Positions 1-64,000 of a stretch of 64,000 nucleotides of DNA are shown here, one piece after another. The notes beneath the pieces were generated by a model. That model did no database searches and had not been told where the DNA came from. It saw only the letters and a program-made list of their open reading frames with translations. Source of the stretch: Candidatus Omnitrophota bacterium (GTDB lineage Bacteria; Omnitrophota; Gorgyraeia; Duberdicusellales; 4484-171). A program made the position numbers and the translations under genes. The stretch lies in contig JAAEQW010000139.1 of the NCBI GenBank assembly GCA_024231025.1, positions 7,851-71,850 of the forward strand, read 5' to 3'. How positions within the stretch are numbered: position 1 is the stretch's first letter; every line of letters starts with the position of its first letter.

Positions 1-3000
1 ATAACGACTAAAAACATCTCTCAATAACCTAGTTCGATCAACCGCTTCATCATTTTTTAATTCAAATTCTACTAATTGATCCTGGTATTCAGCTATTATT
101 TGCCATGTCACAATTAATTCATCTAGTTTAGCTATTGCTATCTGCACCCGCCGCTGAGCCAAAATGCCATCCATATCCTCAACAGCACTCCACAGCCTTG
201 AAAGTAAATCTAAAATATACCCATACTCCAATTCTAATTTAAGATGTTCATTTCTAATCACACTTTCAATACTGCTCGCGGCTGCAGAGAAAAACCCATC
301 ATTAATTAAAGAATAAATTTCTCGCAGGCGCAAACCTAATTGCTCGTGACTTTTCTCAAAACGCCCCCTTAATCTAAGAAGCTCATCGTGATCCTGCGTA
401 ATTAGCTTAATTATTTCTTCCTCTTTAGTTGAGCGCCAACACTCTAATTTTTTGTTAAGTTTATTATAGGCTTGCATAATCCGCATCGAACCACCCTGTG
501 CTTGCTCTAGGCACACACCAATATTGTTGTATTTTCCATAATCTAAATCCCGACGCTGATAGAAGATAGCCTGACCATGCGTTTTGTTGTCTACTACTTC
601 CGCTCCCGCATGGCGGGAAATAATCCTCAAAACAATACGCCAAAGAATACGGCATACCGCCTTATCACTACAACTTGAGATAATTTTTCGCTCTAAAATA
701 CCTAAAGCAACTTGATTCATGTAAACAACAAGAAGGCCTCTTTTATAATTATATTCTGCAATTACAGTGGGTTCGATTTGCAATTTCATGTAAACTGGAT
801 TTCTTTTTATTTCCGGTAATGAAATCTCTGAAAAGGTCAAAGATCTAATCTCAGCATATCTACCCTGATCCCACTCAATCCCGCAGTCAATAATATTTTT
901 TTTACCGATCCCGCTTCGTCTACTACGAATCAACCTAAACGCTTCATCAACTTCTTCTTTACTCCAATTATCAAAAAAACTTCTCGAAATCTGATCCTTT
1001 TCTTTCACTCCTCCCCACCAATAATCAGAGCCATCACTATTTGCCATAAAATCAGGTAAATGGGACCACTCATCAGTGCTGGGTGCGTCATCTTTAAAAT
1101 ATTGCACATGGCAATAACCATCCTCATCTTTCGTAATATAAATATTCTCAAAATCCCAGCCTTTTTTCATGACACCTTCTATTGCATCTTGATTATGAAA
1201 ATAGAGCTTACCATTTCTAAATCGCATTCTTGCGCCTCTAAAAGCAGGTAAAACCTGTTTCGATCTTAGTTGATACTTATCCCGCATTGCTAAAACCACA
1301 CAATTTTCCTTACGGTGCCAATTTAAAAGATTCTCTTTAGCCTTAAGCGTTTTTTCATCTAATCTTTCAGGGACAGCGTTAACAATATCCTCAAAACTAT
1401 ATTTTTTTAGCGCTGGAGCAAAACCTTGTAATCCCTCAATATGATCTTTACATTCTTTTTTTCGCATTGACACGCCCAAACTACTAATAATTCGCGGATG
1501 CAACCAAGAGGACACCAGCAAAACATAATCACTGGCGGAAAGATTAGTTTTCGAATTCTCACCTAATTTTTCCGCTAACACTGCACTTGATAAATTCGCA
1601 TCACAAAGTTGAGCATCAATCTCTCGACCAAATATCATCCAGCGATTAATTAGCGAGTAAACTTCGTCGCGAGAAATCCCCTTTATTACCTCTTGAGAAA
1701 AAATTTCCGCAGGAGCCCTGCCCATGCCAGTTAACAACGCCGCCAAAAATACTACCGCAATCTTAAATTCAGTCTCATTTTTAGAATCAAGTAAAGATTC
1801 CTCTAAAAATAAACCGCGGTTGTCCAGAACAGCAGAAAAATTGCTCATACGACTAACTCGATAAAACGGTTTTCTATTAATTTCATCTAAACTCGCTGCA
1901 ATTCTATTCCTTTCATTGTCGCTACTTTTTAGAACCAACTCTTTAGTTTCCTTAACACACGCTCGATAACGTCTCGCTTCCCACTCAGGAATTTCCCTAC
2001 TTTCAGTGATTTCTTCCTTAACAAATTTCATCAGCGGCATTATCTCTTTAGAAAAAGATTTCTCCTCTTCAAGATGACGACGACAAACCACCAACGACCT
2101 CTGCGTTGTTCTTCGATAATCACCAAGAAACCCAATCCCTGCCAGAACTGTTCCGACTCGATCCTGAGGGCTTGCCTTAAATTTAAGAATCGGAAAAATT
2201 TCCCGACCAAGATGCTTTTGCGCATATTCTGCAAGTTCATTAAATAAAATTAAAACCGCATGATAAATGTTTTCTCCGGTTTTGAAGATGTAAATGTTTT
2301 CCGCGTCCCCGTCAGATAAAATTTTCTGAATGCGGCGTAAAAATATTGTATCCTTATCAATATCAATCTCTCTTAAACGATTAACTACCTTATTAACAAG
2401 CTCCGGATAATACAGCGCAAACAATTCCAAGAGGCAATTGTTATCATATAATTGCTTGCGACCTTGACTGCTAATAGCAAAAAGTTCACAGCTTTCCTGC
2501 GCGTAATCTTCTTCTATTGCGATGTAGTCGTTTATTTTTGCCAAGGCCTGAAGTATCGGCACCGCGCTACAAAACTCAATAGGGCTAGCATCAACCGCGC
2601 TTTTAGAAACAGTCCACCATAAATTATCCTTTTCTAATTTATAAATATAAATCTGACTAGCACAATCAACAAATGAAGGATATCTTGAAAAAATATCCTG
2701 AGCGCCTCGCAAGCGAATTCTTCCTTCGGTAATATCACAAGTATTAAGTAAGTTTAAAAATAATTGTTTTAACTCACTGGAAAGCTCTTTTATTAAAGGG
2801 TTAACTAACAAAATCTCAACGCTCGCATTTCGGATCGGTTGAGCATAATGATATGGCTGAGAGTACACGCGAAGTGCCTCTATCTGTGATAAGCTTTCCG
2901 CGTTCAATAAAGATTCACTTTCAAAAAGGGGCCTATTTGCGTATTTAGCGTAATCGAATTGTAAAAACCTTAATCCAAATCTACGCGCGGCATCGGAAAC

Positions 3001-6000
3001 TTCATTTCTTAAAAAACTAAAATTAATCTCCTCAAAAGGCACTCCAAAGGTCCGCATTATTTCGGCTTCACCCCACACCCCAACTCTAGAATCGATAAAG
3101 CGCCAAGTTAAGGGTAGCAGCTGGCGATTGCGCAAACTATTTAACAATTCTTCATCATCTGGATAATGACCATCTTCGTTAGAAAAAGCTAATCTTTTAC
3201 ACGCCTCAATCAAAAAATTAGAGGATCGCACTTGCCTCCACTGAGAAAAATCTTCTCCTAAATTATCTGGCTTAGATTTAAAAATCCTCCCCTTTAAAGT
3301 GTAGATCTGGCCATTAATTAGAATATACGCGTCACTAAAAAGAATATACGCATCATCTGAGTATTCAATGCCGTTTACGGCGTCGCACCATTGGTATTTC
3401 CCGCATAAAAAAACAAATTCTGCCTTCTCGTCATTTCGCCGGCTACCGCCTTTAACAAAAGAAACAATTTCCAAAACAGCATTAGAAAAATCCTCTTCAA
3501 TTTCTCCACCAAGGGATTGTTCAACCTTATAGCTATCGCCAAAACCACCATCCCAATCGGGAACTATGATATGTCTACTAATCAAAGCTAAAAACTCATC
3601 AATAAATCGCTCGACACCACCAAAACTAGTTGACATGCACTCTAGCGTTGATTCATTGGGGGCGTTAACAATGCCGGTAATTTCATTTTCGATCCATTCT
3701 CGACTCCAAACTGGAATTTGCTCTTCTTTCATTTTCTCAACCAGTTTAGAATAAACCCTATTAAATAAGTGTTTAAATTTCTTCAAACGCTGATTCACTT
3801 CGACTGAGCGAGGTTGCCAACCAACTTTCGCTAAATCACTAGTTTTCGCTCCTACCCGCCTTTTATCAAGATATTGTGGTGCCTCGAGTATTTTAAAAAT
3901 CTTATGTTTTTTTGGTAATTTCCCTAGCGCCAACCACTGCGCATATTTTTCCTTAGTAATCGCATGCAGTGTTTTTGATTTTTTATCTACAATAACAAGT
4001 ATACTCTCGGCAGCTTCCTCTAGCACTTCATCCGCACGCAAAATCTCTTTAGCCCGACCTAAAAGTATCCCCTCCTCTGATAAATCTTTGTATTGAGCAC
4101 CTGCCTCAATAAAACGATTCGCCGTAATGCTAATATTTTCATCACGCACCATCGCAACTGCCCCAACTAAACAATTCTTATCTAAATCAATTAAAAAAAG
4201 AGAACGGAGAGCAACAGTAAACCCATCAGCAAAAGGTGCATCTTCTGCTACTCGTATGTTTTCTTCTCTAAGCTTAATAAAGAATCCCACAATTGCCGCA
4301 ATAGCAACAACCCCAGCCCCCCAGAAAAATGATTCAATCGCCACACTCTGCTCAACGTTAACCAAATTAAGAAATAATCTCAGCAAGAAGCTATCTTCTC
4401 GAAAATAATGGGTTAAAGATTCAAGCACTTCACCAGGCAATCCCGCCCATAAAGGACAAAAGGAATTTAACTTAGAAGAGCACCCTTTGCCTCCTAAGTC
4501 TGGTACGCTCGCTAATTTGACATTTAAACCGCTTATATCGGATTTAAGCTGCTCTAGCCCCCCAACAAACTCAGCTATCCCCTTGTTGATAAGCGCTTCA
4601 AGCGTCCATTGCGTTAAAAAATAATTAACCTTATCTTCTGCCGCAGTATATTGACTTGCTTGAATCAAAACTTTCCAGGTTAATTCTATTAAATCTTTAA
4701 GTTGTGTTTTGTTGATGTCTTTATCTGCAGTATTAATAAATTCAACTAAAGTATCGATCAGAAGTTTTATATCTTTACCTTGAAACAATTTTTCATCTAA
4801 GTAGTGCCTCGCGCTGCTTCGGCTTTTATCCAATTCGCCGGCAAGAGAAAACTTAAATCTATTTCCTTTTACCATGATATTAGATAAGTTATACTTGCCC
4901 AATCCAAGTTCTATCACTCCAAGATAAGCACTATCTACCCCTACTTCCCTCCCTTGGGCAAGGAATCGCTTTCTTTCACACGGCATACTGCAATAGAAAT
5001 CAGCATCAAGTTTCCAAAGCTCATGCTCTGACCTCACCCCTTCTTCCGTAAAATGCATCAACTCATGACGCCTTAAGCCACCGGTTAATTGCGGTTTAGA
5101 AACCGCTAACTCACAACAAACCCAAGGATGATAAGAGAACAATTTTATTGGTACTAATTCATTATGTGCGCCATAAATGTGATTTTGCTTTGCCGCGGCA
5201 GCATGAATTTGCTTAAGATCCTCCGCTTCACGTAACTTTTCAGGATTCAATGTAGTTAAAAGAGCGAACCGATCAAACGGATAGTTGTGGCCTTCAAGCT
5301 CCATCCTCACCTTATTGGCAAATTGCCCTACCGCAATACTTAATAGCGGCGAATAATCGTCTACTAGCCATTCAATCGGGTCTAATTGCCAAACCCCATT
5401 TTTACCCTTATTAAATACCACCATTGCTAAATCACACTCTTCTCCCTGGCCAAGCTCATCTACTTTTCGTTGGTGAATTTTATCGGGAACTAAGAGAGGA
5501 AAACATTCACCATCGTCTTGGGTGTCACCTGTTTCATCTTTGTAACGCAGAACACAAGTTCTTGCTGATTCTCTTACATCAGTATCGAGATCATTAATTA
5601 ATTCCCTCGTCTGCGATAAAAAACGATCTGCAATATCGTGCCCTGTAAAACCAAAAGAATAAATCAACATCAGAGTGTGCCTGCGTACACAAGCCTCGCT
5701 ATCTTTAAGTCCATTTTCTAAAAAACCTAAATATTGATTGTTCTTCGGTTGATAATGCTCATAGCAGAAAACAGCATGAGTGAGAGTCGCCTTTCTAACC
5801 GCATCATTTCTAGAATCCCAAAGACGAGTTAATAAAGGCAGTGGAAATTGCAAATGAAACCCTACCCCTAAAGCATCATCCATTACCTGGGGATTAAGCG
5901 TTTTTTGCACTGCCGCAGTCAATATTGCCCAAGCTTTACCCAGTCCGATCTCTGCTAAATCCCGCGCCATACGAGATAAGACTTCCTCTTTATTGTTATA

Positions 6001-9000
6001 GCGGCTAGATTCATCGAGGGATAAGGAACTTATTAGGCTATCAATCACGCCTTCTTCAAATTTATTTTGCCTTAACAGATTAAAAGCAATATCTAATTGT
6101 TTTTGAAATTCTTTTTCTTTATCTTCGGGGTGATGAACCTCCGAGATGAATTCCTCTCCAGTAATAGGGAGCCGATATTCAACATTCACACTTTGCGGGA
6201 TGCCATAATCATTCTTCTTAGTGTGACGCTTCTCAATAAGTATTAACTGCTCTAAATCAACTTCCCAACTGATAATTAGTGTTTCGTTCTCATTTTTTTC
6301 TATAGCCATGGCATAACACACCCCGCCGGTTAAAGCTCTAGCAATACGCCGCATCTCACTAGGATAATGTTTAAGATGGCAAGTTGTATTACTAATTATT
6401 CGATATATTTCATCCTCAGATAAAGGAGCGCCTGGATTTATTGCGCTGTCTGGTCTGAGAATTATTACCGATGCTAAGCTGCTTTCGGATAATAATCGCT
6501 CTGCCTCGCCATGAGGATCATCAATATCAGCTAAGTAATATTCAAAATGTTCATGGGTAAGGGTTTCTTGAGTAAAGTTTAAATTTTCTGGGGTGATAGT
6601 TTCTAAACCATTGAGGGAATTCATTGTTGTAATATAAAGGATAGGACCGGCATCAGAATCATCAATTATTGAGCCAAAGTCATCAACAATATTCATTATC
6701 TGTACTGCCTTAACTGCAACAATTTGTAATGGCGGACCCCGAACGCTATAACTTACGCTACTAAGCGTTCTTCTTATTTGTGCATCTTCTATTACTAAAC
6801 GTTCATTTGCCCAAGGGATATTTATCGCTACTACTCTATTTGCTTGGCTAGCTTCGTCTATAATCTCCTGAATTCCTTTTCGCGTATGTCTTCCGTTTGA
6901 ACCGCGCCGACCAGTTGATTCGCTCTCTAAATTAAACTGATATTGCAATCTAATTAATTCCTCAACTTTGAATAAGAAGATATTAATGCCTGCTAAATCT
7001 TTCAACCCAATGCCCGCTTCGATAAACCGCATTAATGAGGCTAAACCGCTAATAAAAAAATCTCTATGAATTTTTCGACCACCCCTAATTCTTGAAAATC
7101 CCCAGCAACCAATCAATAAAAAAAGATACGCCAAAGTAAGCAAGAGCACCCCCTGCCAAAAATCACCACTGCCGCCCTTAGCCCCCATAGAAAGAATACC
7201 AACGGCTGAAATTATGCCGGAGCACCCTTCAGCCTTATATCTCCTTAGGAAATGAACAAAACGGCCGTATCGACTACTCTTTGCAAGAGCTTTTGCCGCA
7301 GCTTGTACTTTTCTTGTTACTACTTTTCTATCCAAATCATGTTGGGTGGCAATTTGTTTATGAGTTTTCCCATTAAACACCCCAAAAGCAGCCTCAACAA
7401 CAAGATCAGGATTAACAAGATTACGCTCTAAATACTCTTTCATGGCTTGGCGATTTTTCAACAAGAAATGCATATCTACTTTAGAAGGTTTGAAGTAAAT
7501 TCCCATAAGAGGCCCCAAGATATCAATCAAAGGCTGCCACTCAGGATGCTTATCAGAATCCCTTTTAAGACGCTTAAAAATATCTTTTAATACTTGCTCT
7601 ACCCTCTGCCTAGATAATGGTCTTGCCCATTTTTCGACAACCTCTTCGCCAATTTCTTCAAGCGTCATGGTAGTTAATATTCTTAATTTAAGTATCTTCA
7701 TATTGCGCGAGAAAAACTGTACGCGGAGAAATAATATTGGTTCACTCAATTTTAAATGTTCTTTTACACCTGACTCAAGCTCAAGCCATAAAAGCTTTCG
7801 CGCTTGACCATTACCCACCGCCTCTTCTGGTGAAAGCCCCCCTTGCGAAGAATCATCTATCAAAGACCCCCCTAGAGACCTGGGTCTCTCTTTTATCTCA
7901 TCATGCATTGGCCAAAAAGTACTATTCCATAAATGATTTTCTAATCCTTTCGCTAAAGTTTCTTCTTCGACTTTTGAAGATCTAAAATGCACCGCCCCTT
8001 GATCCAAACCTTCATACCCTATCTGCAACAACTCTTCGCGGGCAATTACTTTCGTGTCTAATTTACTGGCTGCTACAAAAAGAATATATAGGTAAAGGCC
8101 CATTACCGCCATCTTGGCGAATTCATCACCCAATTTAATTCTTCTCTCCAGGAAAAGAATCTGTTTATCGCTTAAGTCGGGCAGCTCTTTTGCTCTTTGA
8201 GAGGGATTAAACTGTTCCAACTGCCTTATATATTCATCTACACCTGGGATATTTTTTCGTGTTAGCTGAGGATTATATTTACTGGAATCCGCCTCCCACC
8301 GCGAGTAACGTACGTAGGGTTTATGCTCAGCTTCATTCTCAATGTCTAGGTAATCTTTGAGGCTTAATAACTGATCCCAACAGCTGCGGCCGGGGAAAGT
8401 AGGCAGTATCCCCTGCAAGGATCTTTTAAAACCCCCCAATAAAAGAAACCGACGGGAAAGATCCCACACCCTTAAATTCTCTAGAGTCTTTTTCTCTCTC
8501 TTTTTCCGAATAGCTACAGATCTCAGTCGATTCTCATTGATAACTCTTACTCGATCTTCTAAAGCCTGCCGTAAAGCCTGGCGAGAAATAATCGCCCAGT
8601 CAATCTTATGAGTTTTCTTAGTGCTGCTCATTTCTACACACTTCAAGACATATTTAAGATCTTTCTTTATCTTACCCTCATAACCATCAGTAAATCTAAT
8701 CCTTAAGCGAATCGCCCCTCTAGACAATTTGCTCAGTCTTGCACAATCCTTCTTGTAGTAACATGCGCTTTCATTCTCGGCAAGCTCGTGTGCTTGCCCT
8801 CTAGATAAATGCAAATTCTTCAACTCAACGGTTTCATGACGATTAATATCGCCGGTCAACTCTGCTCCAACATTATCCTGTGTAAGGGTCAGGTGAATTG
8901 TAAAGATAGCTTCCGCTGCAGTAATTCGATAGCGAAAAACTTTTACTCCTTTTTCTCCGGTAAATTCGATCCGCACTCTTTTACCCGCAACTGCCAAATG

Positions 9001-12000
9001 AGAGAAGATTGGCTTAAAGCGCCTCTTAATTACCGCTCTTAGTTTTCTCCTCTGATTAGAATCTGGCTGTGCGATCTCAACGATTGAGGTTGCCGGATAG
9101 GCTCCAGAGATCCACTCAGTAACATCTGCCTTAGAAATTGCTGCTTTTTTTAGGCCTTTTATTTGGGGTAGGTTATTTCTTATTGCATTGATTGCTGCTT
9201 TGGGATTATCGCAAGAAATAACGTTATCCAAAATAGTATTAATATCTTGAGAGGTTATTTGCGCTGCTTCGAGATCTTCAATAAATGAAAGTAAACCCTT
9301 ATACATCGTTTCGTTACTGTCTAACGAAAGCATTACCGCAAGAATATTGCCAAAAACATTCGCACTAACTTCATTGCGTTTAAGCGCATCCGTCAACCGT
9401 TTAAACTCTTTCCACTCTCCGGGCCAATAGACACAACGGTGCCAGCGAACACCAAAAGCCTCGAGTAAATCCTTAATGACTCTTACTTCCAAAAATCTAT
9501 ACCTCTTGTCAATATCATACAAAGCTCGTAACAGATAGGTAAATGACTCATGAATTGCTAAGCTGTGCGCTAAGCCCCCCTTGTATTGTTGCAATATATC
9601 TACTTTAGGTTTGGAAATCTTAAGGTAATGGCAATAAATTTCAGCGGGTTTAATAGTATAATTAACATTCTTATAGCCAAGAAATTTCAACGTATTCTGA
9701 AGCATCCGAGCGGTTAGGCGCGTGCCGTATATCGATTTATCCTTATCAATCAGCTCAATTAAAAGTCTGCAAACAGCCGCAGTTATACTTAGATCATCTG
9801 AAATAAGCTCACTGAAGCGCTGATCAATGTCTAACCCCAGTTTCCGATAATGCCAATAAAGCCAACAGCATCTGTCCATATATTCGACTTTGCAACCAAA
9901 CACCTCAACCAACACATCTTCTAAGCTAGCGGCGTTGATACCGGATCTTAAACTTTCTGACTGAAAGCCATTTGAATAAATACCTCTTAACTCACCAAGA
10001 GCAGCAAGAAAAGCTTTTAGTAAATTGTCTCTTGAAGAATAAGGACTAGCCTTAATGCGACTATAGCCTCTACGAATAAAATAAGGGCCAAGATAAGCAC
10101 CAAGCTGAGGAAATTTTGTTAGGTGTTTAGAAAACTTAACTTCCTGTACCTCTGGGTTACACTCAGATAATGGTTTTTCAAATTCTTTAAACAATGAAGG
10201 TAATTGATGATTCTCGGGAACACCCCTAACTAGTCTCATCCGCTGCCGCGTCCAAGGGTGCAACACTAAATAAGCTAAGGGTTTTTTTTGGGGAGTAGCT
10301 ACGGTTACAATCGCAAACGGTGCGGATTTATTTGAAGTAACCGCGGGAAGGTCTTGATCTATCTTAACCCTTCTTCCGGGGTCCAAACCAACAAAAAAAT
10401 CTTCTTCTTTAGGGATTTTCGTATTAAAGATATCATAAATATTTCCCTCCTTATCTTGCATCTGACGAGAAATTGTCGATAAGGCCAAATTATCGCCAAC
10501 TCGCTCATCGCAAGAACCAACATAATCCTCAGAAGAAAGATGCCCCATAACCGCATCTGTAAATTCACACAAATTACTACTATAAACTATTGACTGCCCG
10601 GCAATCTTTTCTTGCTTTCTTCTGATTATCTGAGCATGCCACCTACTTGTGCCGGGTTTTCTTTTGAGCAGAACGGTTTTTTTCTTCTTCCCATTTTTAA
10701 AGGCTACCCCTATTCTAAGTAATTGCCCCTCTTTAGAAAGACTATAGAACCCATCTGAAAATTTCCTATCAAAGTTAGCGCCAAGAACAATCTTAAATGA
10801 TTTTTTTAACTTAAGCAGGACATTATCATCATCTTTGGGCAAATTCAAATCGCCAAAATTAATTCCGTTTTCAATAAGAATTTGTGCCATCTCTAACTTA
10901 CTTATCCCTAAAGTTCTAGCAAAACTTCTAACAAAACACCGATTCTGACTAACCATATCCTTTAATACGTCCAAAGAACATCCGCCAATCAAAAATCCTT
11001 CCATATTTCTCTTTTTCACAGTCACCTCGTCCATAAGAGCAGTTAAAATGACTGAATCTTCTCGTGCTCTGGATGACACACAATAATATTTTTCTCCGGG
11101 AATTTTCCTAACATGCACCATATCAGATAGATGTCTTTTTTGCGCAAGCGCTACCGCCAATCCCATAAAATCAAAACAAGCTCTACCTTTATCAAAAGTT
11201 ACCGGCAAACACTCAAAACAAGAAACAATATCTGCAAAGGCAATCGGTAATTCTTGATAACGACAACCTTTTTCGATTACTCGAATGAGAGGGTGCTTAA
11301 TTCTAGCTCGAGTTATTGCCAAACTCTCATCAGGACCCCCACGCCTAGACGTTTGATATGCAATCCAAGCAATATTTTTACTAAATGAACCCCTTCCCAA
11401 AATATCTCTCGCCCATTTACCAATATCTCCATTCATCTTTTCAGCCCACCAATCAAAAGAACGAAGAACATTCTTCGTAGCTAATGCTATCTGATTTGCT
11501 CGGTAATAATCACGATTAGCGCGCAACCACGCTAAAGTTTGGCGATCCCCATCTTCTTGATTAAGCCCTCCAACATGACCAAATTCATCGCGCAAGGCAG
11601 TAACCAACAATCGATTAGCATCGGTGCCGGTAATTGAAAATAATTCTTCTAGGTATTTTTCATTTTCAATAAATATTGGATACAAGTAAATTTCGCCACC
11701 GGTATAGTGTGAAATTTTACGGCAGGCGCCAACGCGGGCGATATCTACGAGATTAGTATTGGGAGTAATCCAAATAATAATCTCGCCAAGCGAAGCTTTA
11801 AAAAGACGCTCATGCGCTTCTATCAATATATTCTTAAAAGTAGTACTCTGTTCAATAGTTAACGATCCCTCCAAAATACTGAAACAAGAAAGACCTGACC
11901 CCTTAAAGCTAACCAAAAGTTTTACCAGTGCCAAACCTTCATACCTAACCTGAGGTTCAATCGCAACTGCGTAATCAAATTCGTTATCACTCCTGTGTGC

Positions 12001-15000
12001 TGTGTTTGGTTTTTTTACTGGTTTTTTTTTTGATTTTTTAGCTTGAGCTCTAAATTCTTTTAACACTGCCTTAGCCATGTGTCTATCCTGCATACTCACA
12101 GGCAAACGAGCGGCAACGCTCTGCTGCCCAACCCACTCGGGTAATTTAGCACCACTAGATGGTTCTAGAAGATTATTTAAAGGAACCCACCCTACACGCC
12201 CTTGGCGAGAATAGCGCGCATGACAACAAGTTATGTCATCCTGGTCAAAAAGCAAATAGATATTATCAGTTGATAGCCCTCGCTCTTGGTTTTTCTCAAC
12301 AAGCGCTTCTAAGCTTAAGAAGATCTCGTCATTTCTACGACAAAAAGCAACACTCCCTATAATATCGACCGCCGCCACCGCTGCAACTTCTTGACCATTA
12401 GCCTCCGCCACAGCATCCATAAAAGAATTACCAATTAATCGCTCCTTTTTTTTATCTACCTGTTTTCGCATCACTGGAAGCGCATTTTTTGACTTTTCTG
12501 CCGTAGGCATTGGCAAAGCATTAACTAACTTTCTTTTACCAGCTAAAGCTGCCGCCATATGAATAAGAACTGCTTCCTTTTGTTGTTGCAAAGCGTTATT
12601 AAAGGCAAGCGATATATACAAAGTACCGTTTGAATCTTGATCATATAAAAATATCGCAGCAAAAAGCGATCTTTTCTTCGTTAAATACATCATTACCGGT
12701 AAAGAAGAAAGCTCCTCTAAAGCCTTGCGGATACCGCGGTCGTCAACGCTTGATATTAAACTATCGAAGGTACTATCTAGACGCCGCTGTTCACCTGGGT
12801 GCAATTTACGCTTCATCCTCAATTCACTTTCTATCTCTTGTTTTAGATTATGACTACTACTCGCCACATTAGTAAACTGATCAACAGGGCAAAAAACATA
12901 CGGCCGATCATTTCTTTTTTTAGGAATCAAACCACTGGCAGTAGTGGTTTGTCTTTCTTTGTGTTGGGATAAAAACTGATTAGTAATCTTTTCGGCATCT
13001 TCTTTGGCTATGCAACACGTTAAAAATATTAAAGTAGCCGCTAATCTAATGTTACTTGCTTCTTGATGTAAATGAATTTCTCCACTTCTGATTATCCCGT
13101 AAAAATAAATACTCTTGGTATAGTAGAATTCCATGGCACTGATACTTTTCAATAAATTTATGAGACAATCGCTTCCCTGTTTTTCTAAATATTCGTACGC
13201 TATTTTCATTGCCGCAGGAATATTGGAATTTTCTAATTCGTTACGACTCAAAACTTTTGCCCCACTGAGAGCAGCTTCAATTTTTTCTTGCGAAAAAAGC
13301 TGTTTCGCATCCCGAGGGCAATAAGCCACAACTATCAGCTGCTTTGGCCTTGCCCCAATCTCGCTACCGTCGACGATTGTTCCGTCTTCTATTGCTTTGG
13401 GCATATGGATCCAACTATCTCCCGGGGGAAGGCTTTCGAAGAATTCCGCATGAAAACGATTATCCCCTGCTCGCTCAACCCAAATATTTTCATGGTTTAA
13501 TTTTGCAAGATTTTTGTCAAACACCATCCATGTGCCATCGCCATCTTCATTAATTTCAGCAACAACAAAATCAGAAACAACTTCACTCATCTTTCGATTG
13601 GAATCTTTAGTCTTATCAAGATGAGCATTAAAAAGACAACAGCGCTTTAATTGGTCATAACTATGGCAAACAGCGATTTGATTTCTTCCTTTATCTTTAG
13701 CTTGGTAAAGCGCACGATCAGCATTTTCGCTAAGCGACAGGGCATTATCACCTAAAACAAGTTTGTTTTTAGAATCATACTGATAGATCTCATAAGCAGC
13801 CAAACCAACGCTCATCGTAATATTAACTGACTCACCCGCTCTTACAGGGATACCTTGCTTATCTAACGCATCTTTTATCCTACCTAGCACTGATCGAGCA
13901 ACTTCTTCAGTAGTGTCAGTTACCAGCAAAAAGAATTCATCACCACCCCAACGAGCAAAACGATCATTGGCACGAATATTTTTGCGTACTATATCTGAAA
14001 AAACAGTTAGAACTACGTCGCCGGCATTGTGCCCATAAGTGTCATTTATCCGTTTAAAATTGTCCAAATCGATTATAAATAAGAAAAGTCCCGGAGCCTC
14101 TTTCCTGCGTTGCGCCATCAACACCTCACTCGGAAAAAATTCCTTCTCAAAAGGTATCCGATTAAGTGCACCGGTTAAATGATCAGTAATTGACTGCTCT
14201 TTTAGCTGCTCATACAAGAAAAAGCTCCTCATTCTACCTGCCAAATGTTCTCTTTGCTGCAATATATCGTAATTAACCGCAGAAAGCGCCCAGATTACAC
14301 TGCGCACTTCTGTTTCGTTTCTACCAACAAGACAACGACGGCGAGGGCGCCTAGAACTTTTTGGATCATCCAGCCAATTATTAATTAAAAATGTTTCAAA
14401 CTTACCAAGGCGTTCACTGGGCAAAATCGAAAAAATCATTTCACCAACATCACCTTCGTAATCATGCTTATCTTCATTATAATTTACTGCAATTATATCG
14501 GGATTCTTGGGTAATTTCCTCCGATCATAAATATGTAAGCCAACCAGTGGTCTACCTTGGGCGTCATCATTAAACCACCAATTCCAACCAAGTTGCCCCT
14601 TTTTATCATATTCGCGCTCTTGCTTGCGAAGCCTCTTTGCAATACTTTTGCGCTGCTGGTGATCACAATTTAACCACTCTCTCACCACTGAAGAAAACCA
14701 CCCCTTTTCACTATGAGGATCGGCAATAATTGACTGATCATCGTTATCCTCGCTATCGCAATTACCTCCATCGTCAACCATAGCAAAGGCAGAATCACGC
14801 AAACCTTCAGTTTTCGCTTTATTAGCGAATCCACCACTAGCGAGATCTACAGTATAATTATAAGCTGAAGCTCGCTGGCCAATAAAGGCGTTAGTCACCG
14901 TGTGAGTTTCAACCTTCATTTTGTATTTCTCCACATTACGGCGCAGTTGTTTTTCGTCAACTTTACCTTTTCGATAAAGCTCCACTTGCCGATCAAAAAA

Positions 15001-18000
15001 CGAATCAATGTCTCGAATCATACCTGGTCTGGCACCAATAACCTGATAATGGCGATTTCTTTGCTGTTGGTTTTCTGCTTGCCTCACCCATTCCTGAATT
15101 GCAAATGGTATTAAAAGAATAAATGGCAGCGGAAACAACAAAACAACACCCAAAATATAAATAATAAAATGCAGCCCTAAATCAATGAGTCTTTTTAACG
15201 AAGCGTATGGTTTTGTTTCTTTCCAGTTTTGAGGAATTACCTTTAATGGAAAGGCAACTAATAAATATAATGGGTGACCCACTAAATGCAACAATTCATG
15301 AGGATACCTCAAAGTAAAAAACCACTTGTCTCTTTGGTTTTGCAGAGCTAGGCGATTAATCGTGACTCTTCTGCCGTCAAAATGACAGAATATCTGCTCT
15401 GATCCGCTTTTCTCAAAAGCCGTTCCCTCCCATTTCCCCAAGAGATACGATTCGCCCAATAAAATAAGGCCTATCGCAGCAAAAACCCCTATCACAGCAA
15501 AAACCCCCATCGCAGACTTAACAAACAATGCAAACCCAAGAGCAATTATAAGGCAGGTTGTTGCTGCCTGTCTTGCCCCCAAAGAAGAAATATTCTTTGA
15601 TTGGTCTTCGATTTTAGCGCCAATCCAAAAAGCAGAATCTCCTAATTGAAAAAGGGTCAACTCGCTATAACCGACAACATAACAAAAATAATTACCGGGA
15701 AGCTCACAATATATCTCTTGAAGTAAACCTGACGGTAATATGCGCCTGACCAATACATTGCTGATCGCTCGCACTCTCTCTTTGTCAAATTCAAAAACTT
15801 TAGTATCTTTATTTGGATCTAACCCCCAAACTAACTCCCCAACCAAATGGGCATATCCGCGATCAAATAGCTCTTCAATCAAAGAGTTCTGAGTAATTAA
15901 TTCAGTAACCGCAATAAACCGATCTATTTCCTCAGCACTAAGATTGCTCCTCATTAATCCAGACATTGAGCGTAGATCGCTCAACCTGTAAATTAAATTA
16001 ACTAACTTATCATTTACATTTTTTTTTGCCTCTTTAAAGAAAGGATAACCAAAACACTGGCCTAAAAGTTTGATGACCCCATCAATTGACTGCTTAAGTT
16101 TGTCGACTGATCCAATTGAAATTTCTATATTTTCCATGCGAGAACGTATCTTGCGACTATCTGGATAACGATCATCGACTACTTCAGACTCACTAGGTGG
16201 AATTGGATTCCCCAAAACCCGTAAATCAAAACCATCTCTAAAGCCTGAACGAGAACCAACCATTACGTTGTAATCCTCCTCATTGCTAATAATAACTACA
16301 AACCGTATCGCACCTGGATATTCGTGCCTTTCTGATACACTTACTAACAAGTCCAAAAACTCATTGCGGCCAAATTCCGATAATCCTGCCTCAACCACCA
16401 AAGGAATAATTATTTCCAGCTGGGTTACATCTTCGCCTTTATACCCCTCGCCTTCTACCTTAATCAAACCTTCTTCATCGATGGACACTGGTTGCTCCTT
16501 CTTGTTTTCTTCTTTTTGAAATGCTCGTTTATGCGAAAGTATGCTCCTAAGTAACCGTCTTTTATCGATACCGGTTAAATCAAGCGCAAGCGGTGAAGAA
16601 AATAAACACGCTCTTGATGACTGATCAACTAATGCCGCCGCAAAATCAAAAGGAGATTCAGTCAACACCAAGATACTTCTTGGTGACTCCACCTTACCCC
16701 ACACCGAAGCCATCCCCCCATCACCCCACTTATGTAGCTTTGCAATAACTACCAAGACATCTTCGTAAAGCGAATCTGCGCCGCCAACACGAATTTTCTT
16801 TTTTATCTCTGACAAACGCACCCAAGGTATTCCCGGATGGACTGAAAAGTATTCTGCGTGAAAATACCCTGATTCGTCAGTTGGTCGAACATAGACATTA
16901 TCTAAAGAAGATCCAAAATCCCTCCACAAAATATCTTTCAGGCAAGGATCGTAATCCACATAAACCCTACTCGAACCATCATTGGCGCATCTTAGCTCAA
17001 CTGTTGAATCAATTCCTAATCGTGGATCAGTAAAGTACTTTATAAAAGTGAATGCCGCCAAGCCACTAGCATCGCTAAAAGATTGGAAAAGACAACAGTT
17101 GTTGTTAAGGATAACGATCCACCCGGTAAGAATAAGTCTAGAAGCAACCTCGTCAGCTGATAAGACTTGCTCGTTGACTGCCCCTGCCTGCGCTAGCTCT
17201 TTCTCTAATAACTGCTCATAATCACGATCAAGCTCAAACTCAAAAGTGTCAATTGCAGTAAGAAAAATTACCAAAAGAAATGGATTTACTCGAAAATACT
17301 TGATACTATGCGCCAAAGCTTGCGAATGAGTAAAGCCATTAATAAATTCACACCATAAATCATGCAAAACAATATCATCAACAACAACACTAAAAAGGGG
17401 AGATTGATCATCACCCTCATCAAACACAGGCGCACGAGAGGCCGGAGTAGTTGATATTAGAAGTCTGCGGCTTAAACCTTCTCCAGCAATCTCAGCTAAT
17501 TTTCCACTGGGAGTTTTAAAAACAAACTTAACCTCTCCACTATCAACCAACCACTGAAACGAACCTCCTGATAAAATCTTACTAAAAGCAGCGCTGAAAT
17601 ATCTTTTGTAATTTTCTATTTCGCGATCAGTTGGCTCCTCAACCACCTCTCTTTTATCCTTGCCGGAGTAAGTTTTAGGCTTACAATTTACCGCTACAAT
17701 ACCTACCTTTTTTGCTTCCTGGATTACCGGCCAATCATGGAGCAGTCTTGCTATTTCTGCCTGGCGCGCAGCCATCGTATCTTCTAAAAGCTGATTTGTT
17801 TGCTTTTGTTCGCCTTCAAGCTGACGTATCTTCTCAGCAAGTTCTGATACCATAAACTCACTTACTCTGATTTTTCGATCTAACTCCCGCAATGGCAAAG
17901 ATGATTGTTCTGTCAATATTTTTTTGTGTTTAGTTAACAACTGATCATGATGGGTCTTTAAGCTCGTGAGTTTTAGACGCATTCGCCCTATTAACACCCT

Positions 18001-21000
18001 TTGCTTATGTTGTTTTGTTTTAATTCGGGTAATGGTTGGATTAAATTTCTTCTGTATGAATTTTTCGGCTTCCCTTAACGCTCTTCTTTCTTGTGCCAAC
18101 TTAAATGATTTCTTTTCTTCGGCTTTCCTTAACGCCTTTCTTTCTTGTGCCAACTTAAATGATCTCTTTTTTTCGGTTTCCCTTAACACTCTTCTTTCTT
18201 GCGCCAACTTAACCTCAATAACTCTTTTCTCCTCACTTAAACGATCAAACTCAACTTTTAGCGGCGCAACAAAACCTAATTCATCCCTTAAAGACGCCTG
18301 CATTTCTTTTAAGCTGGCAATTTCCATCAGACGAAATTCATGATCCACTTGATAAGATTCTAAATCTTCTATCGCCCTAAGCCATCCATCTTTGTAAGAG
18401 GCGCTATTTCTTACGTTTCTTTGAGTGAGCCTTAATTCTTCTTTTTTCTTGTTAAAGCCAATTTCATCAAAGCCAAAGGCCTGAGCCAACCTTAAAGAAG
18501 AGACAATCTCCTCTAGTTTTCTGTTGTAATCAAGAATCTCCTCTTCTTTACTTTCCAGTTTCTGATCAATCGCTTTGAGGCGCGAAATACGTTTTACTTT
18601 AGCTTGGATCAATTTTTCACCCTCTTGTTCTCCAGACAATAGCGACTCTTCCGGCTTCAGATTAGCCTCCTCCTTTAAGGCCTGATTTAGAGGTTCTTGC
18701 CGTGTCCGTATCGCAAGCGAACACTCACTAATTGCAAAGCGTAAATTTTCTAATTTCTTCTCTGTCTTCGCTAATAAAATTTCGCGGGTAAGCGCCTGTT
18801 GTTTGCTAAAATGTTTTTCTCGTTTGAATTTATCTAAAATCTGTTCAGCTAAAAACAACTTCTCATTAATCGAAGAAATAAGTTTTTTCTTATCACTGAT
18901 ATCTAAAGAAAGTTTAATAATTCTTTCCTGGATAGATTGCAAAGCGCGATCAATCTGTTCTTTCGCCTGTTTGACTGCAACAATCTTTTCTTCAATTGCA
19001 TTTAATACCTCTTTCGTCTGGACAATCAACATTTCCTGCTCTTGTAAACGTTGATAAATTGTACTGTCAAGCTTTTTGGAATGCATCTGAAAACCTAAAC
19101 TATTGTGAGCAGCAACGAACTGTGCTTTTTTATGCGCGCAATACGCGTTAGCTTTTTTCGCTCTTTCTGTTATCAAGGATATTTCTTGCTCAAGAAAAGA
19201 GTTTCTTATTCGAAAATTTCTAAACGGCTGCTCCAGCGCTACAAACTTGTCAACAGCAACTTCTACTGGTTTATCCTTAACTCGCATATACAGCTGTCTA
19301 ACATTTCGAGCTGTTTTTTGTATTTCTTCTTCAAGTAAAAGCAAACGATTCATCGCCGCTTGTTCTCGAAGGGCAAAAATCCTACTATAATGTTCGCGTC
19401 TTAAAGAAGCCCATTTTTGCTCTAAGGTGGAAATAGATTTTTTAATTTCGGATACTTTTCGAAGTTGGAGCTCCTCTTCGATAATCGCAGCCACCTCGAT
19501 AGTGACAAGATACCATTGCCTAATCGACTCGATATCCGGCTTACTGCAAATTTCCCCTCTCCATATGGCATTTTCGGACGCTAATTCATATCTTTCTTGC
19601 CTTAGAAGGCGTCTCCATCGCATAAACTCTGGACGATAGCGATAACTTTCAACAATAAAACTAAAATGATCAAGATCCCTTTTTCTCTTTTCTAATCCTT
19701 GTAAAACTTTTCCATTTGTTTGGTCCTTTAAGCTTCGTTTTCTTGCTTCTACCAAAGTTAAATTTCGTTCTTTAATACTCCTAAAAGCTAAATTATCTCT
19801 TTCTTGCGTCAATTGTCGCTCACACGCAATTAATGGTTCTTTAAAATCTTTAAACGCAGCAATACTTTCTTTCAATCTTAATCGTTTATCCTCTAAAATT
19901 CGCAACCGCTCTTGCGCCTGCACTAGAAGTTCACTATCCGCTCGCAATTCTTGCTCTAATCGCCAAGCACGCAAAGCTTTGTATTTATTTTCTAAATTTT
20001 CTCTGATTGCCGCTGCCCTGATTTTGGCTTTTTGCCAAGACAACTCCTTTTCTTCACATGCCATATAAGTCATAGAACAAGCGTCTAGACGAGCTTTACC
20101 AATCATTAACGCTCTCTTATTCTTTTTGCGATCGGCTAACGCAGCTTGGTGATTTTTTTGATCTTTTTGCAATCGAATAAGATCTTGCTCGATTTGAAGT
20201 TGTGATTCTAGCTGCCTGTCTTGTTCTTTTTTCAACTGAGCGCGTAACTGCTCGAGTTCAGAGAGAAGTTCCCCCTCGCTTATTTTTTTATTACTAAGAG
20301 TAATAACTTCTGATTTTTCTGTACTGATGGTACCATTTAACATTTTCAAGAAGTCATCAACTTCCTGATGCAATCGCCTTGATTCATCAACCTCGTGTTG
20401 AATCTGAGGCATATCATTCGCAAAGGAAGCTAACCTTTTTCTTTCTGCCTCAAGGCGTTCGGTAAGCTGCCTAACCCTGTTGGAAATTTCTCTTTGCTTA
20501 TACTCTCGCTGCCTGCAAACAGATTCAAACTGTTTTTGTTTTTCATTTTCTATTTTAGAAACTTGCTGATCTACTTCTAACCGCTGGCGAGCTATTTGCA
20601 GGTCTTGATACTGTTCGCGAAGGATTAATTCTTTTCGACTTGCGTGTCCAAGTACGTCAATAATAGTTTCTAGATCATTTTGTTTTTTTACCCGATTTTC
20701 TTTAAGGGAATTAACCTCCGAAACAAGAGCAGGCAAAACTGCTTCTTGTTCCTCCAACGCCTGAATCTGTTTATTAATTTTTTCTAATCGACGCCCTGTT
20801 TCTGCTAACTTCTCTTCACTCGATAACAGTGATTGCCTTTTAATTTCAACGTCTAGCCTTTCAATTTCCTTTGTAACTATATCCAACCTTTGAGCGGAAG
20901 GAGCCAAGTGCGCTAAACGTTCTGTTAACCCATTCTTGCGCGCAATAAGAGAGTCCACTCTACTGTACGATTGACTAACCTCAGCCATCCTCTCTGCTAT

Positions 21001-24000
21001 ACCATGCGGATCATTGGCATCAGCTAGGTAGTATTCATAGTGTTCATGAGTAAGAGTTTGTTGATCAAAGTTTAAATTTTCTGGGGTGATGGTTTCTAAA
21101 TTATTAAGGGGATTTGTTGTTGTGATATAAAGGATGGGGCCGGTATCAGAATCATCAATTATTGAGCCAAAGTCATCAACAGCGTTTTCTACCTGCATTG
21201 CCTTGGCTGCAGTAATTTGTAGTGGCGGACCTCTGCCGTTATAGCCTGCACTAGCAAGTGTTCTCTTTATTTGCGCGCCTTCTGCGACCAGGCGCTCATC
21301 TACCCAAGGGATACTTATCTCGACTACCCTGCCTAATTGGCTAGCGCTTCTTATGATCTTCTGAATCTCTTCCTTTGTGTGCCTTCCGTTTGAACCGCGA
21401 GGGCCGGTTGATTGCGGAAAAGTTTTCAATCCAAATGTATGTTTTTTTTCTTGATCAAAAGGACTAGCGGTTATCGAAGAAATTAGAAAAGGGGTTGTGG
21501 CGACAGGGAGCCTACAGCCACGGAAAGAGGCTACCACCGCCATCCACAACCTTTTATTTATTATACTACTAAATAATCCGGTTGTGTAGAAGATAAGTCG
21601 CCTACCCGCAAAAAAGACTATAAAAGCTGCAACTAAAATAGTGAAAATTTTTATACTAAAAGAAGCAACTGCAATCATTGCCAAAACGCCCAACGGCGCA
21701 AACCCATATTGATTAGCGGATGGGCCGCTCGGTTTTTTACGAATAGCTTTTAGTTTTTTGGTAATCATAAGTCTCGATAAAGGTTTTACACAAGTAGCTT
21801 TAATATTACCAGAAATATCCGAATCTATTCTAACGTTAGGTAATTTGGCAGTAAGCAAGATGTATGCTTGGGGATCAATTTTTAAAATTTCTCGCACTAT
21901 ATAAAATCTCATAAAGGGTGTTACCTTTACTGCAACGAAAATTGCATCAAAATTGCCGCCTTTAAATACTTCAATTGCACTAGATCTGTCTGTTGCCTTC
22001 TCCGCACTTTCAAGTGCACAAACAACTTCAATTGAATTATCTATTCTCGCTACTAATCTTTTGAATCTATCTAAAAAATTTCGGTTTTCATCGATAACTA
22101 GTATCCTTACTGAAACATCAGATGGCGGCAAACTTTCATTAAGTGAACCGCTTAATCCGTTCGTCTCATGAAGATAACCCCCGAATCTCTTCCATGCAAG
22201 AACGACTAACGCAAGAACAATACCAACTCCAGATGCAATCAGTATCCCAAGATCCCCATTTGCAATAAGAGGTATCAAAGGAGAAGCAGTCGCAATCGTT
22301 GCAAAAACACCTAACGGCGCAAATCCATGTTGCTTAGTAACTTGTTTTTCTGATGATTTTTCAGTAATTGTTTTAATTTCTCTCTCAAGCGCTCTCTCTT
22401 TGCTTTTTAAAATCTTTTTAGCCTCACGGATTTTATTCCCATATTCTAATATTTCACCTCTTAAATTAATCTTTGCTTGCTTTTCGATTTCACCTGTAGA
22501 ATTGCTTAACCGTTTTGCTGCTTTTTTACGAGATGCCTCTATACCCTCGATATCGCTTTTCAACGCAGTAATTTCGCGGTTTAAATTTGAAATGCTCTCA
22601 TTATCTTTAGTTACTGCGGCCAACTGACCTCTCAGTTCTTCTAGATGAGAATTTGAATCAATATCTTCTAATGCATACCCCGCGATTTTCAATTGCTTAG
22701 AGGTATTTTGCTCGCGGTCAAACGAACTCTGGTAATCACTAAAGGCTCTTTGAGCCTGGGTGGCAGCTGAGTATTGATTAATAAACTTAAGAGTATCGCT
22801 TCCTAATTTTCCTTCTTGTAGATGTTGCAAATATTGACGCGCGCTTTTCAGTTCAGCTTCTACTTCTTTAATTAACTCAAAAGTCGCAGAAGCTTCACTA
22901 TTGAGAATATCAATACGGCTATCAACTTGCGTAATCTCTCTATTTAAGCGTTCGACCTCGCGCTCGATGCCTTTTTTCTCTCTTAAAAGTTCTCTACTAC
23001 CGGCATCAATTTTCTCTAATTCTTCATACAGCTTTTTTTCTTCAATTTTTCTTAACTCTTCGCTTTTACTTGCGATCTCATTGCAAAGACTATTTACTCT
23101 ATTTGCTATTGTGCTTTCACCGAATGAAGAAAAACTATCATTAACAATTACCCGCATTATTGAAAAATCACCTCCAACATCTTTAGTAGTCTCAATTAAT
23201 AAACTGGTCATTTCTCTTTGTAAGCGTATGCGTTCATTTTCAAAATTCAATAATTGCTGGTTAGTTTTCTTCTGCTCTTCTTTAATGGACTCGCTAAGAG
23301 ATCCGATACCGTCTAACGTCAACATATTGCCCATAGGATCTTTTAATTTCCCCTTGATGCTTGCCACTCGGTCAATGAGCGGTTGCAACTTATCAAAAGG
23401 AGCGCTATCGCCGTGTTCCTTTCTAAGTGCTGCTTCTTCGTTTTCAGCCGTTTCGAGATCGGCAATAAGCTGGCGGCATCTAGCCTCCACTTTACTTAGA
23501 TTATTGGCAGTAGTCGAAAGTTTTTCGAGCTCTTCTTGCAACTGGATCTTCCTTTGCTTTAGAGAATCCATTTCCCCAAGTAATTCTTCTACTTTTTCTC
23601 GTTGAAAATTTGGATAAGTCAGGCACAATTCATCCACAACAGATTCATTTTTTAACACTCTAACCTCAGCCGCTAACTCGTGTTCAGATCTTTCATATTG
23701 GTCGAGATTGTACAGAAATTGAGCATTTTGAAAAACTAAACCCATTATCTCTTCGGTAACATCAGGATTTTCGTTAATCAACTTGATAAATTTTTTCCAA
23801 AGCGAAAGTTCACTATTGAGCTGTGCCCTTCTTTGCTCCTGTAATGTGAAAGATACCAGGGCTGCTTTTTCATTGGCGGGCAAATTATTCTGCAATTTTG
23901 GTAATTTTGTGAGTGCATCTTCTAAATCAAAAAGTTCTGTTTTTAATCGTTTTAAGACATTCTGATATTCATTTATTTCGTCAGCAAGTAAAAGCGCTTT

Positions 24001-27000
24001 CCCATCACAGATTTCCTTACGATGCTTAGAAAATTCTAGAATTTTTTCATCGAAACTGTCAATCTTTTGCCGATTTTCTCTGCGCTGGGTCGCCAATCTT
24101 GTTTTGCTCTCTTCCGCATTAGTTAATCGATCTTTCGCATTGCCTAGTGCATTTGTTTCTTGCCTGAAACCTTCTTGAAGTTCACTTACATAACTGCCTA
24201 AAGCATCAACTAAAGCTGCCTGCGCAGAGGATAAATCTTCTTTCACCTGATGAGAATCGCTTAAAGCAATTATCGTTTTCTCTAAATCACTTTTCTGATT
24301 AAGCAACTCACTCATTGCCTGTTTGATGCGCTGGCGTTGTTGATTATGTTGATGCAATGATAATTCAACCATACCATCTAAATTCTGTTTAACCTTTCTT
24401 GCCTGGTCTTCAGTATCTGATCTTTGCCTGCGTAATGTGTCTAATTGGTCGTTAAGCTTCTGTGCATCTTCTTTGGCTTTTTCTTTTTTCGCGTTAAGAT
24501 CATTTATCTGCCCGATTGTTAAAGATAAATCCTCTAATTCACTATCAATTGAAGGTACAGCTTCTAAATAATCGTTAACCTTTGACTGTAATGCTGTGGC
24601 ACGTTCACCATCAACCTTTAACTGCTGATTGTTTTCTTCGATATCACTCTCTGCCCTCTTTAAAGATCCTTTTAATTGTTCCTCTTCCTCATTAATGCGA
24701 TCAATCGTATCATCATGGGAGCGTTTCATTTCGAGCGTATCGGCATTGGCCCTTTCTATTAAGGTCTTATTGCTCTTAATCATCTCATTAAGCTCTTTTC
24801 TTATATTTTCCAATTGCTGGCTCTTGTCATCTAGAACCGCTCTTTGCTTTATAAATTTATTTTCTAACTTCTCTGTCGCATCAATTGCAACTAAAGCATT
24901 GCGGCAAACAGCAAACGCGTCTTCATCCATTGATTGCGCAGATGTATTTTCAAGATTTTCTAATCCCGCTTGCGCAAGCAAAACATCTCGTCTTAAAATT
25001 TCTAATTGCGATAACTTTTCCTCGCTCTCATTAACTATAGGCTCAAAAAGATCTGCCTGAATCTTACGTAAATCAGTAATTTTTTCACTTACATCAAGTA
25101 ACTCTCTCTCATTATCCCTTAATAATTTTTCTGCAGCTGTTAATTCTACTTGCAGTGAAGTTCGCAAAGTGCTAATTTCATTTTGTTCTTTTTGAGCAGA
25201 TACCAAATCGCTTTGCAAATTCAACTGACACGCTTGAGTTAAGGCAGGAAACTCATCTGCAACATTTTGCAGATGCTTTATTCTTTTTTGTCGTAGTTCA
25301 CACTCTAAGGCAGATAATGCAACTTTCTCTTCTTTAGTGCGTGCGGCCGTTAAACTTTTCTGATAATCATCTTCAAGGAGAAAGACCGTAGTGGTTTGCT
25401 CCGGTATTTTTACGCTTATCCCTTTTAACTCTTCGTTTTCAGCTAACAAGCGTTCACTCTGGGAGCCTTGAATCACTCGTGACATATCATCTACGCGCAT
25501 CTCTAAATCAACTAAACTCTCTAGCCTACTTGTGTATTGTTTATTTAATTGGTCTCTTTCTTCTTGCTTTGGGTCTAATTCGTCTTGGGCTTTTTTAAGT
25601 GCCTCTTCCAAAGGAGGCAGGCTTTCTTTTAGCTCTTGGCGAGTGCAAGTGTTTTTGCTTAATCTAGTTGCAATCGTCTCCCAGGCATTCACTAAAAATA
25701 ATACGGGGTCTTCGTCTGAGAGGTCTTTTTGATCATTCTTAATTTCATCGAATAAAAGTGCCCTTTTATCTTCTAATTTTTTCACTTCTTCATTTGAGCC
25801 TTTTATTTTATTTCCAACATCATTTACTTTTTCCTCGGCCTCTAAAAAGCTGTCCTCTATTGGAGATTCTTCTTTTTTGATTTTCTCTAGCGCAGTTTCA
25901 TTTTTTCTAAGTTGATTATTTTCATTGCTGAGCCTTTCCCTTAAAGAAGCTAAATCACTTTCATAACCACCTAAAATGCTTTTTAGCTCAGTTAATTTTT
26001 CTTCTAATTTATTCACTTCTTTTTGAGCTAATTGCTGCCAAGTTGAACAATCAAAATCTGCTGCTTGTGCGTCTTTGGCGCTTACCCCTATTGTTCCTAA
26101 TAGTTGCGATTGTTCCATTTTCAATCCTTCAATTTCCCTTTCTTTTTCCGCTGCTGTTACGACCTTGCGACGTCCGAATGCAGAAAGGCGCGGCGTAGAC
26201 CGCACTGACTGCCTTCTCTCAGCAATAATTAAATTATCATGTTCGTTACGTGCGATAAAAAGAGACTTTTCTATTTCTGATTTTCGAATAAGCAAAGCCT
26301 CTAAGTCCGGTGTTTGGCCTACTTGCCTACAACTATCGCGCAAAATTGCCGCTTCTTTCTCGCTTTGTTCTAACTTTTGCGTTATTTCTTCATATCCTTC
26401 GGTACATCTTTCTAGCTTTCTCTGTGCTAAAACAAACCCTTCCTCCTTTTGCTCAATTACTTCCGTTAATTGGTTGCGTTGTATTTCAAGTTGACGCCAT
26501 CGACTGCTACCCTGATCCTGGCCCATCAAAATTGTTTCTTGAAGGGCAATATTTTCTCGGATCTGATTAATTTTTGTTATTTTTTTACCTCTCTCTCCTT
26601 TTTTCGCATTAAGTGCACCCTTTAAATTCGTCAAATCACTTTCTTTTGGAACAAGTTTTGCCTCATTATCTCTAATTTTTTCATCAAGACTGCCAATATC
26701 TCCTTCGGTAGCCGCGACATCGCCTTCAATACTCTTTAGCTGCTCGTTTAGTTTTTCTACGCCATTATCTTCATCTTTTAAAAACGGTTTCTCAGCAGTC
26801 ATACTTTTTATTTCCAATGATAACCTTTTTCGCTCCTCTAATAGAAATCTATTTCGCGCTTTTGCTGATTCAACTTCCTCGCTATCGGAATCTAAATTAG
26901 CTGCCCGCAATCTATCCTCTTCCAATATATCGCTGGTTCTATTAAATTCCCCTATCGTTCGATTTAACTCCTCGAAATCAGCAATTTTTTCTCGCAATCC

Positions 27001-30000
27001 CCATCCTTTAAGCTGCAACTCGCTAAGCTCGCTAAGCTTAAGTGCGCTTTTTGCCTCATCTTCACTGATTATTGCAGATATCTCTTTCACTTCGCTATCA
27101 AGAGGATCATGATCGTTCTGAAGATTATCTATCTCATCATTAAGCTGCGACATGGTATCTTCTATTTTGCCCACACTTTCGCAATTTAGATCTATCTCAC
27201 GAGATAAAGATTGCACCTTTCTTTTTAGCTCCTCAAGACTCTCATCAACGCCCTCTCGTTGCTCTTGGTTTTCTTTTAGACTTTCATTTATTTCTTTATA
27301 AGTTTGCTTAGCTGCATTTAAGTCTTCGTTTGCCTTTGTTAATGCTTTTGTGTCTTTAGCAACTTCAAGCTCCTGCGTTCGAAGCACCAATACACTCTTA
27401 GCTATTTTCAAATCTTCATTGGTTTTATTAATTTCTTCCTCTTTGTTTTGTTCTTCTCTGCTTATCTCATCTTCCAAAAATGTAATACCTTGTTGCGTTT
27501 CACTGAGAAGCCCTTCTCCGCGTGCAATAGCCTCTTCGTGAGATTTTCGTTCATTTTTTACATCGCTACGCTCTGTGCCAAGACTTATTAATCGCGCTGT
27601 TGCCGCGGTGTATTCATCATCTTCATTTGATAACTCTTCCCTCAGAGAATTTAAGGAACGCTCGATCTCTTCTGCGGCAGAAATAAACTTTTCAATTTTT
27701 TTAACCCGACCTAAATCATCAATTGTACGTTGTTTGTTATTTATATCTGTTTCTATTTGATTTCGCGCTTCTTCTTTTTGTTCAATATCAAGATCTAAGA
27801 GCCTAAGATCATTTTCATCGGTTTCTTTTTGCTTAAGCATTTCAGAAAAATTTGCCTTAACAGTTTCTAGATCTTGCTTCAAAGTTGCCAAAGCTTCTAG
27901 ACGCGCTGGAGTAACCGTTTGCGTTAATTCGCTGTGCCTAACATTTAGTTGTTCTAGCTTTTGAGAAGCCGCCGTTAATTCATTGTCTGATGTTTCAAAC
28001 GCTAGCCTCAATTCTCTTAATTCTTCCCTGGCTCGGTTTAACAACGCCTCACCATCTGCTTGCTCTTTTTCTAAAACCACTAGCCCATCTTGCCAAACTT
28101 TACGTTGCCTTAACTCAGCAATCTCTTCTATTTTAGCGCGAACTTTATTTGACCTTTCTGTTAGTGTTAGTGTTAGCGAGTGCGCCTTCTGCTCTAATTC
28201 TGCACGCTTCTTCTTAGCAATATTTTTTTGATGTTTGCGATCAGCAGCTGCTAGATTAGAAAAAGAAATTTCAAAATCGCATTCACCCTTGACGTCAGTT
28301 TTTAGCTTGGCTATTTCTGAGAAAGGTAAATTGCTCATAGACTTCTCATAATCGGTTTTGATTTTCGCAACCTCTTTTTCTATTCTATCAATTTCATCAG
28401 TAAGTTCTTTTTCTGAATTCCAAACAGTAAGATATTCTTGTTCGGCATTCGATTTGTCCGTAGCTTGCTGATCGCGCATCGTTTCTATTGACCGTTCGTT
28501 TTTAGCAACAGTATCGTGTTTTGATAATGCTGTTTGACGTAATTCTGCATTAAGAATTTTTACAGCTTGACTTGTTCCTTCGTTTTCAGCTTTTGCGGTG
28601 CTAATTTGATTTTCGCAGTCAGAAAGACTTTCTCTGGATAAACCCAAATTATTTTGAAGTGTTTGGCGTTCTGCAGTTAAGCTTTCAATACGCGTTTCGA
28701 CACCTTTTGGATCGCCAAGTTTTTTGGTATCGTCACCAAGGGAAGATATAGATCGCAACTTATCGCTCACGTCTTTGTCAAAAGAAGTAATTTGCTCTTT
28801 TAGACCTTCACTCTGATGTTCTAATCTCCTCTGATGATCACCTAGAAAAATGCAATTTTCATCAACAATCGGGAAACGTTCCCGCTGAACACGTTCTAGA
28901 TAATCTTTAACCATACCCGCTTGTTTGATTGCCTCACTATTTTCTGCCGCATTGAAAGATGCAACTTGCCCAACGAGAAAGCTTTCCATAACAAAAATTC
29001 TTCTGGAAACATTTCGATATAATTGATAAAGACTTTCACGTAAATCGTATAAGCTATTTTCATCTAAAATACCATCTGCCACTACCGCGCGATACGCTTT
29101 CATCTCACGGGCATGATTGGAGAGTAATTCTTTCAAATCCCCGATTACACTTTCATCCAATTGGCTCAATTGTGAAACTTCAATGTCTAGCCCTTCTTCT
29201 TCGGTAGCTTCTTCTAAGGTAAAGTCCCCTTCCTCGAAGTCATCAGCGCCTAGGGCATCTTTTTCTAATTCAAAGTCCCCTGGTGCAAAGTCGTCAGCGC
29301 TTAGAACATCTTCTCCTAATTGAAAGTCCCCTTCCTCGAAGTCGTCAACAGTTAGTGTTTGGCCGCTTTCTTCTTCATTATCGTTACCACCATTGCTGCC
29401 TAGAATTCCTAAGATTCCACCACCCAAACAAATTGTAACAGCAAGTGCTAAAGAGCTTGGGGTTGTTTCTTGTGAAAAATAATCTGCTACCTTCTGAAAG
29501 TCAAAATATGGCAATATATTACTAACAAAGAAGCTGACTGCTTTTACAGCCATAAACACAAGCGGAATAATTGCAAATGGAATAAGGCCACACAATGGCA
29601 TCGGCTTAGTTCTATTTAATAATTCGCCAACAACGTTATAAAAATTCTCACCTTTAATAATTGTTCTTGCAAATAATTCCCAAGCCTCTTCGCTATTGCC
29701 AAAAAGCCTTAGCGTTATCCCGGCAAATAATTCTCCCTCATAACTGGAAAAAGTTGCTTTTATGGCATGCGACTTACCTTGACGCTGGCTTACAAGTTCA
29801 AGGGTAGTTCTAGATAAAGCGCCTTCTTTTGCCGCAAGAATTACATCCAACGCAATACCGTTTAATAGCATTTGTCCGATATCTTTCCCTTGGTTAAAAG
29901 CTTTCAACCTAGGGGCATCTTCTGCACTGTATGCGCCGTCACTATCTGCGTCAAAGCCACCATTTGTGTATTTATCAGCCAAACGTAACCTCGCATAATA

Positions 30001-33000
30001 AGCACCCATTGCTTCTTTATGGTGAGGAGTTCTTGGCAAAATCCCTTCAAAGCACAAAAAATGAGTTAGCTCTTCAGGGAAAACAGCTTCAAGTTGCCGA
30101 GGCGTTTGCGCCGCGCTCATCGCAATTGTTGAACCTTTTTTTGTAGAAGAAGTTAAATCGTTAATGAGGCCGGCCTCTTTCATCATTCTGATCGTTTCAG
30201 GTTTAATTTCTTCATTTGGCATCTCTTGGGGGAAAAGATCACTAAATGTTAATGGCTTTATCGCCTTGTGTATAAACCTTTTTAGAGTTTCTTGCGTAAA
30301 CCTTTCTGATTTTATATATGGCCAAAACTTCCTAACAAAAAATCTAATATTTTCGTCAAAAACTATTCTCTGAGCATAATAAAAACTCAATTCTGCTCCG
30401 AGATTAATGATCATTCTGAGCTGCCTTACCAAAACAGCAAACTTTATTTCCGAAATATCAGACGCAAAACTGTGCAAATTTTCGCCATCAACTTTCAAAT
30501 CTTTAAGATATCCGGCAGAAGTCACAAGGGCAGTTTCTAATTCCGCACGCTTTGTTAGGCGTTGACTGCTATCATCCTCAAACGCTCTTACGACTTGGCT
30601 ATGTGCCTTATCAAGCTCGACTAAAGAAAGAATTAGTTGAGCGATTTTATTACCTCTTTCACAACATACCTGGGAAGCACTTACATCAGGCGCTAAATTT
30701 TTTTCCGCCTGAGACGTCACGTTAGCCTTACCTTTGCGCATCGCTTCAAGTTGACGCTTCTTTCCATTTGCGTGGCGTTCTAGTCGATCCCTACCTGGTG
30801 CGGTTTCGTGCACAACCACTTGTTCAATAAATGTATCATAGCGATAATCTCTATTGGCACCAACCAAAGCTGTTCGAATTTCACTATAAGATAGGACCAA
30901 GCTCATCTCGCCGCCATTACTTTCAGCAATTGGTAAAACTCTTCCATGCTTTTTAAAAATCGCACCATTAATGATTTCAGTATCTTTAATGAGTTCTTCA
31001 ATATCATTGAAAATGTCTTCGTTGCGTCGGTCGATAAGCCATAACCTCATTTCCGCAATTGCAGGGAAGTTGTGGCTTCTAGAAAGTTCTGCTTTGAGCT
31101 CTTCTTTTAATTTACTAATTACTGGTTTTACGCTTTTACCCGTTAGCAATTTAAGTACTTCTTCAACATATAAACGCTCAAGAATGCTAAAAACGTGTTT
31201 GGTCGCGTCAACATTATATATTGCCTTATTATCCTGCCCCCAGGAGTATTCACCCGACCAAAACCATTCTGACACTTTTACTTTCTTCTTATTTTTTTCA
31301 TCGTACTCTCTTCGTTTACCCTTAGTAGGCCTTCCGGTTAAATCCACGACGAGTTTTCCGGCGTCAAATTTCCGACAAGCTTTACGACGAATTCTTCGGT
31401 TAGCTCTGCGACGAGTTTTAAGGTGAATTCTACGGCGAGCTTTCCGACAAGCTTTACTGCGAGATTGTCGCTGAATTATACTAGATTCTATAGTAACCGC
31501 GGGTTCTACGGAAACAAAAACAATATCTTCCAATTGTAAAAAAGCAAACCCTACCTTTCTGGGGTCCATCTCATCATCTAAAGACAAGAAACACTCCAAA
31601 CCGAATCCGGTTCTTTTAGCCATGTCTCTAACTGCGGCTGCCTTATTCACATCAGCCCTTAACACATCAACGCTGGTAGTACCGCCCTCAGTCACCACCA
31701 AACTAGCGTCTGAAGGACCTAGTGCTACCTTGCGGTTGATATTATTAACAATATCCTCAACAATTTCACCTAAAATTTCTCTCGCTGATTTTTCATTGAG
31801 TATTTTCTTGCTAGGATATATTCGCGTAAAAGTATATCCAACAATTGCTCCTGCGGAATCTTTTCTTGTATCAATCAACGGCCAATCATCCGGCAACGCA
31901 GATAAAGGATCGGCTGCGTCACACGATAATTGCTTTGTTAAATTTTTTACATTTTTCGGCTCTATATTCGAACCATGTAAAACTTTGTATAAATCACCAA
32001 TAATTTTAGGTAGGTTTTCTTCTATTCTTTCTGACACCCTCACCTCTTTGTAGTGCTTATTAAACCAATCCCTGTGCGCTTTACTTGAACTACCACTTAA
32101 AGAGTGTTTAATTTTCCCAATGAGATCACCGTGCTCATCTTCATTATCTAATAGCGATCTATTTTTTGCGATTGTGATTATAATTGTTTCCCAAATCCCG
32201 CAAATACGTTTTAACGAGCTTTGCAATAAATGTTCTTGGTCGTCATTAAACCCTTTGGTATAGCGGGTGTCATCCTTAAAACCTCTGCCGGCCTCGTCAA
32301 TAACCCTTCTGACTCCACCGCTATAAGCATAAATGCTGAAACGCTCAAAAAGACAATCAACAATAAATTCAGTTAAAGAACGACCCTGCTGACGGTCAGG
32401 TTGATTACCGGAAATAACCGCATAATGAAGACCCCACAAAAGAAACCTATTTTTATACTCAACAATCTTAAAATCTTCCGGATCATTACGCAAAGCGGTA
32501 GTTAAATCCATATCCGTGGCAATCACTCCTCGGTTGATACGCTTGATCCCTCTCAATACTTTTTTATCAATTACTAGTTTTCCGTAACTATCAAATTCTA
32601 TTCCTTCAAGCGGCTCAGTAGTGTCTTGCAGACGGAACTTATAGCCTGAGTCATAAACAACTAGTTCTGCCTTTTTGCGAACTAAAATATCTAATAGGCT
32701 TCTTCCTTCGATAGTTTGAGCTTGGGGCCCTAGTTTCTCGATTAACGCTAGGAATTGACGGCAGACTAAAACAGTTAACATGCTTTTACCTTCGATCAAA
32801 CTTGGACCATAACCATTTTGCTTTATTTGCCGGGAGAACTCTTCATCCTCAATATTATTTCTCGAATGAAGCGCTATAAGATTTTGCCAAACAATTACCG
32901 CTAAAGCCTTTCGTTCTAATTGATCTAATTTTTTTCTAGGCTCTTGAAACCGACGCTCCACAAGCTTAGAGTCTGTTAATTCGATACCGGCAAAATTATC

Positions 33001-36000
33001 GCCTTCAGTTTGCCAGGTTTGCCTTTGGTTAGCTATCATTTTGGCAGTTCTAAGCATTGCTTCAAATTGCAAATAAGAAAAATTAAAATCTTCAGCAGGA
33101 TTACGCTCTATATATTCAAACTTCTTTTCTAAAGCATCATAAATTCTTCTTCTTAACTGTTCAATGTTGCTGAGACTACTAAGCAATTGCAACGGAGTGC
33201 TGGAATAATCGTTAGGATTATTTTTAATATCCTCAATGAAATCTCCTAACAACACTCTAGAGGACTGTCTGTTTTCTCGAATTTCTTGCGAATTAAGAAG
33301 ATAAATATAAACGCGAACATATTCCCAATTATAATCTTCACTCGAATAACAATGAAAAATGCCCTTTTCATCATAATGAGGCTCTCCGTTAAAACTATTT
33401 TTGCCAATTTTTTGGTTTCCTTTGCTTAAAACACCCAAATGATGTAGCCGATTTTCATCAACCGGAGAAAGTTCGATTCTTTCTCGAAGCAAACGGCAAG
33501 CCGCTTCTTTGTAATTCTCAATTTTAGGTTTTCCTTGATTGTCTTTTTCGCAACGAAGATGACCCGTCGCAGAAAGATCCTTTCTTCCATGATCCCGCAC
33601 TGGAATTATGACCTCGCCAGTTTGCCAATCTAAAGCTAATACCGCAACAACACCATGGCAGCATAAACCTTCCGATGATAATTTGTGCCCATCTATCCAG
33701 CTACTTGGCTTTGGATCATTACTATATGAAACATTTCGGTCAATATTTCCATTTGCTTGATTAACCCTAACAAGATCGTGCCTGCGTTCATACATCAGAC
33801 CAGTATTACCTTCTCCAATAGCAATTACTGTCTTATTGATTTGCGATACTAAATTATCCAGCTGGTCTTTTGATCCTTTAGGAGCTCTCTCGATAATATC
33901 ATAAGGCAGCTTTTTGTATTCTTCATAGTAGTAAATCAAGGCATTAATAAAAATCGGCCAAGCCGAAAGAGCACTGCCTTCATCATCATCCAATAAATCA
34001 CCCTCAATTAAACGCTTGCGCCCTTCTTGATATTTCGCCTTAACACTTTGATAAAGAGTTCTAATTCGCACACGGGGGGCTCTTAATAACTCTAATTGCG
34101 CTTGTTTTCCGTCTTTACACTTGGCGCAAGACTCATGCGTCTCGACCTGCTCAATCACAAACTCCGCATCAGAAGGCGATAAAAGGTTTTCAATCCCACT
34201 TGGGCTAGTTTGCCAAGCAATTGTGTAGTCATTTTCTGCTTCTACTCTTTTTGCGATTGACCGACCGTTGGTCTCCCGCTCTAGTTGTTCAACTAAATTA
34301 GCTAATCTGATTATTTGGTCGGCAATATCGGCATTGTCTGAATTATTAGCCCAACTGCGAATTTCACTGCTCTTGGGGAAGTTGTGGCCGCGGTCTTCTA
34401 CCATGCCAAAAACATACGCTGCAAGTTTATTCTCATGTTGAGAAACAGCTTTTTTTGCTTTTACTAATTCACGCATCAGGTCAAACTGAGCTTCAATCCC
34501 ATTTTCATGACGCTCTTGACCATTTTCACCTGGCGCTAATTCATGGATTTCTACTTGTTTAATAAAAAATCTATACCGATGAGCTCTTTTAGCTTTAGTT
34601 AATGCTTCTTCCATATCCTTAACGGATAACGCCCAATTTAAACCCCAACATATGTCGTCGCCACTCCACCGCGCAATCGGCAAGTGCTTCTCATATCTTC
34701 TAAAAATCTCACCATCAATAATTTTAACATCCTCAATAAGCTCTCTTAGCTGCTCAACAATATCCGCGTTCTTCGCACACCACCCTGAATCATTAAGATA
34801 TTTTTCTAGATCCAAGGCTGTAGGGAAGTTGTGGGAAGATCCACGCCTTAGCGTCTTAGCCACTAGCTGATAGACTTCTTTCCATTTTGACTTGCGCGAA
34901 TGATCGCGCAAATTCATTACTCGCGAAATCACACCTAAAGCTACACCAAAACAACCAACTAATATTACTATAAAATCCTTCGTATTCTCTGCATAATCCA
35001 TGCTCAACTGCCATTGGGCGAGACGGTAAATGCTTACGGAGAAGGTAGCTGCAAGAATATAATGTCTAAACTTAGAAACAGATCCATTAAGCATCCTAAT
35101 AAGCATTATAGAATTCATAATTACAAGTGCAATTAGCGCATTGTCTCTCGTGAAAAGTGAAGACAGGATATTATTTATTGAGACAGTTTGCGCAGTTGCT
35201 GAGGCAACTAAAGTGCTAGTGCTTGCTTCTGCTGAGCTGCAACCAAAAAGAAACGCTGCTAAACCACCAAAGAATAAGATCACGCTAGACCCTAACCAAT
35301 GTCTTCTAAACGCTGGTGTCGTGCGGGTGTTAACATCAACAAAGTTATATATTGCAAACACCATCGCTGCTGAAACAAGCGCTACCAACCCACATTCTTG
35401 AATGAAAGATGAAGGCAACAGCCTATCCCCTACTGTTGCAAGCCACCCCGCGGCTTCCTGCGCCCGGGCGGAGATGCTGGCTAGGGTAAAAATTGCAAAG
35501 GATAATAAGATTGAATAAGTTTTATTACCGCTATTTGCACCGATTTTCAGTATAGATAAGACAACCATACCCAAGCCAGCAAAAATTGCAGCAGGCAACT
35601 CACCTGTGAGAACATCCACAGCCAAAACGGTGCCAATAAATAGGGTTATTCTTTTCAATAATCCTAAAATTATATTGCGAGGGGTTACAGACAGCGCCTG
35701 TTTTACCAGCCTTTCCCACTCAGGCAAAGGCACAAGCCCAATATCATTATTCGTTGTTATGTAGGTAAGGTGAGTTTCTAATAAATCGTTATTATTTAAG
35801 TCTCTTATGGTTAAATTGCATACTTCTTCTTCGGATAGGTTAGGATCGCGTAAATGATAGAATTCGTGGAAGCGGAAAATAATACGTAGTTGCTCCGGCG
35901 GTGCACGTAGAGTAAGTGGATTAATATATAGTCGGCCGTCAATTATTGCTGGTGCACCAAGCGATGGTGAGATGAGTATATCATTATTGGTAAATTCTAT

Positions 36001-39000
36001 CCCCTGACTCTTTAGATAATCACGCCCGCCAAAAGCAGTATAGATAATTTTGAGTTCGTCATCCGTTGCATTACGATCAGGAAGATTTTCGGTTGGCATG
36101 GTGGCGGGAAAGTTATGGCTGCCTTTTTCCTTGGTCAACTGCCCAGCCACTAATTGATAGACTTCTTTCCATACATTAAAATACTGACCACTTTGTGCGG
36201 CATAAGAGATTATAAAAGACCAAATAACAAACACACCGCTTTGCATAAGGAAAATATGTTTAGGAAAATATACAAAAGCAATTAAGTTAATTATCCCCCA
36301 AATCGGAAGAATAGTAATAACAAGTGTTGTTGGGATCTTTAAAAAACGCCTCCATCCAGAAACTGAAGAATTAATAAAAGGTTCCTTGCCACTTTCTTCT
36401 AACGACTTTCCTTCAACCAAAAATTTATTCAGAAAAACATCAAACCAAAAACTACCGCTAAGGCCCCAAAGTACTAAGTCAATAGCCCACATAATAAGAG
36501 CGGGATGATTACCAACCAAATTAGAGGTGAGGTTAGCGTAATAGGGCAAAGCCATACCAAGCCAAGCCATTCCCCAAATCGGACCAAATATAAAAATCGC
36601 GGCCAAAGCCACGCGCAATAGTTTGCCCGGAATAAGTTTTGCCTGTTTATTTTTTATGTTTATAGCAGTAAGCTGGGCAAAATAGTTTCCCAAAACCCGT
36701 GAAGAAACAGCAACCACTATAATCCGAGAGATACTATTTACATAACTAAATTCAGCGCTTGCAGTCCCAAACCAAAATAAGCTGATCAACGCACCATGCA
36801 CCAAAGAAACTGCTAAAACCACCTGTTTCGGATATTTTGTGAAAATCCGATTAATCTTACCTTGAATAGCTTCCAGCCTAGAAGTGCCGCCTCTTGCGTC
36901 TTCAGTCAACTCCGCTCGATATGCTTGGTGCTCACTTGCTCCGCTATTACTATTCGCACCACGCGCTGTGTCTTTTACAGAAAGAGCATCTGTAATCTCT
37001 TCAATACTTGCAGCAGGATCTTGCGGATTAAACTGCACCACCTTCATTCCTGCTTTACGCGCACCATCGATGTTAACCTCAAGATCGTCAACAAACAAAC
37101 ATTGATCAGGGGTAAACGAAACTGAATCAAGCACCGCCTGATACATCAACGGATCTGGTTTACGTGCACCAATATTCTGAGAAGCAAAAATATCGCACTC
37201 GGCTATTTCTAAAGAACGAAACGTCGGGATAATCCTACGGTAAAACATCGGATTGTTATCAGTTAAAATCCTAATTGCATAACTTCTCTGCTTTAAATCT
37301 TTAATCAAAGTTGATATTTCCGGAATAAGATCGCCACAAAGATTATCGTTAATAACCTCAAACCCTGCTTTGCTTACTCTACTCCCTGAGACACCTCTTT
37401 GCTCAAACCACTTCTTAGTGGCCTCAACTAACTCTTCGTCTGTCGCAATTTGCCCTCTATCAAACTTATAAAACGGATTGTTCACATCATCAATCCTTCC
37501 GCTCCAATACTGCCCTGCTACTTCTGGCGAACATCCAAATTGTTTACTAATGTCATCAACCACCTCTTCTTCGTTGTGACGGACAATCACATTTCCCACA
37601 TCAAAAATAACGCATTTGACCACACTATTTATATCTTTTATCACTCTTGTTTTTTTGCCCTCGGATATACTTTCTACACTATATTGAGCAATCTTGGTAG
37701 TAAGACTATCAAAATGCTCATCCAGCTCATTAACACCTGGCAGAAGACTGAACATATGGTGGAAGTGCTTGCTGTTGACACTAGCTCCAGCCCACAAACT
37801 TTGGTATATAATTGCTCCATTTGTTCGGTAGGCTAAATCAACGAATGCGAAAGCGTCTTTAGCTTCGAAATATTGTCTTTCTCTCTGGGCTAATACAAAT
37901 GTTGCGTAGTAATCCTCAGATGGCTTAGCATTGGGAATAATGTGCCAGCGAGATTTTTGTTCAATAAAACCATCTAAGTCCATGACTGCTAAGGCTTCTA
38001 TTATTTCCTGCTTGAGAACAACAAATCTATCATTATCTAAAGTTACCTCCGCAATTGCTGCACGAATTTGGTCTTGACTATAGCGATGGAAATCTTCTTC
38101 TGAGAAAGAAAATCTCCTCATCACCTCATGCGCCCCCACACTCCGTCCGTCAAGAATATCTGATTCACCTTTTTCTCTTGGAACTACAATAAGTGAATCC
38201 TTGCGGCCCAAAAGATCAAAAGGGATATCTTTGCTCTGAAGAACATCGATTATTGTATAAAATATCAGTGCGCTAACTTTTTGATCAAGCCCTTTTACCA
38301 CAAAACCATTCGGTTCTTTTAATTGTGCTAAATCAACTGTAACTGGCCTAACTCTTGCATCCAATCTTTTAATTTCGCCAAGTTTTAACCCATAGCTAAT
38401 TGCGTTATCTGCAGTTACAACATCGGCAAAGAAAAACTTTGGCTCCTGCTTAAGCTTAATCTCGGAAAGATCGAGCCACTCTGCTTTTTTCAATTTGCTT
38501 CCTCCGGGCCATATACCACATAAAAAAGGACCCTTCCACTCTAAAATCTTCAGCTTTTCTCGGGCCTTGCTAGAAATAGCAAAACCGATTTTTTTCTTCC
38601 ACAATCTCTCCCAACGAGTTTTTATTTCGGATGCTAAATCATGGGTGGCCCAGCTATTTATGCCCTGCTCTAAGATGCTGAGCAGCCTAAAGATGGTCTT
38701 TGCATAATTGTACTCGCTCTTTTTAACCGCCGCCAAAGCAGCATCATTTAATAATTGAGACAGCTTTTCAGCCAAATCAGCAGGTTCTTGAGTTTGCCAA
38801 TTCTCCACAACATAATCAGCTTCTAATCTATACGGATAACTAAATTTTGCTGCACGTCGCCGAATTCTCGACCACCGACGCACACTAGATAAAACTGAAT
38901 CACCGTTTTCTAAGCCCCGGTTAATATATCGCAACAACCTTATGTCGGATGGTGCTCGAAAATACACCTTCAATGTTTTACGATTCAAGCTAGCAATTAT

Positions 39001-42000
39001 TTCTCTGACTTGATTACCGAACGCATAAATAGAATCCAGTAATAAAATATCAGAAGATGTTAGATGCAATTGCGATAGAGCCTCTTTTACCCGATACCAA
39101 TCAATCGCATCAGGATGATTAATATCTGGATTGCCCTTACCTGTCAACGGCCATTCTTCCTTGGGTTTCAAATATCGATTAACTTGAAAATGCTTAAACC
39201 TTTCGAGCTCAGAAGCTTTTCTTGCCCATTTGCTCTTTCCCGAACACTTTTCTCCCGCAACCAAAACAATACAACCTTCCTGGCCATCCATTAAAGTTTC
39301 CCTTAAGCTATTTAATGAATGTAAAACCGCTCTAGAGTAAGCTAATTCCACAGCCTCATTCTCTTGATGGGTTCGGCCATTCAACTCATGTACAAACACC
39401 GCAGTAAGATTATATTTAGGATTATTGAAGGCTGGTTGTTCAATATATAGGGCATTATTGGGTTGGTCATAATAGGCAGCAAAAGTAATTTGTTTACTCG
39501 TAATAACTATTACTTTAGGCGGACCACGTTTTGGATCAACTCTATCTTCTCTTTCTAGAAAGCTTATTGCCTTTTCCCGTGCTGGATTAATTAACTTATT
39601 TTCTTCTGCGATTGGCGCGCGAAATTCAACACTTCCGGTACGGTATTTATCCAACTGCGTTTGGGTTTGAGCCAAAGTATAGCCATTGTATCCGCCGTCT
39701 TTTGAGGAAACAGGATCATTACCATCCTTAGACCTATACTTAATTGCACCGCTTAGCTTGGCATAAAATGCCTCGATAGTTTCTTGCACAACAGCGTCTA
39801 ATTGCCCCTCTCTATTCGCAACGACAATAAAATCTCTTTCTTTGTAGTGCGCTAAATCTTTTGCGTCTCTCCTTGCGTTTACCTCGATCGCCCGAACGAT
39901 ATTTTCCTCGCTAACCGATTCACCTAACTGCGTTAGAGCCCAAATGGCTCTATCTCGAGACTGCGCACGAATGAGAAAAGAAAACCTTGCCTCAGGATGC
40001 TTATTTCGTCCCACCACAATAACCGGAGAAGAAAGAGACATTTCCTTAATTTGATCCTTCATACGGCTTGCCAATTTAGTCGCAACGGCTCTGTTGCTCC
40101 TCCAAGCAACATTAGCTGCACTAGTGATTTCTGGCTGCTCAATATCTTCGGTTACGTCTACTCCGTCAACAAACACTCTTTCTTGCACCATAGTAAAAGT
40201 TGTATTATTAATTAGTCTCAGCATTCCTGATCTGTCTGTTAAGCTAACCCCTTCGTTGAAAGCCTTATGGGTTATCGCCCGATATATCTTACCACGGTCA
40301 AAAACCTGACCGCTAATGCGTGCAGCAAACGCCCAAGCAATAGCAGATTTACCAGTATTACTCTTTCCGCAAACCGAAACAATTATGCCACGACTGCTCT
40401 TAGCACTATGTAAAGGCATATTGAACTGCTCAGGAGTAATCTTCCCCTCTAAAGTGCTAATCAATCCACAAACAACTTGTGCATATCTGTATTTACTTTT
40501 TTTAATCACCCTATCAGCTGTTTTACGCATCAGAGACATTAACTTATCGCTTAAAGAAACAATTTCTTCTGGCTGCCAGTTCTCCACCATATAATCAACG
40601 TATGATTTATAAGGCTCAATAAATTCGACTGCACGCCGCTCAATTCTTGGCCAAGCACGCACGTTAAAAAGTACAGAATCGCCCATCTTCACACCTCGGG
40701 CAATCCGCCGTAGTAATCTAATCGCTAAAGGCGCCTGAAAATAAACCTTAACAACCTCACGCTCTAGTCCGCAAGCTATCTCACCTGTCTCCTTACCAAG
40801 GGCATGCAAAGAATCTAACAATAGTATGTCACTGGTTCCAAGTTGTAGCATTTTTCCTGAACGCCTTGTTGTTCTATTGTTTACCTTGTCATAATTTGCC
40901 ATTTCTACAAAACCATTCTTAGATAACGCCTCTAAGTCTTCCTTCAACCATTCCCAGTTAATCGCACGAGGATGATCAGCATCTGGGTTACCGCTACCAT
41001 CTATAGGGCGATCTTCCTGGCATTTAAAATATCGATCGACAGGAAAATGCACAAATTCATTACGTCCATCAAGACTCCTTGCCCAGGTAGTTTTCCCTGA
41101 ACAGCTGCTTCCGGCAACTAAAACAATGGCGCCCTTATGGTCAACAGCTAAAGAATTCGCCAAGCTCTGCTGTGAATGCATTACTGGGTTATGTGGCGGT
41201 CTGATTTCGTGCAACCGCCCAATGAATGACTCTCTATTTTTCAAAAAGAGCTCTCGGAACGAAACAAGGTCATAAGAACCAAACAACTTTAAAAATGCAG
41301 CTCTTAGCTCTTGGGGAGTATACCCATCCGTAGGATTAGTGTCGATTCCGGCTAATTGTGTAGTATGATCATATAGCCTTTGATCGAAAAACTCTATCAT
41401 TGCCGGGATTATATCTTCTAGCTGCCGACCCTTTGAAATCACTACATCCTTGCGCGCATGTCTTACAATTGTTGTTCGAATATCACCATCAACCACCAAG
41501 ATCTCTCCGTCATCTTCGCTAACACCAAAACTCGCTAATGATCCAGGGTAACGATTCGGGTACATATCCGATCCTAGCACAACAACCGAACCCTGCCTTG
41601 CCTGTCTATCAACAGAATCGTTATATCCTGCCTCAAAGCTACTACTTAAATCAATTATTTTAGCGTCAATAATTCTTGCTAACTCATCAGCGATCGCTAG
41701 CTTTGCATTTTGTGAAGAACCGTAAATAGACACTATGATTCCTGTATCTAAAATGTTTTCTACGGCAGCAACTCCCAATCTAGTCATTTGTTCAATCGGT
41801 AGTTTTCGCCGTAAGGCACTAACCAATCTCGAAGCTAACCCTAAAGACTGCCGATCTCTTTTGGGATCCATTTTAGAAATCGCATCCTCTAGCAAAAGTC
41901 TAGCCGGCTCAGACCATTTAGATAATTCATCCTCACTCCAATTCTTTATTAAATAATCTGCAATATCCTTGCCTGGTTCAATAAACTCTGCGGCGCGATG

Positions 42001-45000
42001 CTCAGCCACAAAGAACTGGCTTAAAACAATCTGCGGCTTCATTGAGCGCTCTTGCGCATTTCTAACTACTTTTCTAAAAAACTTAATTTCCGAAGGAAGA
42101 TCAAGATAAACCTTAACGACTCTGCGCTTTAACTTAGAAAGTAAATCAACTAGCCTCCGATCAAAGGCATGAATTGAATCAATAACCAAAATGTCATTGG
42201 AACCCAATCGCACTTTTTGTCCTGTGCGTCGCTTCTTAAAGCTTGCAAAATCTACCTCGCCAGTCTCAATCAACGCAGTTACATCCGTACAAAACCATTC
42301 CCAATTAAAAGCATCAGGGTGTTCATGGTCTAACAAACCATCCCACCTCTTAGGGTGTTTAAAATAACTATGAAAATATTTATCCCCAATGAAACGCTTT
42401 ATCGTTGGTACCGAAGCACACCATGTTTTTACACACCTACTCTTACCTGCCGCACTAGAACCAACCAACAATACAACCGTTCCTGCTGGTTGCCCTGCAA
42501 TAGCCTTCGTTAACTGACTAATACTAGAAAACCGATGATCATCTCCAAAGGTCTGCCTAGCCAGGCTTGCCTCAAAGCATGCCTTCTTGGCTGTAAGCAG
42601 TTTTGACTGCTTTTTGCTTAATTTACCATCTTTAACCTCAGCTTTAGGGAATTTCCAATGTTCCCTTGAAAAAGCTTCACATGGTGTAATATTAGATTGC
42701 TCAGAATATTTATTGCTTAACTCCTTTATTCTGCTAAACATCTCACTGTAAAGTTCTACCAATAACGCTGAATCCGACGATAAACTTGTTGCGCTCTTGC
42801 GGAAACTTGCAATTCCCTGCAACGCTGCTATCGTAACTGGGTACATTGCTTCAGACAATAGTCTATCCGTACCCTTGCTAAGCTCTTCCTGTGTTCTTTG
42901 CCACTGACCATTCCAAAAATCTATAATCACCGTTTCCTCATAAGGTCGAAACAATATTCGTAACTCTCTTATTCTTTGGGAAATCTCAATCTCTCCTTTT
43001 AATGCTGAATTAGCTAACTGCCCAATAAAAACCATATATCCACTGGCATCGACAAAAGAGGCAATGTTTGGCCGAAGATATTCATGCACAAACAAATCGG
43101 TAACAATACCATCAACCGAACCGCAATTGATCATTTCCGGAAAAGCATAACTACCCTTATCTTTTATATCAATCAGTAAGCGAGCAATTTCACCGATCAA
43201 CTCTTGGGAAGCTGGCACATTAACATATGATTTAATTTGCATAAGCAATAATCGCAGAAGTTGTAAGTACTCCCCATAATCAGGGTGATTACTGTTTGCT
43301 GCCAGGGCACGGTCTGCTAGACGGATCTTTTCACTATCAAAAGTAATCGTTTCAAGCTGATGTGGACCAACCTCTTGATAAGCAAGTATTGGCTCCATCT
43401 CCTGCCAATCTTCAGGGATTTGAGACCAAGAAGATCCGGCAATAAAAGCATCCGCCGGAAATCTACTGCCATCATAAAAAGGCACAAAAGCAAAAGGCAT
43501 TTGAGAATCAAAGGCTTGATGGACTATTTTAGCCGGAATAACAACTCCACCAGTCTTTACCCAATCTTCGATAAACATAACCCCGCTTCCTTTAATCTCC
43601 TGACCAGTCCTGGTATAAGATAAAAGTTTTCGTAATAAAGGTAAGGTTGAATATTCAACCGGATTGTGTGCAAAATAAGCATTAGCTTTTTGTTCTGCGA
43701 TATCGGCAATCCTCCTTGCTTCCTTAATAGCCCTAATAACATTTATTTCTCCGCCTTCAACATCATTGAGGGCATCCTCTATCTTTTTATTCGGTAAATC
43801 TAGTTCTGGATAATTCAAGCATAAATCGTAAACACGATTAAGCCAGGTAAGCACTTCTTCTCTAAGTGTTGCATCAGCTATACCATTTTGCATTCTTCGC
43901 TTAACGGTTTGAATACTACAACCCCCTGTATCTCTAGCAGGAGAGGCAATTAATTGAGTGATTTCAAAGAAACGTCGGTCAATTCTACCATGCTCAACTA
44001 ATAATCTGACCGCTTCTTCTACACTGATACCAACTAAATCAGATAACTCAATGTCTAGCTCCCCTAATTCTTGTAGGCTGACCGATGAAGTAATATCGCC
44101 TGCCATGTCTTCGGTAACCATAATTGCCCGATCTTCTTGAGTAAGAATTTCATTTAATGCCGGAGCAATCGATGTGAATCTACCCAACTTAACATGAGCA
44201 ATATCCTTCTCTTTCGGCAAATACATTCCTAATTTTTCCTCAATCGTTTGCTTCAACTCACTTTCACGTAAAAACTCCAAAGCTTTGATGATTTTACTAT
44301 TTCTGGAAACAACAACTAACTTGTGACTCCTGCGCATTCTCAATAAAGAAATAATATAAAGCGGCAACTCCTGAGGTGTAACATATAATCCCCAGGCGCC
44401 TTTTTTAATAGCCTTATCAAGGGAAAAATCAGGATTTTTCATCTTATCTCTTATAAGATAATCTATGTAGCGAACTATTCTTTCTTGATTAGGAAAGGTG
44501 GATAAAGCTGTCCGACGGAAAGCAACTACTTCTTCTTCGCCTAACTTAAAAACTACCTGCAATCGAGTAAACGCAGCCTTAAGGCGTCTGTCAAGATCTT
44601 CAAATACCCTAACAAGAGGAACCTGCACTCGATCTTTAGCGATGTCTCTACTGTCTTTGGCTTCGGTGTTAACCTCAATCAACTCACCCTTACTATTAAA
44701 TCTCAATGATCTCCCCTCAGGGTCAAGAAAAATACTTTTCTTAAGCAATACTGCTGTCTTTGCCATGCCTAAGCCTTTTACTGAGTAGGCACCCGCAGCA
44801 GTGAGTATTGTTCGATCGTGCCCATTTGGCTGATCGCCAGCAATGAAAATATTCTCTTCCTCAGCTTCAACACCGCGAATTGCAGTTAACTGTTCTTGGA
44901 AATTAATTAATCCTTTTCTTTTAGCAGAACAAGTTATGTCTAAACGCCTAGATCTCGTCATGCGATCTCCTCGATGAACAAGAAAGTCAATAGTTATTCC

Positions 45001-48000
45001 CGGAAAGCCTTGGCTTATCAAACGCTGCCGAATAACATCTCGTAAATATTTAACATAGCTACGATTGTGCTCGCGACTTTCTGGTTTTACTATCCAGCGG
45101 TATGGCTTCTTATGAACTATTTTAAGCTCTAATCTTTTTGTAATCTTCAATAAAGCATTTTTTTCAGAAGCAGAAAATTCACTTCGACCATACAGCTTTC
45201 GCCCGCTGGCAGTAACTCCTTCGTTAGAATTATCCGGATAGATAAACATATTGTCGGCAGCGGCAGAATATGCATCACTTCCCATTATATGCTTCATTGG
45301 TTCAAGAAGAACATGCTTAGCTCCTTCAATCGGCCTAGCTGTATTGAACGATAATAATATTCCATGGTTTGCCAACTCTACCAAAAATCCTAGAATTTCA
45401 TGTGAAGGATAAAGAGTGCCGTCAATATCGCAATGCAAGGCAATTTTAGGTTTTGATAAAGCATCATGGGTATAGTTTATCTTCATAAATTCTTCAGTGA
45501 ACACCTCTATATCTCTAGTAAACAACTCTCCGCAAAAGCGTAAACCGTAAATGTCTATCATTCGTCGAAGCATCGCTTTAAAATCTTCGTGGTCAACATG
45601 TTTAATGCTATGAAGGAAAAATTGAAAAGTGTAAGGTTGATATTTCCGCGCAATGCTCACACAGTCACTACCCAAAAGTTGAATGGTGCTGCCTATATTT
45701 AAAACCGTATCCATCCTAATGCCATCAAAAGAAGTCGAAATATGTCCATTACAAAATTTTACCGTTTTCCGCCAACACGATTGCTCTCTATTGCTAACCT
45801 TCTTGGTAGGATCCAAATTGGCAACATGACGCACGAAAGAAGTAAAGGCATTTCGACCATTATCAGCGACTGTGAGCACCTCCACATCATTGTTAACCGC
45901 TGCCACAACCTTTACCTCCTTGCTCTCGCTCTGGGCATAGTCTGAAACTGCATTTATTATCATTAGCTCTCTTAAAAAAGCTCCCAATTGTTTAGCTGGA
46001 CTCGAATGAAAAAGTTGTCCCTTCTTTTTATTGTAATCTATGCGATGGCCAAGATTATGAGCACCAAAAGGATTATGAGGAGTGAAAATCTGTGCAGCCA
46101 TAAGTCTCAGAAAATCACGAAGTTCTTTGTCTCCTTTCAACTGCGGCGGCTCCGTTCCCATCTTCTCATACCAACCTCTTACTTTATCCAAAGTAAGTGC
46201 GGAATTCCTCCAATCAACTGAAGGCACTATTCCAACTCGACTACGAATTGCACGCCGCCTTCCACCTAACAAAGATGGTATTTTCCACCAATTATCATTA
46301 GATCTAATTAGTTCTTGAGGATCAAGATGCATAGCCGAAGCTACCCTAGTTTTATGATCAGCAGCAAAACACTCTACCTGAGGTCCTTTGTTGTTGTCGC
46401 ATCTTCGAAACACTTTATCACCGATTACACCATATTCACCGAAAAACCTAACTAGGCTAGCCAAATAATACACGATTGAACCAGCCGCCCAACTATCAAT
46501 AAATCTTATCTTAGAATGTGAGAAAATACCCGACTCTTTCAACTCCTCATAAAACTCTACCGCCCTCTTTTGAAAACTAATTTGACTAGTCATTAAAACA
46601 ATAAAATCACGATAGATTGACTCTCTAAATGCATCCTTGTTTTTAGCACGATGATGTTTTCGAATTATCTTCCTTATGTCATGGTATATAAAATCCATCT
46701 TGGCCCTGCTCAAATAATAAATCATTGAATCATTAGGAAAAATATCTAATTGATCCATCAAATACGCGGCAGTAAAATCTCGTCCACAATCTCTTGCCAG
46801 AAATACATTTATTTGGTTAGGATCAACTATCTGCTCAACAACATAAGGCGCCACACCAAACATCCCGATCAATGCCCTAGCTAAATTATCATTAGGATCA
46901 GAAAGCATCTTCACGAAAGAGTTTGCCGTAAGATTTAAAAGAACACTATCTAATTTTCCTAAGGGTTGGGATAAATCAATTTCCTTTGCCAGAGAACCGG
47001 CCTCGCGAACTACCTCACTTATTAACGCTTGTCGATTGCGAAATGAAAAAGACGCTTGCGGATAATAAAATTTGTCTACTCTGGAATCGCTGATTGGACG
47101 AGCATAAAATTCACTTTGAATATCGCTTTTAACGCCATGAAACTCTCGTAATAAACCAGCCTCAAATATTGCTCTCTGAGCTTCAATAGCAGTTAAAGAT
47201 ATTGAATCAATATTTTTATCTATACCTGGGGCAAATTTCAAATGGGCCTTATTTCGTGTTCGACACGGTAAAATATTAAACATCTCGTCATAATTCTGAG
47301 CTAATACCCCTATTGCCCCCATCATCTCGCCATAAGCCACTTTTAATCTCTCCGATTCAGTTGAAGAATCCGCTGCTAAATTACGAAACTCAACGATTGC
47401 TTCAATAGTTTTAATTGTAAACTCGGACATATTAATCTCCGTTAACCTACTAGCTCCTAGATTAATCTCTTTCGTCGTTTTTTGCCACTCATCTCGCCAA
47501 AAATTCACAATCGCCAGTTCTTCTTCGGCTCGGAATGATCCTCTCAACTTAATTAATTCTTGAGAAATCTTAATCTTATCGGTTAACACCAAGTTAACCA
47601 ATTTCTCGATAAAAGCTGTATAGCTAATAACATCTTTAAAGAAAGACACATTGGGTCGTAGATACTCTTTGATAAAACGAGCACTAATAAATCCATCTTT
47701 AATTTTTGCCCCAATTATCATTTGCCCATCATCACAGCTGCCCTCTTCCTTAACATCAATTAAAAAACGAATAATCTCAACCAAAACATCTTGCGCAACC
47801 ATCACATCAACTAAAGAGTTAATCTGCAATAAAACACTATAAATAAGCTCTAAATACTTATAGTAATCAAAGTAATTATCTAGGGCAACAACGTTCTTTG
47901 CGAGATATTTTTCTTGATTTTCGATGGTAATTTCCTCTAACTGATCTTTTTCAACTTCACGATAGGCAATAATTGGTTCCCAATCCTGCCAATCTTCTGG

Positions 48001-51000
48001 CAATCGCACTTCAGGAGCCGCCCGAAGGAAAACATTAGCAGGAAATCTGCTGCCATCATAGAAAGTTGCGAAAACAAATGGTATTGATGAATTGAAAGCT
48101 TGAGCAACCAATTTAGCGAAAGTGAAAACTCTTCCTTTGACTACGGAATCCTCTAAAAACATAACCCCATCTCTTTTTATCTTCTGCCCGGTTTGAGTAT
48201 AACCTAATAACTTCTGCAGCAAAGGTAAAGCCGAATACTTAACGGGATTATAGGCAAAAAATCTATTACCTGCCCTAGCAAGAACCTTGGCAATGTGGTT
48301 GGCTGAATGCAGTAAATCTTTAATATCCGAATCTCGTGCTTTAACGCGCTCTAAAACGCTGTCGATATCCCGAACATCTAACTCTAATTCTTGATACTGC
48401 AAAGCTAAAGTCCTAACTTCGTCGCACCAAACTTCCAATGCCGTTCGAACGTTCTCTGCCGACTCATCGCTCTTAAACATTGCCATAATTCTATCAATTC
48501 CAGATTGATCGTTGCCTTTTGTTGACTGTCCGATCAATCGGAAAATTTTAACAAAACGTTGATCAATCTGACCACGATCAACCAATAGCCTAATCGCTTC
48601 TTCTACACTAGTACCAACCAAATCAGATAACTCAATGCCTAACTCTTCTAATTCTTGCAGGCTGACCGATGAAGTAATATCGCCTGCCATGTCTTCAGTA
48701 ACCATAATTGCCCGATCTCCTTGAGTAAGAATTCCATTCATCGCTATGGCAATTGATCTAAGGCGGTCAATCCTAATATGAGGAATATCGCTCGCTTGGG
48801 GTAATGTCACCCCGAGTTGCTCCTGAATCATTCTACCAGCATCGCTACAACGCAAAGCGCCCAAAGCTTCAATAATCTTACTATTGCGAGAAACAACAAC
48901 TATTTTATGGTTACGATACGACCTTAATGCAGCAAGCATATAGGCTACAACTTTCCCTGGCGCAATATATAATCTTTTTTTGCTATCCTTCACCGCTTGT
49001 GCAAAAGACCTGTCACTATCTTTCACTTGGCTATCAATCAAGTAATCAATATAACGAATTGCCCTCTCCTGATTAGGAAAAGTAGACAGAACTTTTTCAC
49101 GAAAGGCGGTTAACTCTTTTTTAGTTAATCCGAAGACTAGGCGTAATTTAGTGAAGCTGTCGTCAATGCGCTCTGGGGTTACTTTAAAAACTCTTAAAGA
49201 AGTACGCGCAAAATATTTAGTTTCAATACTCTGATTCTCATCGTGAGTTTGGCCATTTAACTCATGAACAAGCACCGCATTAAGATTATACCTGGAATCG
49301 GTGAAAACCGGCTGTTCAATATATAGGGTATTATTGGGTTGGTCATAATAGGCAGCAAAAGTAATTTGTTTACTCGTAATAACTATTACTTTAGGCGGAC
49401 CGCGCGTTGGATCAACTCTGCCTTCTCTTTCTAGAAAGCTTATTGCCTTTTCCCGTGCCGGATTAATTAACATATTTTCTTCTGCGGTTGGTGTGCGAAA
49501 TTCTACACTTCCGGTACGGTATTTATCCAACTGCGTTTGGGTTTGAGCCAAGGTATAGCCATTGTATCCTGCATCTACACCCTTTGGACCATCATCCGCC
49601 TCATCCGCTTTCTCGCACAATTGCTTAAGGAATGAGCTTCTATTTTTCAAGAAAAGATCTCTAAAGGAATCGATACCGTAAGAGTCAATCAATTTTAAAA
49701 AGGCAACTCTTAATTGCTTACCGCTGTATCCATGTGTTGGATCAACGCCAGCGCCACCCAATTGAATTATATGCTGATAAAGACGGCTATCAAAGCATTG
49801 TAAAACAGCATCAGTTATTTTTTCAAATTCATCTTTGTTATTTCTTGCAATTACAACATCTTCAGTCGCACAATTCACAGTTTCTAATTCAATATCGCCA
49901 TCAACCACCAAGATCTCTCCGTCATCTTCGCTAACAACAAAGCTCGCTAATGACCCCGGGTAACGATTCGGGTACATATCCGATCCTAGCACAACAACCG
50001 AACCCTGCCTTGCTTGCTTATCAACAGAATCATTGTATCCTGCCTCAAGGCTACTACTTAAATCAATTATTTTAGCGTCAATAATTCTTGCTAATTCATC
50101 AGCAATCGCTAACTTTGCATTTTGTGAAGAACCGTAAATAGACACTATGATTCCTGTATCTAAAATGTTTTCTATGGCAGCAACTCCCAAGTGACTCATG
50201 CTTTCAATCGATAATCTCTTGTCTAGGGCATACGCTAATCTCGATGCCACTCCCAAAGCTTGCCGTTTCTTTTGCTTGTGCATTCTGTTAATGATATTCT
50301 CCAGCAATGGTCTTGCTTTCTCGTTCAAAGAAAGTAATTCTGACCCACTACTCGTTTCCATCCAGTAATCTGCATCAACTTTAAGGGGCTTAATAAATTC
50401 TGAGCCATGATATTCAATCATTGGATATTCATCAACAGCAATCCAAGCTTCCATATTGCGCTGGTGAGGATTTCTAACTATTCTCCTCAATAGCTCAACC
50501 ACCACAGGAGCCTCAAAATAAATTTTAACAACGTTGCAGTGCAAATCAGAAGCTATTCGATCCATTCGTTTATCAAAAGAATGAAGCGAATCAACAACTA
50601 AAATATTACCTGGATTAAATTGCACTGTGTATCCACTGCAACGTTTCCCAAATTCTGCGGTATCTACTCTTCCATTTTGAATAAGCGAAGCAATATCTTC
50701 TCCAAGCCATCTCCAACTGAATGCATCAGGATGTGCATGATTAAGTAAGCCATCTGGTCTCCTGGCAGAAGGTAAAACATATCTATCTCCTGGAAAACGT
50801 ACTGCATTGAGCAAAGAATGATTTTGCCCTATCCATCTACTTTTACCCGCAGCATTGCAACCGCAAAGTAATACTATGGTACCAGCAGGTTGCCTTATGA
50901 CCACTTCGTTCAACTGCCCAACGGTAACTTTTCTCGGACCAAGATTAACTCTTGATTTAAGGGCTTTCTTGATCGGTGAAACTGCCAAATCATAAGGGAC

Positions 51001-54000
51001 CTTAACATTACGTTTGCGCTTTTTGCCTATTCCCGGTGTTAACTTGTTAAGCGTATATCTGTGGAAATCACTACCGCCAGAAACCATCAGCCCATGTCTC
51101 TGCGCGAAACCTGACCAGTATTCATTGCTTTCTGCATTATGCTCAGAATGAAATGCTTCAATACCATCTAATCCGGCAGGAATCAATTTATCAATAATTG
51201 TCTTCCCCCACATCATCTTACTTAAACGCAATATCTCACGTTCCTCCAAACCCTGTCTGTGCCTTCTCTGAGAAATAAATCCTTTTTCCACCGCCCATTT
51301 CCAAACAAAATGCTTATCCGCCGGATGAGCAAAGAAAGCAAGACCTCCATATTTCTTAATCATTCTTATAACATCTACCGCAGGCCTAAATCCTTGCTTT
51401 GACTCTATCTCCTCTCTAATCCTAACCAACTCTTCTTGGAACTTCTGGTTTTGCCAATCAATACCATAACCTAAGATATGCGTTTCCCCACCATTGAGTT
51501 CTGCATGAAGCTCAACACCAGGGATAATTTCAACACCACATTCTTCGCCAACAACAATTGCCTCTTCAATAGAATCAACACTATTATGGTCAGTAATTGC
51601 GATTGCTTCTAACCCTAAATATAAAGCTGCCCTCACAAGATCTGTTGCGCTAAATCTACCATCGCTTGCAGGAGTATGGAGATGAAGATCAACACATCCT
51701 TTTCTTGCATTTCTATCTTTAGGTATCCTTATTTTCATCTTTCGTAATACATCAAAGGAACCTAATTTTCGATATAAAGCTGCTGCTTCTTGCTTCTGCG
51801 CATACGCTCCTGGAGCAAATTCAACAACAAACAAACGCACAAGATCAAACTTAGGATCATCTAAGGTTTCTCGTTTAATATACATTCTATTTATAAACTG
51901 ATCGTAACAAACAGCAAAAACAACTGTTTCATTCTCAATAATTATTGCTTCTGCCGGTCTGACATCTTGAGAAATTAAATCTACACCCCTTAGAAACGTT
52001 AAGGCTAAATCTTGAGCCAAATCAATCAATCTGCCTTCTCCAGCAGTAGGCTCCCGTAATTTTATTCCATCCTTGAAAAATAGCGCACGCGAAAACTCGT
52101 CTGTATCTTTACACCCAACCTTCTCAATGTGGCCTAAAGAAACTGCGGAGTTAGAGAAGTCTGTTGCTGCCTTTTGCATAAAAGGAATCGGACCAAAGAC
52201 AAGTTGAAACTGCCTGCTATTGTTGGTAGTGCTACATCCCGCATGCAAACTTTCATAAGTAACAACCCCGTTAGTTTGACAGGTCAAATCAACAAAAGCA
52301 TAGGCATCTTTGCGCTCAAAATACTGCCCCTCACCTTGAGATGAAATAACTGAAGAGTGGTAATCCTCCATTGGTTTATTCATTGGAATAACATGCCACT
52401 CAGATGGCAGCTCAATGCCATCGCTATTTAAACTCACCAAAGATAATGCTTTCATTACTTTAACTTTTAATTCTTCAAATTTCTGATATCCAAAAACAAC
52501 TTCCTCTATCGCTCTATCGGCTGTGCTTTGATTATAAACATCGTACTCTTCTCTAGTAAAAGCAAACCGCCCCAACAACTCGTGCGCCCCAACACTTCTG
52601 CCATTAAAAACGTCAGCTGTTTCTTTCTCTCGTGGAAATACAAAAATTTTATCTTGATAGCCACAAACATTAAAAGGAATATTATCATCCTGCAAAACAT
52701 CTACTATTCTATAAAGAATAGCCGCTTTAAGGTTGGGGTTATCTCCACTTATAACAAAGCCGTTAAGACCAGAAAGGCAAAATAAATCAACCTGACTAAA
52801 ATCATTTTTTGTTTCTCGACCGCTATTAGCACCTAGCTTTAACCCAAAAATAATTGCATTATTTCTATTAACTTTATCGACAAGACTTGACAATAATGGC
52901 CTTCTAAGTTTAATTGACTCTACCTTTTTCTTTGGTTTACGACTTCTAGAGCCAATACCAAAAATATGAGATCCGACATGCCTTGTATTTTTGAACCTCA
53001 TTCTATGACGCGTTGCAATAGCAAAACCGATTTTCTTCTTCCACAACCTCTCCCATCCAGTTTGCACTTTAGCATCAAAATCATAACTAGCCCAATTATT
53101 CGCCCCATGTTTCAAAGACCCGATCAACCGGAAAAATCTTTCTGCTCTATCAATCTCATTTTTTTCAACCGCACTAATAGCAGACTGATACAGTACAGGA
53201 AAACTTGTCGCTTCTATTAAACTAGCTTCAAATGCTGCCTTCTCTGTATGGATTTGGCTAAGTTGCTCATCCGTTAAATTATGATTAGTGCCCGGTTCAA
53301 ATTTTAAATAATCGTTTCTAGGACATCGACCTTGCCAGCTACCAAATTGTTGACTATACGTTTCCACCAACTCGCCCATACGACCTCGCATCTTCTGATA
53401 AAGCATGCCTGGATTCTGCGATTGCTCAAAGGAAACTCTCGCTTGTTGACGAAAATCAGCAATCGCCTGTAGCGTCGCGGTTGTAGCCGGCAACATCTTC
53501 TCAGATGTTAATCGCGCCGCGCCTTTTTCAAACTCCTCAATTGATTTATGCCATTCTTTTCTCCAAAAACGAATAATTTGTATCTCCTCATAGGCACGGA
53601 AGGTATTTCTTAATTCAATTAACCGCTGTGGAACTTCTATCTTCCCTTTTATTACTAACTTAGCTAATTTCACAATACATTTCACATACTTAAGTGAGTA
53701 ACGGGGATAAATTATATTCGGGCGAAGATATTCGCTTATAAACCTATCAGTAACCAAACCCTCAGGAATCTCTCTATTAACCATTGTCGTATCATACTCA
53801 AAATGTCCCCTTTGCTTTATGTCGATTAAAAATCGGGTAATTTCGCCGACTAATTGCTCAGAAAGATAAGCGCTGACTCCTCCCTTCACCTGATCAAACA
53901 GATTCCCTAAAAGCTCAATATATTCCCTGTATTCATCATCTTCACTATCAACGGTAATTTGTTTTTCTAAGCGCTTCTCCTCGCTATCGAAAGTTAACTC

Positions 54001-57000
54001 CCTTAAATCATAGCCTTCCCTTTCCGTAACTTCCTGATAGGCAATAATCGGTTCTAAATCCTGCCAATCTTCCGGTGGCCGCACGCGATTGCCTCCTTCA
54101 ATAAAAACATCAGCAGGAAAACGGCTATAGTCATAAAAAACTGCAAAGGCAACCGGTCCCGGCGAATTAAATGCCTGAGCAACTAGTTTGGCCGAAGCAT
54201 AAAGCCCACCGGTCCTTACCCAATCGTCGATAAACATAATTCCGCTTTCTCTAATGTATTGATAAGTCTTAGTATAACTTAGTAATTTTTGTATCAAAGG
54301 CATTGTCGAATATTCAATGACATTGCGGGAACAGTAAGTCTGACCTTGTCTGGTCACAATTTTCGCAATTGGACGAAGCAAGTTAAAAGAATCTTTAAGC
54401 CGTTCTACATTCGAAAAGCTAATCTCTTTATTAATTTCACCCACTCCCCGAATAGTTTCCTCTATATCTTGCTCAGCTAAATTTAATCCCGGATAACTAG
54501 TGGCTAAACTATGTACTCGCTCTAACCAAGCGCTCATCGCCTCTTTGGCTGCTTCTATTTTCTTTGTTCTTTTTTTCCTACTGCCCTTAGCGTGGACAGC
54601 ATCGTTTTTAAATCGATCAACGGTTTCAATACTGCTTCCACTGGAATCTCTACCTACAGTAGCAATCAAACATGTAAGCTCAATTAACCATTCCGGCATT
54701 GTACCCCGCGCGTCTAAAATATTAATTGCCTCTTCTAAGTTAAGACCAACTAGTTCTTGTGCGTTTATTGCTAATTTTTGCACACTTACTGCAGACATAA
54801 TATCTCCTACCATCTCTGCGGTAACCTCCTGCTTTCTTTCCTCCTCAGAAAGAATCCCATTTAAAGCCACAGCCAAAGGCAAAAATCTAGCTAATCGAAC
54901 GTGAGCAATATCTTTCCTTTTGGGCAATTTTACTCCAAGCTGATCCTCAAACATCTTTCCGGCTGCACTATTACGCAATGTCTCAATAATCTCAATTAAA
55001 GCTGTATTTCTTGAACAAATAACTAACTTTTGTTTGTTGTATGTCCTCAATAAAGAAATAAGATAAAGTGGCAATTCCTGATGCGCAATATAACTATTTT
55101 CAAAACCCCCATTTACTTCCTGCTCAAAAGGGCTTTCAGGTTTCTTGCGATGACGAAATAGTAAATAATCTAAATAGCGAATCAACCTTTCCCTGTTGGG
55201 GAAGTTGATCAAAGCCATATCACGAAAGGCAGAAAATTCTTCTTTGCCTACCGTAAAAGCATCTTGCACTCTTATAAAGGCCGCATTAAGAACATTTTCA
55301 CTAGCATCAAAAACCCTAGTTAAAGCCGGATCAGGATTAACATAGCACCCCTTGACCTTGGCCCCAATTTCATACTGTGCCTGGGCAACTTTATTCTCTT
55401 CAAGAGTGCCACCATTTAGTTCACGCACGAATACAGCGGCAAGGCCATGCTCTGGCTTATCAAAGAATGGCCGTTCTACATACAAAATATTACTAGCCTG
55501 ATCGTAACAAACAGCAGAAGCAACTTGCCTAGTCTCAATAATCACAATTTCCGGTAATTCATCAATCAACATCTTCCCTGGCAAAACTTGACGGCTTCTC
55601 TGCATGAACCTTAAAGCAAAGCCCCATTCCCGAGAAATTACTTTATTTTCGCTTTCACTAGCCGGACGAAATTCCACGATAAATCCGCGCAATAAATTTT
55701 GAAAGGCAGAATAACCGTAAAAATCAAATGTGTAATTAATATTAGTTACAAATTCACCCCACTCTCTAGATGTTGCCAAACCGAACTCATCACCTAACAT
55801 GTTTCTTAAACGAGCGTAAACTCCACTGCCTAAATATGCTAAAGCATCATTCCCCGGCCCAAAGACAGCTTCCCATGGCATAAATTGATCGCTCTCCATC
55901 TTACCTTTAGGCTCACCAGAAATAAGCCGCACACCTTCGTAATCTTCAACAGGAACTTCCACTAATTGACCATCTCGATTAAACCTTAAAACTTTACCCG
56001 CAGGATTAATAAAGGTAGTTTTACGGAATAAGGCTATCGTCTTGGCTGGACCAACACCTTCAACAGAATAGCCACCACGAATTGAAATTATTGGGCCATC
56101 ACTTCCTTGGGGATCATCGCCAGCAGTGAAAACATCTTCGTCATTGATACTGCGATGGTGATAACCGCTCAATCTTTGTTTAAAATCATTTAAGCCATCA
56201 CCCTTATCATTGCAAGCAACTTCAAGATATACTGTATCTTCTTGGTTATTACGGATTAAATTAACTCTCAATCTATCAAACCCTTCTTGATTCAATCGCG
56301 CATTCACTTCTGTTACTAATCGCAAAAGAGGCGCTTTATCTGCTTTTCTGCTCTTTTCGGCAACTTTTGCCAAAGCTCTATTGCCAGGACCAAGAATAAA
56401 CATACTAGGGAGGTTGCCTTCTCGAGCAAGATTTTTCAAAAATCGTGTTTCTTCCTCTGAAAATTTATCCTTAGGATAAATCCGCTCACCGGTAGCCAGA
56501 TAACCACTATTAGAACAATCCGTGTAAAAAAACATGCCCGGTGCTTGGCCATCATTAATCCTTTCTGCATCAGCCTTGCGTAATCTCTCAACCATTGCTA
56601 ATTCCTGCACCATCTTACATTCGTTAAAACTACGACCAGTATTAAAAGACACGCTTATGCCCTGATTAATTAACTGTTTTAAAAAGTTCTCTATTATCAG
56701 TGATGAATCGCAAGTTCCATCAATATCAAGCATCACCCCTCGTTTAGGATATTGTAGATCTTGATACAATTGTGTAATATTATTTGCCTCGCTAAAGAAT
56801 CTAGCAAACATTGGTCTCAATAGCGTAATGCCATAAACTTTGGTCATACGCAAGAAATTGGCTCTTAATTTATTCCAATCATACCTACTACCCAAACTAC
56901 CTTCAAAAATCGCCTTTTTCTCCATAAGCTCATCAACTCTATTTGGACTTAAACTATGATCACTACCAACTTCAAACTTTAAATAAAGTTTAGAAGGAGC

Positions 57001-60000
57001 CTCAGCCGGTAAAATATCAGCAGATTCAGTGTAACGGTCCACTAATCCTTTTATCTGGGCCATCATTCCAGAATAACTCTCCTTTAATCGACTCGGCTCA
57101 ATCGAGAATGTTTTTGCTTGCTGGCGAAAATGCGCAATCGCCTGCAACGTTGCGGTTGTAGCCGGCAGCATCTCCTCAGATGTTAATCGCGCCGCGCCTT
57201 TCTCGAACTCTTCGATTGATTTATGCCACTCGCTTCTCCAAAAACGAATAATTTGTATTTCCTCATAGGCACGGAAGGTATTTCTTAATTCGACTAGCCT
57301 TTCGGAAATTTCAATCTCCCCTTCCAGCAATAAATTAGCTAATTTCGCAATAAGCCTTACATAATCAGAAAGATGCTGGCGAGTAACTATGTTCGGACGA
57401 AGATAATCATTTATAAGAAGGCTGGTAATTGTTCCTTCTTTTGCTTCGCCATTGCCTATCATTTCAGCATAATTAAAACTCCCCTCGTTTTTAATATCAG
57501 TTAAAAAGCGTACGATTTCACCAATCAATTCCTGTGAAGCCGGTATATTAATAAGATTAGCAATCTGCTTTGATACAATCTGTATTAATTCCAAGTATTC
57601 ACCATATGCCTGATCACTGCTATCAATACTAGACATGGCTCTCAAACGCTTCTCCTCACTATCGAAAGTAACTGCCGCTAAACTATGCTCGGAAACCGGC
57701 TGATAAGCCAGCACCGGTTCTAAATCCTGCCAATCTTCAGGAATTTGAGCCCAAGAACAACCTTCAACAAAAGCATCAGCTGGAAAACGGCTGCCGTCAT
57801 AAAAAAGCGCAAAAACTAACGGTAAAGATGCACCAAAGGCTTGAGCAACAACTTTTGCCGGAACAAAAACGCTTCCGGTTCTTACCCAATCTTCCACAAA
57901 CATAATTCCGTTATCTCGTATATACTGTCCAGTTTGCGTATAAGCTAACAACTTCTGCAACAAAAACAATGTTGAATATTCAATTGGATTCCGAGCAAAA
58001 TAACTATTACCTTCTTTATTTATAAGCGAACTAAAACGTTTAATTTTCTTAAAAATTTTGCTAAACTCTAGGCTACCTTCATTAAGCTGATCGGAAAGTT
58101 GTTGAATTTGACAAACTGACAAATTCAATTCTGGATAATTAGCTGCTAAATTGCCTGCTCTTTTTAACCATTTTGATAAGGCATTCAATGTATCTTGCTG
58201 ATCCACATCGCTCCGTGTCATTCTATCAATTGCCTCAATACTTCCTTGATCCACACTTCTGTGTGACGGTTCAGTTAATTCTGTAACTTCAATAAAGCGT
58301 TGATCAATCTGACCACAATCAACTAACCGACCAACAACCTCAGCAAAACTAAGACCGATTAAATCTTCTGCGCATAGCCCTAATTCTGCTAATTTTTGCA
58401 TGCTTACTGCAGATACAATATCCCTTGCCACCTGCGCGGTAACTTTACTTTCTCTCTCCTCTTGTGTAAGAATTCCATTGATAGCCCAAGAAATCGGCAT
58501 AAATCTACCAACCTTAATATGGGCAATATCTTTTTCTTTAGGCAAAGTTACATTTAATTTCGTTTCGACTAATTGCCCAAGTCTACTGTCACGCAAAACA
58601 TTCAACGATTGTATTATTTTGCTATTTCTAGCAATAACAGCCACCTTATGATTTCTGTATGCTCTTAACAACGGCACTAGATAAACCGGAAATTCTTGAG
58701 GAGTGATACACAATGTTTTCAAGCTATCCTTTACGATTCGAGCAAAATTCCGATAAGGAAAATTTATCTTATCCTGGATCAAATAATCCAAATAACGCAC
58801 AAGTCTCTCTTGATTCGGAAAAGTAGATGTTACTGACTGACGAAATTCCGCCAATTCTTCTTCGTTCAATCCGAAAACTACTTTTGATCGACTAAAGCAA
58901 CTTTCGATTCGTGCCAAACTAACTTCAAACACTCTACCAACCGCGGCTTCACAATCTTTAACCTTCACTAGCTGATCTTCTTCGTTAAACCTTAATGCAC
59001 TCCCTTTTCGATCGATAAAGGTAGTCATCCTCAACAATGCAGCAGTTTTTACTGGGCCACTTCCTTCAACAGAATAGGAGCCGCGAGCTGAAAGTAACGG
59101 TCTATCATTTTCGTCCGGTGCATCAGCAGCGATAAAAATATCCTCGTCCTGGATACCGCATTGATGATCATCACCTAATATTTTTTTGAAATTCCCTAAA
59201 CCTTGAGATTTGTCATAGCAAGCTATTTCAATATAGGTTATTCCTTTAACTGACGAACCAAGTGAATTTACTTTAAGATGTCGAAATCCTGCCTCTTTTA
59301 ACTCGCGCATAAAAAACTCTTTCAAGGCTGATAAATATAACTTTTCACTCTTTTGCGAATATTTTGACAAATACCTGTATTTTAATAAATACTTATACCT
59401 AGTCGCATATGACACTCCCAAATCGAATCGCTCACTGAGTTCTTCAATAAAATGACTTTCCTCTTCAGTCAATAAAGGTCTAGGATAAAGGCGATCCCCC
59501 TTCCACCATTGGTTAGCGCCAATTACACAAGCATCATTAGCGCCTCGACCATAAAAAAACAAGCTCGCTGGTATCCCCGTAGAAATAGCTTGACTCTCTT
59601 TCTCCATAAGTTCCTTGATTATTGCTAGCTCTTCCTTTGTGCGGCAATCATCAATGCTGCGTGCCGTATTAAAAGCCACGGGAATAGCCCTTTTTTGCAA
59701 CTCAAACAAAATAGTCTTTAGTTTGCCACTGGGCACTGATGTTCCATCAAGATCAAGCATCACGCCCCGTTTAGGATGCTTCAACTTTTCAGATAGTTCA
59801 TCTTCAACCAGTTCATCCTTTTTGTTAAATCTGACAGCTTTGCCTTCAGGAGTAACAAATATACTCCGCCGCAATAACATCGCGGTTTTTATCGAACCAA
59901 TCCCTTTAACGGAATAGGAGCCACGAGCTGAAAGTAACGCTCGATCATTCCTTCGCGAATCATTCCCTGCAATAAAAATGTCCCTTTCATAAATCCCCAA

Positions 60001-63000
60001 TCTATTCTTTATATCATCTAACACTTTACTCGCATCATAACAAGCAATCTCAAGATAATCTGAGCCATTGTATACATCACGAAAAACATTTACTTTTAAA
60101 TCACTAAATCCTACTTTTTCTAATTCGCCACTAATAGTTTTTCTTAATTCAAATAAATCAGCTTCATCAATCGCCTCGCGTGGCCGCAACATATACTTAT
60201 ATTTCGTATGATGCCTCTTCTTAAAATTAAACCTCTCTACAAGATCTTGAATAAAATCATCTTGTATTTTTGAAAATTTTGGTTTGGAATAAAGCTTCCC
60301 ACGACAAGCATCCGAAGCCTTATTCCCTCCACGACAATAAAATAATACGGCAGGATTCTCCCCCTGAGAAACTCTCTCTTTTTCCCTATCTCTTAAATGG
60401 CTCATCATTGAACATCTTGGATCATTCTTAAACTCAGAAAGCCCACGCACCGTAGAAAAAGCCAAAGGAACGCCTCTCTCATGCAAAGCTAATACGAGGT
60501 CTCTCACCGTTGAAGATGATGTGCTTACTCCGTCAACACCAAGCAGAACCGCCTGTTTAGGCTGATTTAATTTTTCATCTATCTCTTCTATCTGCTCCCA
60601 TTCTCTACCAATTTGACAAAACAATCCCTCTTGCAAGCAATTTGAGCCGTAAATATCAAATGTAAGAGCAAGCTTGCCTGCAAACTCACTCAAATCCTTA
60701 AACGTACTCAAGCCAAACTCATCAATTAGCAAGCTCTTTAGACGCGTGTATGTTGCAACATCTAATAATTTTAAAACATCATCTTCTGCACCAAAGATAA
60801 TTTCCCATGGAATAACTTGGCTGTTTTCTGCATTACCATTACTTTTTTGAGAAATACGTTGAATAGCTTCATCCTTTGTGGTAGCAACCTCTATTAATTG
60901 ATCATCTCGATTAAATCTTAAAACTTTACCCGCAGGATCAATAAAAGTAGTTTTACGTAATAAAATTGCCGTCTTGGCTGGACCAACGTCTTCAACAGAA
61001 TAGCCACCACGAATTGAAATTATTGGACCATCACTTCCTTGGGGATCATCGCCAGCAGTAAAAACATCTTCGTCATTAATGCTGCGGCCGTGATGAGCGC
61101 TCAATCTTTGCTTAAAATCAACTAAACCTCTACCTTTGTCAAAACAAAGTATATCGAGAAGCTTGCTTGTTGAATCAACCATAGCATCCAGGGTCACTTT
61201 TAACCTACCGCACCCTGCCTGGATCAATCTGCCCTTAACTCGATCCATTAACTCATTTAGGCGCTCTCTGTCTTCTTCTTTACCCGATGCTGGAACTCCA
61301 GCCATCCATCTGCAATCAGTAATAAAGATCTGCGCAAGGCCAAGCTCCCTGGCAAATCCTTTTAAAAACAACGCTTCATCATCGGTGAATACATCTGAAT
61401 CATAAAGACGTCTGTGTGCAGCATCATGTGCCCGATTAGAACAACTAGTGTAGAAATATACCCTTGGTGTTTCTCCTTCAGCAAGCCTAATTTTTTCCTC
61501 ATTGAGTAATCTTTTAGTCATCGCAATATTAAACCCGCCTTGCCCCCTACAATCATCAAAACTGCGACCAGTATTGAAAGATACCGGTATATTATGGGTA
61601 ATTATTTGCCGTAAGAGAGATTCTATTTCCGGTGACGGTATCGACGTTGCATCGAGATCAAGCATCACGCCCCGTTTAGGATATTGTAAATTTTTATGCA
61701 ATTGAGTAATATTGTTTATTTCAGTAAGAAACTGAGTAAATATCTTCCGTAAAAGCGTAATGCCATAAACCTTAGCCATTCGTAAGAAGTTCCTTCGAAA
61801 CTTGCCCCAATCATGCCCATAGATTATTTCCATGATTTGGTTCTCGTGATGCGTTGCGCAATTTAACTCATGCACGAATACTGCGGGAAGATTATATTCA
61901 GGATTATTGAAGATTTGTTGTTCGATGTATAGGGCATTATCGGATTGGTCATAATAGGCAGCAAAAGTAATTTGTTTACTTGTAATGATTGTTACATTAG
62001 GCGGGCCGCGCGTTGGGTTAACTCTACCTTCTCTTTCCAAGAAGCTTATTGCTTCTTCTCGTGCTGGATTAATTAACTTATTTTCTTCTGCAGTTGGTGT
62101 GCGAAATTCTACACCTTCGATGCGGTATCTACCCAACTGCTCTTGGGTTTGAGCCAAGGCATAGCCATTGTAGCCTGCATCAACTTGGGTAGAGCGTGTT
62201 GGCAATGTATCTGAAGCTCTTACTATCTTGGCCTCAAATGTTGCTTTCTCAAAGGCAAGCTGGGCGAGTTGATGGTCAGTTAATTTGGAACTGGTGCCAA
62301 CAGCAAATTTTAAATGACGTTTTTCTGGACAATATCCCGGTAAAATATGAAACGTATCGCGAAATCCGCTGACTAAATCATCTATCTTAGCAATCATTTG
62401 CTGATATGGTTCAGTTAAATCAGCTGACTCTCCAGGTAAAACGCTTGCTTGCTGGCGAAAATGCGCAATCGCCTGCAATGTTGCGGTTGTAATCGGCAAC
62501 ATCTCCTCAGATGTCAATCGCGCCGCGCCTTTTTTGAACTCTCCGATTGATTTATGCCACTCGCTTCTCCAAAAACGAATAATTTGTATTTCTTCGTAAA
62601 CACGAAACAAATCTCTTAGCTCAATCAATCTCTTAGGAATACTAACCTCATTTTCAAGAGTTAGATTAATAATCTTAAAAACAAGTTCCATGTATCTATT
62701 AAAATATTTAGGGGCGGTTAAATTAGGGCGAAGATACTCATCAATGAAACGATTGGTGACAAATCCTCTTGGTGTCCCATGACTACCAATTATCATTCCA
62801 TGATATTTAAAACTTTCTTTCTTTTTTCGATCAATTGCGAAACGAAGGACCTCTCCAACAAATTGTGGTGAAACATATGTCATATTAATAAATCTTCTCA
62901 ACTCCTCAACTTTAGTCTCCATGAGATCTAAATATTCCAAGTAATCAGAATGGGTATTATCTGCTGTCATTTTTCCTTCTAGGCGCTTTTCTTCTGTGTC

Positions 63001-63984: not shown

Positions 63985-63990
63985 TTTTCG

Positions 63991-63996
63991 CTCCTT
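63991..63996 (-). promoter_or_regulatory. Shine-Dalgarno-like AAGGAG, 6 nt upstream of the candidate ATG start at 63984.
   Basis: Reverse complement of ctcctt at 63991-63996. The spacing to the ATG is canonical. However, the upstream in-frame codons still align with the repeat unit found at the starts of modules 2 and 3, so the ORF may continue 5' beyond the window. Confidence 0.45.
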
Positions 63997-64000
63997 AGGG

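Follow-up and report, generated by a model that had tools for sequence, protein, structure and literature searches.

A 64-kb stop-free reading frame from a Candidatus Omnitrophota bacterium as a probable piece of a membrane-anchored multi-enzyme giant gene containing a putatively fused three-gene cassette

Giant bacterial genes are a recently recognised class whose origin and function are poorly understood. Membrane-anchored multi-enzyme proteins of 10,000 to 147,155 aa have been described in Omnitrophota and other phyla (West-Roberts 2023, 10.1101/2023.11.21.568195; Nielsen & Lui 2026, 10.64898/2026.06.07.730766). Two size tiers were introduced, 'large' genes of >30,000 bp and 'giant' genes of >90,000 bp (West-Roberts 2023). 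SecA_DEAD, C39 peptidase, glycosyl transferase/hydrolase, NUDIX and dockerin domains are typical of the Omnitrophota giants, and GGDEF is among the domains common to giant proteins (West-Roberts 2023). The multi-enzyme giants rich in transmembrane (TM) helices average about 22 TM helices at ≥10 kAA, and they comprise a TM-only class as well as HAD- and kinase-rich modules (West-Roberts 2023; Nielsen & Lui 2026).

The window considered here is the whole 64-kb stretch of DNA that was analysed. A preliminary description had stated that its minus strand is free of stops throughout, that the frame is still open at position 1, that it must be under selection and that it encodes at least about 2.3 MDa of protein, and each of these statements held. 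The minus-strand codons from 63999 to 1 contained no stop (0 of 21,333 codons); in the plus-strand register of positions 1, 4, 7 and so on we found no occurrence of tta, cta or tca, and no stop was reached within the window. Translation from the ATG at 63984 yields 21,328 aa and 2.43 MDa. With 779, 1272, 1375, 1582 and 2498 stops, the remaining five frames of the same window stay open for 69-255 codons at most, depending on the frame. With a stop probability of 0.072 per codon, calculated from the base composition, a run of 21,333 codons would be free of stops by chance with a probability of about 1e-694. Stop-codon reassignment was rejected since TAA, TAG and TGA are all missing from the frame. 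With 63,999 nt inside the window the ORF exceeds the 30,000 bp of the 'large' tier. The coordinates of all features are collected in Table 1.

The ORF also has the character of coding sequence. Its amino-acid composition is protein-like, the codon-position periodicity is strong (GC1 0.50, GC2 0.36, GC3 0.33), and periodicity, GC3 and codon usage are even in all 22 blocks of 1000 codons, with a GC content of 0.375-0.418. Over 300 nt no repeats in the window DNA exceed 88-89% identity, and dN/dS between paralogous modules (nine pairs) amounts to 0.21-0.39. Uniform composition, repeats of at most 89% identity and these dN/dS values together argue for selected coding sequence and against an assembly artefact; the 64-kb window is one uniformly coding frame under purifying selection. 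Inverted repeats were not found in the window DNA, nor were tRNA or Rfam genes within the 64 kb. The window also lacks marker genes, and an exact 60-mer taken from positions 134-193 does not occur in the genome, metagenome and viral contig collections that were searched.

Table 1. Features of the 64-kb window, with residue numbers of the giant ORF in brackets; L004 is a separate metagenome scaffold described in the text
Feature	Position	Strand	Basis or remark
Stop-free frame, 21,333 codons	1..63999	-	0 stops; without closing stop at 5' end; open 3' at position 1
Candidate start: AAGGAG, 6 nt, ATG 63984-63982	63982..63995	-	sequence
Module A copy 1, partial (2-595)	62215..63996	-	repeat map
Module C copy 1 (585-744), ~150 aa	61768..62247	-	repeat map
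Module B copies 1-3 (753-1040, 1126-1399, 1401-1680)	58960..61743	-	predicted HAD-IIB fold
Module A copy 2 (1672-2370)	56890..58986	-	repeat map
Module B copy 4 (2397-2684), motif DIDGT	55948..56811	-	HAD-IIB E 2.7e-6
Module C, further copies	55372-55773, 51730-52074, 49180-49641, 39313-39783	-	repeat map
Module A copy 3 (2881-3598)	53206..55359	-	repeat map
Module E copy 1 (3602-3939)	52183..53196	-	repeat map; no assigned family
PHP-family phosphoesterase domain (4103-4316)	51052..51693	-	PF02811 E 1e-10; HLH motif present
Module D copy 1 (4356-4796)	49612..50934	-	predicted P-loop kinase, Walker A GCNAAGKS
Module A copy 4 (4919-5619)	47143..49245	-	loop degenerate, EDSVVKGRV
Module F (5680-6026), fold not recognised	45922..46962	-	homologous to L004 gene 7651-8874, E 4.7e-61
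Module B copy 5 (6086-6445)	44665..45744	-	collinear with L004 gene 8868-9953, E 4e-39
Module A copy 5 (6448-7150)	42550..44658	-	collinear with stand-alone L004 gene 9950-12034, phmmer E 3e-73
D2 (7156-7598), D3 (7610-7936), CMP-kinase (7872-8076), C5, D4 (8228-8449)	38653..42534	-	Pfam, NCBIfam
Module C copy 5 (8073-8229)	39313-39783 (last of the further copies above)	-	repeat map
Module E copy 2 (8416-8754)	37738-38754	-	43% identical to copy 1
HAD-IA phosphatase domain (8794-9003), YihX-type FDVGNV	36991..37620	-	PF00702 E 2e-13
First membrane cluster (9059-9692), ~9-11 charge-free hydrophobic segments	34924..36825	-	hydrophobicity
Coiled-coil-like region 1 (~11750-13750), ~2,000 aa	22750..28752	-	composition
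Coiled-coil-like region 2 (~14500-15500), ~1,000 aa	17500..20502	-	composition
Hydrophobic segments, 4 candidates (16144-16302), directly before GGDEF	15094..15570	-	hydrophobicity
GGDEF domain (16599-16777), predicted diguanylate cyclase	13669..14205	-	PF00990 E 6.8e-36
Last two hydrophobic segments (18947-18969, 19890-19908)	4276..7161	-	hydrophobicity

The candidate start is present as described earlier, with AAGGAG ending 6 nt upstream of the ATG at 63984. An out-of-frame TAA overlaps this AAGGAG (cccTAAGGAG). Coincidences of AAGGAG with an in-frame ATG are expected by chance about 0.79 times per window, the coding strand containing 25 AAGGAG. Upstream of the ATG the window holds five codons without a stop; they encode PKERK and align with the consensus of the module A family. 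In the first copy of this module the homology sets in at position 176 of the 702 module positions; this point falls exactly on the window edge and lies upstream of the candidate ATG.

In a map of internal repeats, 95% of the first 9,003 residues fell into diverged modules. Modules A, B and C occur five times each, D four times and E twice; the copies are mutually 30-76% identical in protein, and they abut or share a few residues with no spacers between them. Single domains in the first ~9,000 residues are a PHP phosphoesterase, a CMP kinase and a HAD-IA phosphatase. By profile or fold, four uridine-kinase-family, one CMP-kinase, one PHP, five HAD-IIB, one HAD-IA and one GGDEF domain were recognised in the whole ORF; five further domains, the copies of module A, are weakly phosphoribosyltransferase (PRTase)-like. 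Membrane segments thus occur in this one frame together with long coiled-coil-like stretches and numerous nucleotide-related enzyme domains, which bears out the combination given in the preliminary description. The same description goes too far in calling the catalytic motifs intact throughout the ORF: recognised families cover about 17% of the residues, about 83% fall in no recognised family, one copy of module B has lost its nucleophile aspartate, and the loop of the fourth copy of module A is degenerate. The view that such a gene had not been described is wrong for the kind, membrane-anchored multi-enzyme giants being documented (10.1101/2023.11.21.568195; 10.64898/2026.06.07.730766). Readings as NRPS/PKS, adhesin/RTX or repeat-scaffold protein were rejected since such Pfam domains were not found in the window.

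Module B was assessed by the features of the HAD-IIB family, namely a DxD motif I, the acidic residues of motif IV and a Rossmannoid core with a C2B cap. The sequence DxD[GA]T is present in four of the five copies, B2 being the one without the nucleophile (GVDGV), and a GDxxxxD-type motif IV was found in all of them. In an AF2 model the B part reached a pLDDT of 80-90, and with this model Foldseek returned P. falciparum IMP nucleotidase and Cof-type HAD phosphatases as best matches (E 3.6e-7 to 1e-5). The NCBIfam HAD-IIB match (E 2.7e-6) lies under the family cut-off, and a profile search of the PDB gave nothing credible. Motifs and model together point to a predicted HAD-IIB phosphatase fold.

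Module D is predicted to be a kinase of the uridine kinase/phosphoribulokinase family. The Walker A motif is intact in all four copies, the module profile matched a PDB uridine kinase (E 7e-13), and D3 is the best uridine-kinase match among the copies. The PF00485 (PRK) match has an E-value of 3.9e-21 and 76.2 bits (gathering score 22); the NCBIfam udk equivalog match (E 2e-52) reaches 177.5 bits, just short of the cut-off of 180, and the assignment is therefore to be read at the family level. The CMP-kinase domain was recognised as Cytidylate_kin (E 3.5e-16) and cmk (E 2e-18). For the PHP domain NCBIfam gave nucleoside bisphosphate phosphatase/RNase RNM-like matches (E 7e-24), far under the equivalog cut-offs.

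Module A is harder to place. Its second copy consists of about 700 aa, is helical for the most part and contains a PRPP-loop-like motif, GIMFVEDWVRTGSV, at its centre. In type I PRTases this loop is made up of four hydrophobic and two acidic residues followed by xx[ST]Gx[ST], within a Rossmann-like core. It is canonical or nearly so in two distant members of the family (FVDDIIASGKT in the L004 homologue discussed below and FVDDIIAGGRT in P0005, a protein encoded by the related contig L003) and partly so in the copies of the giant ORF. With a profile of the central part only two PDB entries were matched, both phosphoribosyltransferases and both weakly (E 0.027 and 0.61); with the whole module nothing credible was found in the PDB. 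The best Pfam match of the L004 copy is Pribosyltran (E 0.017, under the gathering score). An AF2 model built from six sequences was poor (pLDDT 56.6), and the Foldseek search with it, which gave nothing below E 1.6, was discarded. These matches suggest that module A may be weakly phosphoribosyltransferase-like. Relatives are rare, only six being present among 1.84 billion representative proteins; one of these, 22-24% identical, is annotated as Candidatus Omnitrophota. Searches with the module profile in GTDB species representatives, JGI metagenomes and IMG/VR gave no relatives.

In pyrimidine salvage the combination of a uridine/cytidine kinase with a phosphoribosyltransferase-type domain is a known functional pairing. 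The eukaryotic UCKL1 and plant UKL proteins are uridine kinase-UPRT fusions of two domains and ~500 aa with a bona fide UPRT. In the window a comparable pairing would stand in one polypeptide; the PRTase likeness there is weak, and the protein exceeds 21,000 aa.

Together with A, modules C, E and F form four nearly orphan domain families defined here. Modules C and F are without a Pfam family and E gave nothing consistent in Pfam, at E-values of up to 10 in each case; module C had no match in the PDB, and a PDB profile search with E gave nothing credible. When residues 7150-9050 were used as one query of 1,900 residues no match was obtained, the word-based candidate selection probably being defeated by the query length.

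An indication of how the gene may have arisen comes from a metagenome scaffold unrelated to the window (KELL22-1_SAMN22237329_METAG-scaffold_527, here L004). The F-B-A stretch of the giant ORF, residues 5680-7116, is collinear with three separate overlapping genes of this scaffold. The gene at 7651-8874 corresponds to residues 5680-6026 (E 4.7e-61) and directly precedes the homologues of B and A; the gene at 8868-9953 corresponds to residues 6086-6420 (E 4e-39) and the gene at 9950-12034 to residues 6500-7116 (E 3e-73). On the scaffold the three homologues, of 407, 361 and 694 codons, stand in the same order as in the giant ORF, in different frames and in an ordinary gene neighbourhood, whereas the giant ORF has F, B and A joined in one frame, with five copies each of modules A and B. 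Pfam at E-values of up to 10 gave nothing consistent for the neighbouring genes. Another locus, L005, is likewise collinear with the F-B-A stretch, and L002 is a fragment with B, a methyltransferase and A in fusion. At least one cassette (F, B, A) of the giant ORF is thus the fused counterpart of three overlapping but separate genes of another organism. This collinearity argues for operon fusion as part of the gene's origin, and the giant gene probably grew by such fusion and then by internal duplication and divergence. Direct collinearity of this sort, between part of a giant ORF and separate genes, is reported neither in West-Roberts 2023 nor in Nielsen & Lui 2026. Taken together, the window is probably an internal or 5'-proximal piece of one giant gene that spans 21,333 codons or more, of the membrane-anchored multi-enzyme kind and built partly by operon fusion and duplication.

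We considered four alternatives to this reading. The one that survives best, improbable as we consider it, is a polyprotein that is translated once and then cut into enzymes at the module junctions, perhaps by module C; the gene would then amount to an operon in the form of one ORF, with no functional protein of 2.4 MDa. The module boundaries match the natural ends of stand-alone proteins, the A homologue of L004 covering positions 7-682 of the 702 module positions, and cleavage of giant proteins by peptidase domains has been suggested in the literature. Module C always lies between other modules, at five junctions, and its conserved motif VFVHELNGxTHxEN includes HELNGxTH, in which the H, E and H-like positions do not vary. 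The spacing HE(x5)H departs from the canonical zincin motif, however, and module C matched no peptidase family in Pfam, the PDB, PADLOC or PHROGs, even at E-values of up to 10.

That the ORF is instead expressed as several shorter proteins from internal promoters or starts, and thus amounts to several adjacent genes, seems unlikely. The occurrence of the same modules as separate genes elsewhere and a 4-5-mer SD-like motif upstream of 17 of the 313 internal ATGs would fit such an arrangement, but a full 6-mer SD at 4-10 nt precedes none of the 313 in-frame ATGs, the modules abut or overlap without spacers, and the lack of stops between modules over 64 kb would require selection for read-through.

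We regard it as slightly less likely still that the ORF encodes a 'polyvalent' protein of a mobile element or conflict system (phage, plasmid, defence island) instead of a membrane protein of the cell. The L004 cassette has an IS30-type transposase in its vicinity, and passenger genes of integrative elements are one open hypothesis for giant genes (10.64898/2026.06.07.730766). The L004 copy of A matched PRTase-CE (E 0.098) and LPD30 (E 0.07) in Pfam, but these weak matches are not significant; relatives are absent from IMG/VR, and PADLOC and PHROGs gave only generic PHP, HAD and GGDEF matches, for which reason the defence-system and phage readings were rejected.

An assembly artefact, in which repeats of a shorter multi-domain gene were collapsed or joined chimerically into the long frame, is the least likely alternative: the N-terminal 8,750 residues are repetitive and the related short-read contig L001 has the same 46 residues at both ends, so that assemblers evidently struggle with this family, but the repeats have diverged too far to be collapsed or misjoined, and neither composition nor codon usage changes along the ORF. 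A misjoin would preserve the frame in only one case out of three, and the 12,000 residues outside the repeats contain no stop either.

No hydrophobic segment was found by the hydrophobicity scan in the first 9,000 residues, and about 20 charge-free hydrophobic segments, judged by hydrophobicity alone, lie exclusively between residues 9059 and 19908. Two regions were classified as coiled-coil-like by composition (E/K/Q/R/L/A above 0.55, P+G below 0.06). The first one is flanked by hydrophobic segments at 11466-11539 and 13890-14116 and gave SMC/Rad50 coiled-coil matches as well as weak coiled-coil Pfam matches; the second one contains an in-frame tandem repeat of a 54-nt unit at 18064-18212. 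The GGDEF domain is predicted to be a diguanylate cyclase, with 123.9 bits for PF00990 (cut-off 23.8), 133.6 bits for TIGR00254 (cut-off 37.4) and an intact GGDEF motif together with an RxxD I-site (RANDRFARWGGDEF). The C-terminal 1,400 residues beyond the last hydrophobic segment have no detectable relatives, and among 5.8 billion proteins there was no homologue of the C-terminal 1,200 residues.

With the Omnitrophota giants (10.1101/2023.11.21.568195) the window shares a single ORF of tens of kilobases, many transmembrane segments (about 20, judged by hydrophobicity only), and a sequence that for the most part cannot be annotated and in which highly divergent enzyme domains are scattered. 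It differs in content, being of the nucleotide-kinase, phosphatase and PRTase-like type where those giants are carbohydrate-active (10.1101/2023.11.21.568195). Glycosyl transferases/hydrolases, methyltransferases, peptidases (including C39 and S8) and NUDIX domains of the Archaeovorin type were not found in the window with Pfam and NCBIfam, nor were dockerin and TSP3 repeats of the dockerin type with Pfam. The divergent SecA_DEAD or SecA preprotein-binding domain that most Omnitrophota giants contain had no Pfam match at E-values of up to 0.01 in the 21,333 residues and could lie beyond the window.

The window resembles the multi-enzyme metabolic cluster giants of Nielsen & Lui 2026 (10.64898/2026.06.07.730766), in which many enzyme families tile one polypeptide without any of them prevailing. 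Both have HAD hydrolases with kinase/phosphotransferase clusters, ancient within-protein duplications whose DNA tandems have dissolved, about one TM helix per 1,000 residues and an almost unique sequence. As in the TM-only class a signal peptide is absent, provided that the candidate N-terminus is correct, and the enzyme content comprises PHP, PRK/udk, cmk, HAD-IA, HAD-IIB and GGDEF domains besides the four orphan module families. Six to seven Pfam families are detectable in the window against 21-50 in the largest examples of Nielsen & Lui 2026, who make no mention of uridine/CMP kinases, PRTase-like domains, kilo-residue coiled coils or operon fusion. In view of these likenesses, and jointly with the proposed origin, the window is probably a further example of the recently described giant multi-enzyme proteins known mainly from Omnitrophota.

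As to the function, the N-terminal array would be cytoplasmic, and its nucleoside- and nucleotide-handling enzymes (uridine/cytidine-kinase-like, CMP kinase, HAD nucleotidase-like, PHP phosphoesterase and the PRTase-like module A) would be tethered to the membrane. The roughly 20 predicted transmembrane helices would serve as anchors of the giant protein and the two coiled-coil stalks of ~2,000 and ~1,000 residues as long spacers, with the GGDEF domain forming c-di-GMP on the cytoplasmic side. A role in salvage or scavenging would fit a host-dependent, biosynthetically reduced cell. Read from domain names alone, nucleotide handling and salvage are a tentative proposal. Equally speculative is the fuller picture of an 'operon written as one polypeptide': a rare and hitherto undescribed pathway cassette of F, HAD-IIB and the new PRTase-like family might have been fused in frame, amplified five-fold and then joined to uridine/CMP kinases, membrane anchors, coiled coils on the 300-nm scale and a c-di-GMP cyclase, giving a membrane-tethered nucleotide-scavenging machine of a host-dependent bacterium whose gene extends past both window edges and far exceeds 21,000 codons.

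The window alone overturns nothing, ORFs of such size and general architecture being already catalogued in thousands. Its domain theme is the handling of pyrimidine nucleosides and nucleotides, as against the carbohydrate and cell-wall theme stressed so far. The collinearity with separate genes indicates one route by which giant genes may grow and marks modules that can be assayed one by one. If true, the 'operon written as one polypeptide' would be a concrete, testable way in which giant genes arise.

The minus-strand reading frame running from position 63999 down to position 1 contains no stop among 21,333 codons. The remaining five frames hold 779 to 2,498 stops and stay open for no more than 69-255 codons at a time. 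For a random frame of the same base composition the stop probability is 0.072 per codon, and the chance of 21,333 open codons is about 1e-694. The preliminary description of a single stop-free frame along the whole 64 kb, still open at position 1, is confirmed by these counts; the 3' end runs off the window. The translation has a normal protein composition and marked three-base periodicity, and GC content (0.375-0.418), GC3 and codon usage are alike across all 22 blocks of 1,000 codons. Neither tRNA nor Rfam RNA genes were found within the 64-kb window. The window is a genuine fragment of a giant gene.

The coding strand is purine-rich over the whole window (G 15,239 versus C 10,086; A 20,233 versus T 18,442), with a GC skew of about +0.20 in every block. 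One antisense frame has 779 stops versus 1,272-2,498 in the other four noncoding frames, with open runs of at most 255 codons; we read this low count as the codon bias mirrored on the other strand rather than as a second gene.

The evidence for a start at the ATG at 63984 is ambiguous. In its favour, it is preceded by AAGGAG at a distance of 6 nt, a six-base Shine-Dalgarno sequence at 4-10 nt is missing from all 313 other in-frame ATGs, and an out-of-frame TAA overlaps the putative signal. Against this start, the coding strand carries 25 AAGGAG, and 0.79 coincidences with an ATG are expected by chance per window. Only five codons (PKERK) precede the ATG; they are free of stops and can be aligned to the repeat family's QEER consensus, invariant Arg included. 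Moreover, the window edge is exactly where the first copy of module A, a family of about 700 aa, begins, and it does so at module position 176 out of 702; a stand-alone homologue on scaffold L004 (KELL22-1_SAMN22237329_METAG-scaffold_527) covers positions 7-682. The upstream homology and the cut module leave two readings: a continuation upstream, of the ORF itself or of a coding sequence that was once contiguous, or a gene start within a truncated module. The TAA fits an upstream gene ending at the candidate start; should an upstream ORF in that frame terminate there, this may be where the giant coding region divides into two neighbouring ORFs. Counted from 63984, the product would have 21,328 aa and 2.43 MDa.

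Using HMMs built on the internal repeats, the module order was resolved up to residue 9003, where modules make up 95% of the residues. Module D is assigned by sequence to the uridine-kinase/PRK family (Pfam, E 3.9e-21; profile against PDB uridine kinases, E 7e-13; NCBIfam udk, E 2e-52 at 177.5 bits, slightly below the equivalog cut-off of 180), and all four copies keep an intact Walker A. Module B contains HAD motifs, and a Foldseek search with an AF2 model (pLDDT 80-90 in the B part) matched it to IMP nucleotidase of Plasmodium and to HAD-IIB phosphatases of Cof type (E 3.6e-7 to 1e-5). The P-loops, HAD motifs and GGDEF site are intact, except that copy B2 has lost the nucleophile Asp.

Module A may be phosphoribosyltransferase-like, which we treat as a lead and not as membership, the signals being consistent but weak. 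At its centre lies a PRPP-loop-like motif, GIMF[IV][ED]DWV[RK]TG[GS] in the giant, LLFVDDIIASGKT in L004 and IFVDDIIAGGRT in P0005, a related protein. A profile of the 121-residue core found two matches (E up to 10) among 177,635 distinct PDB sequences, both phosphoribosyltransferases aligned over loop, helix and strand (6igs, E 0.027; 7kl6, E 0.61). The top Pfam match of the L004 copy is Pribosyltran at a sub-threshold E of 0.017. AF2 modelled the whole module poorly at the motif (pLDDT <50, residues 359-439), and a fold search with that model was uninformative.

Modules C, E and F had no matches in Pfam, PDB, PADLOC or PHROGs. The main live alternative to one continuous protein is a polyprotein cut at the module junctions, possibly by module C, whose conserved HE...H motif is the one point in its favour.

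About 20 charge-free hydrophobic segments occur in clusters, all after residue 9059, so that membrane segments are restricted to the middle and C-terminal half. Recognised families cover only 17% of the residues of the giant, and no relatives were detected for its long remaining stretches.

Features of the giant ORF and of the related scaffold L004; residue i corresponds to + strand (64000-3i)..(64002-3i)
Feature	Location	Remarks
Out-of-frame TAA	window 63995-63997	overlaps putative Shine-Dalgarno (cccTAAGGAG)
Module order	up to residue 9003	A1' (2-595), C1, B1, B2, B3, A2, B4, C2, A3, E1, C3, PHP, D1, C4, A4, F, B5, A5, D2, D3, CMP kinase, C5, D4, E2, HAD-IA (end 9003)
PHP phosphoesterase	residues 4103-4316	Pfam, NCBIfam
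CMP kinase domain	residues 7872-8076	Pfam, NCBIfam
YihX-type HAD-IA phosphatase	residues 8794-9003	Pfam, NCBIfam, motif
Coiled-coil-like stretches	residues ~11750-13750 and ~14500-15500	each flanked by hydrophobic segments
GGDEF domain	residues 16599-16777	intact, with RxxD I-site
Tandem array 1	18064-18212	coding strand, in frame; 54-nt unit (18 aa), 2.8 copies, 88% match; within coiled-coil region 2
Tandem array 2	29221-29347	coding strand, in frame; 51-nt unit (17 aa), 2.5 copies; just past hydrophobic pair 11466-11539
150-residue duplicate	window 20986-21444 and 6493-6945	residues 14186-14338 and 19019-19169, 4,800 residues apart
Hydrophobic segment pair	21652-22332 (residues 13890-14116)	~200 residues apart; common motif GFAPLGV(F/L)A(T/M)IA(T/V)AS
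L004 F homologue	L004 7651-8874	giant residues 5680-6026, E 4.7e-61
L004 B homologue	L004 8868-9953	giant residues 6086-6420, E 4.1e-39
L004 A homologue (P0003)	L004 9950-12034	giant residues 6500-7116, E 3.1e-73
Downstream of L004 F-B-A	L004 12041-17586	381-aa P-loop protein (GPKNGGKT), methyltransferase, HAD hydrolase, NTP_transf_5 protein
Upstream of L004 F-B-A		UbiE-type methyltransferase, PhyH dioxygenase, IS30-type transposase

The N-terminal 8,750 residues are repetitive, the copies being 30-76% identical in protein, with DNA identity over 300 nt no higher than 88-89%. Across nine paralogous module pairs dN/dS is 0.21-0.39 (Nei-Gojobori); therefore the copies have been kept as proteins since duplication. 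They are old duplicates. That a collapsed or chimeric assembly explains the long frame is very unlikely, given this divergence and constraint and the roughly 12,000 non-repetitive downstream residues, which are just as stop-free as the repetitive part. No inverted repeats were found in the window DNA, and the only tandem arrays are two short ones, both in frame; the unit of the second, by our own reading of the reverse complement, is acidic and DDFEEGDFTLEE-like.

The C-terminal half is otherwise unique apart from a 150-residue duplicate (69% protein and 78% DNA identity, dN/dS 0.24), both copies of which are preceded by a hydrophobic segment, and a second pair, residues 9722-9887 versus 10975-11144, with 34% identity. 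The motif shared at residues 13890-14116 suggests a duplicated membrane hairpin unit.

Relatives of module A are rare: a word-indexed search of 5.8 billion proteins yielded one, HMMER run exhaustively against 1.84 billion cluster representatives yielded six, and GTDB species representatives, JGI metagenomes and IMG/VR yielded none. One of the six, P0003 (about 680 aa), is encoded as a protein of its own on the 70.7-kb scaffold L004, and the two genes immediately upstream are homologues of modules F and B. The three genes overlap by a few bases and lie in different frames. The same F-B-A order is found on L005, a 10-kb low-coverage contig. This collinearity shows that the giant holds an in-frame fusion of a cassette that is an operon elsewhere; modules A and B were then amplified five-fold. 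The 381-aa P-loop protein of L004 is positioned like D2 after A5 in the giant; no sequence similarity between the two was detected.

L005 and L006 (ENA ERZ2470813, ERZ1300416) are near-identical 10-kb contigs of about 1x coverage from different samples. Their ORFs are all short and on one strand, with three frame changes in the part homologous to F-B-A; the contigs may represent a larger gene broken by errors, or genes that are really separate. On L002 the contig-filling ORF reads B-methyltransferase-A. P0001 is A-C-A, from a contig with repeated ends. L001 (NCBI GCA_024206195.1, JAAGZO010000845.1, 1-2484), from a related organism, is a 2,484-bp single ORF whose first 46 residues equal its last 46; such a structure is either an A-C-A array in tandem or an artefact of circular assembly caused by the repeat. 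P0005, annotated Candidatus Omnitrophota, is a fragment of 1,520 aa that fills its contig and has a distant A domain (22-24% identity).

Giant proteins of this kind have been documented. ORFs of up to 85,804 aa with many TM regions and embedded enzyme domains of divergent sequence are commonest in Omnitrophota and occur in other phyla too (West-Roberts 2023, 10.1101/2023.11.21.568195). A second survey counted 3,650 proteins of at least 10 kAA and 348 of at least 30 kAA, with a maximum of 147,155 aa; it describes a "multi-enzyme metabolic cluster" class, TM-only topology in 46%, about 22 TM helices on average at >=10 kAA, and overwhelmingly sequence-unique proteins with repeats from ancient duplication (Nielsen & Lui 2026, 10.64898/2026.06.07.730766). 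The giant ORF fits their description of TM-rich multi-enzyme giants; unlike the Archaeovorin and dockerin types, the window lacks SecA_DEAD, C39, carbohydrate-active, NUDIX and dockerin content in Pfam. Neither survey mentions uridine/CMP kinases, phosphoribosyltransferase-like domains, kilo-residue coiled coils or operon collinearity. Thus the preliminary description was right in seeing a giant gene but not in holding that nothing like it had been described. The sequence families of the giant are nearly orphan.

The giant is a selected single frame, part of which arose by fusion and duplication. As one protein, its TM-free 9,000-residue N-terminal array would be cytoplasmic, because its kinases need ATP, and would concentrate nucleoside- and nucleotide-handling activities at the membrane; those predicted are uridine/cytidine and CMP kinases, nucleotidase-like HADs, a PHP phosphoesterase and the phosphoribosyltransferase-like module. 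The coiled coils would serve as long spacers; at 0.15 nm per residue we estimate that 2,000 residues forming one extended helix would reach up to about 300 nm. The GGDEF domain would signal via c-di-GMP. A host-dependent lifestyle is reported for Omnitrophota, which a scavenging role of the giant would fit. The giant gives a helpful hint at how genes of this kind are put together, by operon fusion and duplication.

Follow-up and report, generated by a model that had tools for sequence, protein, structure and literature searches.

The minus strand is the sense strand of the 64-kb window (the whole stretch of DNA analysed, 64,000 nucleotides), and on it a single reading frame of 21,333 codons runs without a stop from one end to the other (Table 1). 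The other five frames hold 779–2,498 stops each and, beyond two shadow ORFs, no other ORF of at least 150 aa occurs in the window, which lies within a gene of more than 64 kb. PRK, cytidylate kinase, HAD, PHP and GGDEF domains lie in this same frame on both sides of a module of two rods, with five P-loop kinase-like sites and an intact GGDEF motif; the enzymes on either side of the module are of cytoplasmic type. A SecA_DEAD domain was looked for in the window and not found. The module lies where a coil-forming region rich in E, K, Q, L and R had been predicted, on the predicted strand: the proposed extent (nt 28,900–17,850, i.e., aa ~11,700–15,383) matches the coil limits at aa 11,765 (nt 28,707) and 15,419 (nt 17,743). 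The coil-bearing part of the gene totals about 3,650 codons. Upstream, a hydrophobic pair about 230 residues before the start of rod 1 is followed by an acidic linker, whose repeat is a 51-nt unit present 2.5 times (nt 29,221–29,347; the enclosing 100-aa block, aa 11,501–11,600, has a net charge of −25), and by a helical lead-in without sustained heptad signal.

Table 1. Features of the rod module and its host frame, in the order of translation.
Feature	Position (nt)	Strand	Residues (aa)	Basis or content
Host reading frame	1–64,000	−		Codons complete from nt 63,999 on; both window ends open
Hydrophobic (TM-like) pair upstream of the rod module	29,392–29,607	−	11,465–11,536	Kyte-Doolittle 19-aa peaks 2.29 and 2.07
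Acidic Gly/Asp/Glu/Phe linker	29,170–29,391	−	11,537–11,610	17-aa repeat DDFxxGDFxLxxD
Helical lead-in before rod 1	28,708–29,169	−	11,611–11,764	Model helices; COILS P<0.5
Rod 1	22,327–28,707	−	11,765–13,891	19 segments; 1,621 of the 2,127 aa spanned are coiled coil
Hydrophobic unit 1	22,171–22,326	−	13,892–13,943	Hydropathy, GFAPLGV lead-in, helix-break-helix model
Degenerate receiver-like (CheY-like) domain	21,742–22,107	−	13,965–14,086	PDB CheY matches, hhalign
Hydrophobic unit 2	21,583–21,705	−	14,099–14,139	Hydropathy, GFAPLGV lead-in
Domain duplicated downstream, copy 1	20,986–21,444	−	14,186–14,338	Self-comparison of the frame
Rod 2	17,743–20,853	−	14,383–15,419	11 segments; 588 of the 1,037 aa spanned are coiled coil

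Both rods are true heptad-type, alpha-helical coiled-coil sequence; composition, COILS-type scores and periodicity all bear out this part of the original prediction. The residues E, K, Q, L and R make up 0.501 of the rods versus 0.347 of the frame elsewhere (200-aa blocks outside the rods: mean 0.346, sd 0.041, maximum 0.455), while Pro (1.11 versus 3.27%) and Gly (2.65 versus 5.94%) are scarcer. With a COILS matrix after Lupas et al. (1991), controlled on just four proteins, residues scoring P>0.9 form a fraction of 0.55 of rod 1 (local shuffles 0.08), 0.40 of rod 2 (local shuffles 0.10) and 0.00 of the remaining ~18,000 aa of the frame. The hydrophobic periodicity has its maximum at exactly 3.5 residues, 2–3.6 times above composition-preserving shuffles (power 0.75 in rod 1 and 0.45 in rod 2; shuffles 0.21; two control regions elsewhere in the frame ~0.25–0.31), and a separate a/d score agrees. 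Because the real values exceed the shuffled ones, the heptad order goes beyond composition alone, and a period of 3.5 rather than 3.6–3.67 indicates a left-handed coiled coil, not apolipoprotein-type 11/3 amphipathic helices. Core position a is L34/I17/V10% and d is L35/I11/A10%, positions b, c, e, f and g are polar, and no window is of the single-alpha-helix (SAH) type.

Although the rods exist and have a length that is unusual in a prokaryote-type protein, the almost uninterrupted coil that had been proposed is not what they form: each is a chain of ~30–350-residue segments, with short Pro/Gly-containing or non-heptad linkers and frequent heptad-frame shifts in between. Thirty of the 33 coil segments predicted in the whole frame fall in the two rods, and they hold 2,209 coil residues, not about 3,000. 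Rod 1 is coil over 76% of its span, with longest segments of 347 aa (11,967–12,313, the longest overall) and 218 aa (13,038–13,255), and rod 2 over 57%, with a longest segment of 73 aa; the segment medians are 61 and 50 aa, respectively. Gaps between segments within the rods measure 3–153 aa, and the same heptad frame is kept for just 29–108 aa at once before it shifts. The two features named beforehand as counting against a long rod part ways here, in that the coils are indeed short and discontinuous whereas proline is not abundant (38 residues). In an AlphaFold2 model of aa 11,601–12,800, 74% of residues are helical, with helices up to 94 aa broken by 11 non-helical stretches of 8–74 aa (both 3D models obtained are of low confidence, pLDDT 49 and 42). 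Laid end to end, the segments would give a contour of about 241 + 87 nm (each coil residue contributing 0.1485 nm), and the whole spans 316 + 154 nm; a rod of hundreds of nanometres stands only as a summed contour of ~330 nm (coil) or ~470 nm (span) if the segments are collinear, and the single continuous rod of ~0.4 µm is not upheld, the segments being discontinuous (median ~55 aa). Their complex, non-repetitive sequence argues against the rods being slippage filler; just two small tandem repeats occur in the region, among them a basic 18-aa unit in rod 2 (KLAQERRxLRExEKKxSF, 2.8 copies, nt 18,064–18,212), and blastp found no internal repeat of any length in the rods.

Between the rods lies a 491-aa hub (aa 13,892–14,382) composed, in order, of a hydrophobic unit, a receiver-like domain, a second hydrophobic unit and a duplicated domain. 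An interruption of the coil by a TM-REC-TM unit and one conserved domain had been foreseen and is real, but the receiver identity is weakly supported: the sequence suggests a degenerate CheY-like pseudo-receiver, with CheY chains as its best PDB sequence matches (E 1e-3 to 4e-3), CheY or response regulators among 10 of the 12 listed PDB matches, and a co-linear hhalign alignment (P = 0.0014, probability 17.5%), yet with no Pfam match even at E ≤ 1. Ala 14,023 occupies the phospho-acceptor Asp position, whereas the signature Thr and Lys are retained. Copy 1 of the duplicated domain is 64–69% identical to aa 19,019–19,169/19,195 of the same frame, 4,800 residues downstream; alternating helices and strands are modelled for it at low confidence, and searches of Pfam, PDB and sequence collections gave no match.

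Hydrophobic unit 1 consists of two hydrophobic helices with NGD between them and, on the model, is probably a helical hairpin. Units 1 and 2 have Lys/Arg flanking both sides and a short neutral turn, and their common GFAPLGV lead-in marks them as paralogous. Rod 1 is flanked by hydrophobic units at both ends, and rod 2 starts ~240 residues past unit 2, after the duplicated domain. Membrane passes per unit were read from hydropathy and flanking charges; in published work on other giant proteins, transmembrane predictors disagree and often put most domains outside the cell. If the units are membrane-inserted, the rod ends are pinned at the membrane, and a membrane-proximal strut or folded-back bundle is favoured over a free projecting fibre. 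Of the earlier suggestion of a stalk, tether or fibre that holds the N-terminal enzymes far from GGDEF, the stalk and fibre are weakened by these membrane-type units and the tether or spacer is still plausible.

No homologue of the rods was detectable in any collection searched, and no rod paralog occurs elsewhere in the 64-kb frame. SMC, Rad50 and “helix-rich” NCBIfam profiles align to the rods via their coil arms only (SMC to rod 1 at 89.5 bits, SMC_prok_B E = 1.2e-25, against a family cut-off of 567 bits; Rad50 E = 7.5e-9), and no ATPase head (Walker A/B), hinge or zinc-hook motif flanks the rods. The best Foldseek matches of the low-confidence model, all at E ≥ 0.1, are three-helix bundles, BAR domains, alpha-pore-forming toxin subunits and spectrin. 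Nothing similar to the rods was found in public data, and the host protein is best read as an orphan multi-enzyme giant.

We propose, with a probability of about 0.55, that the region is a jointed coiled-coil spacer or scaffold within a giant multi-domain protein with membrane-type hydrophobic units. These units would form helical hairpins of 38–50 residues, fastening the chain to the inner membrane like staples without transport of the large soluble parts across it. In such a topology, the rods and the nucleotide-dependent kinase, HAD, GGDEF and receiver-like domains would share one side of the membrane, probably the cytoplasmic one. Bounded at both ends, rod 1 would not be a free 0.4-µm stalk; it may either run along the membrane as a flexible strut or fold back, onto itself or onto rod 2.

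Fold-back as the defining architecture, like that of SMC, Rad50 or MukB arms, is a reading we regard as unlikely. Here the chain would reverse at the membrane hub or at a break in mid-rod, with rod 1 folded on itself and/or packed, by its acidic C-terminal half, antiparallel to basic rod 2, giving a ~100–160 nm projection with the hub as its base. The net charges are opposite (−107, with 25 Pro, for the wider rod 1 block, aa 11,620–13,890; +41, with 13 Pro, for the wider rod 2 block, aa 14,346–15,420), parallel in-register pairing of g with e' charges is not enriched (z = 0.19), Pro/Gly-containing breaks interrupt rod 1 close to its midpoint (around aa 12,560–12,930), and SMC and Rad50 arms are the best profile similarity; were the hub membrane-embedded, both rods would emerge from the membrane near each other and head in opposite directions. 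However, the rods are of unequal length, the mirror symmetry of coil interruptions does not exceed chance (best r = 0.52, a value that 41% of permutations reach; r = 0.30 between rod 2 and the mirror image of rod 1), the SMC score is far below its cut-off, and the head, hinge and hook motifs are missing.

One continuous extended coil of ~3,000 residues and ~0.4 µm, acting as a stalk or fibre between the N-terminal enzymes and the GGDEF part, appears improbable. The collinear span, the low proline content (1.1%) and Pro-free stretches of 335, 268 and 218 aa favour it, and stutters and skips are compatible with long coiled coils in nature, but it must accommodate 30 segments, the brief heptad frames, the non-helical stretches in the model, membrane-type units at both ends of rod 1 and a hub mid-way. 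We likewise doubt that the region consists of short antiparallel helical bundles strung together in the manner of spectrin or Staphylococcus Ebh, forming a shorter, thicker and more elastic rod rather than a supercoil. Short heptad-frame blocks and segments (medians 50–61 aa) and the three-helix and spectrin matches point this way; against it, those matches are non-significant, no internal repeat was found, the rod charge spectra have no long-range periodicity up to 120 residues, and helices of 60–94 aa and segments of 218–347 aa exceed a spectrin-type repeat. That the region is compositionally biased filler with no particular structural role, or arose as an artefact of assembly or annotation, is scarcely credible: missing homologues and functional annotation would fit, but the frame is open across 64 kb, heptad phasing is far above composition-matched shuffles, the sequence is complex and GC content is uniform with the flanks.

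A jointed spacer or scaffold resembles several known systems in part. SMC arms are ~350 aa long, about one-third to one-sixth of the rods here. In a 2005 survey (PMC1322226), SMC/Rad50/SbcC/MukB arms were the longest prokaryotic coiled coils, and HMW2 and Helicobacter coiled-coil candidates were mentioned. The rods share with such arms a heptad-based, broken coil of two-strand-type core composition and possibly an antiparallel fold-back, and SMC and Rad50 are the sole curated family profiles that match them, but they sit inside a giant frame bounded by hydrophobic units. Bacterial cytoskeletal proteins (crescentin, FilP, Scy, Helicobacter Ccrps, Mycoplasma HMW2) also have long heptad rods with structural or scaffolding roles near the membrane, yet are free-standing, filament-assembling proteins of up to ~1,300–1,800 aa; the rods described here are non-homologous internal modules of a far larger polypeptide and lack the type of long-range charge periodicity that guides lateral assembly. 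Golgins such as giantin and the plant protein PICC are eukaryotic membrane-anchored tethers with kilo-residue, interrupted coils, jointed and flexible like those here. These tethers have one anchored end, with the other reaching out for vesicle capture, whereas rod 1 is bounded at both ends, shows no homology and belongs to a bacterial-type multi-enzyme giant.

A further comparison is with the Omnitrophota giants (“Archaeovorin” and the multi-enzyme metabolic-cluster giants; bioRxiv 10.1101/2023.11.21.568195, 10.64898/2026.06.07.730766), with which the host frame shares its size (>21,000 aa), many scattered TM-like segments and very divergent kinase, HAD, GGDEF and receiver-type domains along a mostly unannotated polypeptide, although it has no demonstrable sequence relationship to public collections and no SecA_DEAD in the window. 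The word “coiled” is absent from both papers, where scaffolds are HEAT, TPR, NHL and Adaptin repeats and beta-helices. In the present giant, the likely job of rod 1, as a strut or folded back, would be structural, fixing the distance and geometry of the N-terminal, enzyme-rich part relative to the GGDEF-bearing C-terminal part, and it may also offer an oligomerisation surface.

Along its whole length the window is read by a single frame on the minus strand (offset 1), which holds 21,333 codons and no stop, as against 779-2,498 stops in each of the remaining five frames. This frame is open at both window ends, which means that the window represents a fragment of a giant gene of more than 64 kb; conventional ORFs are nearly absent because one reading frame fills the window. 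Only two ORFs of at least 150 aa lie outside the giant frame, and one of these, a plus-strand ORF of 234 aa inside rod 1, is probably no gene but a shadow ORF, produced because coiled-coil codons rich in GAA/AAG/CAG/CTG have few stops in antisense. GC content is ~0.37-0.42 in each 2-kb window, and the sense strand has more G than C throughout (plus-strand GC skew about -0.07 to -0.32). We number residues downward along the window (residue j = nt 63,999-3(j-1)), and in this numbering nt 28,900-17,850, where the original prediction placed one rod, corresponds to residues ~11,700-15,383 of the giant protein. Here we treat this region as two rods separated by a hub that contains two hydrophobic units, a receiver-like domain, and a domain found twice in the frame.

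Positions of the rods and of other features of the giant reading frame
Feature	Residues	Window position (nt)	Strand	Remarks
PHP domain	~4,104-4,167		minus	beside P-loop kinase sites
Five Walker A (P-loop) sites	4,380; 7,180; 7,630; 7,878; 8,249	~39,250-50,860	minus	
HAD hydrolase domain	~8,794-8,988		minus	beside P-loop kinase sites
Cluster of TM-like segments	9,059-9,697	34,900-36,830	minus	upstream of rods
Hydrophobic pair	11,465-11,536		minus	upstream of rod 1; followed by acidic DDFxxGDF-repeat linker, then helical lead-in
Acidic linker	11,537-11,610	29,170-29,391	minus	between hydrophobic pair and rod 1
Rod 1	11,765-13,891	28,707-22,327	minus	
234-aa ORF		22,901-23,605	plus	inside rod 1
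Hub	13,892-14,382		minus	between rods
Hydrophobic unit 1 (50 residues)	13,894-13,943	22,171-22,326	minus	immediately after rod 1
Receiver-like domain	13,965-14,086		minus	in hub
Hydrophobic unit 2 (42 residues)	14,098-14,139	21,583-21,705	minus	in hub
Duplicated domain, copy 1	14,186-14,338	20,986-21,444	minus	shortly after hydrophobic segment
Rod 2	14,383-15,419	20,853-17,743	minus	
Basic tandem repeat	~15,262-15,311	18,064-18,212	minus	near end of rod 2
Further hydrophobic units	16,142-16,305		minus	between rod 2 and GGDEF domain
GGDEF domain	16,604-16,774		minus	motif intact
Duplicated domain, copy 2	19,019-19,169/19,195	6,493-6,945	minus	shortly after hydrophobic segment

On the grounds of composition, core residues, and periodicity, the rods are assigned from sequence to the alpha-helical coiled-coil class, with a putative partner helix. 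The residues E, K, Q, L, and R together make up 50.1% of the two rods vs. 34.7% of the other 17,333 residues (200-aa blocks outside the rods: mean 34.6%, sd 4.1, maximum 45.5), while proline (1.11 vs. 3.27%) and glycine (2.65 vs. 5.94%) are scarcer than elsewhere. Residue order, and not just these proportions, carries the signal, since a simple a/d core score exceeds that of shuffles that preserve local composition. In a COILS-type scan, whose matrix was re-typed after Lupas et al. (1991) and whose controls behaved as expected of them (tropomyosin and GCN4 100% coil; CheY and lysozyme 0%), coil at P>0.9 covered 55% of rod 1 (shuffles 8%) and 40% of rod 2 (shuffles 10%) but 0% of the other ~18,000 residues. 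The interval from residue 11,765 to 15,419 contains 30 of the 33 coil segments predicted in the whole frame. Hydrophobic periodicity is maximal at exactly 3.5 residues (power 0.75 in rod 1 and 0.45 in rod 2 vs. 0.21 in shuffles) and drops at 3.6 and 3.67. Elsewhere in the frame, a pair of control stretches gave only the weak, broad 3.5-3.67 signal typical of ordinary helices. The predicted core is dominated by aliphatic residues (a = L34/I17/V10%, d = L35/I11/A10%), though these figures are partly circular as the register came from the predictor itself. An AlphaFold2 monomer model of residues 11,601-12,800 is 74% helix, with helices of at most 94 residues; both AlphaFold2 monomer models obtained were of low three-dimensional confidence (pLDDT 49.4 for this one and 41.6 for the other), and we use their secondary structure alone.

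Other helical classes were considered and rejected. The rod period of 3.5, rather than 3.6-3.67, rules out apolipoprotein-type 11/3 amphipathic helices, and a single alpha-helix of the ER/K type was rejected on finding no 40-aa window with E+K+R of at least 60% and almost no hydrophobic seam. The sole stretch of the rods to come close to the composition of a single alpha-helix, under relaxed criteria, is a basic tandem repeat of 18 aa (KLAQERRxLRExEKKxSF; 54-nt unit, 2.8 copies, 88% matches) located toward the end of rod 2.

The original prediction had read this region as an almost uninterrupted heptad repeat of ~3,000 residues. Its coiled-coil sequence is real and correctly located, but it is distributed over 30 segments, the longest of 347 aa, and the coil total is 2,209 residues, i.e., about 2,200 rather than 3,000. 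Specifically, rod 1 comprises 19 segments (1,621 of 2,127 residues; median 61 aa) and rod 2 comprises 11 (588 of 1,037 residues; median 50 aa). At 0.1485 nm per residue, the two longest segments (347 and 218 residues) would measure about 51 and 32 nm, and the end-to-end contour, counting coil residues only, would be about 330 nm. Even within the longest segments the heptad frame stays constant for just 29-108 residues, the rod regions contain 38 prolines (25 and 13), and eleven non-helical stretches, each 8-74 residues long, interrupt the model of residues 11,601-12,800. Coil prediction, which had been proposed as the check on the claim, therefore cut both ways when run with the COILS-type scan: the coils are discontinuous, which speaks against it, and proline is low (1.11%), which speaks for it. 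A chain of jointed struts describes the rods better, with no sign of straightness.

A hydropathy scan identified ~20 TM-like segments in the frame and placed hydrophobic units at the rod starts and ends. Most of these units span 38-50 residues; the two in the hub are flanked by Lys/Arg on both sides, and the turn of unit 1 (NGD) is short and neutral. Both hub units open with the motif Q[HY]GFAPLGV, which is found nowhere else in the 21,333 residues and which marks them as paralogous, and this sequence likeness suggests that the hub originated when a membrane-insertion unit was duplicated. Upstream of rod 1, the acidic linker consists of a 17-aa repeat (DDF-E/A-x-GDF-x-L-x-x-D; 51-nt tandem unit, 2.5 copies), and the 100-aa block enclosing it has a net charge of -25.

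Of the TM-REC-TM unit first proposed to interrupt the rod, the two hydrophobic units stand, while the domain between them is putatively CheY-like and lacks both a REC match in Pfam (none even at E<=1) and the acceptor Asp. Among its 12 listed matches in PDB sequences, 10 were CheY/response regulators (E 1e-3 to 1, best ~1e-3), and in a profile comparison hhalign aligned the domain co-linearly with five canonical receivers across 113 columns (probability 17.5%, P=0.0014). In CheY alignments, Ala 14,023 occupies the position of the phospho-acceptor Asp at the end of beta-3, while the Thr and Lys signature positions are retained. Given the alanine at the acceptor site and the weak matches, the predicted REC domain is at best a degenerate pseudo-receiver. 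The "one conserved domain" of the same proposal proved to be conserved as a duplicate within the frame, without a match outside it. Its two copies, each of ~150 aa, share 64-69% identity and the invariant motifs GSNGRHT, VDDFGSIIDDSD, GPILYITT, LETITPENLNF, TLTHEHxEYYLAD, and DPHG, and a low-confidence model suggests alternating helices and strands. Neither Pfam nor PDB sequences matched this domain, and none of the contig collections (genome, metagenome, viral) did; for the domain and the post-rod region, PDB and Pfam searches returned just noise.

Homologue searches were likewise negative across the collections covered. Within the 21,333-residue frame the rods have no paralog, blastp found no internal HSPs inside them, and their DNA has just two small tandem repeats; the absence of a paralog and the scarcity of repeats indicate that the rods are complex, unique sequence and not products of slippage. 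Word-indexed protein searches of 5.8 billion clusters returned 0 matches with the hub, the kinase cluster, or the best 501-aa coil as queries, and a 901-aa query over three Walker A sites found no similar protein in that collection at E<=1e-5. Exhaustive phmmer with residues 13,701-14,900 (receiver-like domain included) against 1.84 billion representatives gave 0 matches at E<=0.001. An exact 43-mer was absent from genome and metagenome contig collections, degenerate-pattern scans derived from the two-copy domain alignment found nothing in genome, metagenome, or viral contigs, and tblastn found nothing in plasmid and phage records. Searched against PDB sequences, the rods returned solely a 95-aa PLVAP coiled coil (E=0.0012), and Foldseek with both low-confidence models gave no match below E 0.07.

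Among curated family profiles, only those of SMC, Rad50, an archaeal SMC-related protein, and a Mycoplasma "helix-rich" family matched the rods; each did so at coil-arm positions alone, with a score far short of its cut-off (e.g., SMC_prok_B 89.5 bits vs. a cut-off of 567, Rad50 34 vs. 700). The rods have no SMC/Rad50 head context, the closest Walker A site being at residue 8,249; residues 11,000-16,500 contain no CxxC, the motif of a hook between the arms, and the single LSGG (residue 15,476) has no Walker B context. As heads, hinge or hook, and an above-cut-off score are all absent, we reject membership in the SMC/Rad50/MukB group, to which the likeness is in the coil arms only. In size, too, the rods stand apart: a 2005 survey of 22 proteomes recorded no bacterial protein with a predicted coiled-coil domain >400 aa, SMC-type arms being the longest (PMC1322226), and against that benchmark the ~2,200-residue coil module is exceptional.

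The frame as a whole carries few Pfam domains, and the bulk of the polypeptide is without annotation. N-terminal of the rods are PHP, PRK/uridine-kinase, cytidylate-kinase, other P-loop kinase-like, and HAD hydrolase domains, and C-terminal of them is a single GGDEF domain. The five Walker A sites are alike in form (e.g., QPAGTxVLLxGxxAAGKS) and lie in PRK/uridine-kinase-like, cytidylate-kinase-like, and related kinase domains; together with the PHP and HAD domains, these form a nucleotide-metabolism-type enzyme array within one polypeptide. Large internal duplications (28-76% identity) form a mosaic across residues 1-8,750 (window ~37,750-63,999); they include a ~600-aa module that recurs at residues 2-596, 1,934-2,369, 3,053-3,598, 5,095-5,618, and 6,570-7,150 (33-54% identity) and further pairs at 61-76% identity (4,501-4,796 with 7,305-7,598; 4,797-4,929 with 8,089-8,221). 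These sequence relationships suggest that segmental duplication enlarged the giant gene, while the rods are without a copy. Between this mosaic and the rods, ~ten clustered TM-like segments have no Pfam match; this part of the giant protein may be a transporter-like or membrane-core domain.

In length (at least 21,333 aa vs. a 10,000 aa criterion), in its ~20 TM-like segments, and in the many different enzyme domains that it carries (PHP, PRK, cytidylate kinase, P-loop kinase, HAD, and GGDEF), the host frame is similar to the giant multi-enzyme proteins described from Omnitrophota. The SecA_DEAD domain that features in those giants is absent from the 64-kb window, past both ends of which the gene extends, and protein-collection searches found no sequence homologue for three different pieces of the frame that would bear on membership.

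We consider it somewhat better than even (probability roughly 0.55) that the rods serve as a jointed, membrane-stapled structural spacer or scaffold, a role favored by the hydrophobic bracketing of the rods and by the hairpin topology proposed here. Hydropathy and flanking charges, read by the positive-inside rule, suggest that the hydrophobic units are helical hairpins that would staple the chain into the membrane and leave the flanking kilo-residue segments uncrossed over it. With such stapling, the rods would share one side of the membrane with the receiver-like domain and with the domains that depend on nucleotides of the cytoplasm (kinases, GGDEF). If pinned at both ends, rod 1 cannot be a free stalk, and it would instead be a flexible strut along the membrane or be folded back. 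The rods would hold the enzyme-rich N-terminal part and the C-terminal part with GGDEF at a set distance and in a set geometry, and they may mediate self-association.

Other arrangements fare less well. The opposite net charges of the rods (-107 in rod 1 vs. +41 in rod 2) would suit an SMC-like fold-back, as would the g-e' charge pairs, which proved neutral (z=0.19) when examined for a parallel in-register homodimer; however, the rods differ two-fold in length and the mirror symmetry of their coil interruptions is at chance level (p~0.41), and we regard a fold-back as unlikely. The single straight 0.4-micrometre rod of the original prediction is at odds with both segmentation and anchoring and is now quite improbable; what survives of that proposal is a long helical spacer, probably jointed and membrane-stapled rather than a continuous fibre. 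Equally hard to credit are spectrin/Ebh-type helical-bundle repeats: the rods show no ~100-130 aa tandem repeats or internal HSPs and their charge spectra have no long-range periodicity, tests that very divergent repeats would escape, and their helices are too long. The same spectra contain no myosin- or IF-like long-range charge repeat above the 95% null that would support lateral filament assembly. Compositional filler or artefact is scarcely believable in the face of phased heptads and an intact 64-kb frame.

Functionally, a jointed, membrane-stapled spacer is closest, by analogy, to membrane skeletons and to long coiled-coil tethers with a membrane anchor (e.g., golgins); in eukaryotic tethers, rulers, and membrane skeletons, long coiled coils are a standard building device. 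Coiled-coil spacers being thus familiar, it is the size, context, and orphan sequence of this one that are unusual, while its partner, topology, and function are what we infer. A bolder and doubtful extension is a membrane-stapled cortical skeleton or molecular ruler, the largest prokaryote-type coiled-coil module yet seen, with the rods pairing along the inner membrane face and the hub as a joint. Here acidic rod 1 and basic rod 2 would pair mutually or with the copies of neighboring molecules, and a polypeptide of >21,000 residues would have its dozens of enzyme modules fixed in spatial order. If true, this would be a bacterial counterpart of spectrin/golgin scaffolds, independently evolved and without relatives in current databases.

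For studying the cellular layout of a >21,000-residue protein, residues 11,967-12,313 offer a concrete, expressible piece. The scaffolds described for Omnitrophota giants are HEAT, TPR, NHL, and Adaptin repeats and beta-helices, and coiled coils are unmentioned in both papers on them (bioRxiv 10.1101/2023.11.21.568195; 10.64898/2026.06.07.730766); the feature may therefore have gone unnoticed in the unannotated "dark matter" that giant genes contain. A ~2,200-residue coil module set between membrane-type segments within a giant multi-enzyme polypeptide would indicate that such proteins possess dedicated architectural elements besides enzymes and repeats.

Follow-up and report, generated by a model that had tools for sequence, protein, structure and literature searches.

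The adaptor receiver of PleD and other pseudo-receivers are phosphorylation-independent modules for protein interaction or dimerisation. Among the receiver domains of bacteria, about 6% are pseudo-receivers (PMC12632262). Those of the aspartate-less type show enrichment next to GGDEF domains, and the replacements most often reported for their acceptor are Glu, Asn and Ser (PMC4395418). The receiver of FrzS from Myxococcus xanthus has Ala53 in place of Asp57 and is joined to a coiled coil of 258 residues; it serves in interaction and localisation, through its α4-β5-α5 face and independently of phosphorylation (PMC1974792). Receivers detected with PF00072 have also been catalogued in 105 of 916 long Omnitrophota proteins (10.64898/2026.06.07.730766). 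The initial annotation of the present locus described a pseudo-receiver in the middle of a coiled-coil rod as unusual. Given the frequency of the class, the FrzS precedent and the Omnitrophota catalogue, that description is overstated. The locus adds one more member, real but very divergent, to a class already known; because pseudo-receivers are common, it opens no new category.

The domain lies within a giant reading frame. The window, the whole 64-kb stretch of DNA that was analysed, is occupied on its minus strand by a single stop-free frame of 21,333 codons (1..63999, 0 stops), and the other five frames contain 779–2,498 stops each. Both gene ends fall beyond the window, so the protein is longer than 21,333 aa. 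The codon for residue i starts at window position 63999-3(i-1) and runs downwards, and all features described below are on the minus strand. Kyte–Doolittle analysis gives 31 hydrophobic peaks in about 10 places, and the enzyme-type domains include PHP, PRK, cytidylate kinase, HAD, P-loop and GGDEF. With more than 10,000 codons, many transmembrane (TM) segments and many unrelated enzyme domains, the product resembles the giant membrane-anchored proteins of the Omnitrophota type. It shares the multi-TM, multi-enzyme build and the GGDEF, HAD and kinase-type domains of giant Omnitrophota and Actinobacteria proteins (10.1101/2023.11.21.568195; 10.64898/2026.06.07.730766). A divergent SecA_DEAD helicase domain is said to be present in most giant proteins of this type; none occurs within the window, past both ends of which the gene continues. 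The giant protein is also a patchwork of duplicated pieces. Plus-strand open reading frames overlapping the region (e.g. 21953-22171) are antisense artefacts of the giant frame. A foreign insertion was rejected as well: G+C content is 0.34–0.46 across 19.5–24.5 kb, with no step at the module. The initial annotation started the module at 22330. Stops abound in that frame and in the one from 22331; the open frame has to be entered at 22332, two bases off, and the protein sequence reported there is the minus-strand translation of 22332..21560.

The core of the module (aa 13964-14089, 21733..22110) is a divergent CheY-like receiver (REC) with its elements in (βα)5 order. In a phmmer search of the PDB, the top seven matches are all CheY chains (best E = 1e-3). 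A full HMMER search of 1.84e9 representative proteins returned four matches. Three are ordinary tandem-receiver proteins, with E-values from 4e-5 (best 4.3e-5) to 4.5e-4; the fourth is a repetitive protein aligned solely to the C-terminal hydrophobic element described below. Against a nine-sequence receiver alignment from which the query was left out, hhalign aligns 118 columns, spanning strand 1 to helix 5, with a probability of 97.7% and E = 1.8e-12. A hidden Markov model built from the same nine sequences and run with filters off finds one match in the 21,333 residues, at aa 13964-14089 (32.8 bits). The similarity is thus beyond chance, and the segment is a divergent homologue of the receiver fold. 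The frame contains no further copy of the module and no other receiver.

Pfam recovers none of this. PF00072 does not match the domain even at E <= 10, nor do the pseudo-receiver families PF06490, PF21155, PF21194, PF21695, PF21714 and PF22368 at that threshold. The sole Pfam line for the domain at E <= 10 is WASH-7_mid (E = 0.2), and Pfam and NCBIfam together report no receiver model for the domain and its surroundings. Identity to any receiver compared is 18–26% (MAFFT, hhalign). Published aspartate-less sets are defined by a PF00072 match, whereas the domain described here falls below every Pfam threshold; unlike the receivers catalogued in giant proteins, it would escape Pfam-based catalogues. 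Profile–profile and structure-guided searches can reveal signalling domains that such catalogues overlook in giant bacterial proteins, so that published inventories of these proteins are likely to be undercounts.

The predicted fold agrees with the homology. AlphaFold2 (AF2), given a 22-sequence alignment, models the order β1-α1-β2-α2-β3-α3-β4-α4-β5-α5 with a pLDDT of 80.2 and a pTM of 0.75. Confidence in the model is low for an insertion of 8–9 residues that separates strand 2 from helix 2. The top 50 Foldseek matches of this model in the PDB are receiver-type folds, nearly all of them response regulators (target TM-score up to 0.82), and the CikA pseudo-receiver is among them. As a test of fold the prediction is partly circular, because the alignment behind the confident model held receivers only. 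Run on a single sequence, the 284-residue module gives an unfolded core (pLDDT about 30), with the hydrophobic helices alone modelled. This unfolded core, the lack of a Pfam match and PDB E-values of only about 1e-3 would suit a chance resemblance or another flavodoxin-like family, but such an origin is hardly credible: on the domain, the significant matches in two unbiased searches (phmmer against the PDB and HMMER against the 1.84e9 proteins) are all receivers, the hhalign match covers its full length, and the matches fall on the signature DD pair, T-A and K-P positions. The receiver-like core proposed in the initial annotation is therefore borne out by phmmer, HMMER, hhalign, the receiver HMM and the AF2 model, and the predicted fold is flavodoxin-like, of the REC type, in agreement with Foldseek.

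The receiver is bracketed by two hydrophobic elements. The N-terminal element is a hairpin (22192..22320) in which helix 1, APLGVFATIATASPLIPLIA (aa 13894-13913), an NGD turn and helix 2, LGILIASGVGIVLALVVLAW (aa 13917-13936), are followed by KRF. It begins within the first copy of a motif, QHGFAPLGVFATIATAS (aa 13890-13906, 22282..22332). Its Kyte–Doolittle peaks are 1.67 and 2.77, and single-sequence AF2 shows helices broken at NGD. The number of spans in each element was judged from Kyte–Doolittle profiles, a crude Hessa-scale sum and charge counts. By the crude sum, helix 2 is favourable (dG about -2.6) and helix 1 merely marginal (about +3). The second copy of the motif, QYGFAPLGVLAMIAVAS (aa 14097-14113, 21661..21711), follows a strongly basic linker, KKLKAIRKK, and opens the C-terminal element, FAPLGVLAMIAVASFSIKIFTILVAAFIVFFAG (aa 14100-14132, 21601..21702; Kyte–Doolittle 2.36), after which comes RR. 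This element is a 33-residue hydrophobic run broken by one Lys alone. AF2 models it as one continuous low-confidence helix, and its second half is favourable (dG -2.66) and its first half about +1; it could form either a single long span or two helices in a tight hairpin. The initial annotation had proposed paired TM helices on both sides, each introduced by a shared motif. The hydrophobic elements, the duplicated motif and the N-terminal helix-NGD-helix arrangement stand, and the C-terminal element may be a single span in place of a pair, on which depends whether the domain and the heptad-rich rods share a side of the membrane.

The two membrane-embedded elements are paralogous. Each starts with Q(H/Y)GFAPLGV(F/L)A.IA.AS, and the DNA behind the two motifs is a 56-nt direct repeat, 82% identical, with its copies 621 nt apart. 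Across all 21,333 residues, the pattern G[FYLIV]AP[LIVM]G is present at two sites and no others, aa 13892 and aa 14099. The first element runs into the basic KRF, and the second is led in by the basic KKLKAIRKK (six K/R in 20), an arrangement that, by the positive-inside rule, fits a cytoplasmic loop. To our knowledge, no pseudo-receiver inserted between membrane hairpins has been described.

The active site of the domain is largely intact except for the acceptor. Ala14023 (codon GCA, 21931..21933), at the C-terminal end of strand 3 in the AF2 model, occupies the column of the phospho-acceptor Asp57 of CheY. The MAFFT, hhalign and HMMER alignments agree on this, and none places an Asp at the acceptor site, as the initial annotation had anticipated in reading Ala there in place of the phosphorylatable Asp. 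The acidic pair D13970-E13971 (22087..22092) corresponds to CheY Asp12-Asp13 and K14072-P14073 (21781..21786) to Lys109-Pro110 in the alignments; T14050-A14051 (21847..21852), at the end of strand 4, is the equivalent of Thr87-Ala88 by alignment and model. Four of the five catalytic residues (the acidic pair, Thr and Lys) are thus kept, and the acceptor Asp is Ala. With its receiver fold and missing acceptor, the domain is an aspartate-less receiver, or pseudo-receiver.

That the domain nevertheless works as a receiver, phosphorylated at a non-canonical residue or carrying an Ala that is a sequencing or assembly error for Asp, is extremely improbable. The domain does possess the acidic pair, Thr, Ala and Lys-Pro that phosphoryl chemistry requires, but GCA is two substitutions from GAY, by which a single-base sequencing slip is rejected. 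Val flanks Ala14023 at both D-1 and D+1, and Lys stands at D+2, so there is no Asp, Ser or Thr nearby to stand in as acceptor. A scan of aa 1-21,000, out of the 21,333 residues of the frame, detects no kinase or Hpt domain (HisKA, HATPase_c, Hpt) at E <= 0.01.

The closest relatives by sequence and predicted structure are single-domain CheY and tandem-receiver proteins (Thermotoga maritima CheY, TrrA, P0001, P0002 and P0004). The domain has in common with them the DD, T-A and K-P landmarks and a 'KIDP' junction between helix 3 and strand 4. It differs from them in its Ala acceptor, low identity and strand 2–helix 2 insertion, in the loss of the D+4 Pro, which is shifted by one position, and in the loss of the D+8 Gly. 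The aromatic switch residue is also absent, the K-3 position being Thr14069; the α4-β5-α5 face, if used, therefore works without classical Y-T coupling.

These departures raise the question of decay. A captured receiver that lost its acceptor Asp might persist purely as a spacer, fully or partly folded, that neither signals nor binds, an explanation that is unlikely but deserves serious weight. It would account for the extreme divergence (no PF00072 match, 18–26% identity), the loss of the D+4 Pro, D+8 Gly and K-3 aromatic, and the low-confidence insertion, in a host protein that is itself built of duplicated pieces. Nor have relatives been found that could show constraint. No orthologue of the module, or of a 3,000-residue chunk around it, appears in a word-indexed search of 5.8e9 protein clusters, and none of the module in GTDB genomes or JGI metagenomes. 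An alignment of the five-fold N-terminal repeat likewise finds no relatives in GTDB genomes, JGI metagenomes or IMG/VR viral contigs. Against a relic stand the hydrophobic core pattern and the four of five active-site residues, including the K-P pair, that have been kept, a frame intact over 64 kb, and a duplicated membrane element that frames the domain precisely, giving it the look of an organised module. Retention on this scale is atypical of long-established pseudo-receivers, and could reflect either recent decay or a residual site for a ligand or metal.

The reading favoured here, with reasonable though limited confidence, is that the sequence encodes a phosphorylation-independent pseudo-receiver of the aspartate-less class, serving as a membrane-proximal interaction module in a giant protein. 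The proposed arrangement is as follows. (i) A highly divergent CheY-like receiver has become a pseudo-receiver through replacement of its acceptor by Ala, with the acidic pair, Thr, Ala and Lys-Pro retained. (ii) The domain sits in a loop of ~165 residues between the two membrane-embedded elements. (iii) The loop would keep it at the cytoplasmic face of the membrane. (iv) The domain would not be phosphorylated. (v) It would probably act as a fixed knob for protein–protein interaction or dimerisation, not as a phosphotransfer switch. The analysis shows the homology, the class of fold, which residues occupy the active site, the hydrophobic repeats on either side and the context; points (iii) to (v) are inferred. 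The 126-residue core in its ~165-residue loop also offers a tractable entry to a protein otherwise too large for study.

By analogy, the most likely working mode would be phosphorylation-independent and comparable to that of FrzS. The two have in common a receiver fold, Ala at the Asp57 position and a junction to an extended coiled coil, here a heptad-rich segment. The receiver of FrzS forms the N-terminus of a soluble protein some 550 aa long, whereas the present domain is internal to a protein of more than 21,000 aa and bracketed by membrane elements. FrzS has also lost Asp13 and Thr87 and kept the switch Tyr, whereas here the acidic pair and Thr are kept and Thr stands at K-3. The likeness does not extend to specific sequence similarity: FrzS is absent from the 12 PDB matches obtained with phmmer at E <= 10.

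The aspartate-less class as a whole (Maule et al. 2015; Bourret et al. 2025; PMC4395418, PMC12632262) is resembled in the (βα)5 fold, in the missing acceptor Asp and in the presence of a GGDEF domain in the protein. This diguanylate-cyclase domain (aa 16604-16774, 13678..14190; PF00990, E = 2.9e-35) is intact, with both the GGDEF motif and an RxxD I-site (RAND), and lies ~2,500 residues downstream of the pseudo-receiver on the same polypeptide. A pocket formed by the acidic pair, Thr and Lys might accordingly sense a small molecule such as c-di-GMP and shift the flanking helices and rods. The kept pocket residues, the intact cyclase with its I-site, the enrichment of aspartate-less receivers with GGDEF partners (PMC4395418) and the ShkA pseudo-receiver, a precedent for c-di-GMP binding (PMC7010744), all speak for ligand sensing. 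The chance of its being right is nonetheless slim: the GGDEF domain is several membrane segments away as well as ~2,500 residues, no known motif for c-di-GMP binding was seen in the pseudo-receiver, and the idea is purely inferential. Doubtful, too, is a regulatory joint, in which the membrane-clamped pseudo-receiver would bind a partner or a nucleotide, for example the c-di-GMP of its own GGDEF domain, and rearrange coiled-coil arcs of ~2,000 residues through the membrane elements; this is very unlikely. If true, it would represent a new way to wire a receiver fold into a membrane-anchored megaprotein. The structural or signalling hinge first suggested for the domain is conjectural.

The whole module interrupts a heptad-rich stretch of roughly 4,500 residues, with about 2,000 on each side. 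The upstream segment (aa 11540-13889, 22333..29382) is coiled-coil-like: by a heuristic devised for this analysis in place of an established coiled-coil predictor, 47% of its residues fall in heptad-like windows, against 6% after shuffling. Its composition is 14% Glu, 12% Leu and 1.1% Pro, and it gives weak matches to Laminin_II and RTBV_P46. A TM hairpin (aa 11467-11534) bounds it on the far side. The downstream segment (aa 14340-16130, 15610..20982) is partly heptad-rich by the same heuristic (30% against 5% shuffled) and ends at the next TM hairpin (aa 16142-16181). On this scoring the wider surroundings of the domain are heptad-rich, and they are poor in Pro and rich in Glu and Leu, in support of the coiled-coil setting first assigned to it. 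Since a receiver fold should be cytoplasmic, the domain constrains the membrane side of these kilo-residue rods, an assignment that the giant-protein literature calls unreliable. Two spans in each hydrophobic element would put the rods with the domain on the cytoplasmic side, and one in each would leave them outside. Between the module and the downstream segment, directly following the module, lies a 153-aa domain without an assigned function (aa 14186-14338, 20986..21444), which has no significant PDB match and no match in Pfam or NCBIfam. A second copy, 70% identical, is found at aa 19019-19169 (6493-6945), likewise just after a TM element.

The domain encoded here is homologous to receivers in fold, has Ala at the acceptor position and is surrounded by paralogous membrane elements; its setting is heptad-rich sequence in a giant multidomain protein. 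On the minus strand the whole 64,000-base window is a single stop-free frame of 21,333 codons (window 1-63999), in which the codon for residue i begins at 63999-3(i-1) of the window. A six-frame count over the whole window found 779-2,498 stops in each of the other five frames. Because stops are expected at about 7% of codons for this composition, a chance origin of the open frame is excluded. The frame spans the window, and therefore the gene exceeds 64 kb and has both ends outside it. The module, comprising the receiver-like core (aa 13964-14089) and two flanking hydrophobic elements, occupies aa 13890-14146. It is part of the giant frame and not a local ORF, and no G+C step was seen at this place. 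The peptide described in the initial annotation was recovered from the minus-strand translation of 22332-21560, but its literal start at 22330 lies two bases out of frame.

Pfam returned no receiver match to the core, even at E <= 10, and NCBIfam returned no match; neither PF00072 nor six pseudo-receiver-specific Pfam models recognizes it. A phmmer search against all PDB chains placed CheY chains in the first seven ranks (Thermotoga maritima CheY, E = 1e-3), followed by TrrA, another CheY and a CheY chimera, plus one unrelated weak match (E >1). Exhaustive HMMER searching of 1.84 billion representative proteins yielded four matches in all. Ordinary tandem-receiver proteins account for three of them (E = 4.3e-5 to 4.5e-4), with alignments that cover query residues 85-200; the fourth, a repetitive protein, aligns to the C-terminal hydrophobic element only. 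With hhalign, a 155-residue segment matched a nine-sequence receiver alignment, which leaves the query out, at 97.7% probability (E = 1.8e-12) over 118 columns, from strand 1 through helix 5. An HMM built from the same alignment and run with all filters off found a single match in the 21,333 residues, at aa 13964-14089 (32.8 bits). The proposal of a REC-like core is well supported by these searches, and a chance resemblance to receivers is unlikely. Structure prediction was sensitive to its input. Run without an alignment, AlphaFold2 did not fold the core (pLDDT ~30); with A3, an alignment of 22 receivers, it produced five strands and five helices in the receiver-type order b1-a1-b2-a2-b3-a3-b4-a4-b5-a5 (mean pLDDT 80.2, pTM 0.75). 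Among PDB entries, the best 50 Foldseek matches of this model all have receiver-type folds and nearly all are annotated as response regulators; they include TrrA, PorX, RR468, CheY, DrrD, Spo0A and the CikA pseudo-receiver (target TM-score up to 0.82). This fold test is partly circular, because A3 held receivers only; the unbiased sequence searches lead to the same assignment.

MAFFT, hhalign and HMMER concur in setting FDAIFV-A-VKVTP opposite xDxxxx-D-xxMP. Ala14023 fills the sole column with Asp in nine of nine reference receivers, and lies at the C-terminal end of strand 3 of the model (aa 14019-14023), the place of the acceptor. Asp14018, in 'FD' at the start of strand 3, is the usual non-catalytic Asp. 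The reported loss of the phospho-acceptor is thus upheld by CheY-type alignment and by the model, with no Asp aligned at the site. The definitions of PMC12632262 and PMC4395418 place the domain among the aspartate-less pseudo-receivers. A single-base error at the acceptor codon, GCA, is ruled out, since reaching GAY needs two changes. Phosphorylation at a non-canonical residue is unlikely: the neighbours at D-1, D+1 and D+2 (offsets from the acceptor column) are Val, Val and Lys, so an alternative acceptor is absent nearby. The equivalents of CheY Asp12 and Asp13 (D13970, E13971), Thr87 and Ala88 (T14050, A14051) and Lys109 and Pro110 (K14072, P14073) are present. Other positions have degenerated. 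D+4 is Thr, with the Pro moved to D+5; D+8 is Arg, not Gly; and K-3, counted from the Lys109 column, is Thr, not the aromatic switch residue. An insertion of 8-9 residues between strand 2 and helix 2 corresponds to the low-confidence part of the model. That the domain is a decaying relic of a receiver seems doubtful, though it deserves some weight.

The flanking elements were described as paired TM helices on both sides, each opened by a shared motif. The motif, G[FYLIV]AP[LIVM]G, has exactly two copies among the 21,333 residues (aa 13892 and aa 14099), in QHGFAPLGVFATIATAS and QYGFAPLGVLAMIAVAS. Its DNA forms a 56-nt direct repeat, 82% identical, with the copies 621 nt (207 codons) apart; the membrane elements are therefore paralogues framing the receiver. 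The N-terminal element, 20 residues, NGD, 20 residues and then KRF, is a convincing helix-turn-helix. Pairing of helices is less certain for the C-terminal element, a hydrophobic stretch of 33 residues that contains a single Lys, lacks turn-forming residues and is followed by RR; AlphaFold2 draws it as a single continuous helix at low confidence. It looks like the N-terminal element minus some 10 residues around the turn. On a crude Hessa-scale sum, the motif-bearing first half of both elements scores +1 to +3, a marginal value; the second half, at about -2.6, is strongly membrane-seeking. Each element may span the membrane twice, leaving rods and receiver all cytoplasmic, or once, with the receiver cytoplasmic and the rods outside. 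The basic clusters on the two sides of the receiver loop (KRF; KKLKAIRKK) fit a cytoplasmic loop under either topology. One published reading of giants with TM segments only is that they are cytoplasmic and stitched to the inner membrane (10.64898/2026.06.07.730766), and West-Roberts et al. regard such topology predictions for giants as unreliable (10.1101/2023.11.21.568195). By an in-house heptad heuristic, the coiled-coil-like share is 47% for aa 11540-13889 and 30% for aa 14340-16130; shuffled sequence gives 5-6%, and other parts of the protein give 3-7%. These stretches contain up to 14% Glu, 12% Leu and 1.1% Pro, and their sole Pfam matches are weak ones to coiled-coil families. A coiled-coil rod setting is a reasonable description on these grounds, although the heuristic is not an established predictor.

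Canonical phosphorylation of such a domain would be impossible. By analogy, its most likely role would be that of a constitutive membrane-proximal interaction or dimerization module. Its closest analogue in logic is FrzS, where Ala53 occupies the Asp57 site; FrzS carries a fused coiled coil of 258 residues and works without phosphorylation through its a4-b5-a5 face (PMC1974792). A scan of aa 1-21,000 detected neither a histidine-kinase nor an Hpt domain. An intact GGDEF diguanylate-cyclase domain (window 13678-14190, aa 16604-16774, minus; PF00990, E = 2.9e-35) lies about 2,500 residues downstream of the receiver and some 300 residues after a TM segment, with an RxxD I-site (RAND) five residues upstream of its GGDEF motif. 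This cyclase in cis, and the precedent of ShkA (PMC7010744), would favour a ligand-binding pseudo-receiver, for example for c-di-GMP, a reading that we consider improbable.

The membrane-clamped pseudo-receiver had been called unusual. The observation is correct and well delimited, yet it is of little surprise to a specialist. Some 6% of bacterial receiver domains are pseudo-receivers (PMC12632262), and aspartate-less receivers show enrichment alongside GGDEF partners (PMC4395418). The domain inventory of giant Omnitrophota and Actinobacteria proteins already includes CheY-like receivers and GGDEF domains (10.1101/2023.11.21.568195), and of 916 long Omnitrophota proteins, 105 carry PF00072 (10.64898/2026.06.07.730766). 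Three features set the present case apart. The domain is so divergent that it falls under every library threshold, it is inserted between two paralogous membrane elements, and its host is an orphan in all collections searched. A word-indexed search of 5.8 billion protein clusters with the module and a 3,000-residue chunk found no relatives, nor did searches of GTDB genomes, JGI metagenomes and IMG/VR, in which the query was either the module or a profile built on the five-fold N-terminal repeat. Any functional claim on the receiver is weakened above all by this orphan status.

The remainder of the frame is composite. The N-terminal region (window ~38200-63999, aa 1-8600, minus) consists of large internal repeats of 27-76% identity. 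Among them is a 375-residue unit in five copies, 39-53% identical to the first in their alignment (A4), with the motifs PEDWQDLEP and YDGSRFPA; it has neither a Pfam match nor a relative in the genome, metagenome and viral collections. A PHP domain (window 51499-51690, minus; E = 6.5e-10) lies upstream of a nucleotide-metabolism-type cluster (window 37036-42336, aa 7150-8990, minus) with PRK/uridine kinase (E = 4e-22), cytidylate kinase (E = 4e-18), several further P-loop domains and a HAD hydrolase (E = 9e-14). A multi-pass membrane region of ~10 hydrophobic segments follows (window 34918-36822, aa 9060-9694, minus). KWKEVYQLVA...SHNFP closes each of its halves, which makes the region a product of internal duplication; the SHNFP part is found again at aa 10975. 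Further strong hydrophobic segments lie at aa 11467/11516, 13894-14132, 16142-16301, 18627/18950 and 19890, with a spacing of ~2,300-2,500 residues between aa 9.1k and 18.6k. Over aa 9060-18968, with membrane anchors at regular spacing and long heptad-rich stretches between some of them, the chain appears as if stitched to the membrane.

A 153-residue domain without assigned function occurs twice on the minus strand, at window 20986-21444 (aa 14186-14338) and window 6493-6945 (aa 19019-19169; 70% identity to the first), each copy beginning 50-70 residues past a membrane element. Its conserved motifs are TG.RGSNGRHT, PPLQI, DDFGSIIDDSD and THEH.EYYLAD. It has no Pfam or NCBIfam match, and its sole lead in the PDB, the C-terminal domain of Vibrio cholerae cytidine deaminase, falls short of significance (E = 0.26). 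Another hydrophobic pair lies upstream of the second copy and encloses ~300 residues (window ~7100-8120, aa 18627-18968, minus). This loop occupies the position equivalent to that of the receiver and gives weak sigma-70 region 4/ECF-sigma matches (Pfam E = 0.008; TIGR02937 E = 0.004), with an HTH-like part at window ~7564-7707. From the equivalent position and the sigma-like matches, the order TM, small regulatory-type domain, TM, 153-residue domain may be a repeated design.

Follow-up and report, generated by a model that had tools for sequence, protein, structure and literature searches.

Giant proteins that are multi-enzyme, internally repeated and membrane-anchored have been documented in the Omnitrophota, and the "multi-enzyme metabolic cluster" has been described as a class of very long proteins (10.64898/2026.06.07.730766). 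The giant genes of this phylum are also known as "Archaeovorins" (West-Roberts et al., 2023; 10.1101/2023.11.21.568195). Their published downstream context consists of PilZ, solute-binding protein, permease and GH2 genes (10.1101/2023.11.21.568195), and an action of their products on prey cells has been proposed (10.1101/2023.11.21.568195; PMC10066038). For the N-terminal regions of these genes and their unannotated parts, few recognisable domains and an unclear function have been described.

Comparison with the giant genes of the Omnitrophota

The stretch of DNA analyzed here (64,000 nucleotides, hereafter the window) was found to be a continuous ORF on the minus strand (1..64000) of 21,333 codons with no stop and with both window ends open. 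Based on base composition, the probability of such a stop-free frame occurring by chance is ~10^-694. Amino acid i of this frame has the window high coordinate 64002-3i, and positions 37050-63984 correspond to amino acids 6-8,983. Within these first 27 kb approximately 29 fused modules were distinguished, representing nucleoside and nucleotide kinases, phosphatases and several families without known relatives. DNA self-repeats within this array do not exceed 90 % identity or 390 nt, and it is therefore not a product of assembly collapse.

No hydrophobic TM-like segment and no signal peptide was found within amino acids 1-9,000. At least 16 hydrophobic TM-like segments were found from amino acid 9059 onward, with the first cluster of predicted transmembrane helices (34909..36825, minus strand, aa 9059-9697) lying directly after the enzyme array, and a GGDEF domain was located at aa 16604-16774 by profile search. 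The sequence-only reading had proposed that enzymes which are normally small and separate are fused here in one chain, and this was confirmed, the fusion lying upstream of the first of these helices. The segment, which is soluble, forms the leading portion (9,000 residues) of a protein that extends over at least 21,333 amino acids; its location is most probably cytoplasmic, given the presence of ATP-dependent kinases and that no signal peptide was seen. It should also be noted that an ATG at 63984 is preceded by AAGGAG 7 nt upstream. The N-terminal status of the segment is not established, because the frame continues without a stop as far as the window edge and the five residues preceding this ATG are still alignable to other copies of module A (see below). 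The protein may in fact begin upstream of the window, and a signal peptide or transmembrane helix located there could alter the topology.

The features by which giant genes are recognised were found in the window, namely an ORF of more than 20-30 kb, many transmembrane helices and fused enzymes. As in the described Omnitrophota genes, the ORF spans tens of kilobases with many transmembrane helices and a GGDEF domain, many normally separate enzymes are fused in a single chain, domains are internally repeated with diverged DNA, and large parts are without Pfam matches. The phylum is already known for giant membrane proteins of this multi-enzyme kind, a point that the sequence-only reading missed. 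Seventeen relatives were detected among 1.84 billion representative proteins, several of them Candidatus Omnitrophota giant genes, and a search of viral contigs for relatives found none. Modules U-C, Udk, Cmk and D of the window are directly homologous to those of one Omnitrophota giant-gene fragment (P0004), in which U again adjoins C and which is followed downstream by PilZ, an ABC sugar transporter (solute-binding protein/permeases) and GH2.

Unlike the Archaeovorins, the window shows no HEAT, GT1/GT5, TPR, NUDIX or C39/S8 peptidase domains. When Archaeovorin domains were sought across the 21,333 amino acids at E<=0.01 none was detected, the sole trace being a weak Cnd1/HEAT-like match. The window also differs from the Omnitrophota giant genes in its set of four Udk domains, Cmk, a TrpH-type PHP, five HAD-IIB domains, an Apa2-like HIT domain and the orphan modules X-A, B and U; this enzyme set and these orphan modules are unmentioned in the main text of the two descriptions (10.1101/2023.11.21.568195; 10.64898/2026.06.07.730766).

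Kinase, phosphatase and HIT-like modules

Four uridine-kinase-like (Udk-like) domains were identified, which, like all modules described below, lie on the minus strand. E1 (49612..50934, aa 4356-4796) consists of a Udk-like part (GCNAAGKS) and a CMK-derived half with a degenerate P-loop (GSSQNAKL), and E2 (41206..42534, aa 7156-7598) of a Udk-like part (GSSAAGKS) and a degenerate CMK-like half. E3 (40378..41172, aa 7610-7874) carries GSSCSGKT, and E4 (38782..39318, aa 8228-8406) carries GEKCSGKS together with a 26-aa internal deletion and VNRY in place of DRY. The earlier proposal of four such domains with an intact Walker A (Gx4GK[ST]) held for all four, with NCBIfam udk as the best family (3.9e-9 to 6.3e-22, under the equivalog cut-offs); Pfam PRK gave 47-78 bits for E2 and E3 against a cut-off of 22, and 15 bits for E1. 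The Walker A, DxY, HPDAF and RRxxR-type motifs align with those of Udk (PF00485), whereas the window domains score 36-78 bits against equivalog cut-offs of 180-220, and the deletion of E4 is a further difference. The (d)CMP-kinase domain (39784..40386, aa 7872-8072; intact P-loop GKSNTGKS) was likewise correctly recognised, with 69.9 bits to Pfam Cytidylate_kin against a cut-off of 26 and a match to TIGR00017 (7.6e-20; 71.5 bits, under the equivalog cut-off of 135.6). It keeps the P-loop and the D-x-G-x-x-YR motif of Cmk (PF02224); in contrast to that family, the two Cmk-derived halves in E1 and E2 are without a P-loop, and the Udk and Cmk domains alike are embedded in a giant chain. Together the Udk-like and Cmk domains make up ~17 % of the residues of the region.

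Five modules of the Cof-type HAD-IIB family were detected, namely C1 (60865..61788, aa 738-1045; motif I DLDAT), C2 (59794..60672, aa 1110-1402), C3 (58945..59802, aa 1400-1685; DLDGT), C4 (55933..56856, aa 2382-2689; DIDGT) and C5 (44650..45570, aa 6144-6450; DIDGT). The assignment to this type agrees with the sequence-only reading, but the count of at least six given there was too high. HAD motifs I (DxDxT), II (T/S), III (K) and IV (acidic pair) are present in C1, C3, C4 and C5. C2 reads GVDGV with the nucleophile Asp lost, and judged by this motif it is probably inactive as a phosphatase. An insert of ~130 aa between motifs II and III occupies the position expected for a C2-type cap. Comparison using hhalign gave 92.5 % for E. 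coli YidA (E 4.7e-7, with C4 the copy noted) and 64.7 % for Cof, against at most 0.6 % for controls. While module C resembles the YidA/Cof sugar phosphatases in this score and in motifs I-IV, it remains under the Pfam and NCBIfam family cut-offs (HAD-SF-IIB on C4: E 7.2e-5, 22.9 bits, cut-off 41.8) and its motif IV is GDx5D rather than GDxxND.

Two further phosphoesterase domains, both anticipated in the earlier reading, were supported by profile searches. The TrpH/YciV-like PHP domain (50950..51693, aa 4103-4350) gave 42.1 bits to Pfam PHP against a cut-off of 26.4 and has all of its metal-binding motifs (DLHLHT, DH, E, H, H, DFH); its best NCBIfam families were 3',5'-nucleoside bisphosphate (pAp) phosphatase and RNase RNM, with 99 bits where the cut-off is 400. 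The YihX-like HAD-IA phosphatase (37036..37620, aa 8794-8988; motif I FDVGNV) gave 59.8 bits to TIGR01509 (cut-off 29.4) and 51.3 bits to Pfam Hydrolase (cut-off 26.4). As the array modules missed every equivalog-level NCBIfam cut-off, their substrates may differ from those of the families named.

Two segments had been proposed to be SLOG (DprA/LOG-like) domains, which was not upheld: neither Lysine_decarbox nor DNA_processg_A was matched in the array by Pfam, and no PGGxGT-type motif occurs in aa 1-9,100. The modules present in two copies are instead CMK-derived (the C-terminal halves of E1 and E2) or HIT-like, the latter being D1 (52183..53226, aa 3592-3939), with its catalytic His lost (NNSRQFQ), and D2 (37738..38781, aa 8407-8754), with the His kept (SVNSKHFHH). 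Module D is predicted from profile comparisons to be a permuted Ap4A-phosphorylase/GDPGP1-like HIT domain. The link is transitive, in that the relatives P0016 and P0014 match Pfam DUF4922 and ATP_transf and D itself has no direct Pfam match; a profile of the D relatives also matched yeast Apa2 (4i5t) with E 8e-4 and the HKHLQ motif aligned. Compared with Apa2 and GDPGP1-VTC2 (HIT superfamily, GalT branch), which D resembles through these matches of its relatives, D differs in having an ATP_transf-like segment before the HIT core, permuted relative to every other homologue, in missing the first His of HxHxQ and, in D1, in the loss of the nucleophile His.

The orphan modules X-A, U and B

Module A is an orphan of ~575 aa present in five copies, and where the helical orphan domain X occurs it always precedes A. 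A1 (62212..63996, aa 2-596; IDDWVRTGG at 63217-63243) is without X and without the first ~47 module positions. The remaining pairs are X1 (58603..58986, aa 1672-1799) with A2 (56884..58602, aa 1800-2372; VEDWVRTGS at 57871-57897), X2 (54991..55362, aa 2880-3003) with A3 (53203..54984, aa 3006-3599; IDDWVRTGG at 54205-54231), X3 (48862..49245, aa 4919-5046) with A4 (47137..48858, aa 5048-5621; LEDSVVKGR at 48130-48156) and X4 (44278..44631, aa 6457-6574) with A5 (42547..44277, aa 6575-7151; IEDWVKTGG at 43546-43572). The five PRTase-like signatures noted earlier were found to be five homologous sites, but the pattern is exact in three only (aa 253, 3257 and 6810), with a near-match at aa 2035 and a degenerate version at aa 5282.

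The identification of A as a PRTase was not sustained beyond the motif, with no Pfam, PDB or AlphaFold support for a PRT fold. In the Pfam search the window A copies had no match to Pribosyltran (PF00156) at E<=10, one of eight A-family members matched it (E 0.13), PDB profile searches with A returned no PRT, and the A core was modelled at a pLDDT of ~30 in two AlphaFold runs. Using hhalign, the A-core profile falls on the PRPP loop of E. coli apt, hpt, upp and pyrE with scores of 23-28 (pairwise E 8e-4 to 6e-3) over alignments of only 14-40 columns, against scores of 9-20 (E 0.04-0.8) for 17 controls. In the hhalign comparison this local similarity was specific to PRTs (type I, PF00156): a hydrophobic strand and a pair of acidic residues are followed by a Thr/Ser-Gly loop, then a helix and a further strand, spaced as in the PRPP loop. 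Module A differs from PRTs in having no significant domain-level match, in the remainder of the 575-aa module, which is helical and unrelated to PRTs, and in departing from the PRT pattern at ~4 positions, where the window copies have W, R and non-Ser/Thr residues at conserved sites. The relative P0003 carries LLFVDDIIASGKT, a single mismatch from the PROSITE PRT pattern.

Module U (45571..47136, aa 5622-6143) is a further orphan and adjoins C5. In one relative locus (L005) U, C and X-A are each encoded by a gene of their own, the three following one another in the order seen in the window, in L006/L007 they are collinear, and in P0002 and P0005 C adjoins X-A. Synthase/phosphatase pairs built on HAD-IIB are found for trehalose-6-P, sucrose-6-P and mannosyl-3-phosphoglycerate. 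The constant adjacency of C to its larger partner X-A, as fusions and as neighbouring genes, is similar to these pairs; X-A, however, is no recognisable glycosyltransferase or other known synthase.

The five copies of module B are B1 (61768..62247, aa 585-744), B2 (55372..55773, aa 2743-2876), B3 (51730..52083, aa 3973-4090), B4 (49180..49638, aa 4788-4940) and B5 (39313..39783, aa 8073-8229). An AF2 model of B (pLDDT 84-93) suggested a zincin-like fold, with Foldseek returning selecase, abylysin and jannalysin at prob 0.95-0.99 and E-values of only 0.15-0.5. On this model the fold resembles that of a minigluzincin metalloprotease (TM 0.52-0.59, target-normalised), with a predicted sheet followed by a helix bearing H-E. 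In contrast to minigluzincins, B has no sequence-level similarity to them and no canonical HExxH in any copy; the motif is instead HELNxxTHxEN, intact in B1 (FVHELNCATHHEN), B4 (HELNGQTHDEN) and B5 (HELNGRTHQEN), with both His lost in B2 and a degenerate form in B3. Among themselves the intact B copies share 62-70 % identity, against 30-50 % for the rest of the array, which suggests that their function has been under selection. Fusions to NDK, dCMP/cytidine deaminase and fucose pyrophosphorylase were found among the relatives of B and D.

Possible roles of the array

It is suspected, with slightly better than even confidence, that the region represents a membrane-tethered multi-enzyme array acting on nucleosides, nucleotides and probably sugar phosphates/NDP-sugars, built from duplicated cassettes and belonging to a polytopic membrane protein like those encoded by the "multi-enzyme metabolic cluster" or Archaeovorin-like giant genes of Candidatus Omnitrophota. 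A few cassettes would have been duplicated long ago and have since diverged. One is U - C (HAD-IIB phosphatase) - X-A, elsewhere a three-gene operon, and another pairs uridine-kinase-like with (d)CMP-kinase-derived domains; the others would be the Ap4A-phosphorylase/GDPGP1-like HIT domain and the single TrpH-type PHP and HAD-IA domains, with five zincin-like B domains sitting between cassettes. The Udk-like and Cmk domains would carry out ATP-driven phosphorylation of pyrimidine nucleosides and NMPs, the PHP domain could hydrolyse pAp or short RNA, and D2 could catalyse phosphorolysis or nucleotidyl-group transfer. X-A may be a synthase with a PRPP-loop-like site, its product being dephosphorylated by C as partner phosphatase. 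The output would be nucleotides and nucleotide-activated sugars, supplied or recycled for use by the cell and the remainder of the protein, and the B domains may cleave the chain into cassettes, giving a polyprotein. Copies that have lost catalytic residues (C2, D1, B2, B3, A4, E4 and, in E1 and E2, the CMK-like half) probably act as scaffold or regulatory pseudo-enzymes. A bolder version is considered improbable as a whole: that X-A is a new PRPP-using (or other phospho-sugar-transferring) family forming, with U and a dedicated HAD-IIB phosphatase, a conserved three-component pathway to a riboside- or glycoside-type metabolite, and that B is a new non-HExxH zincin cutting the chain into cassettes as a bacterial metabolic polyprotein.

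Of the families guessed from sequence only, the four Udk domains, Cmk, the TrpH-type PHP, HAD-IA and Cof-type HAD withstood the profile tests; PRTase and SLOG did not. The description of the region as pyrimidine-nucleotide enzymes fits the Udk-like and Cmk domains and not the rest, since the orphan modules (five X-A, five B and U) make up ~51 % of its residues. A dedicated pyrimidine salvage or channeling factory, with the five A modules as UPRT-like PRTs working alongside Udk, Cmk and HAD nucleotidases on uracil/cytosine, nucleosides and NMP/NDP, would explain the four Udk-like domains beside one Cmk, the best alignment of the A core to the PRPP loop in all four E. coli PRTases tested, and the near-pattern motif of P0003; Udk-UPRT fusions are also known in eukaryotes. 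It is nevertheless unlikely, given the single Pribosyltran match among eight family members, the absence of PRTs from the PDB profile searches, the short hhalign span, the substituted pattern positions and the lack of room for a hood/flexible-loop segment between A helix 2 and the PRPP strand. The HAD-IIB, YihX-like HAD-IA and GDPGP1-like HIT domains and the fucose-pyrophosphorylase fusions speak for sugar-phosphate/NDP-sugar chemistry no less than for pyrimidine salvage. A similarly low probability is given to a mostly non-catalytic scaffold, in which duplicated enzyme folds have decayed to pseudo-enzymes whose only role within a giant structural protein would be spacing or the binding of partners. 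This would be in line with all matches falling under equivalog cut-offs and with the loss of catalytic residues in the copies listed above. However, the full motif set is kept in C1, C3, C4, C5, E1-E3, CMK, PHP, D2, B1, B4 and B5, no recognisable family being without a complete copy, and the higher identity of the intact B copies also speaks against general decay.

The three roles offered by the sequence-only reading fared differently, the tethered multi-enzyme "factory" being compatible with the data. An effector that is secreted or displayed on the surface to rewire the nucleotide pools of a host or prey is disfavoured and quite unlikely: the many transmembrane helices downstream of the array and the proposed action of Omnitrophota giant proteins on prey cells (10.1101/2023.11.21.568195; PMC10066038) would suit it, but the 9,000 residues hold no signal peptide or hydrophobic segment, the five P-loop kinases require ATP, which is unavailable outside the cell, and the same modules occur as ordinary cytoplasmic-looking operon genes. 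An immune or conflict-system protein acting on nucleotide signals found no support and is the least probable of all. PHP, HIT, PRT-like and kinase domains are each found in some defence systems, and the PHP domain gave a weak, generic match to the PADLOC candidate PDC-M49A (1.3e-6); yet nine of the ten modules scanned were without a PADLOC match, relatives are missing from viral contigs, and the neighbours of relatives are PilZ/ABC transporter/GH2 or methyltransferases/PhyH/HAD rather than defence islands.

The window shows that a giant-gene region of this sort can be resolved almost wholly into modules, some of which are ordinary nucleoside, nucleotide and phosphoester enzymes. Because U-C-X-A exists also as a three-gene operon, a tractable experimental handle is available in the form of a 677-aa stand-alone protein, giving access to a chemistry otherwise locked in a protein that, at more than 21,000 aa, is intractable. 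Cleavage of the chain by the B domains, if it occurs, would bear on whether such giants act whole or as polyproteins.

The giant open reading frame and its membrane region

The array of fused enzyme modules (window 37050–63984, aa 6–8,983) is part of a single minus-strand frame of 21,333 stop-free codons which spans all 64,000 bases of the window and is still open at both window edges (residue i has its high coordinate at 64002 − 3i). Under the standard bacterial code, no open stretch of at least 300 codons was found in any other frame of the window, and the plus-strand GC skew is negative along its entire length. The only ORFs of at least 150 aa in the ORF listing (22901–23605 and 30971–31426, plus strand) both overlap the giant ORF in antisense and almost certainly do not represent real genes. 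An assembly artefact or a pseudogene was rejected on the basis of the single open frame, its probability of arising by chance (approximately 10^-694, estimated from base composition) and the DNA repeats within the array, which do not exceed 90 % identity or 390 nt in length and therefore indicate that the array is real and that most of it is old.

A sequence-only reading of this DNA had described the array as N-terminal. An ATG at 63984 with AAGGAG 7 nt upstream agrees with this; however, the frame runs open to the window edge and the five residues preceding this ATG (PKERK) line up with EERKQ-type residues in other copies of module A, leaving the N-terminal position plausible but unproven. 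The start of the gene may lie upstream of the window, given that these residues match internal repeat copies.

No hydrophobic TM-like segment was found within aa 1–9,000, and the suggestion of a secreted or surface effector was thus left without support. The first such segment occurs at aa 9059 and is followed by at least 16 segments grouped in six clusters, the array standing ahead of a polytopic membrane region. Far downstream of the array, directly after the TM-helix cluster at aa 16145–16303, lies a GGDEF diguanylate-cyclase domain (aa 16604–16774, window 13678–14190, minus strand; Pfam 6.8e-36) in which the GGDEF motif is present. It should also be noted that the membrane-rich C-terminal part contains its own repeats, with one pair (window 6509–6920 and 21002–21413, aa 19027–19164 and 14196–14333) matching at approximately 77 % DNA identity and up to 78 % protein identity, and another (aa 9722–9887 and 10975–11144) at 33 % protein identity.

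Modules of the enzyme array

Self-comparison and module HMMs covered aa 1–9,000 almost free of gaps, revealing a fused array, duplicated internally, in which recognisable enzymes of phosphotransfer and phosphoester chemistry are joined to orphan modules. The order is A1, B1, C1, C2, C3, X1-A2, C4, B2, X2-A3, D1, B3, PHP, E1, B4, continuing with X3-A4, U, C5, X4-A5, E2, E3, CMK, B5, E4, D2 and HAD-IA, the end of which at window 37036 coincides with the lower boundary proposed for the region from sequence alone. Protein identity among module copies ranges from 25 to 80 %.

Several of the enzyme calls were borne out by profile searches. The TrpH-like PHP domain scored 42.1 bits in Pfam against a cut-off of 26.4 with every metal-ligand motif present, its top NCBIfam families being 3',5'-nucleoside bisphosphate phosphatase (2.4e-28) and RNase RNM (2.5e-26), both of TrpH/YciV type. 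All four uridine-kinase-like domains (E1–E4) retain an intact Gx4GK[ST] and have NCBIfam udk as top family (3.9e-9 to 6.3e-22), with Pfam PRK matching E2 and E3; the Udk-typical DxY, HPDAF and RLLRRI motifs were seen in these modules, while E4 carries N in place of Asp and a 26-aa deletion. The cytidylate-kinase-like domain (CMK) was likewise recovered (Pfam 69.9 bits; TIGR00017, 7.6e-20), and the HAD-IA unit, which is YihX-like (FDVGNV), passes the TIGR01509 cut-off. For the Cof-type HAD units (C), the type held but the number did not, with five copies found instead of the at least six claimed. These show HAD motifs I–IV, C2 being without the nucleophile, and gave hhalign values of 92.5 % against YidA and 64.7 % against Cof with controls at or below 0.6 %, as well as a match to NCBIfam HAD-SF-IIB (7.2e-5). 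As no module match reached an NCBIfam equivalog cut-off, folds and family types are supported but exact substrates are not.

In both E1 and E2, the C-terminal half derives from CMK but its P-loop (GSSQNAKL) is destroyed. The two halves share 89 % DNA identity (window 41479–41863 and 49891–50274, aa 7379–7507 and 4576–4703), far closer to each other than the rest of the array, which suggests either that they underwent gene conversion recently or that a non-catalytic domain is under strong constraint.

The two D modules had been read as SLOG (DprA/LOG-like) segments. No SLOG profile or motif was present, and the relatives of D recovered by deep search are HIT-like instead, two of them matching Pfam DUF4922 and ATP_transf. 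A profile built from eight D relatives matched the yeast Ap4A phosphorylase Apa2 (4i5t, E 8e-4) in an alignment that places HKHLQ against NSKHFQ. In both D1 (52183–53226) and D2 (37738–38781) an ATP_transf-like segment precedes the HIT core, opposite to the order in all 11 homologues with both segments aligned, indicating a domain permutation. The nucleophile His is kept in D2 and lost in D1.

Module A (575 aa), each copy of which is preceded by the 125-aa helical module X except at the window edge, had been read as a phosphoribosyltransferase (PRTase). No match to A was found in Pfam, NCBIfam, PADLOC or PDB, and PDB profile searches with A, C, B and U returned nothing meaningful. It is predicted as helices around a core of approximately 110 aa (core pLDDT ~30 in two AlphaFold runs), and this core holds its sole PRT-like feature, a hydrophobic strand followed by [DE]D, two residues and [TK]G. 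Among the five A copies, the proposed signature is exact in three, near in one and degenerate in one, and it is closer to canonical in relatives, for example LLFVDDIIASGKT in the relative protein P0003. In single-sequence hhalign comparisons with controls, all four E. coli PRTases tested aligned with A at the PRPP loop (score 23–28, pairwise E 8e-4 to 6e-3, 14–40 columns), while 17 controls including CheY, CheB and three GT-A enzymes scored 9–20. The signal is specific but shallow; the motif could represent a PRPP-loop-like site but does not establish membership of the PRT family. The hhhhDD motif of A was also considered as a GT-A DxD site or a receiver-domain site; both were rejected, with three GT2 enzymes and CheY/CheB, respectively, scoring no better than unrelated controls.

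Module B (~150 aa), placed in five copies between cassettes, is the best-conserved module of the array, with segments of B1, B4 and B5 being 62–70 % identical. The predicted structure of B1 (pLDDT 84–93) had the minigluzincins selecase, abylysin and jannalysin as top structural matches (prob 0.95–0.99, TM 0.52–0.59, E 0.15–0.5). B carries the conserved motif FVHELNxxTHxEN instead of HExxH, and this motif is lost in B2 and B3. It is possible that B processes the chain proteolytically. The mixture of intact and degenerate copies across the array suggests that only some of the units are catalytic.

Relatives and the U-C-X-A cassette

The array family is very rare. A single 1,200-aa query spanning X, A, D and B gave 17 matches among 1.84 billion representative proteins, and one match was found among 5.8 billion clusters; a cluster search with an alignment of eight A sequences recovered the same protein, P0001, and nothing beyond it. 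No relatives of A or B were found in GTDB representative genomes and JGI metagenomes, nor of A in IMG/VR. Those relatives that carry names are Candidatus Omnitrophota MAG proteins. The closest, P0001 (MCP3684703.1), lies on a 2,484-nt contig and has the arrangement A-B-X-A' with the same 46 residues at both ends, so that it resembles a tandem repeat unit of another giant gene in collapsed form. Others join array modules to further enzymes: fucose pyrophosphorylase, B and NDK (P0008), D and dCMP/cytidine deaminase (P0015), and C, a SAM methyltransferase and X-A (P0002). The giant-gene fragment P0004 (5,751 aa, beginning at a contig edge) shares U-C (31 % identity over 833 aa), Cmk, Udk and D with the window and additionally carries fucose pyrophosphorylase and methyltransferase domains. 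The genes following it encode PilZ, a solute-binding protein, two permeases and GH2, in agreement with what has been reported downstream of Omnitrophota giant genes (10.1101/2023.11.21.568195). Judged by sequence, the array is homologous to such genes.

The most useful relative is the locus L005, in which U (287 aa), C (361 aa) and X-A (677 aa) are consecutive separate genes (8011–12034) in the same order as in the window, an unfused operon counterpart of this one cassette. Its neighbours encode two methyltransferases, a PhyH dioxygenase, a HAD_2 phosphatase and an NTP_transf_5 protein. Collinear U-C-X-A with approximately 39 % identity was also found on two near-identical 10-kb contigs (L006 and L007) from different samples, with coverage of about 1. 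There the cassette is split up among numerous small genes on one strand, and the contigs probably represent a related long gene that was assembled with frameshifts at low coverage. Module U (window 45571–47136) had no match in Pfam or PDB and contains the conserved motifs ARDxG, RFIDSWxxG[ST] and PHNP[FY]GAxNxGHRIDW. Another L005 gene (2765–3901), with ARDARG and VDTGLSGS motifs resembling those of U, may be its distant paralogue.

Comparison with known giant genes and possible role

Giant ORFs of Omnitrophota have been known since 2022–2023. Few annotated domains were described in such ORFs (Seymour et al., PMC10066038), and a 2026 preprint defines a "multi-enzyme metabolic cluster" class of giant proteins, reporting frequent internal Pfam repeats with diverged DNA and a large share of proteins having TM segments only, with cytoplasmic domains (10.64898/2026.06.07.730766). 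The architecture seen here is as expected for the Omnitrophota giant multi-enzyme class; what is new in detail is its complement of nucleotide enzymes, together with the orphan U-C-X-A cassette and the B domain. Uridine kinase, cytidylate kinase and PHP are not mentioned in the main texts of the Omnitrophota giant-gene papers compared.

The proposal of a defence or conflict-system protein found no support in a PADLOC scan. The array would be cytoplasmic, given its ATP-dependent kinases and that no export signal was seen. As X-A and C are constantly found side by side, and as is habitual for HAD-IIB enzymes, X-A may act as a synthase with C as its phosphatase, and it is suspected that the array as a whole would supply or recycle nucleotides and activated sugars.

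What the first reader, a model, noticed from the sequence alone, without database searches (positions are those of the whole stretch)
38780..42560. Cluster of four kinase P-loop domains (three Udk-like and one Cmk-like) within 3.8 kb of one ORF
The Udk-like domains at 42560-42000, 41200-40650 and 39330-38780, and the Cmk-like domain at 40420-39800, all keep GxxxxGK(S/T). The Udk-like copies keep DHPxA and hhhhDS motifs. The Cmk-like domain aligns through its lid region. Nearby at 41800-41460 there is also a SLOG-like segment. The Udk-like domains are clear paralogues that have diverged in sequence, which argues for sub-functionalisation and against redundant dead copies.
Basis: partly seen in the sequence, partly recalled or inferred. 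Interest (0 to 1): 0.75.

Follow-up and report, generated by a model that had tools for sequence, protein, structure and literature searches.

The report
Nucleotide-kinase domain cluster inside giant gene
The four kinase-like domains are real, but they are one small part of a single reading frame that fills the whole 64-kb window, most likely a giant multi-enzyme protein of an Omnitrophota bacterium built by repeated internal duplication; some of the kinase copies look active and others look dead.

Summary
Walker-A motifs lie at aa 7180, 7630, 7878 and 8249 of the minus-strand frame, with a fifth at aa 4380. HMMs call four domains uridine-kinase-like and one cytidylate-kinase-like.

The "one ORF" is far larger than stated: the whole window is one stop-free frame of 21,333 codons, open at both ends. 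Its only long relatives (24-49% identity) are fragments of very large proteins; every one that carries a source name is from a Candidatus Omnitrophota MAG. One of them has the pilZ/ABC-transporter/glycosidase context published for Omnitrophota giant genes.

The first ~9,000 aa are a mosaic of diverged segmental repeats. The repeated unit here is a Udk-like + Cmk-like di-domain:
- U2-Cmk is the best preserved.
- In U0-X0 and U1-X1 the second kinase has decayed (GSSQNAKL).
- U3 has lost the catalytic Asp, which is kept in 90 of 90 relatives, and also the nucleoside-binding hairpin.

dN/dS between copies is 0.2-0.4, but dS is saturated for the kinase pairs.

Best reading: a nucleoside-to-NMP-to-NDP phosphorylation relay with pseudo-kinase copies. 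The substrates are unproven. This is a new member of a known kind.

A repeated 130-aa zincin-fold module lies between Cmk and U3.

The parts
1..63999 (-). One continuous open reading frame of 21,333 codons that runs off both ends of the window. In this report aa i corresponds to window bases 63999-3(i-1) down to 63999-3i+1.
   Evidence: 0 stops in this frame, against 779-2,498 in the other five; no other ORF longer than 234 aa.
41818..42507 (-). U1, a Udk-like P-loop kinase domain (aa 7165-7394). Walker A is GSSAAGKS. Catalytic Asp is kept (IGDKYF). Motifs EHPDA and ILVIDS. Lid reads RKVVRN..R.
   Evidence: Pfam PF00485 44.3 bits. NCBIfam udk E = 1.6e-20. Residue table.
41194..41790 (-). It is a degenerate P-loop remnant (GIIVSIYGSSQNAKLAIA) in the position that the Cmk-like domain occupies after U2.
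   Evidence: No Pfam or NCBIfam hit. BLASTP against the Cmk-like N-terminus gives E = 3e-5. hhalign against the Cmk family gives probability 77.5%, E = 1.9e-5, over 37 columns. One HSP joins aa 7163-7480 to aa 7613-7935. The AF2 model is unusable, pLDDT 44.5.
40450..41157 (-). U2, a Udk-like kinase domain (aa 7615-7850). Walker A is GSSCSGKT. Motifs PVDRYF, DHPRA and ILLLDS. The lid is derived (RRIARGVKMGD).
   Evidence: PF00485 36.7 bits. udk E = 5.3e-22. PDB 3W8R/3ASY uridine kinase E = 1.6e-8, aligned over residues 7-187.
39745..40392 (-). Cmk-like NMP-kinase domain (aa 7870-8085). Walker A is GKSNTGKS. The DRGKIYR motif and the lid RRDAKD are kept. GRD has become GRN, with the MGT loop deleted.
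   Evidence: PF02224 74.2 bits. TIGR00017 72.8 bits, below the 135.55 cut-off. PDB 3AKC E = 7.5e-8. Residue table.
39325..39747 (-). D module (aa 8085-8225). A conserved ~130-aa domain with a zincin metallopeptidase-like fold and a non-canonical HELNGxTHxEN motif. Paralogues lie at window 49201-49623 and 61768-62196.
38656..39300 (-). U3, a degenerate Udk-like domain (aa 8234-8448). Walker A is intact (GEKCSGKS). The catalytic Asp is Asn (QVNRY), about 25 residues of the nucleoside-binding hairpin are deleted, and the lid reads RYINRG..N.
   Evidence: 50% identical to U2. PF00485 13.1 bits, below cut-off. udk E = 7.9e-13 in two stretches. Residue comparisons.
37720..38655 (-). B module (aa 8449-8760), function unknown. 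It has a paralogue at aa 3602-3939. A Udk-like domain followed by a B module also occurs in the Omnitrophota relative P0008.
   Evidence: 42% identity, E = 9e-84; matches in P0008 at 4769-5063. No Pfam hit.
37036..37620 (-). HAD-IA hydrolase domain (aa 8794-8988). Motif I reads FDVGNV, so the second Asp is missing.
   Evidence: PF00702 E = 8.8e-14 and PF13419. NCBIfam HAD-IA, with weak hits to pyrimidine 5'-nucleotidases. Sequence.
50230..50907 (-). U0, the fifth Udk-like domain (aa 4365-4590), outside the finding's range. Walker A is GCNAAGKS. Motifs PGDRYV, AHPDA and ILVVDS.
   Evidence: udk E = 5e-9. PF00485 16.8 bits, below cut-off. U0+X0 matches U1+X1 at 57% identity, E = 1e-126 to 4e-151.
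49600..50202 (-). X0 (aa 4600-4800), the paralogue of X1. About 100 codons are ~93% identical to X1 at the nucleotide level, which marks a gene-conversion patch.
   Evidence: nucleotide identity 0.89-0.94 in the patch, against about 0.55 in the flanks; dN/dS 0.32-0.40 at dS 0.16-0.19.
51499..51690 (-). N-terminal part of a PHP phosphoesterase domain (aa 4104-4167), with the DLHLHT motif intact.
   Evidence: PF02811 E = 6.5e-10. The best NCBIfam match is 3',5'-nucleoside bisphosphate phosphatase at 7.6e-22, below its cut-off.
42544..44199 (-). A module (aa 6601-7152), a ~550-aa unit of unknown function that ends directly before U1. There are five paralogues in the window, at aa 2-596, 1826-2370, 3032-3598, 5080-5622 and 6601-7152.
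   Evidence: 38-47% identity, E down to 1e-174. Alignment A3. No Pfam or PDB match.
34918..36822 (-). First cluster of hydrophobic, predicted transmembrane segments (aa 9060-9694). The ~9,060 aa before it, which hold all the kinase domains, have none.
   Evidence: Kyte-Doolittle scan with a 19-aa window: threshold 1.8, threshold 1.45.
13678..14190 (-). GGDEF diguanylate cyclase domain (aa 16604-16774) in the same ORF, with the GGDEF motif intact at aa 16685.
   Evidence: PF00990 E = 2.2e-35, 122 bits. Motif.

Best explanation
The cluster is a stretch of one very large membrane-anchored multi-enzyme protein. At least 21,333 aa of it lie in the window, and both ends lie outside. It is of the kind described for Candidatus Omnitrophota.

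The N-terminal ~9,000 aa of the window's part were assembled by repeated segmental duplication and reshuffling of modules. One of these modules is a di-domain: a uridine-kinase-like P-loop kinase followed by a cytidylate-kinase-like NMP kinase.

Inferred mechanism: the di-domain works as a two-step phosphorylation relay. The first kinase uses its catalytic Asp to phosphorylate the 5'-OH of a nucleoside-like acceptor. The second kinase carries the monophosphate on to the diphosphate. Relatives add NDK, guanylate kinase and PEP-utilising domains in the same polypeptide, which could complete the route to the triphosphate. The likely setting is the ATP-containing (cytoplasmic) side of the membrane.

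After duplication the copies diverged unequally:
- U2-Cmk keeps both kinases.
- U0-X0 and U1-X1 keep the first kinase and have lost the second.
- U3 has lost the catalytic Asp and the acceptor-binding hairpin. It is most likely a pseudo-kinase that can at most bind nucleotide.

Shown: the domain identities, the paralogy, the residue losses, the module mosaic, and the relationship to Omnitrophota giant-protein fragments.

Inferred: catalytic activity, the nature of the acceptors, the relay, and the sidedness.
For: **A giant ORF.**

**Domain calls.**

**Residue-level conservation, checked against verified references.** The UCK2 reference is identical to PDB 6PWZ and the E. coli CMK reference to PDB 1KDO.
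- U0-U2 keep K33, S/T34, D62, an acidic residue at position 135, and R165/R166/R169.
- These positions are near-invariant in 90 related domains.
- The Cmk-like domain keeps K18, R41, R131, R181 and D185.

**The di-domain as the duplication unit.**
- A single HSP joins aa 7163-7480 to aa 7613-7935. It spans the kinase, the linker and the second P-loop.
- X against Cmk: E = 3e-5 by BLASTP and E = 1.9e-5 by hhalign.
- The same Udk-then-Cmk order occurs in the Omnitrophota protein P0003, again as a single HSP (giant 7624-8018 to P0003 1246-1605, E = 1e-32).
- Cmk adjacent to Udk-like also occurs in P0043, P0062 and P0045.

**Pathway partners in relatives.** P0001 has Cmk + 2 Udk-like + NDK + PEP-utilizers_C. 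P0062 has guanylate kinase.

**Omnitrophota origin.** All 10 long relatives that carry a source name are Candidatus Omnitrophota MAG proteins. P0008 is followed by PilZ, a solute-binding protein, two permeases and a GH2. That matches the downstream context described in bioRxiv 10.1101/2023.11.21.568195.

**Constraint.** dN/dS is 0.18-0.40.

**Location.** There are no hydrophobic segments in the ~9,060 aa that hold the kinases. A polytopic region follows.
Against: - No activity data exist.
- Both domain types score far below the NCBIfam equivalog cut-offs: udk 36-78 bits against 180-220, and cmk 73 bits against 135.55.
- The positions that recognise the base or ribose in the reference enzymes are mostly changed. 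For UCK2 these are D84, Y112, H117 and R176. For CMK they are S36, R110, D132 and R188. The acceptors may therefore not be uridine/cytidine and CMP.
- U2, the partner of the only intact Cmk-like domain, has a derived lid: D170 is Gly and R174 is Met, both rare in relatives.
- A HAD hydrolase and a PHP phosphoesterase sit in the same soluble stretch. If they were nucleotidases they would oppose the kinases.
- Sidedness cannot be settled. The N-terminus is outside the window and the crude TM count is uncertain.
- No glycosyltransferase, NDK or other pathway partner was detected in the window itself.
- The taxon is inferred only from relatives at 24-49% identity. The window holds no marker gene.
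Confidence: 0.55

Rival explanations
1. The domains are active kinases, but they do not act on pyrimidine nucleosides or nucleotides. They would phosphorylate other acceptors, such as sugars, sugar-nucleotide intermediates or cell-wall precursors, in support of the glycan chemistry that dominates Omnitrophota giant proteins.
For: - The acceptor-binding residues of UCK2 and E. coli CMK are largely replaced.
- Scores are far below the equivalog cut-offs.
- PF00485 also covers phosphoribulokinase, and U1 hits a PRK subfamily model at 8.8e-9.
- Relatives combine these kinases with ROK sugar kinase, PGI, fucose pyrophosphorylase, GT1/GT4/GT20, APH and NAGPA domains.
Against: - The best HMM and PDB matches are consistently uridine kinase and CMP kinase rather than PRK.
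- The ribose-binding Asp84 is Asp or Glu in 88 of 90 related domains, and in U1 and U2.
- Other fusion partners act on nucleotides: NDK, guanylate kinase, an HD 5'-deoxynucleotidase-like domain and a 2H phosphoesterase.
Confidence: 0.2
2. Most or all of the copies are non-catalytic. They would serve as nucleotide-binding, regulatory or purely structural modules (pseudo-kinases) within a scaffold protein.
For: - U3 lacks the catalytic Asp and the hairpin.
- X0 and X1 have a broken Walker A.
- U2 and U3 have derived lids.
- U0 has Ala at the Asp84 position.
- U0 and U3 fall below the Pfam cut-off.
- Even the degenerate X patch evolves under constraint, with dN/dS of 0.32-0.40. This shows that non-catalytic copies are retained.
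Against: - U0, U1 and U2 keep every residue of the phosphoryl-transfer core, and those residues are invariant in 90 relatives.
- The Cmk-like domain keeps its P-loop, R41, R131 and the lid residues R181 and D185.
Confidence: 0.15
3. The giant product is a polyprotein. The zincin-fold D modules between the enzyme domains would cut it, so that the kinases act as separate small enzymes.
For: - The D module has a confident zincin-like fold.
- It recurs at least three times in the window.
- In relatives it sits between enzyme domains, for example directly before NDK in P0004.
- Cleavage of Omnitrophota giant proteins has been proposed on the basis of other peptidase domains (bioRxiv 10.1101/2023.11.21.568195).
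Against: - No cleavage sites are known.
- This reading is compatible with the best explanation rather than exclusive of it.
Confidence: 0.07
4. The ORF is an assembly or annotation artefact, or a decaying pseudogene, and the domains have no function.
For: - No close relative exists in any collection searched.
- Most of the 21,333 aa have no recognisable domain.
Against: - Zero stop codons in 21,333 codons, while the other frames carry 779-2,498.
- Several in-frame domains have significant HMM matches.
- dN/dS is well below 1.
- Homologous modules occur in independent Omnitrophota assemblies.
Confidence: 0.03

Closest known systems
Large and giant multi-enzyme proteins of Candidatus Omnitrophota. 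These are the 'Archaeovorins' of West-Roberts et al. 2023 (bioRxiv 10.1101/2023.11.21.568195) and the 'multi-enzyme metabolic cluster' class of bioRxiv 10.64898/2026.06.07.730766.
   Same: - A single ORF of more than 10,000 aa.
- Clusters of TM segments separated by long soluble stretches.
- GGDEF, HAD and P-loop domains.
- Internal repetition of domains.
- Sequence relatives only among Omnitrophota MAG proteins.
- One relative has the published downstream context of pilZ, solute-binding protein, permeases and glycosidase.

   Different: - None of the domains used to define Archaeovorins was detected in the window's 21,333 aa. These are glycosyltransferases, methyltransferases, glycosyl hydrolases, peptidases and NUDIX.
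- The main text of neither preprint mentions uridine-kinase or cytidylate-kinase domains.
- The best relatives are only 24-49% identical.
Uridine-cytidine kinase: human UCK2 (PDB 1UJ2/6PWZ), T. thermophilus Udk (PDB 3ASY), and the Udk family (TIGR00235, PF00485).
   Same: - P-loop kinase fold signature.
- Walker A.
- Catalytic Asp in the DxY motif.
- HPxA motif.
- Acidic Walker-B residue.
- Arg-rich lid.

The alignment covers almost the full length of the family model.
   Different: - The domains are embedded as repeats in a giant protein.
- The Walker-B motif is 'DS' rather than 'EG'.
- The base-binding positions Y112, H117 and R176 are not conserved.
- Scores are less than half the equivalog cut-off.
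- U3 lacks the catalytic Asp and the hairpin.
Bacterial (d)CMP kinase: E. coli Cmk (PDB 1KDO), and the family models TIGR00017 and PF02224. This includes its known fusions, such as PanC-Cmk, AroA-Cmk and Cmk-Der.
   Same: - Full-length match to the family model.
- P-loop.
- DxGxxYR motif.
- GR of the GRD motif.
- Lid motif RDxxD.

Cmk is already known as a fusion partner in bifunctional proteins.
   Different: - S36 is Arg, R110 is Ala, D132 is Asn (with the following MGT loop deleted) and R188 is His.
- The same loop deletion is shared with five relatives: P0008, P0009 and P0024 (named Omnitrophota MAG proteins) and P0006 and P0010 (origin not looked up). It therefore looks like a trait of this subfamily.
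- The score is below the equivalog cut-off.
- I did not find a Udk-Cmk di-domain described in the two Omnitrophota giant-protein preprints searched.
Minigluzincins and other minimal zincin metallopeptidases: selecase (PDB 4QHF), projannalysin (4JIX) and proabylysin (4JIU). This comparison concerns the D module.
   Different: - The motif is HExxGxxH...E instead of HExxH.
- Sequence identity is only 15-22%.
- There is no Pfam or PDB sequence match.
- The module is an internal repeat of giant proteins, not a free-standing protein.

Membership tests
Uridine kinase / PRK family (Pfam PF00485) | Score at or above the Pfam gathering threshold (22 bits) | tested here: met
   U1 scores 44.3 bits and U2 36.7 bits. 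U0 (16.8) and U3 (13.1) are below the threshold. They qualify only through paralogy with U1 and U2 (43% and 50% identity) and through NCBIfam udk E-values of 5e-9 and 8e-13.
Uridine kinase equivalog (NCBIfam TIGR00235 / NF004018) | Score at or above the curated equivalog cut-off (220.3 / 180 bits) | tested here: not met
   The best scores are 36.1 (U0), 73.5 (U1), 78.5 (U2) and 48.5 (U3) bits. These are Udk-like domains, not Udk equivalogs.
Uridine-cytidine kinase (UCK2 numbering) | Phosphoryl-transfer core: Walker-A Lys33 and Ser/Thr34, catalytic Asp62, an acidic residue at position 135, and lid residues Arg165/166/169 | tested here: met
   Met for U0, U1 and U2 (the reference sequence was verified). 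Not met for U3, which has D62N and R166Y, whereas D62 is Asp in 90 of 90 relatives.
Uridine-cytidine kinase (UCK2 numbering) | Nucleoside-recognition residues: Asp84, Tyr112, His117 and Arg176 | tested here: not met
   Position 84 is Ala, Glu, Asp and Asn in U0-U3. Position 112 is Phe, Phe, Tyr and deleted. Position 117 is not His in any copy. Position 176 is Met, Met, Asp and Asp. The assignment of residue roles comes from my own knowledge of the UCK2 structure papers.
Uridine-cytidine kinase | ATP-dependent phosphorylation of uridine or cytidine | not testable with these tools
   Needs an enzyme assay.
(d)CMP kinase (Pfam PF02224) | Score at or above the gathering threshold (26 bits), with a full-length match | tested here: met
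   74.2 bits, covering profile positions 2-177 of 211. TIGR00017 aligns over positions 3-216 of 217.
(d)CMP kinase equivalog (NCBIfam TIGR00017) | Score at or above the curated cut-off (135.55 bits) | tested here: not met
   72.8 bits.
(d)CMP kinase (E. coli numbering) | Phosphate-binding and lid residues: Lys18, Arg41, Arg131, Arg181 and Asp185 | tested here: met
   All are kept (the reference was verified).
(d)CMP kinase (E. coli numbering) | CMP-specific residues Ser36, Arg110, Asp132 and Arg188, which are near-invariant in the canonical short relatives | tested here: not met
   They are Arg, Ala, Asn (plus the loop deletion) and His respectively. D132 is Asp in all 13 canonical sequences listed there. 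The roles of these residues come from my own knowledge.
SLOG / LOG (Lysine_decarbox) superfamily, for the segment at window 41460-41800 | A detectable match to a SLOG/LOG family model | tested here: not met
   X0 and X1 have no Pfam family at E <= 1 and no NCBIfam family at E <= 0.01. The only detectable similarity is to the P-loop start of the Cmk-like domain.
SLOG / LOG superfamily | A SLOG-type Rossmann-like fold | tested here: inconclusive
   The AF2 model of X1, built from a two-sequence alignment, has a mean pLDDT of 44.5. No fold search was attempted.
Omnitrophota large/giant proteins (West-Roberts et al. 2023) | Length: 'large' is >= 10,000 aa and 'giant' is >= 30,000 aa | tested here: met
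   At least 21,333 aa are open in the window, so 'large' is met. 'Giant' cannot be tested, because the ORF runs off both ends.
Omnitrophota large/giant proteins | Encoded by an Omnitrophota genome | tested here: inconclusive
   The window holds no marker gene. All 10 long relatives that carry a source name are Candidatus Omnitrophota MAG proteins, but they are only 24-49% identical. Scans of GTDB genomes found nothing.
Archaeovorin subtype | Consistent presence of glycosyltransferases, methyltransferases, glycosyl hydrolases, peptidases and NUDIX domains (definition quoted) | tested here: not met
   None was detected in the window's 21,333 aa. The test covers only part of the protein. Relatives do carry GT, methyltransferase and related domains.
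Omnitrophota giant genes | Downstream pilZ, then solute-binding protein, ABC permeases and glycosyl hydrolase | not testable with these tools
   The 3' end of the gene is outside the window. This context is present after the relative P0008.
Zincin metallopeptidases, for the D module | Zincin catalytic-domain fold | tested here: met
   [not shown]
Zincin metallopeptidases, for the D module | HExxH zinc-binding motif | tested here: not met
   The conserved motif is H120-E121-x-N123-G124-x-x-H127-x-x-N130...E134. Position i+4 is Gly.

The most novel reading that the evidence does not exclude
The kinase cluster is part of a self-processing polyprotein 'nucleotide factory'. The repeated zincin-fold D modules, with their unusual HExxGxxH motif, would cut the giant translation product between enzyme domains. 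This would release, or locally organise, a nucleoside-to-NTP salvage line made of Udk-like, Cmk-like and, in relatives, NDK and Gmk domains. A predatory or epibiotic Omnitrophota cell would use this line to capture nucleosides from its prey. The dead kinase copies (U3, X0, X1) would serve as substrate-holding or assembly subunits.
Probability: 0.1. Interest if true: 0.75.

Novelty: new member of a known kind. Interest (0 to 1): 0.45.

Why it matters
Omnitrophota giant genes are among the largest known in any organism, and their function is essentially unknown.

This window gives a concrete and testable picture of how one of them is built. Modules are duplicated, shuffled and partly homogenised by gene conversion. 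After that, some enzyme copies are kept intact and others are turned into pseudo-enzymes.

The Udk-like + Cmk-like di-domain recurs across divergent Omnitrophota proteins, often alongside NDK, guanylate kinase and sugar-nucleotide enzymes. This suggests that nucleotide phosphorylation is a built-in service function of these proteins, and small recombinant domains would be enough to test that.

The zincin-fold D module gives a specific candidate for the proposed, but so far unsupported, proteolytic processing of giant proteins.

Tried and rejected
1. **Close relatives.**
   - The word-indexed search of 5.8 billion proteins with the 1,350-aa cluster found nothing at E <= 1e-3.
   - Scans of GTDB genomes, JGI metagenomes and IMG/VR with the U2-Cmk peptide found nothing.
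   - Scans with the D-module alignment failed or found nothing.
   - Only the exhaustive HMMER search found relatives, none above about 50% identity.

2. **SLOG reading of aa 7400-7513.**
   - No HMM support.
   - The AF2 model of X1 was too poor to use, pLDDT 44.5.
   - The reading is rejected in favour of a degenerate P-loop remnant. Even that rests on only 37-65 aligned residues.

   - It is computable only with NG86. dS is 1.5-2.3, which is saturated, and YN00 fails.
   - The values of 0.24-0.34 argue against neutrality but are not precise.

4. **Relative-rate test for faster evolution of U3.** It is significant with U0 as outgroup (24 against 10 unique changes, p = 0.016) but not with U1, so it is inconclusive.

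5. **A single origin for all four Udk-like copies in this lineage.**
   - NJ bootstrap support is only 55.5%.
   - The pairs U0+U1 and U2+U3 are at 99-99.5%.

6. **Function of the A, B and F modules.** No Pfam or PDB sequence match.

7. **Membrane sidedness from TM parity.** The crude hydropathy counts change with the threshold, so I draw no conclusion.

8. **The profile search with Udk-like domains.** It returned only single-domain ~300-aa 'nucleoside kinase' proteins, for example from Clostridia, and added nothing on giant proteins.

9. **Other features.** Rfam, tRNA and tandem-repeat scans of the window showed nothing relevant. The afdb50 fold library was unavailable.

Full report
**1. What is in the sequence**

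The finding speaks of "one ORF", but the frame is far larger than the finding suggests. The minus-strand frame whose first codon ends at window base 63999 has no stop codon in 21,333 codons and runs off both ends of the window. The other five frames carry 779 to 2,498 stops. No other ORF exceeds 234 aa. I number residues along this frame, so aa i covers window bases 63999-3(i-1) down to 63999-3i+1.

A search for [GA]xxxxGK[ST] finds exactly five sites: aa 4380, 7180, 7630, 7878 and 8249. From the amino-acid composition I estimate about 1.2 such motifs by chance, so the motif count alone is weak. The profile matches are strong.

- Pfam PF00485 (PRK/uridine kinase) gives 44.3 bits for U1 and 36.7 bits for U2, against a cut-off of 22.
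- PF02224 (cytidylate kinase) gives 74.2 bits for the Cmk-like domain, against a cut-off of 26.
- U0 (16.8 bits) and U3 (13.1 bits) fall below the Pfam cut-off.
- All four Udk-like domains match NCBIfam's udk model, with E = 5e-9, 1.6e-20, 5.3e-22 and 7.9e-13.
- Against PDB sequences, U2 matches T. thermophilus uridine kinase (E = 1.6e-8, residues 7-187). The Cmk-like domain matches T. thermophilus CMP kinase (E = 7.5e-8).

**2. Residue-level check**

I used human UCK2 and E. coli CMK as references. I first verified that the sequences I recalled are identical to PDB 6PWZ_A and 1KDO_A. The assignment of roles to residues comes from my own knowledge of the published structures.

In UCK2 numbering:

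| Position (role) | U0 | U1 | U2 | U3 |
|---|---|---|---|---|
| K33, S/T34 (Walker A) | kept | kept | kept | kept |
| D62 (catalytic Asp) | Asp | Asp | Asp | Asn (QVNRY) |
| E135 (Walker B) | Asp | Asp | Asp | Asp |
| R165/R166/R169 (lid) | RRR | RKR | RRR | RYR |
| R174 (lid) | Arg | Arg | Met | Asn |
| D84 (ribose binding) | Ala | Glu | Asp | Asn |

The Asp at position 135 is the "hhhhDS" motif. U3 also lacks about 25 residues that correspond to the UCK2 hairpin carrying Y112 and H117.

In 90 related Udk-like domains collected from the exhaustive search:
- K33 and D62 are invariant (90/90).
- D84 is Asp or Glu in 88.
- R165, R166, R169 and R174 are Arg in 82-87.

U3's changes are therefore exceptional. 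The shared motif is HPxA.

In E. coli CMK numbering, the Cmk-like domain keeps K18, R41, R131, R181 and D185. It has S36R, R110A, D132N with the following MGT loop deleted, and R188H. D132 is invariant in the 13 canonical CMP kinases in the same alignment. The loop deletion is shared with the Cmk-like domains of five relatives: P0008, P0009 and P0024 (named Omnitrophota MAG proteins) and P0006 and P0010 (origin not looked up).

Both domain types score far below NCBIfam's equivalog cut-offs. They are Udk-like and Cmk-like, not demonstrable Udk and Cmk.

**3. The "SLOG-like" segment**

Residues 7400-7513 (X1) and their paralogue X0 (aa 4600-4800) have no Pfam match at E <= 1 and no NCBIfam match at E <= 0.01. 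They begin GIIVSIYGSSQNAKLAIA, which aligns with GIIVSVCGKSNTGKSAIA of the Cmk-like domain.

- BLASTP gives E = 3e-5 over 65 residues.
- hhalign against a Cmk-family alignment gives probability 77.5% and E = 1.9e-5 over 37 columns.
- A single BLASTP HSP joins aa 7163-7480 (U1, linker, start of X1) to aa 7613-7935 (U2, linker, start of Cmk).

X is thus best read as the decayed second kinase of a duplicated Udk-like + Cmk-like di-domain. It has a broken Walker A, no R41 and no lid. An AF2 model of X1 was unusable (pLDDT 44.5), so a SLOG fold is not formally excluded, but nothing supports it.

**4. How the region is built**

A self-comparison of the protein in 600-aa pieces shows that the first ~9,000 aa of the window's part are a mosaic of diverged repeats.

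- A ~550-aa A module occurs five times. The last copy ends at aa 7152, directly before U1.
- E-type modules occur at least five times.
- A ~130-aa D module lies at aa 602-744, 4793-4933 and 8085-8225 (70-76% identical), with weaker copies elsewhere.
- A B module occurs twice: aa 3602-3939 and aa 8416-8754.
- U0+X0 (aa 4356-4796) matches U1+X1 (aa 7156-7598) at 57% identity.

The order after the last A module is U1, X1, U2, Cmk, D, U3, B, HAD. The first cluster of hydrophobic segments follows at aa 9060-9694.

In a neighbour-joining tree with 200 bootstraps, U0+U1 and U2+U3 pair at 99.5% and 99%. The monophyly of all four gets only 55.5%.

Within X0/X1, about 100 codons are 89-94% identical at the nucleotide level, synonymous sites included. 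The flanks are about 55% identical. This is the signature of recent gene conversion inside the gene.

**5. Selection**

NG86 dN/dS values:

| Comparison | dN/dS | dS |
|---|---|---|
| U0-U1 | 0.32 | 1.5 |
| U2-U3 | 0.24 | 1.9 |
| U0-U2 and U1-U2 | 0.30-0.34 | 2.2-2.3 |

These dS values are saturated and YN00 fails, so the numbers are rough.

For the younger repeats, where dS is usable, the D modules give 0.18-0.39 (dS 0.4-0.75). The converted X patch gives 0.32-0.40 (dS 0.16-0.19).

Nothing approaches 1, and the 64-kb frame is intact, so neutral decay is excluded. A relative-rate test suggests that U3 has changed faster than U2 when U0 is the outgroup (24 against 10, p = 0.016) but not when U1 is.

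**6. Where it comes from**

No close relative exists. The word-indexed protein search and the scans of GTDB genomes, metagenome contigs and viral contigs all returned nothing.

The exhaustive HMMER search of 1.84 billion representatives with aa 7171-8370 found 2,379 proteins at E <= 1e-3, but only two at E <= 1e-30. None was above about 50% identity.

The long hits (1,200-7,250 aa, many without a start Met) share several modules with the window's protein, beyond the kinases. All ten that carry a source name are MAG proteins of Candidatus Omnitrophota.

One of them, P0008, is 5,751 aa and starts at base 8 of its contig, so it is a truncated larger gene. It is followed by a PilZ gene, a solute-binding protein, two ABC permeases and a GH2 glycosidase. 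That is the downstream context reported for Omnitrophota giant genes (bioRxiv 10.1101/2023.11.21.568195).

That preprint and a 2026 preprint (10.64898/2026.06.07.730766) describe:
- proteins of 10,000 to 147,155 aa in this phylum;
- many TM segments;
- frequent internal repetition of domains;
- GGDEF, HAD and P-loop content;
- in one protein, "a kinase / phosphotransferase cluster".

The window's ORF also carries an intact GGDEF domain (122 bits; motif), a HAD domain and a PHP domain.

The window holds none of the domains used to define the "Archaeovorin" subtype. I therefore file the ORF as an Omnitrophota-type large protein, not as an Archaeovorin. The taxon is an inference.

**7. Functional context from relatives**

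- P0001 combines Cmk, two Udk-like domains, NDK, a methyltransferase and a PEP-utilising domain.
- P0003 has PGI, ROK, a Udk-like domain followed directly by a Cmk-like domain, CofD and PHP.
- P0043 and P0062 have a canonical-scoring Cmk (175-187 bits) next to a Udk-like domain, together with GT1/GT4/GT20, APH and guanylate kinase.
- P0045 also has the two kinases adjacent.

The pairing of a Udk-like and a Cmk-like kinase is therefore a recurrent feature of these proteins. It often occurs with enzymes that make or use nucleotide sugars and with NDP/NTP-forming kinases.

**8. Best explanation and rivals**

I think the cluster is a nucleoside-to-NMP-to-NDP phosphorylation module of a membrane-anchored multi-enzyme protein, duplicated several times. 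U2-Cmk would be the intact unit, U0 and U1 active first-step kinases whose partners have decayed, and U3 a pseudo-kinase (confidence 0.55).

The identities, losses and architecture are shown. Activity, substrates and sidedness are inferred.

Rivals:
- Kinases with non-nucleoside acceptors (0.2). The changed acceptor-binding residues and the sugar-enzyme company favour this.
- Mainly non-catalytic nucleotide-binding or scaffold modules (0.15).
- An artefact or pseudogene (0.03).

**9. The D module**

The ~130-aa D module lies inside the finding's range, at window 39325-39747 between Cmk and U3. It is the best-conserved element of the cluster in other Omnitrophota proteins, at 33-49% identity. 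In P0004 it sits directly before an NDK domain. It has no Pfam or PDB sequence match.

With a 14-sequence alignment AF2 gives pLDDT 90.4.
- Foldseek's top PDB matches are the minimal metallopeptidases selecase, jannalysin and abylysin.
- The conserved motif is HExxGxxH...E, not HExxH, so activity is doubtful.

**10. Verdict**

- Right: the domains are paralogues, they have diverged, and they are not decaying neutrally.
- Wrong or untested: at least one kinase copy and both X segments have lost catalytic residues, there is no evidence for SLOG, and sub-functionalisation was not tested.

The kind of object, a giant multi-enzyme protein of Omnitrophota with internal repeats, is already described. 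The Udk-Cmk di-domain with its decayed copies and the zincin-fold D module are details I did not find in the main text of either preprint.

Noticed in passing
[not shown]
   Followed up: partly
window 49900-50200 and 41490-41790 (aa ~4600-4700 and ~7404-7504): A patch of about 300 nt inside X0 and X1 is 89-94% identical at the nucleotide level, synonymous sites included. The flanking paralogous sequence is about 55% identical. This indicates recent gene conversion between two copies 8.4 kb apart in the same gene.
   Followed up: yes
window 42544-63996 (aa 2-7152): Five copies of a ~550-aa A module (38-47% identical), at least five E-type modules of ~300-370 aa, and larger super-repeats such as aa 1548-2370 matching aa 6308-7147. 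None has a Pfam or PDB sequence match.
   Followed up: partly
window 13678-14190 (aa 16604-16774): A GGDEF diguanylate cyclase domain (122 bits) with an intact GGDEF motif at aa 16685, in the same ORF. It lies just after a group of hydrophobic segments at aa 16146-16297.
   Followed up: partly
window 37036-37620 (aa 8794-8988): A HAD-IA domain whose motif I reads FDVGNV. The second Asp of the usual DxD phosphatase motif is replaced by Gly. There are weak matches to pyrimidine 5'-nucleotidase families.
   Followed up: no
window ~19000-28000 (aa ~12,000-15,000): About 3,000 aa are rich in Glu, Lys and Leu and poor in Gly and Pro (E+K+Q+R = 0.32-0.37), which suggests a coiled coil. This explains the strong AT skew there and the long antisense ORFs on the plus strand, such as 22901-23605. 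The only Pfam hint is a weak Laminin_II match.
   Followed up: no
window 6415-6942 and 20920-21444 (aa 19019-19195 and 14186-14360): An isolated pair of 175-aa repeats, 64% identical, lies about 4,800 aa apart in the C-terminal half of the window's ORF. Each lies next to predicted TM segments.
   Followed up: no
L002 18364-18729 (ENA ERZ27247989 contig k141_4294370): Directly downstream of the relative P0001 (4,741 aa: Cmk + 2 Udk-like + NDK) lies a 121-aa gene that hits 23S_rRNA_IVP and bAvd, a family that includes accessory proteins of diversity-generating retroelements. An AAA_14/DUF4143 ATPase and three large HEAT-repeat proteins follow.
   Followed up: no
proteins P0007, P0013 and similar (747-830 aa): Among the closest non-giant relatives of U2 (30-36% identity) is a family of ~750-830-aa proteins. 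In the two members scanned (P0007 and P0013) a PQ-loop membrane domain is followed by a C-terminal Udk-like kinase. P0007 is from Elusimicrobia MAGs and was seen on 16 contigs. This looks like a transporter-kinase fusion.
   Followed up: no
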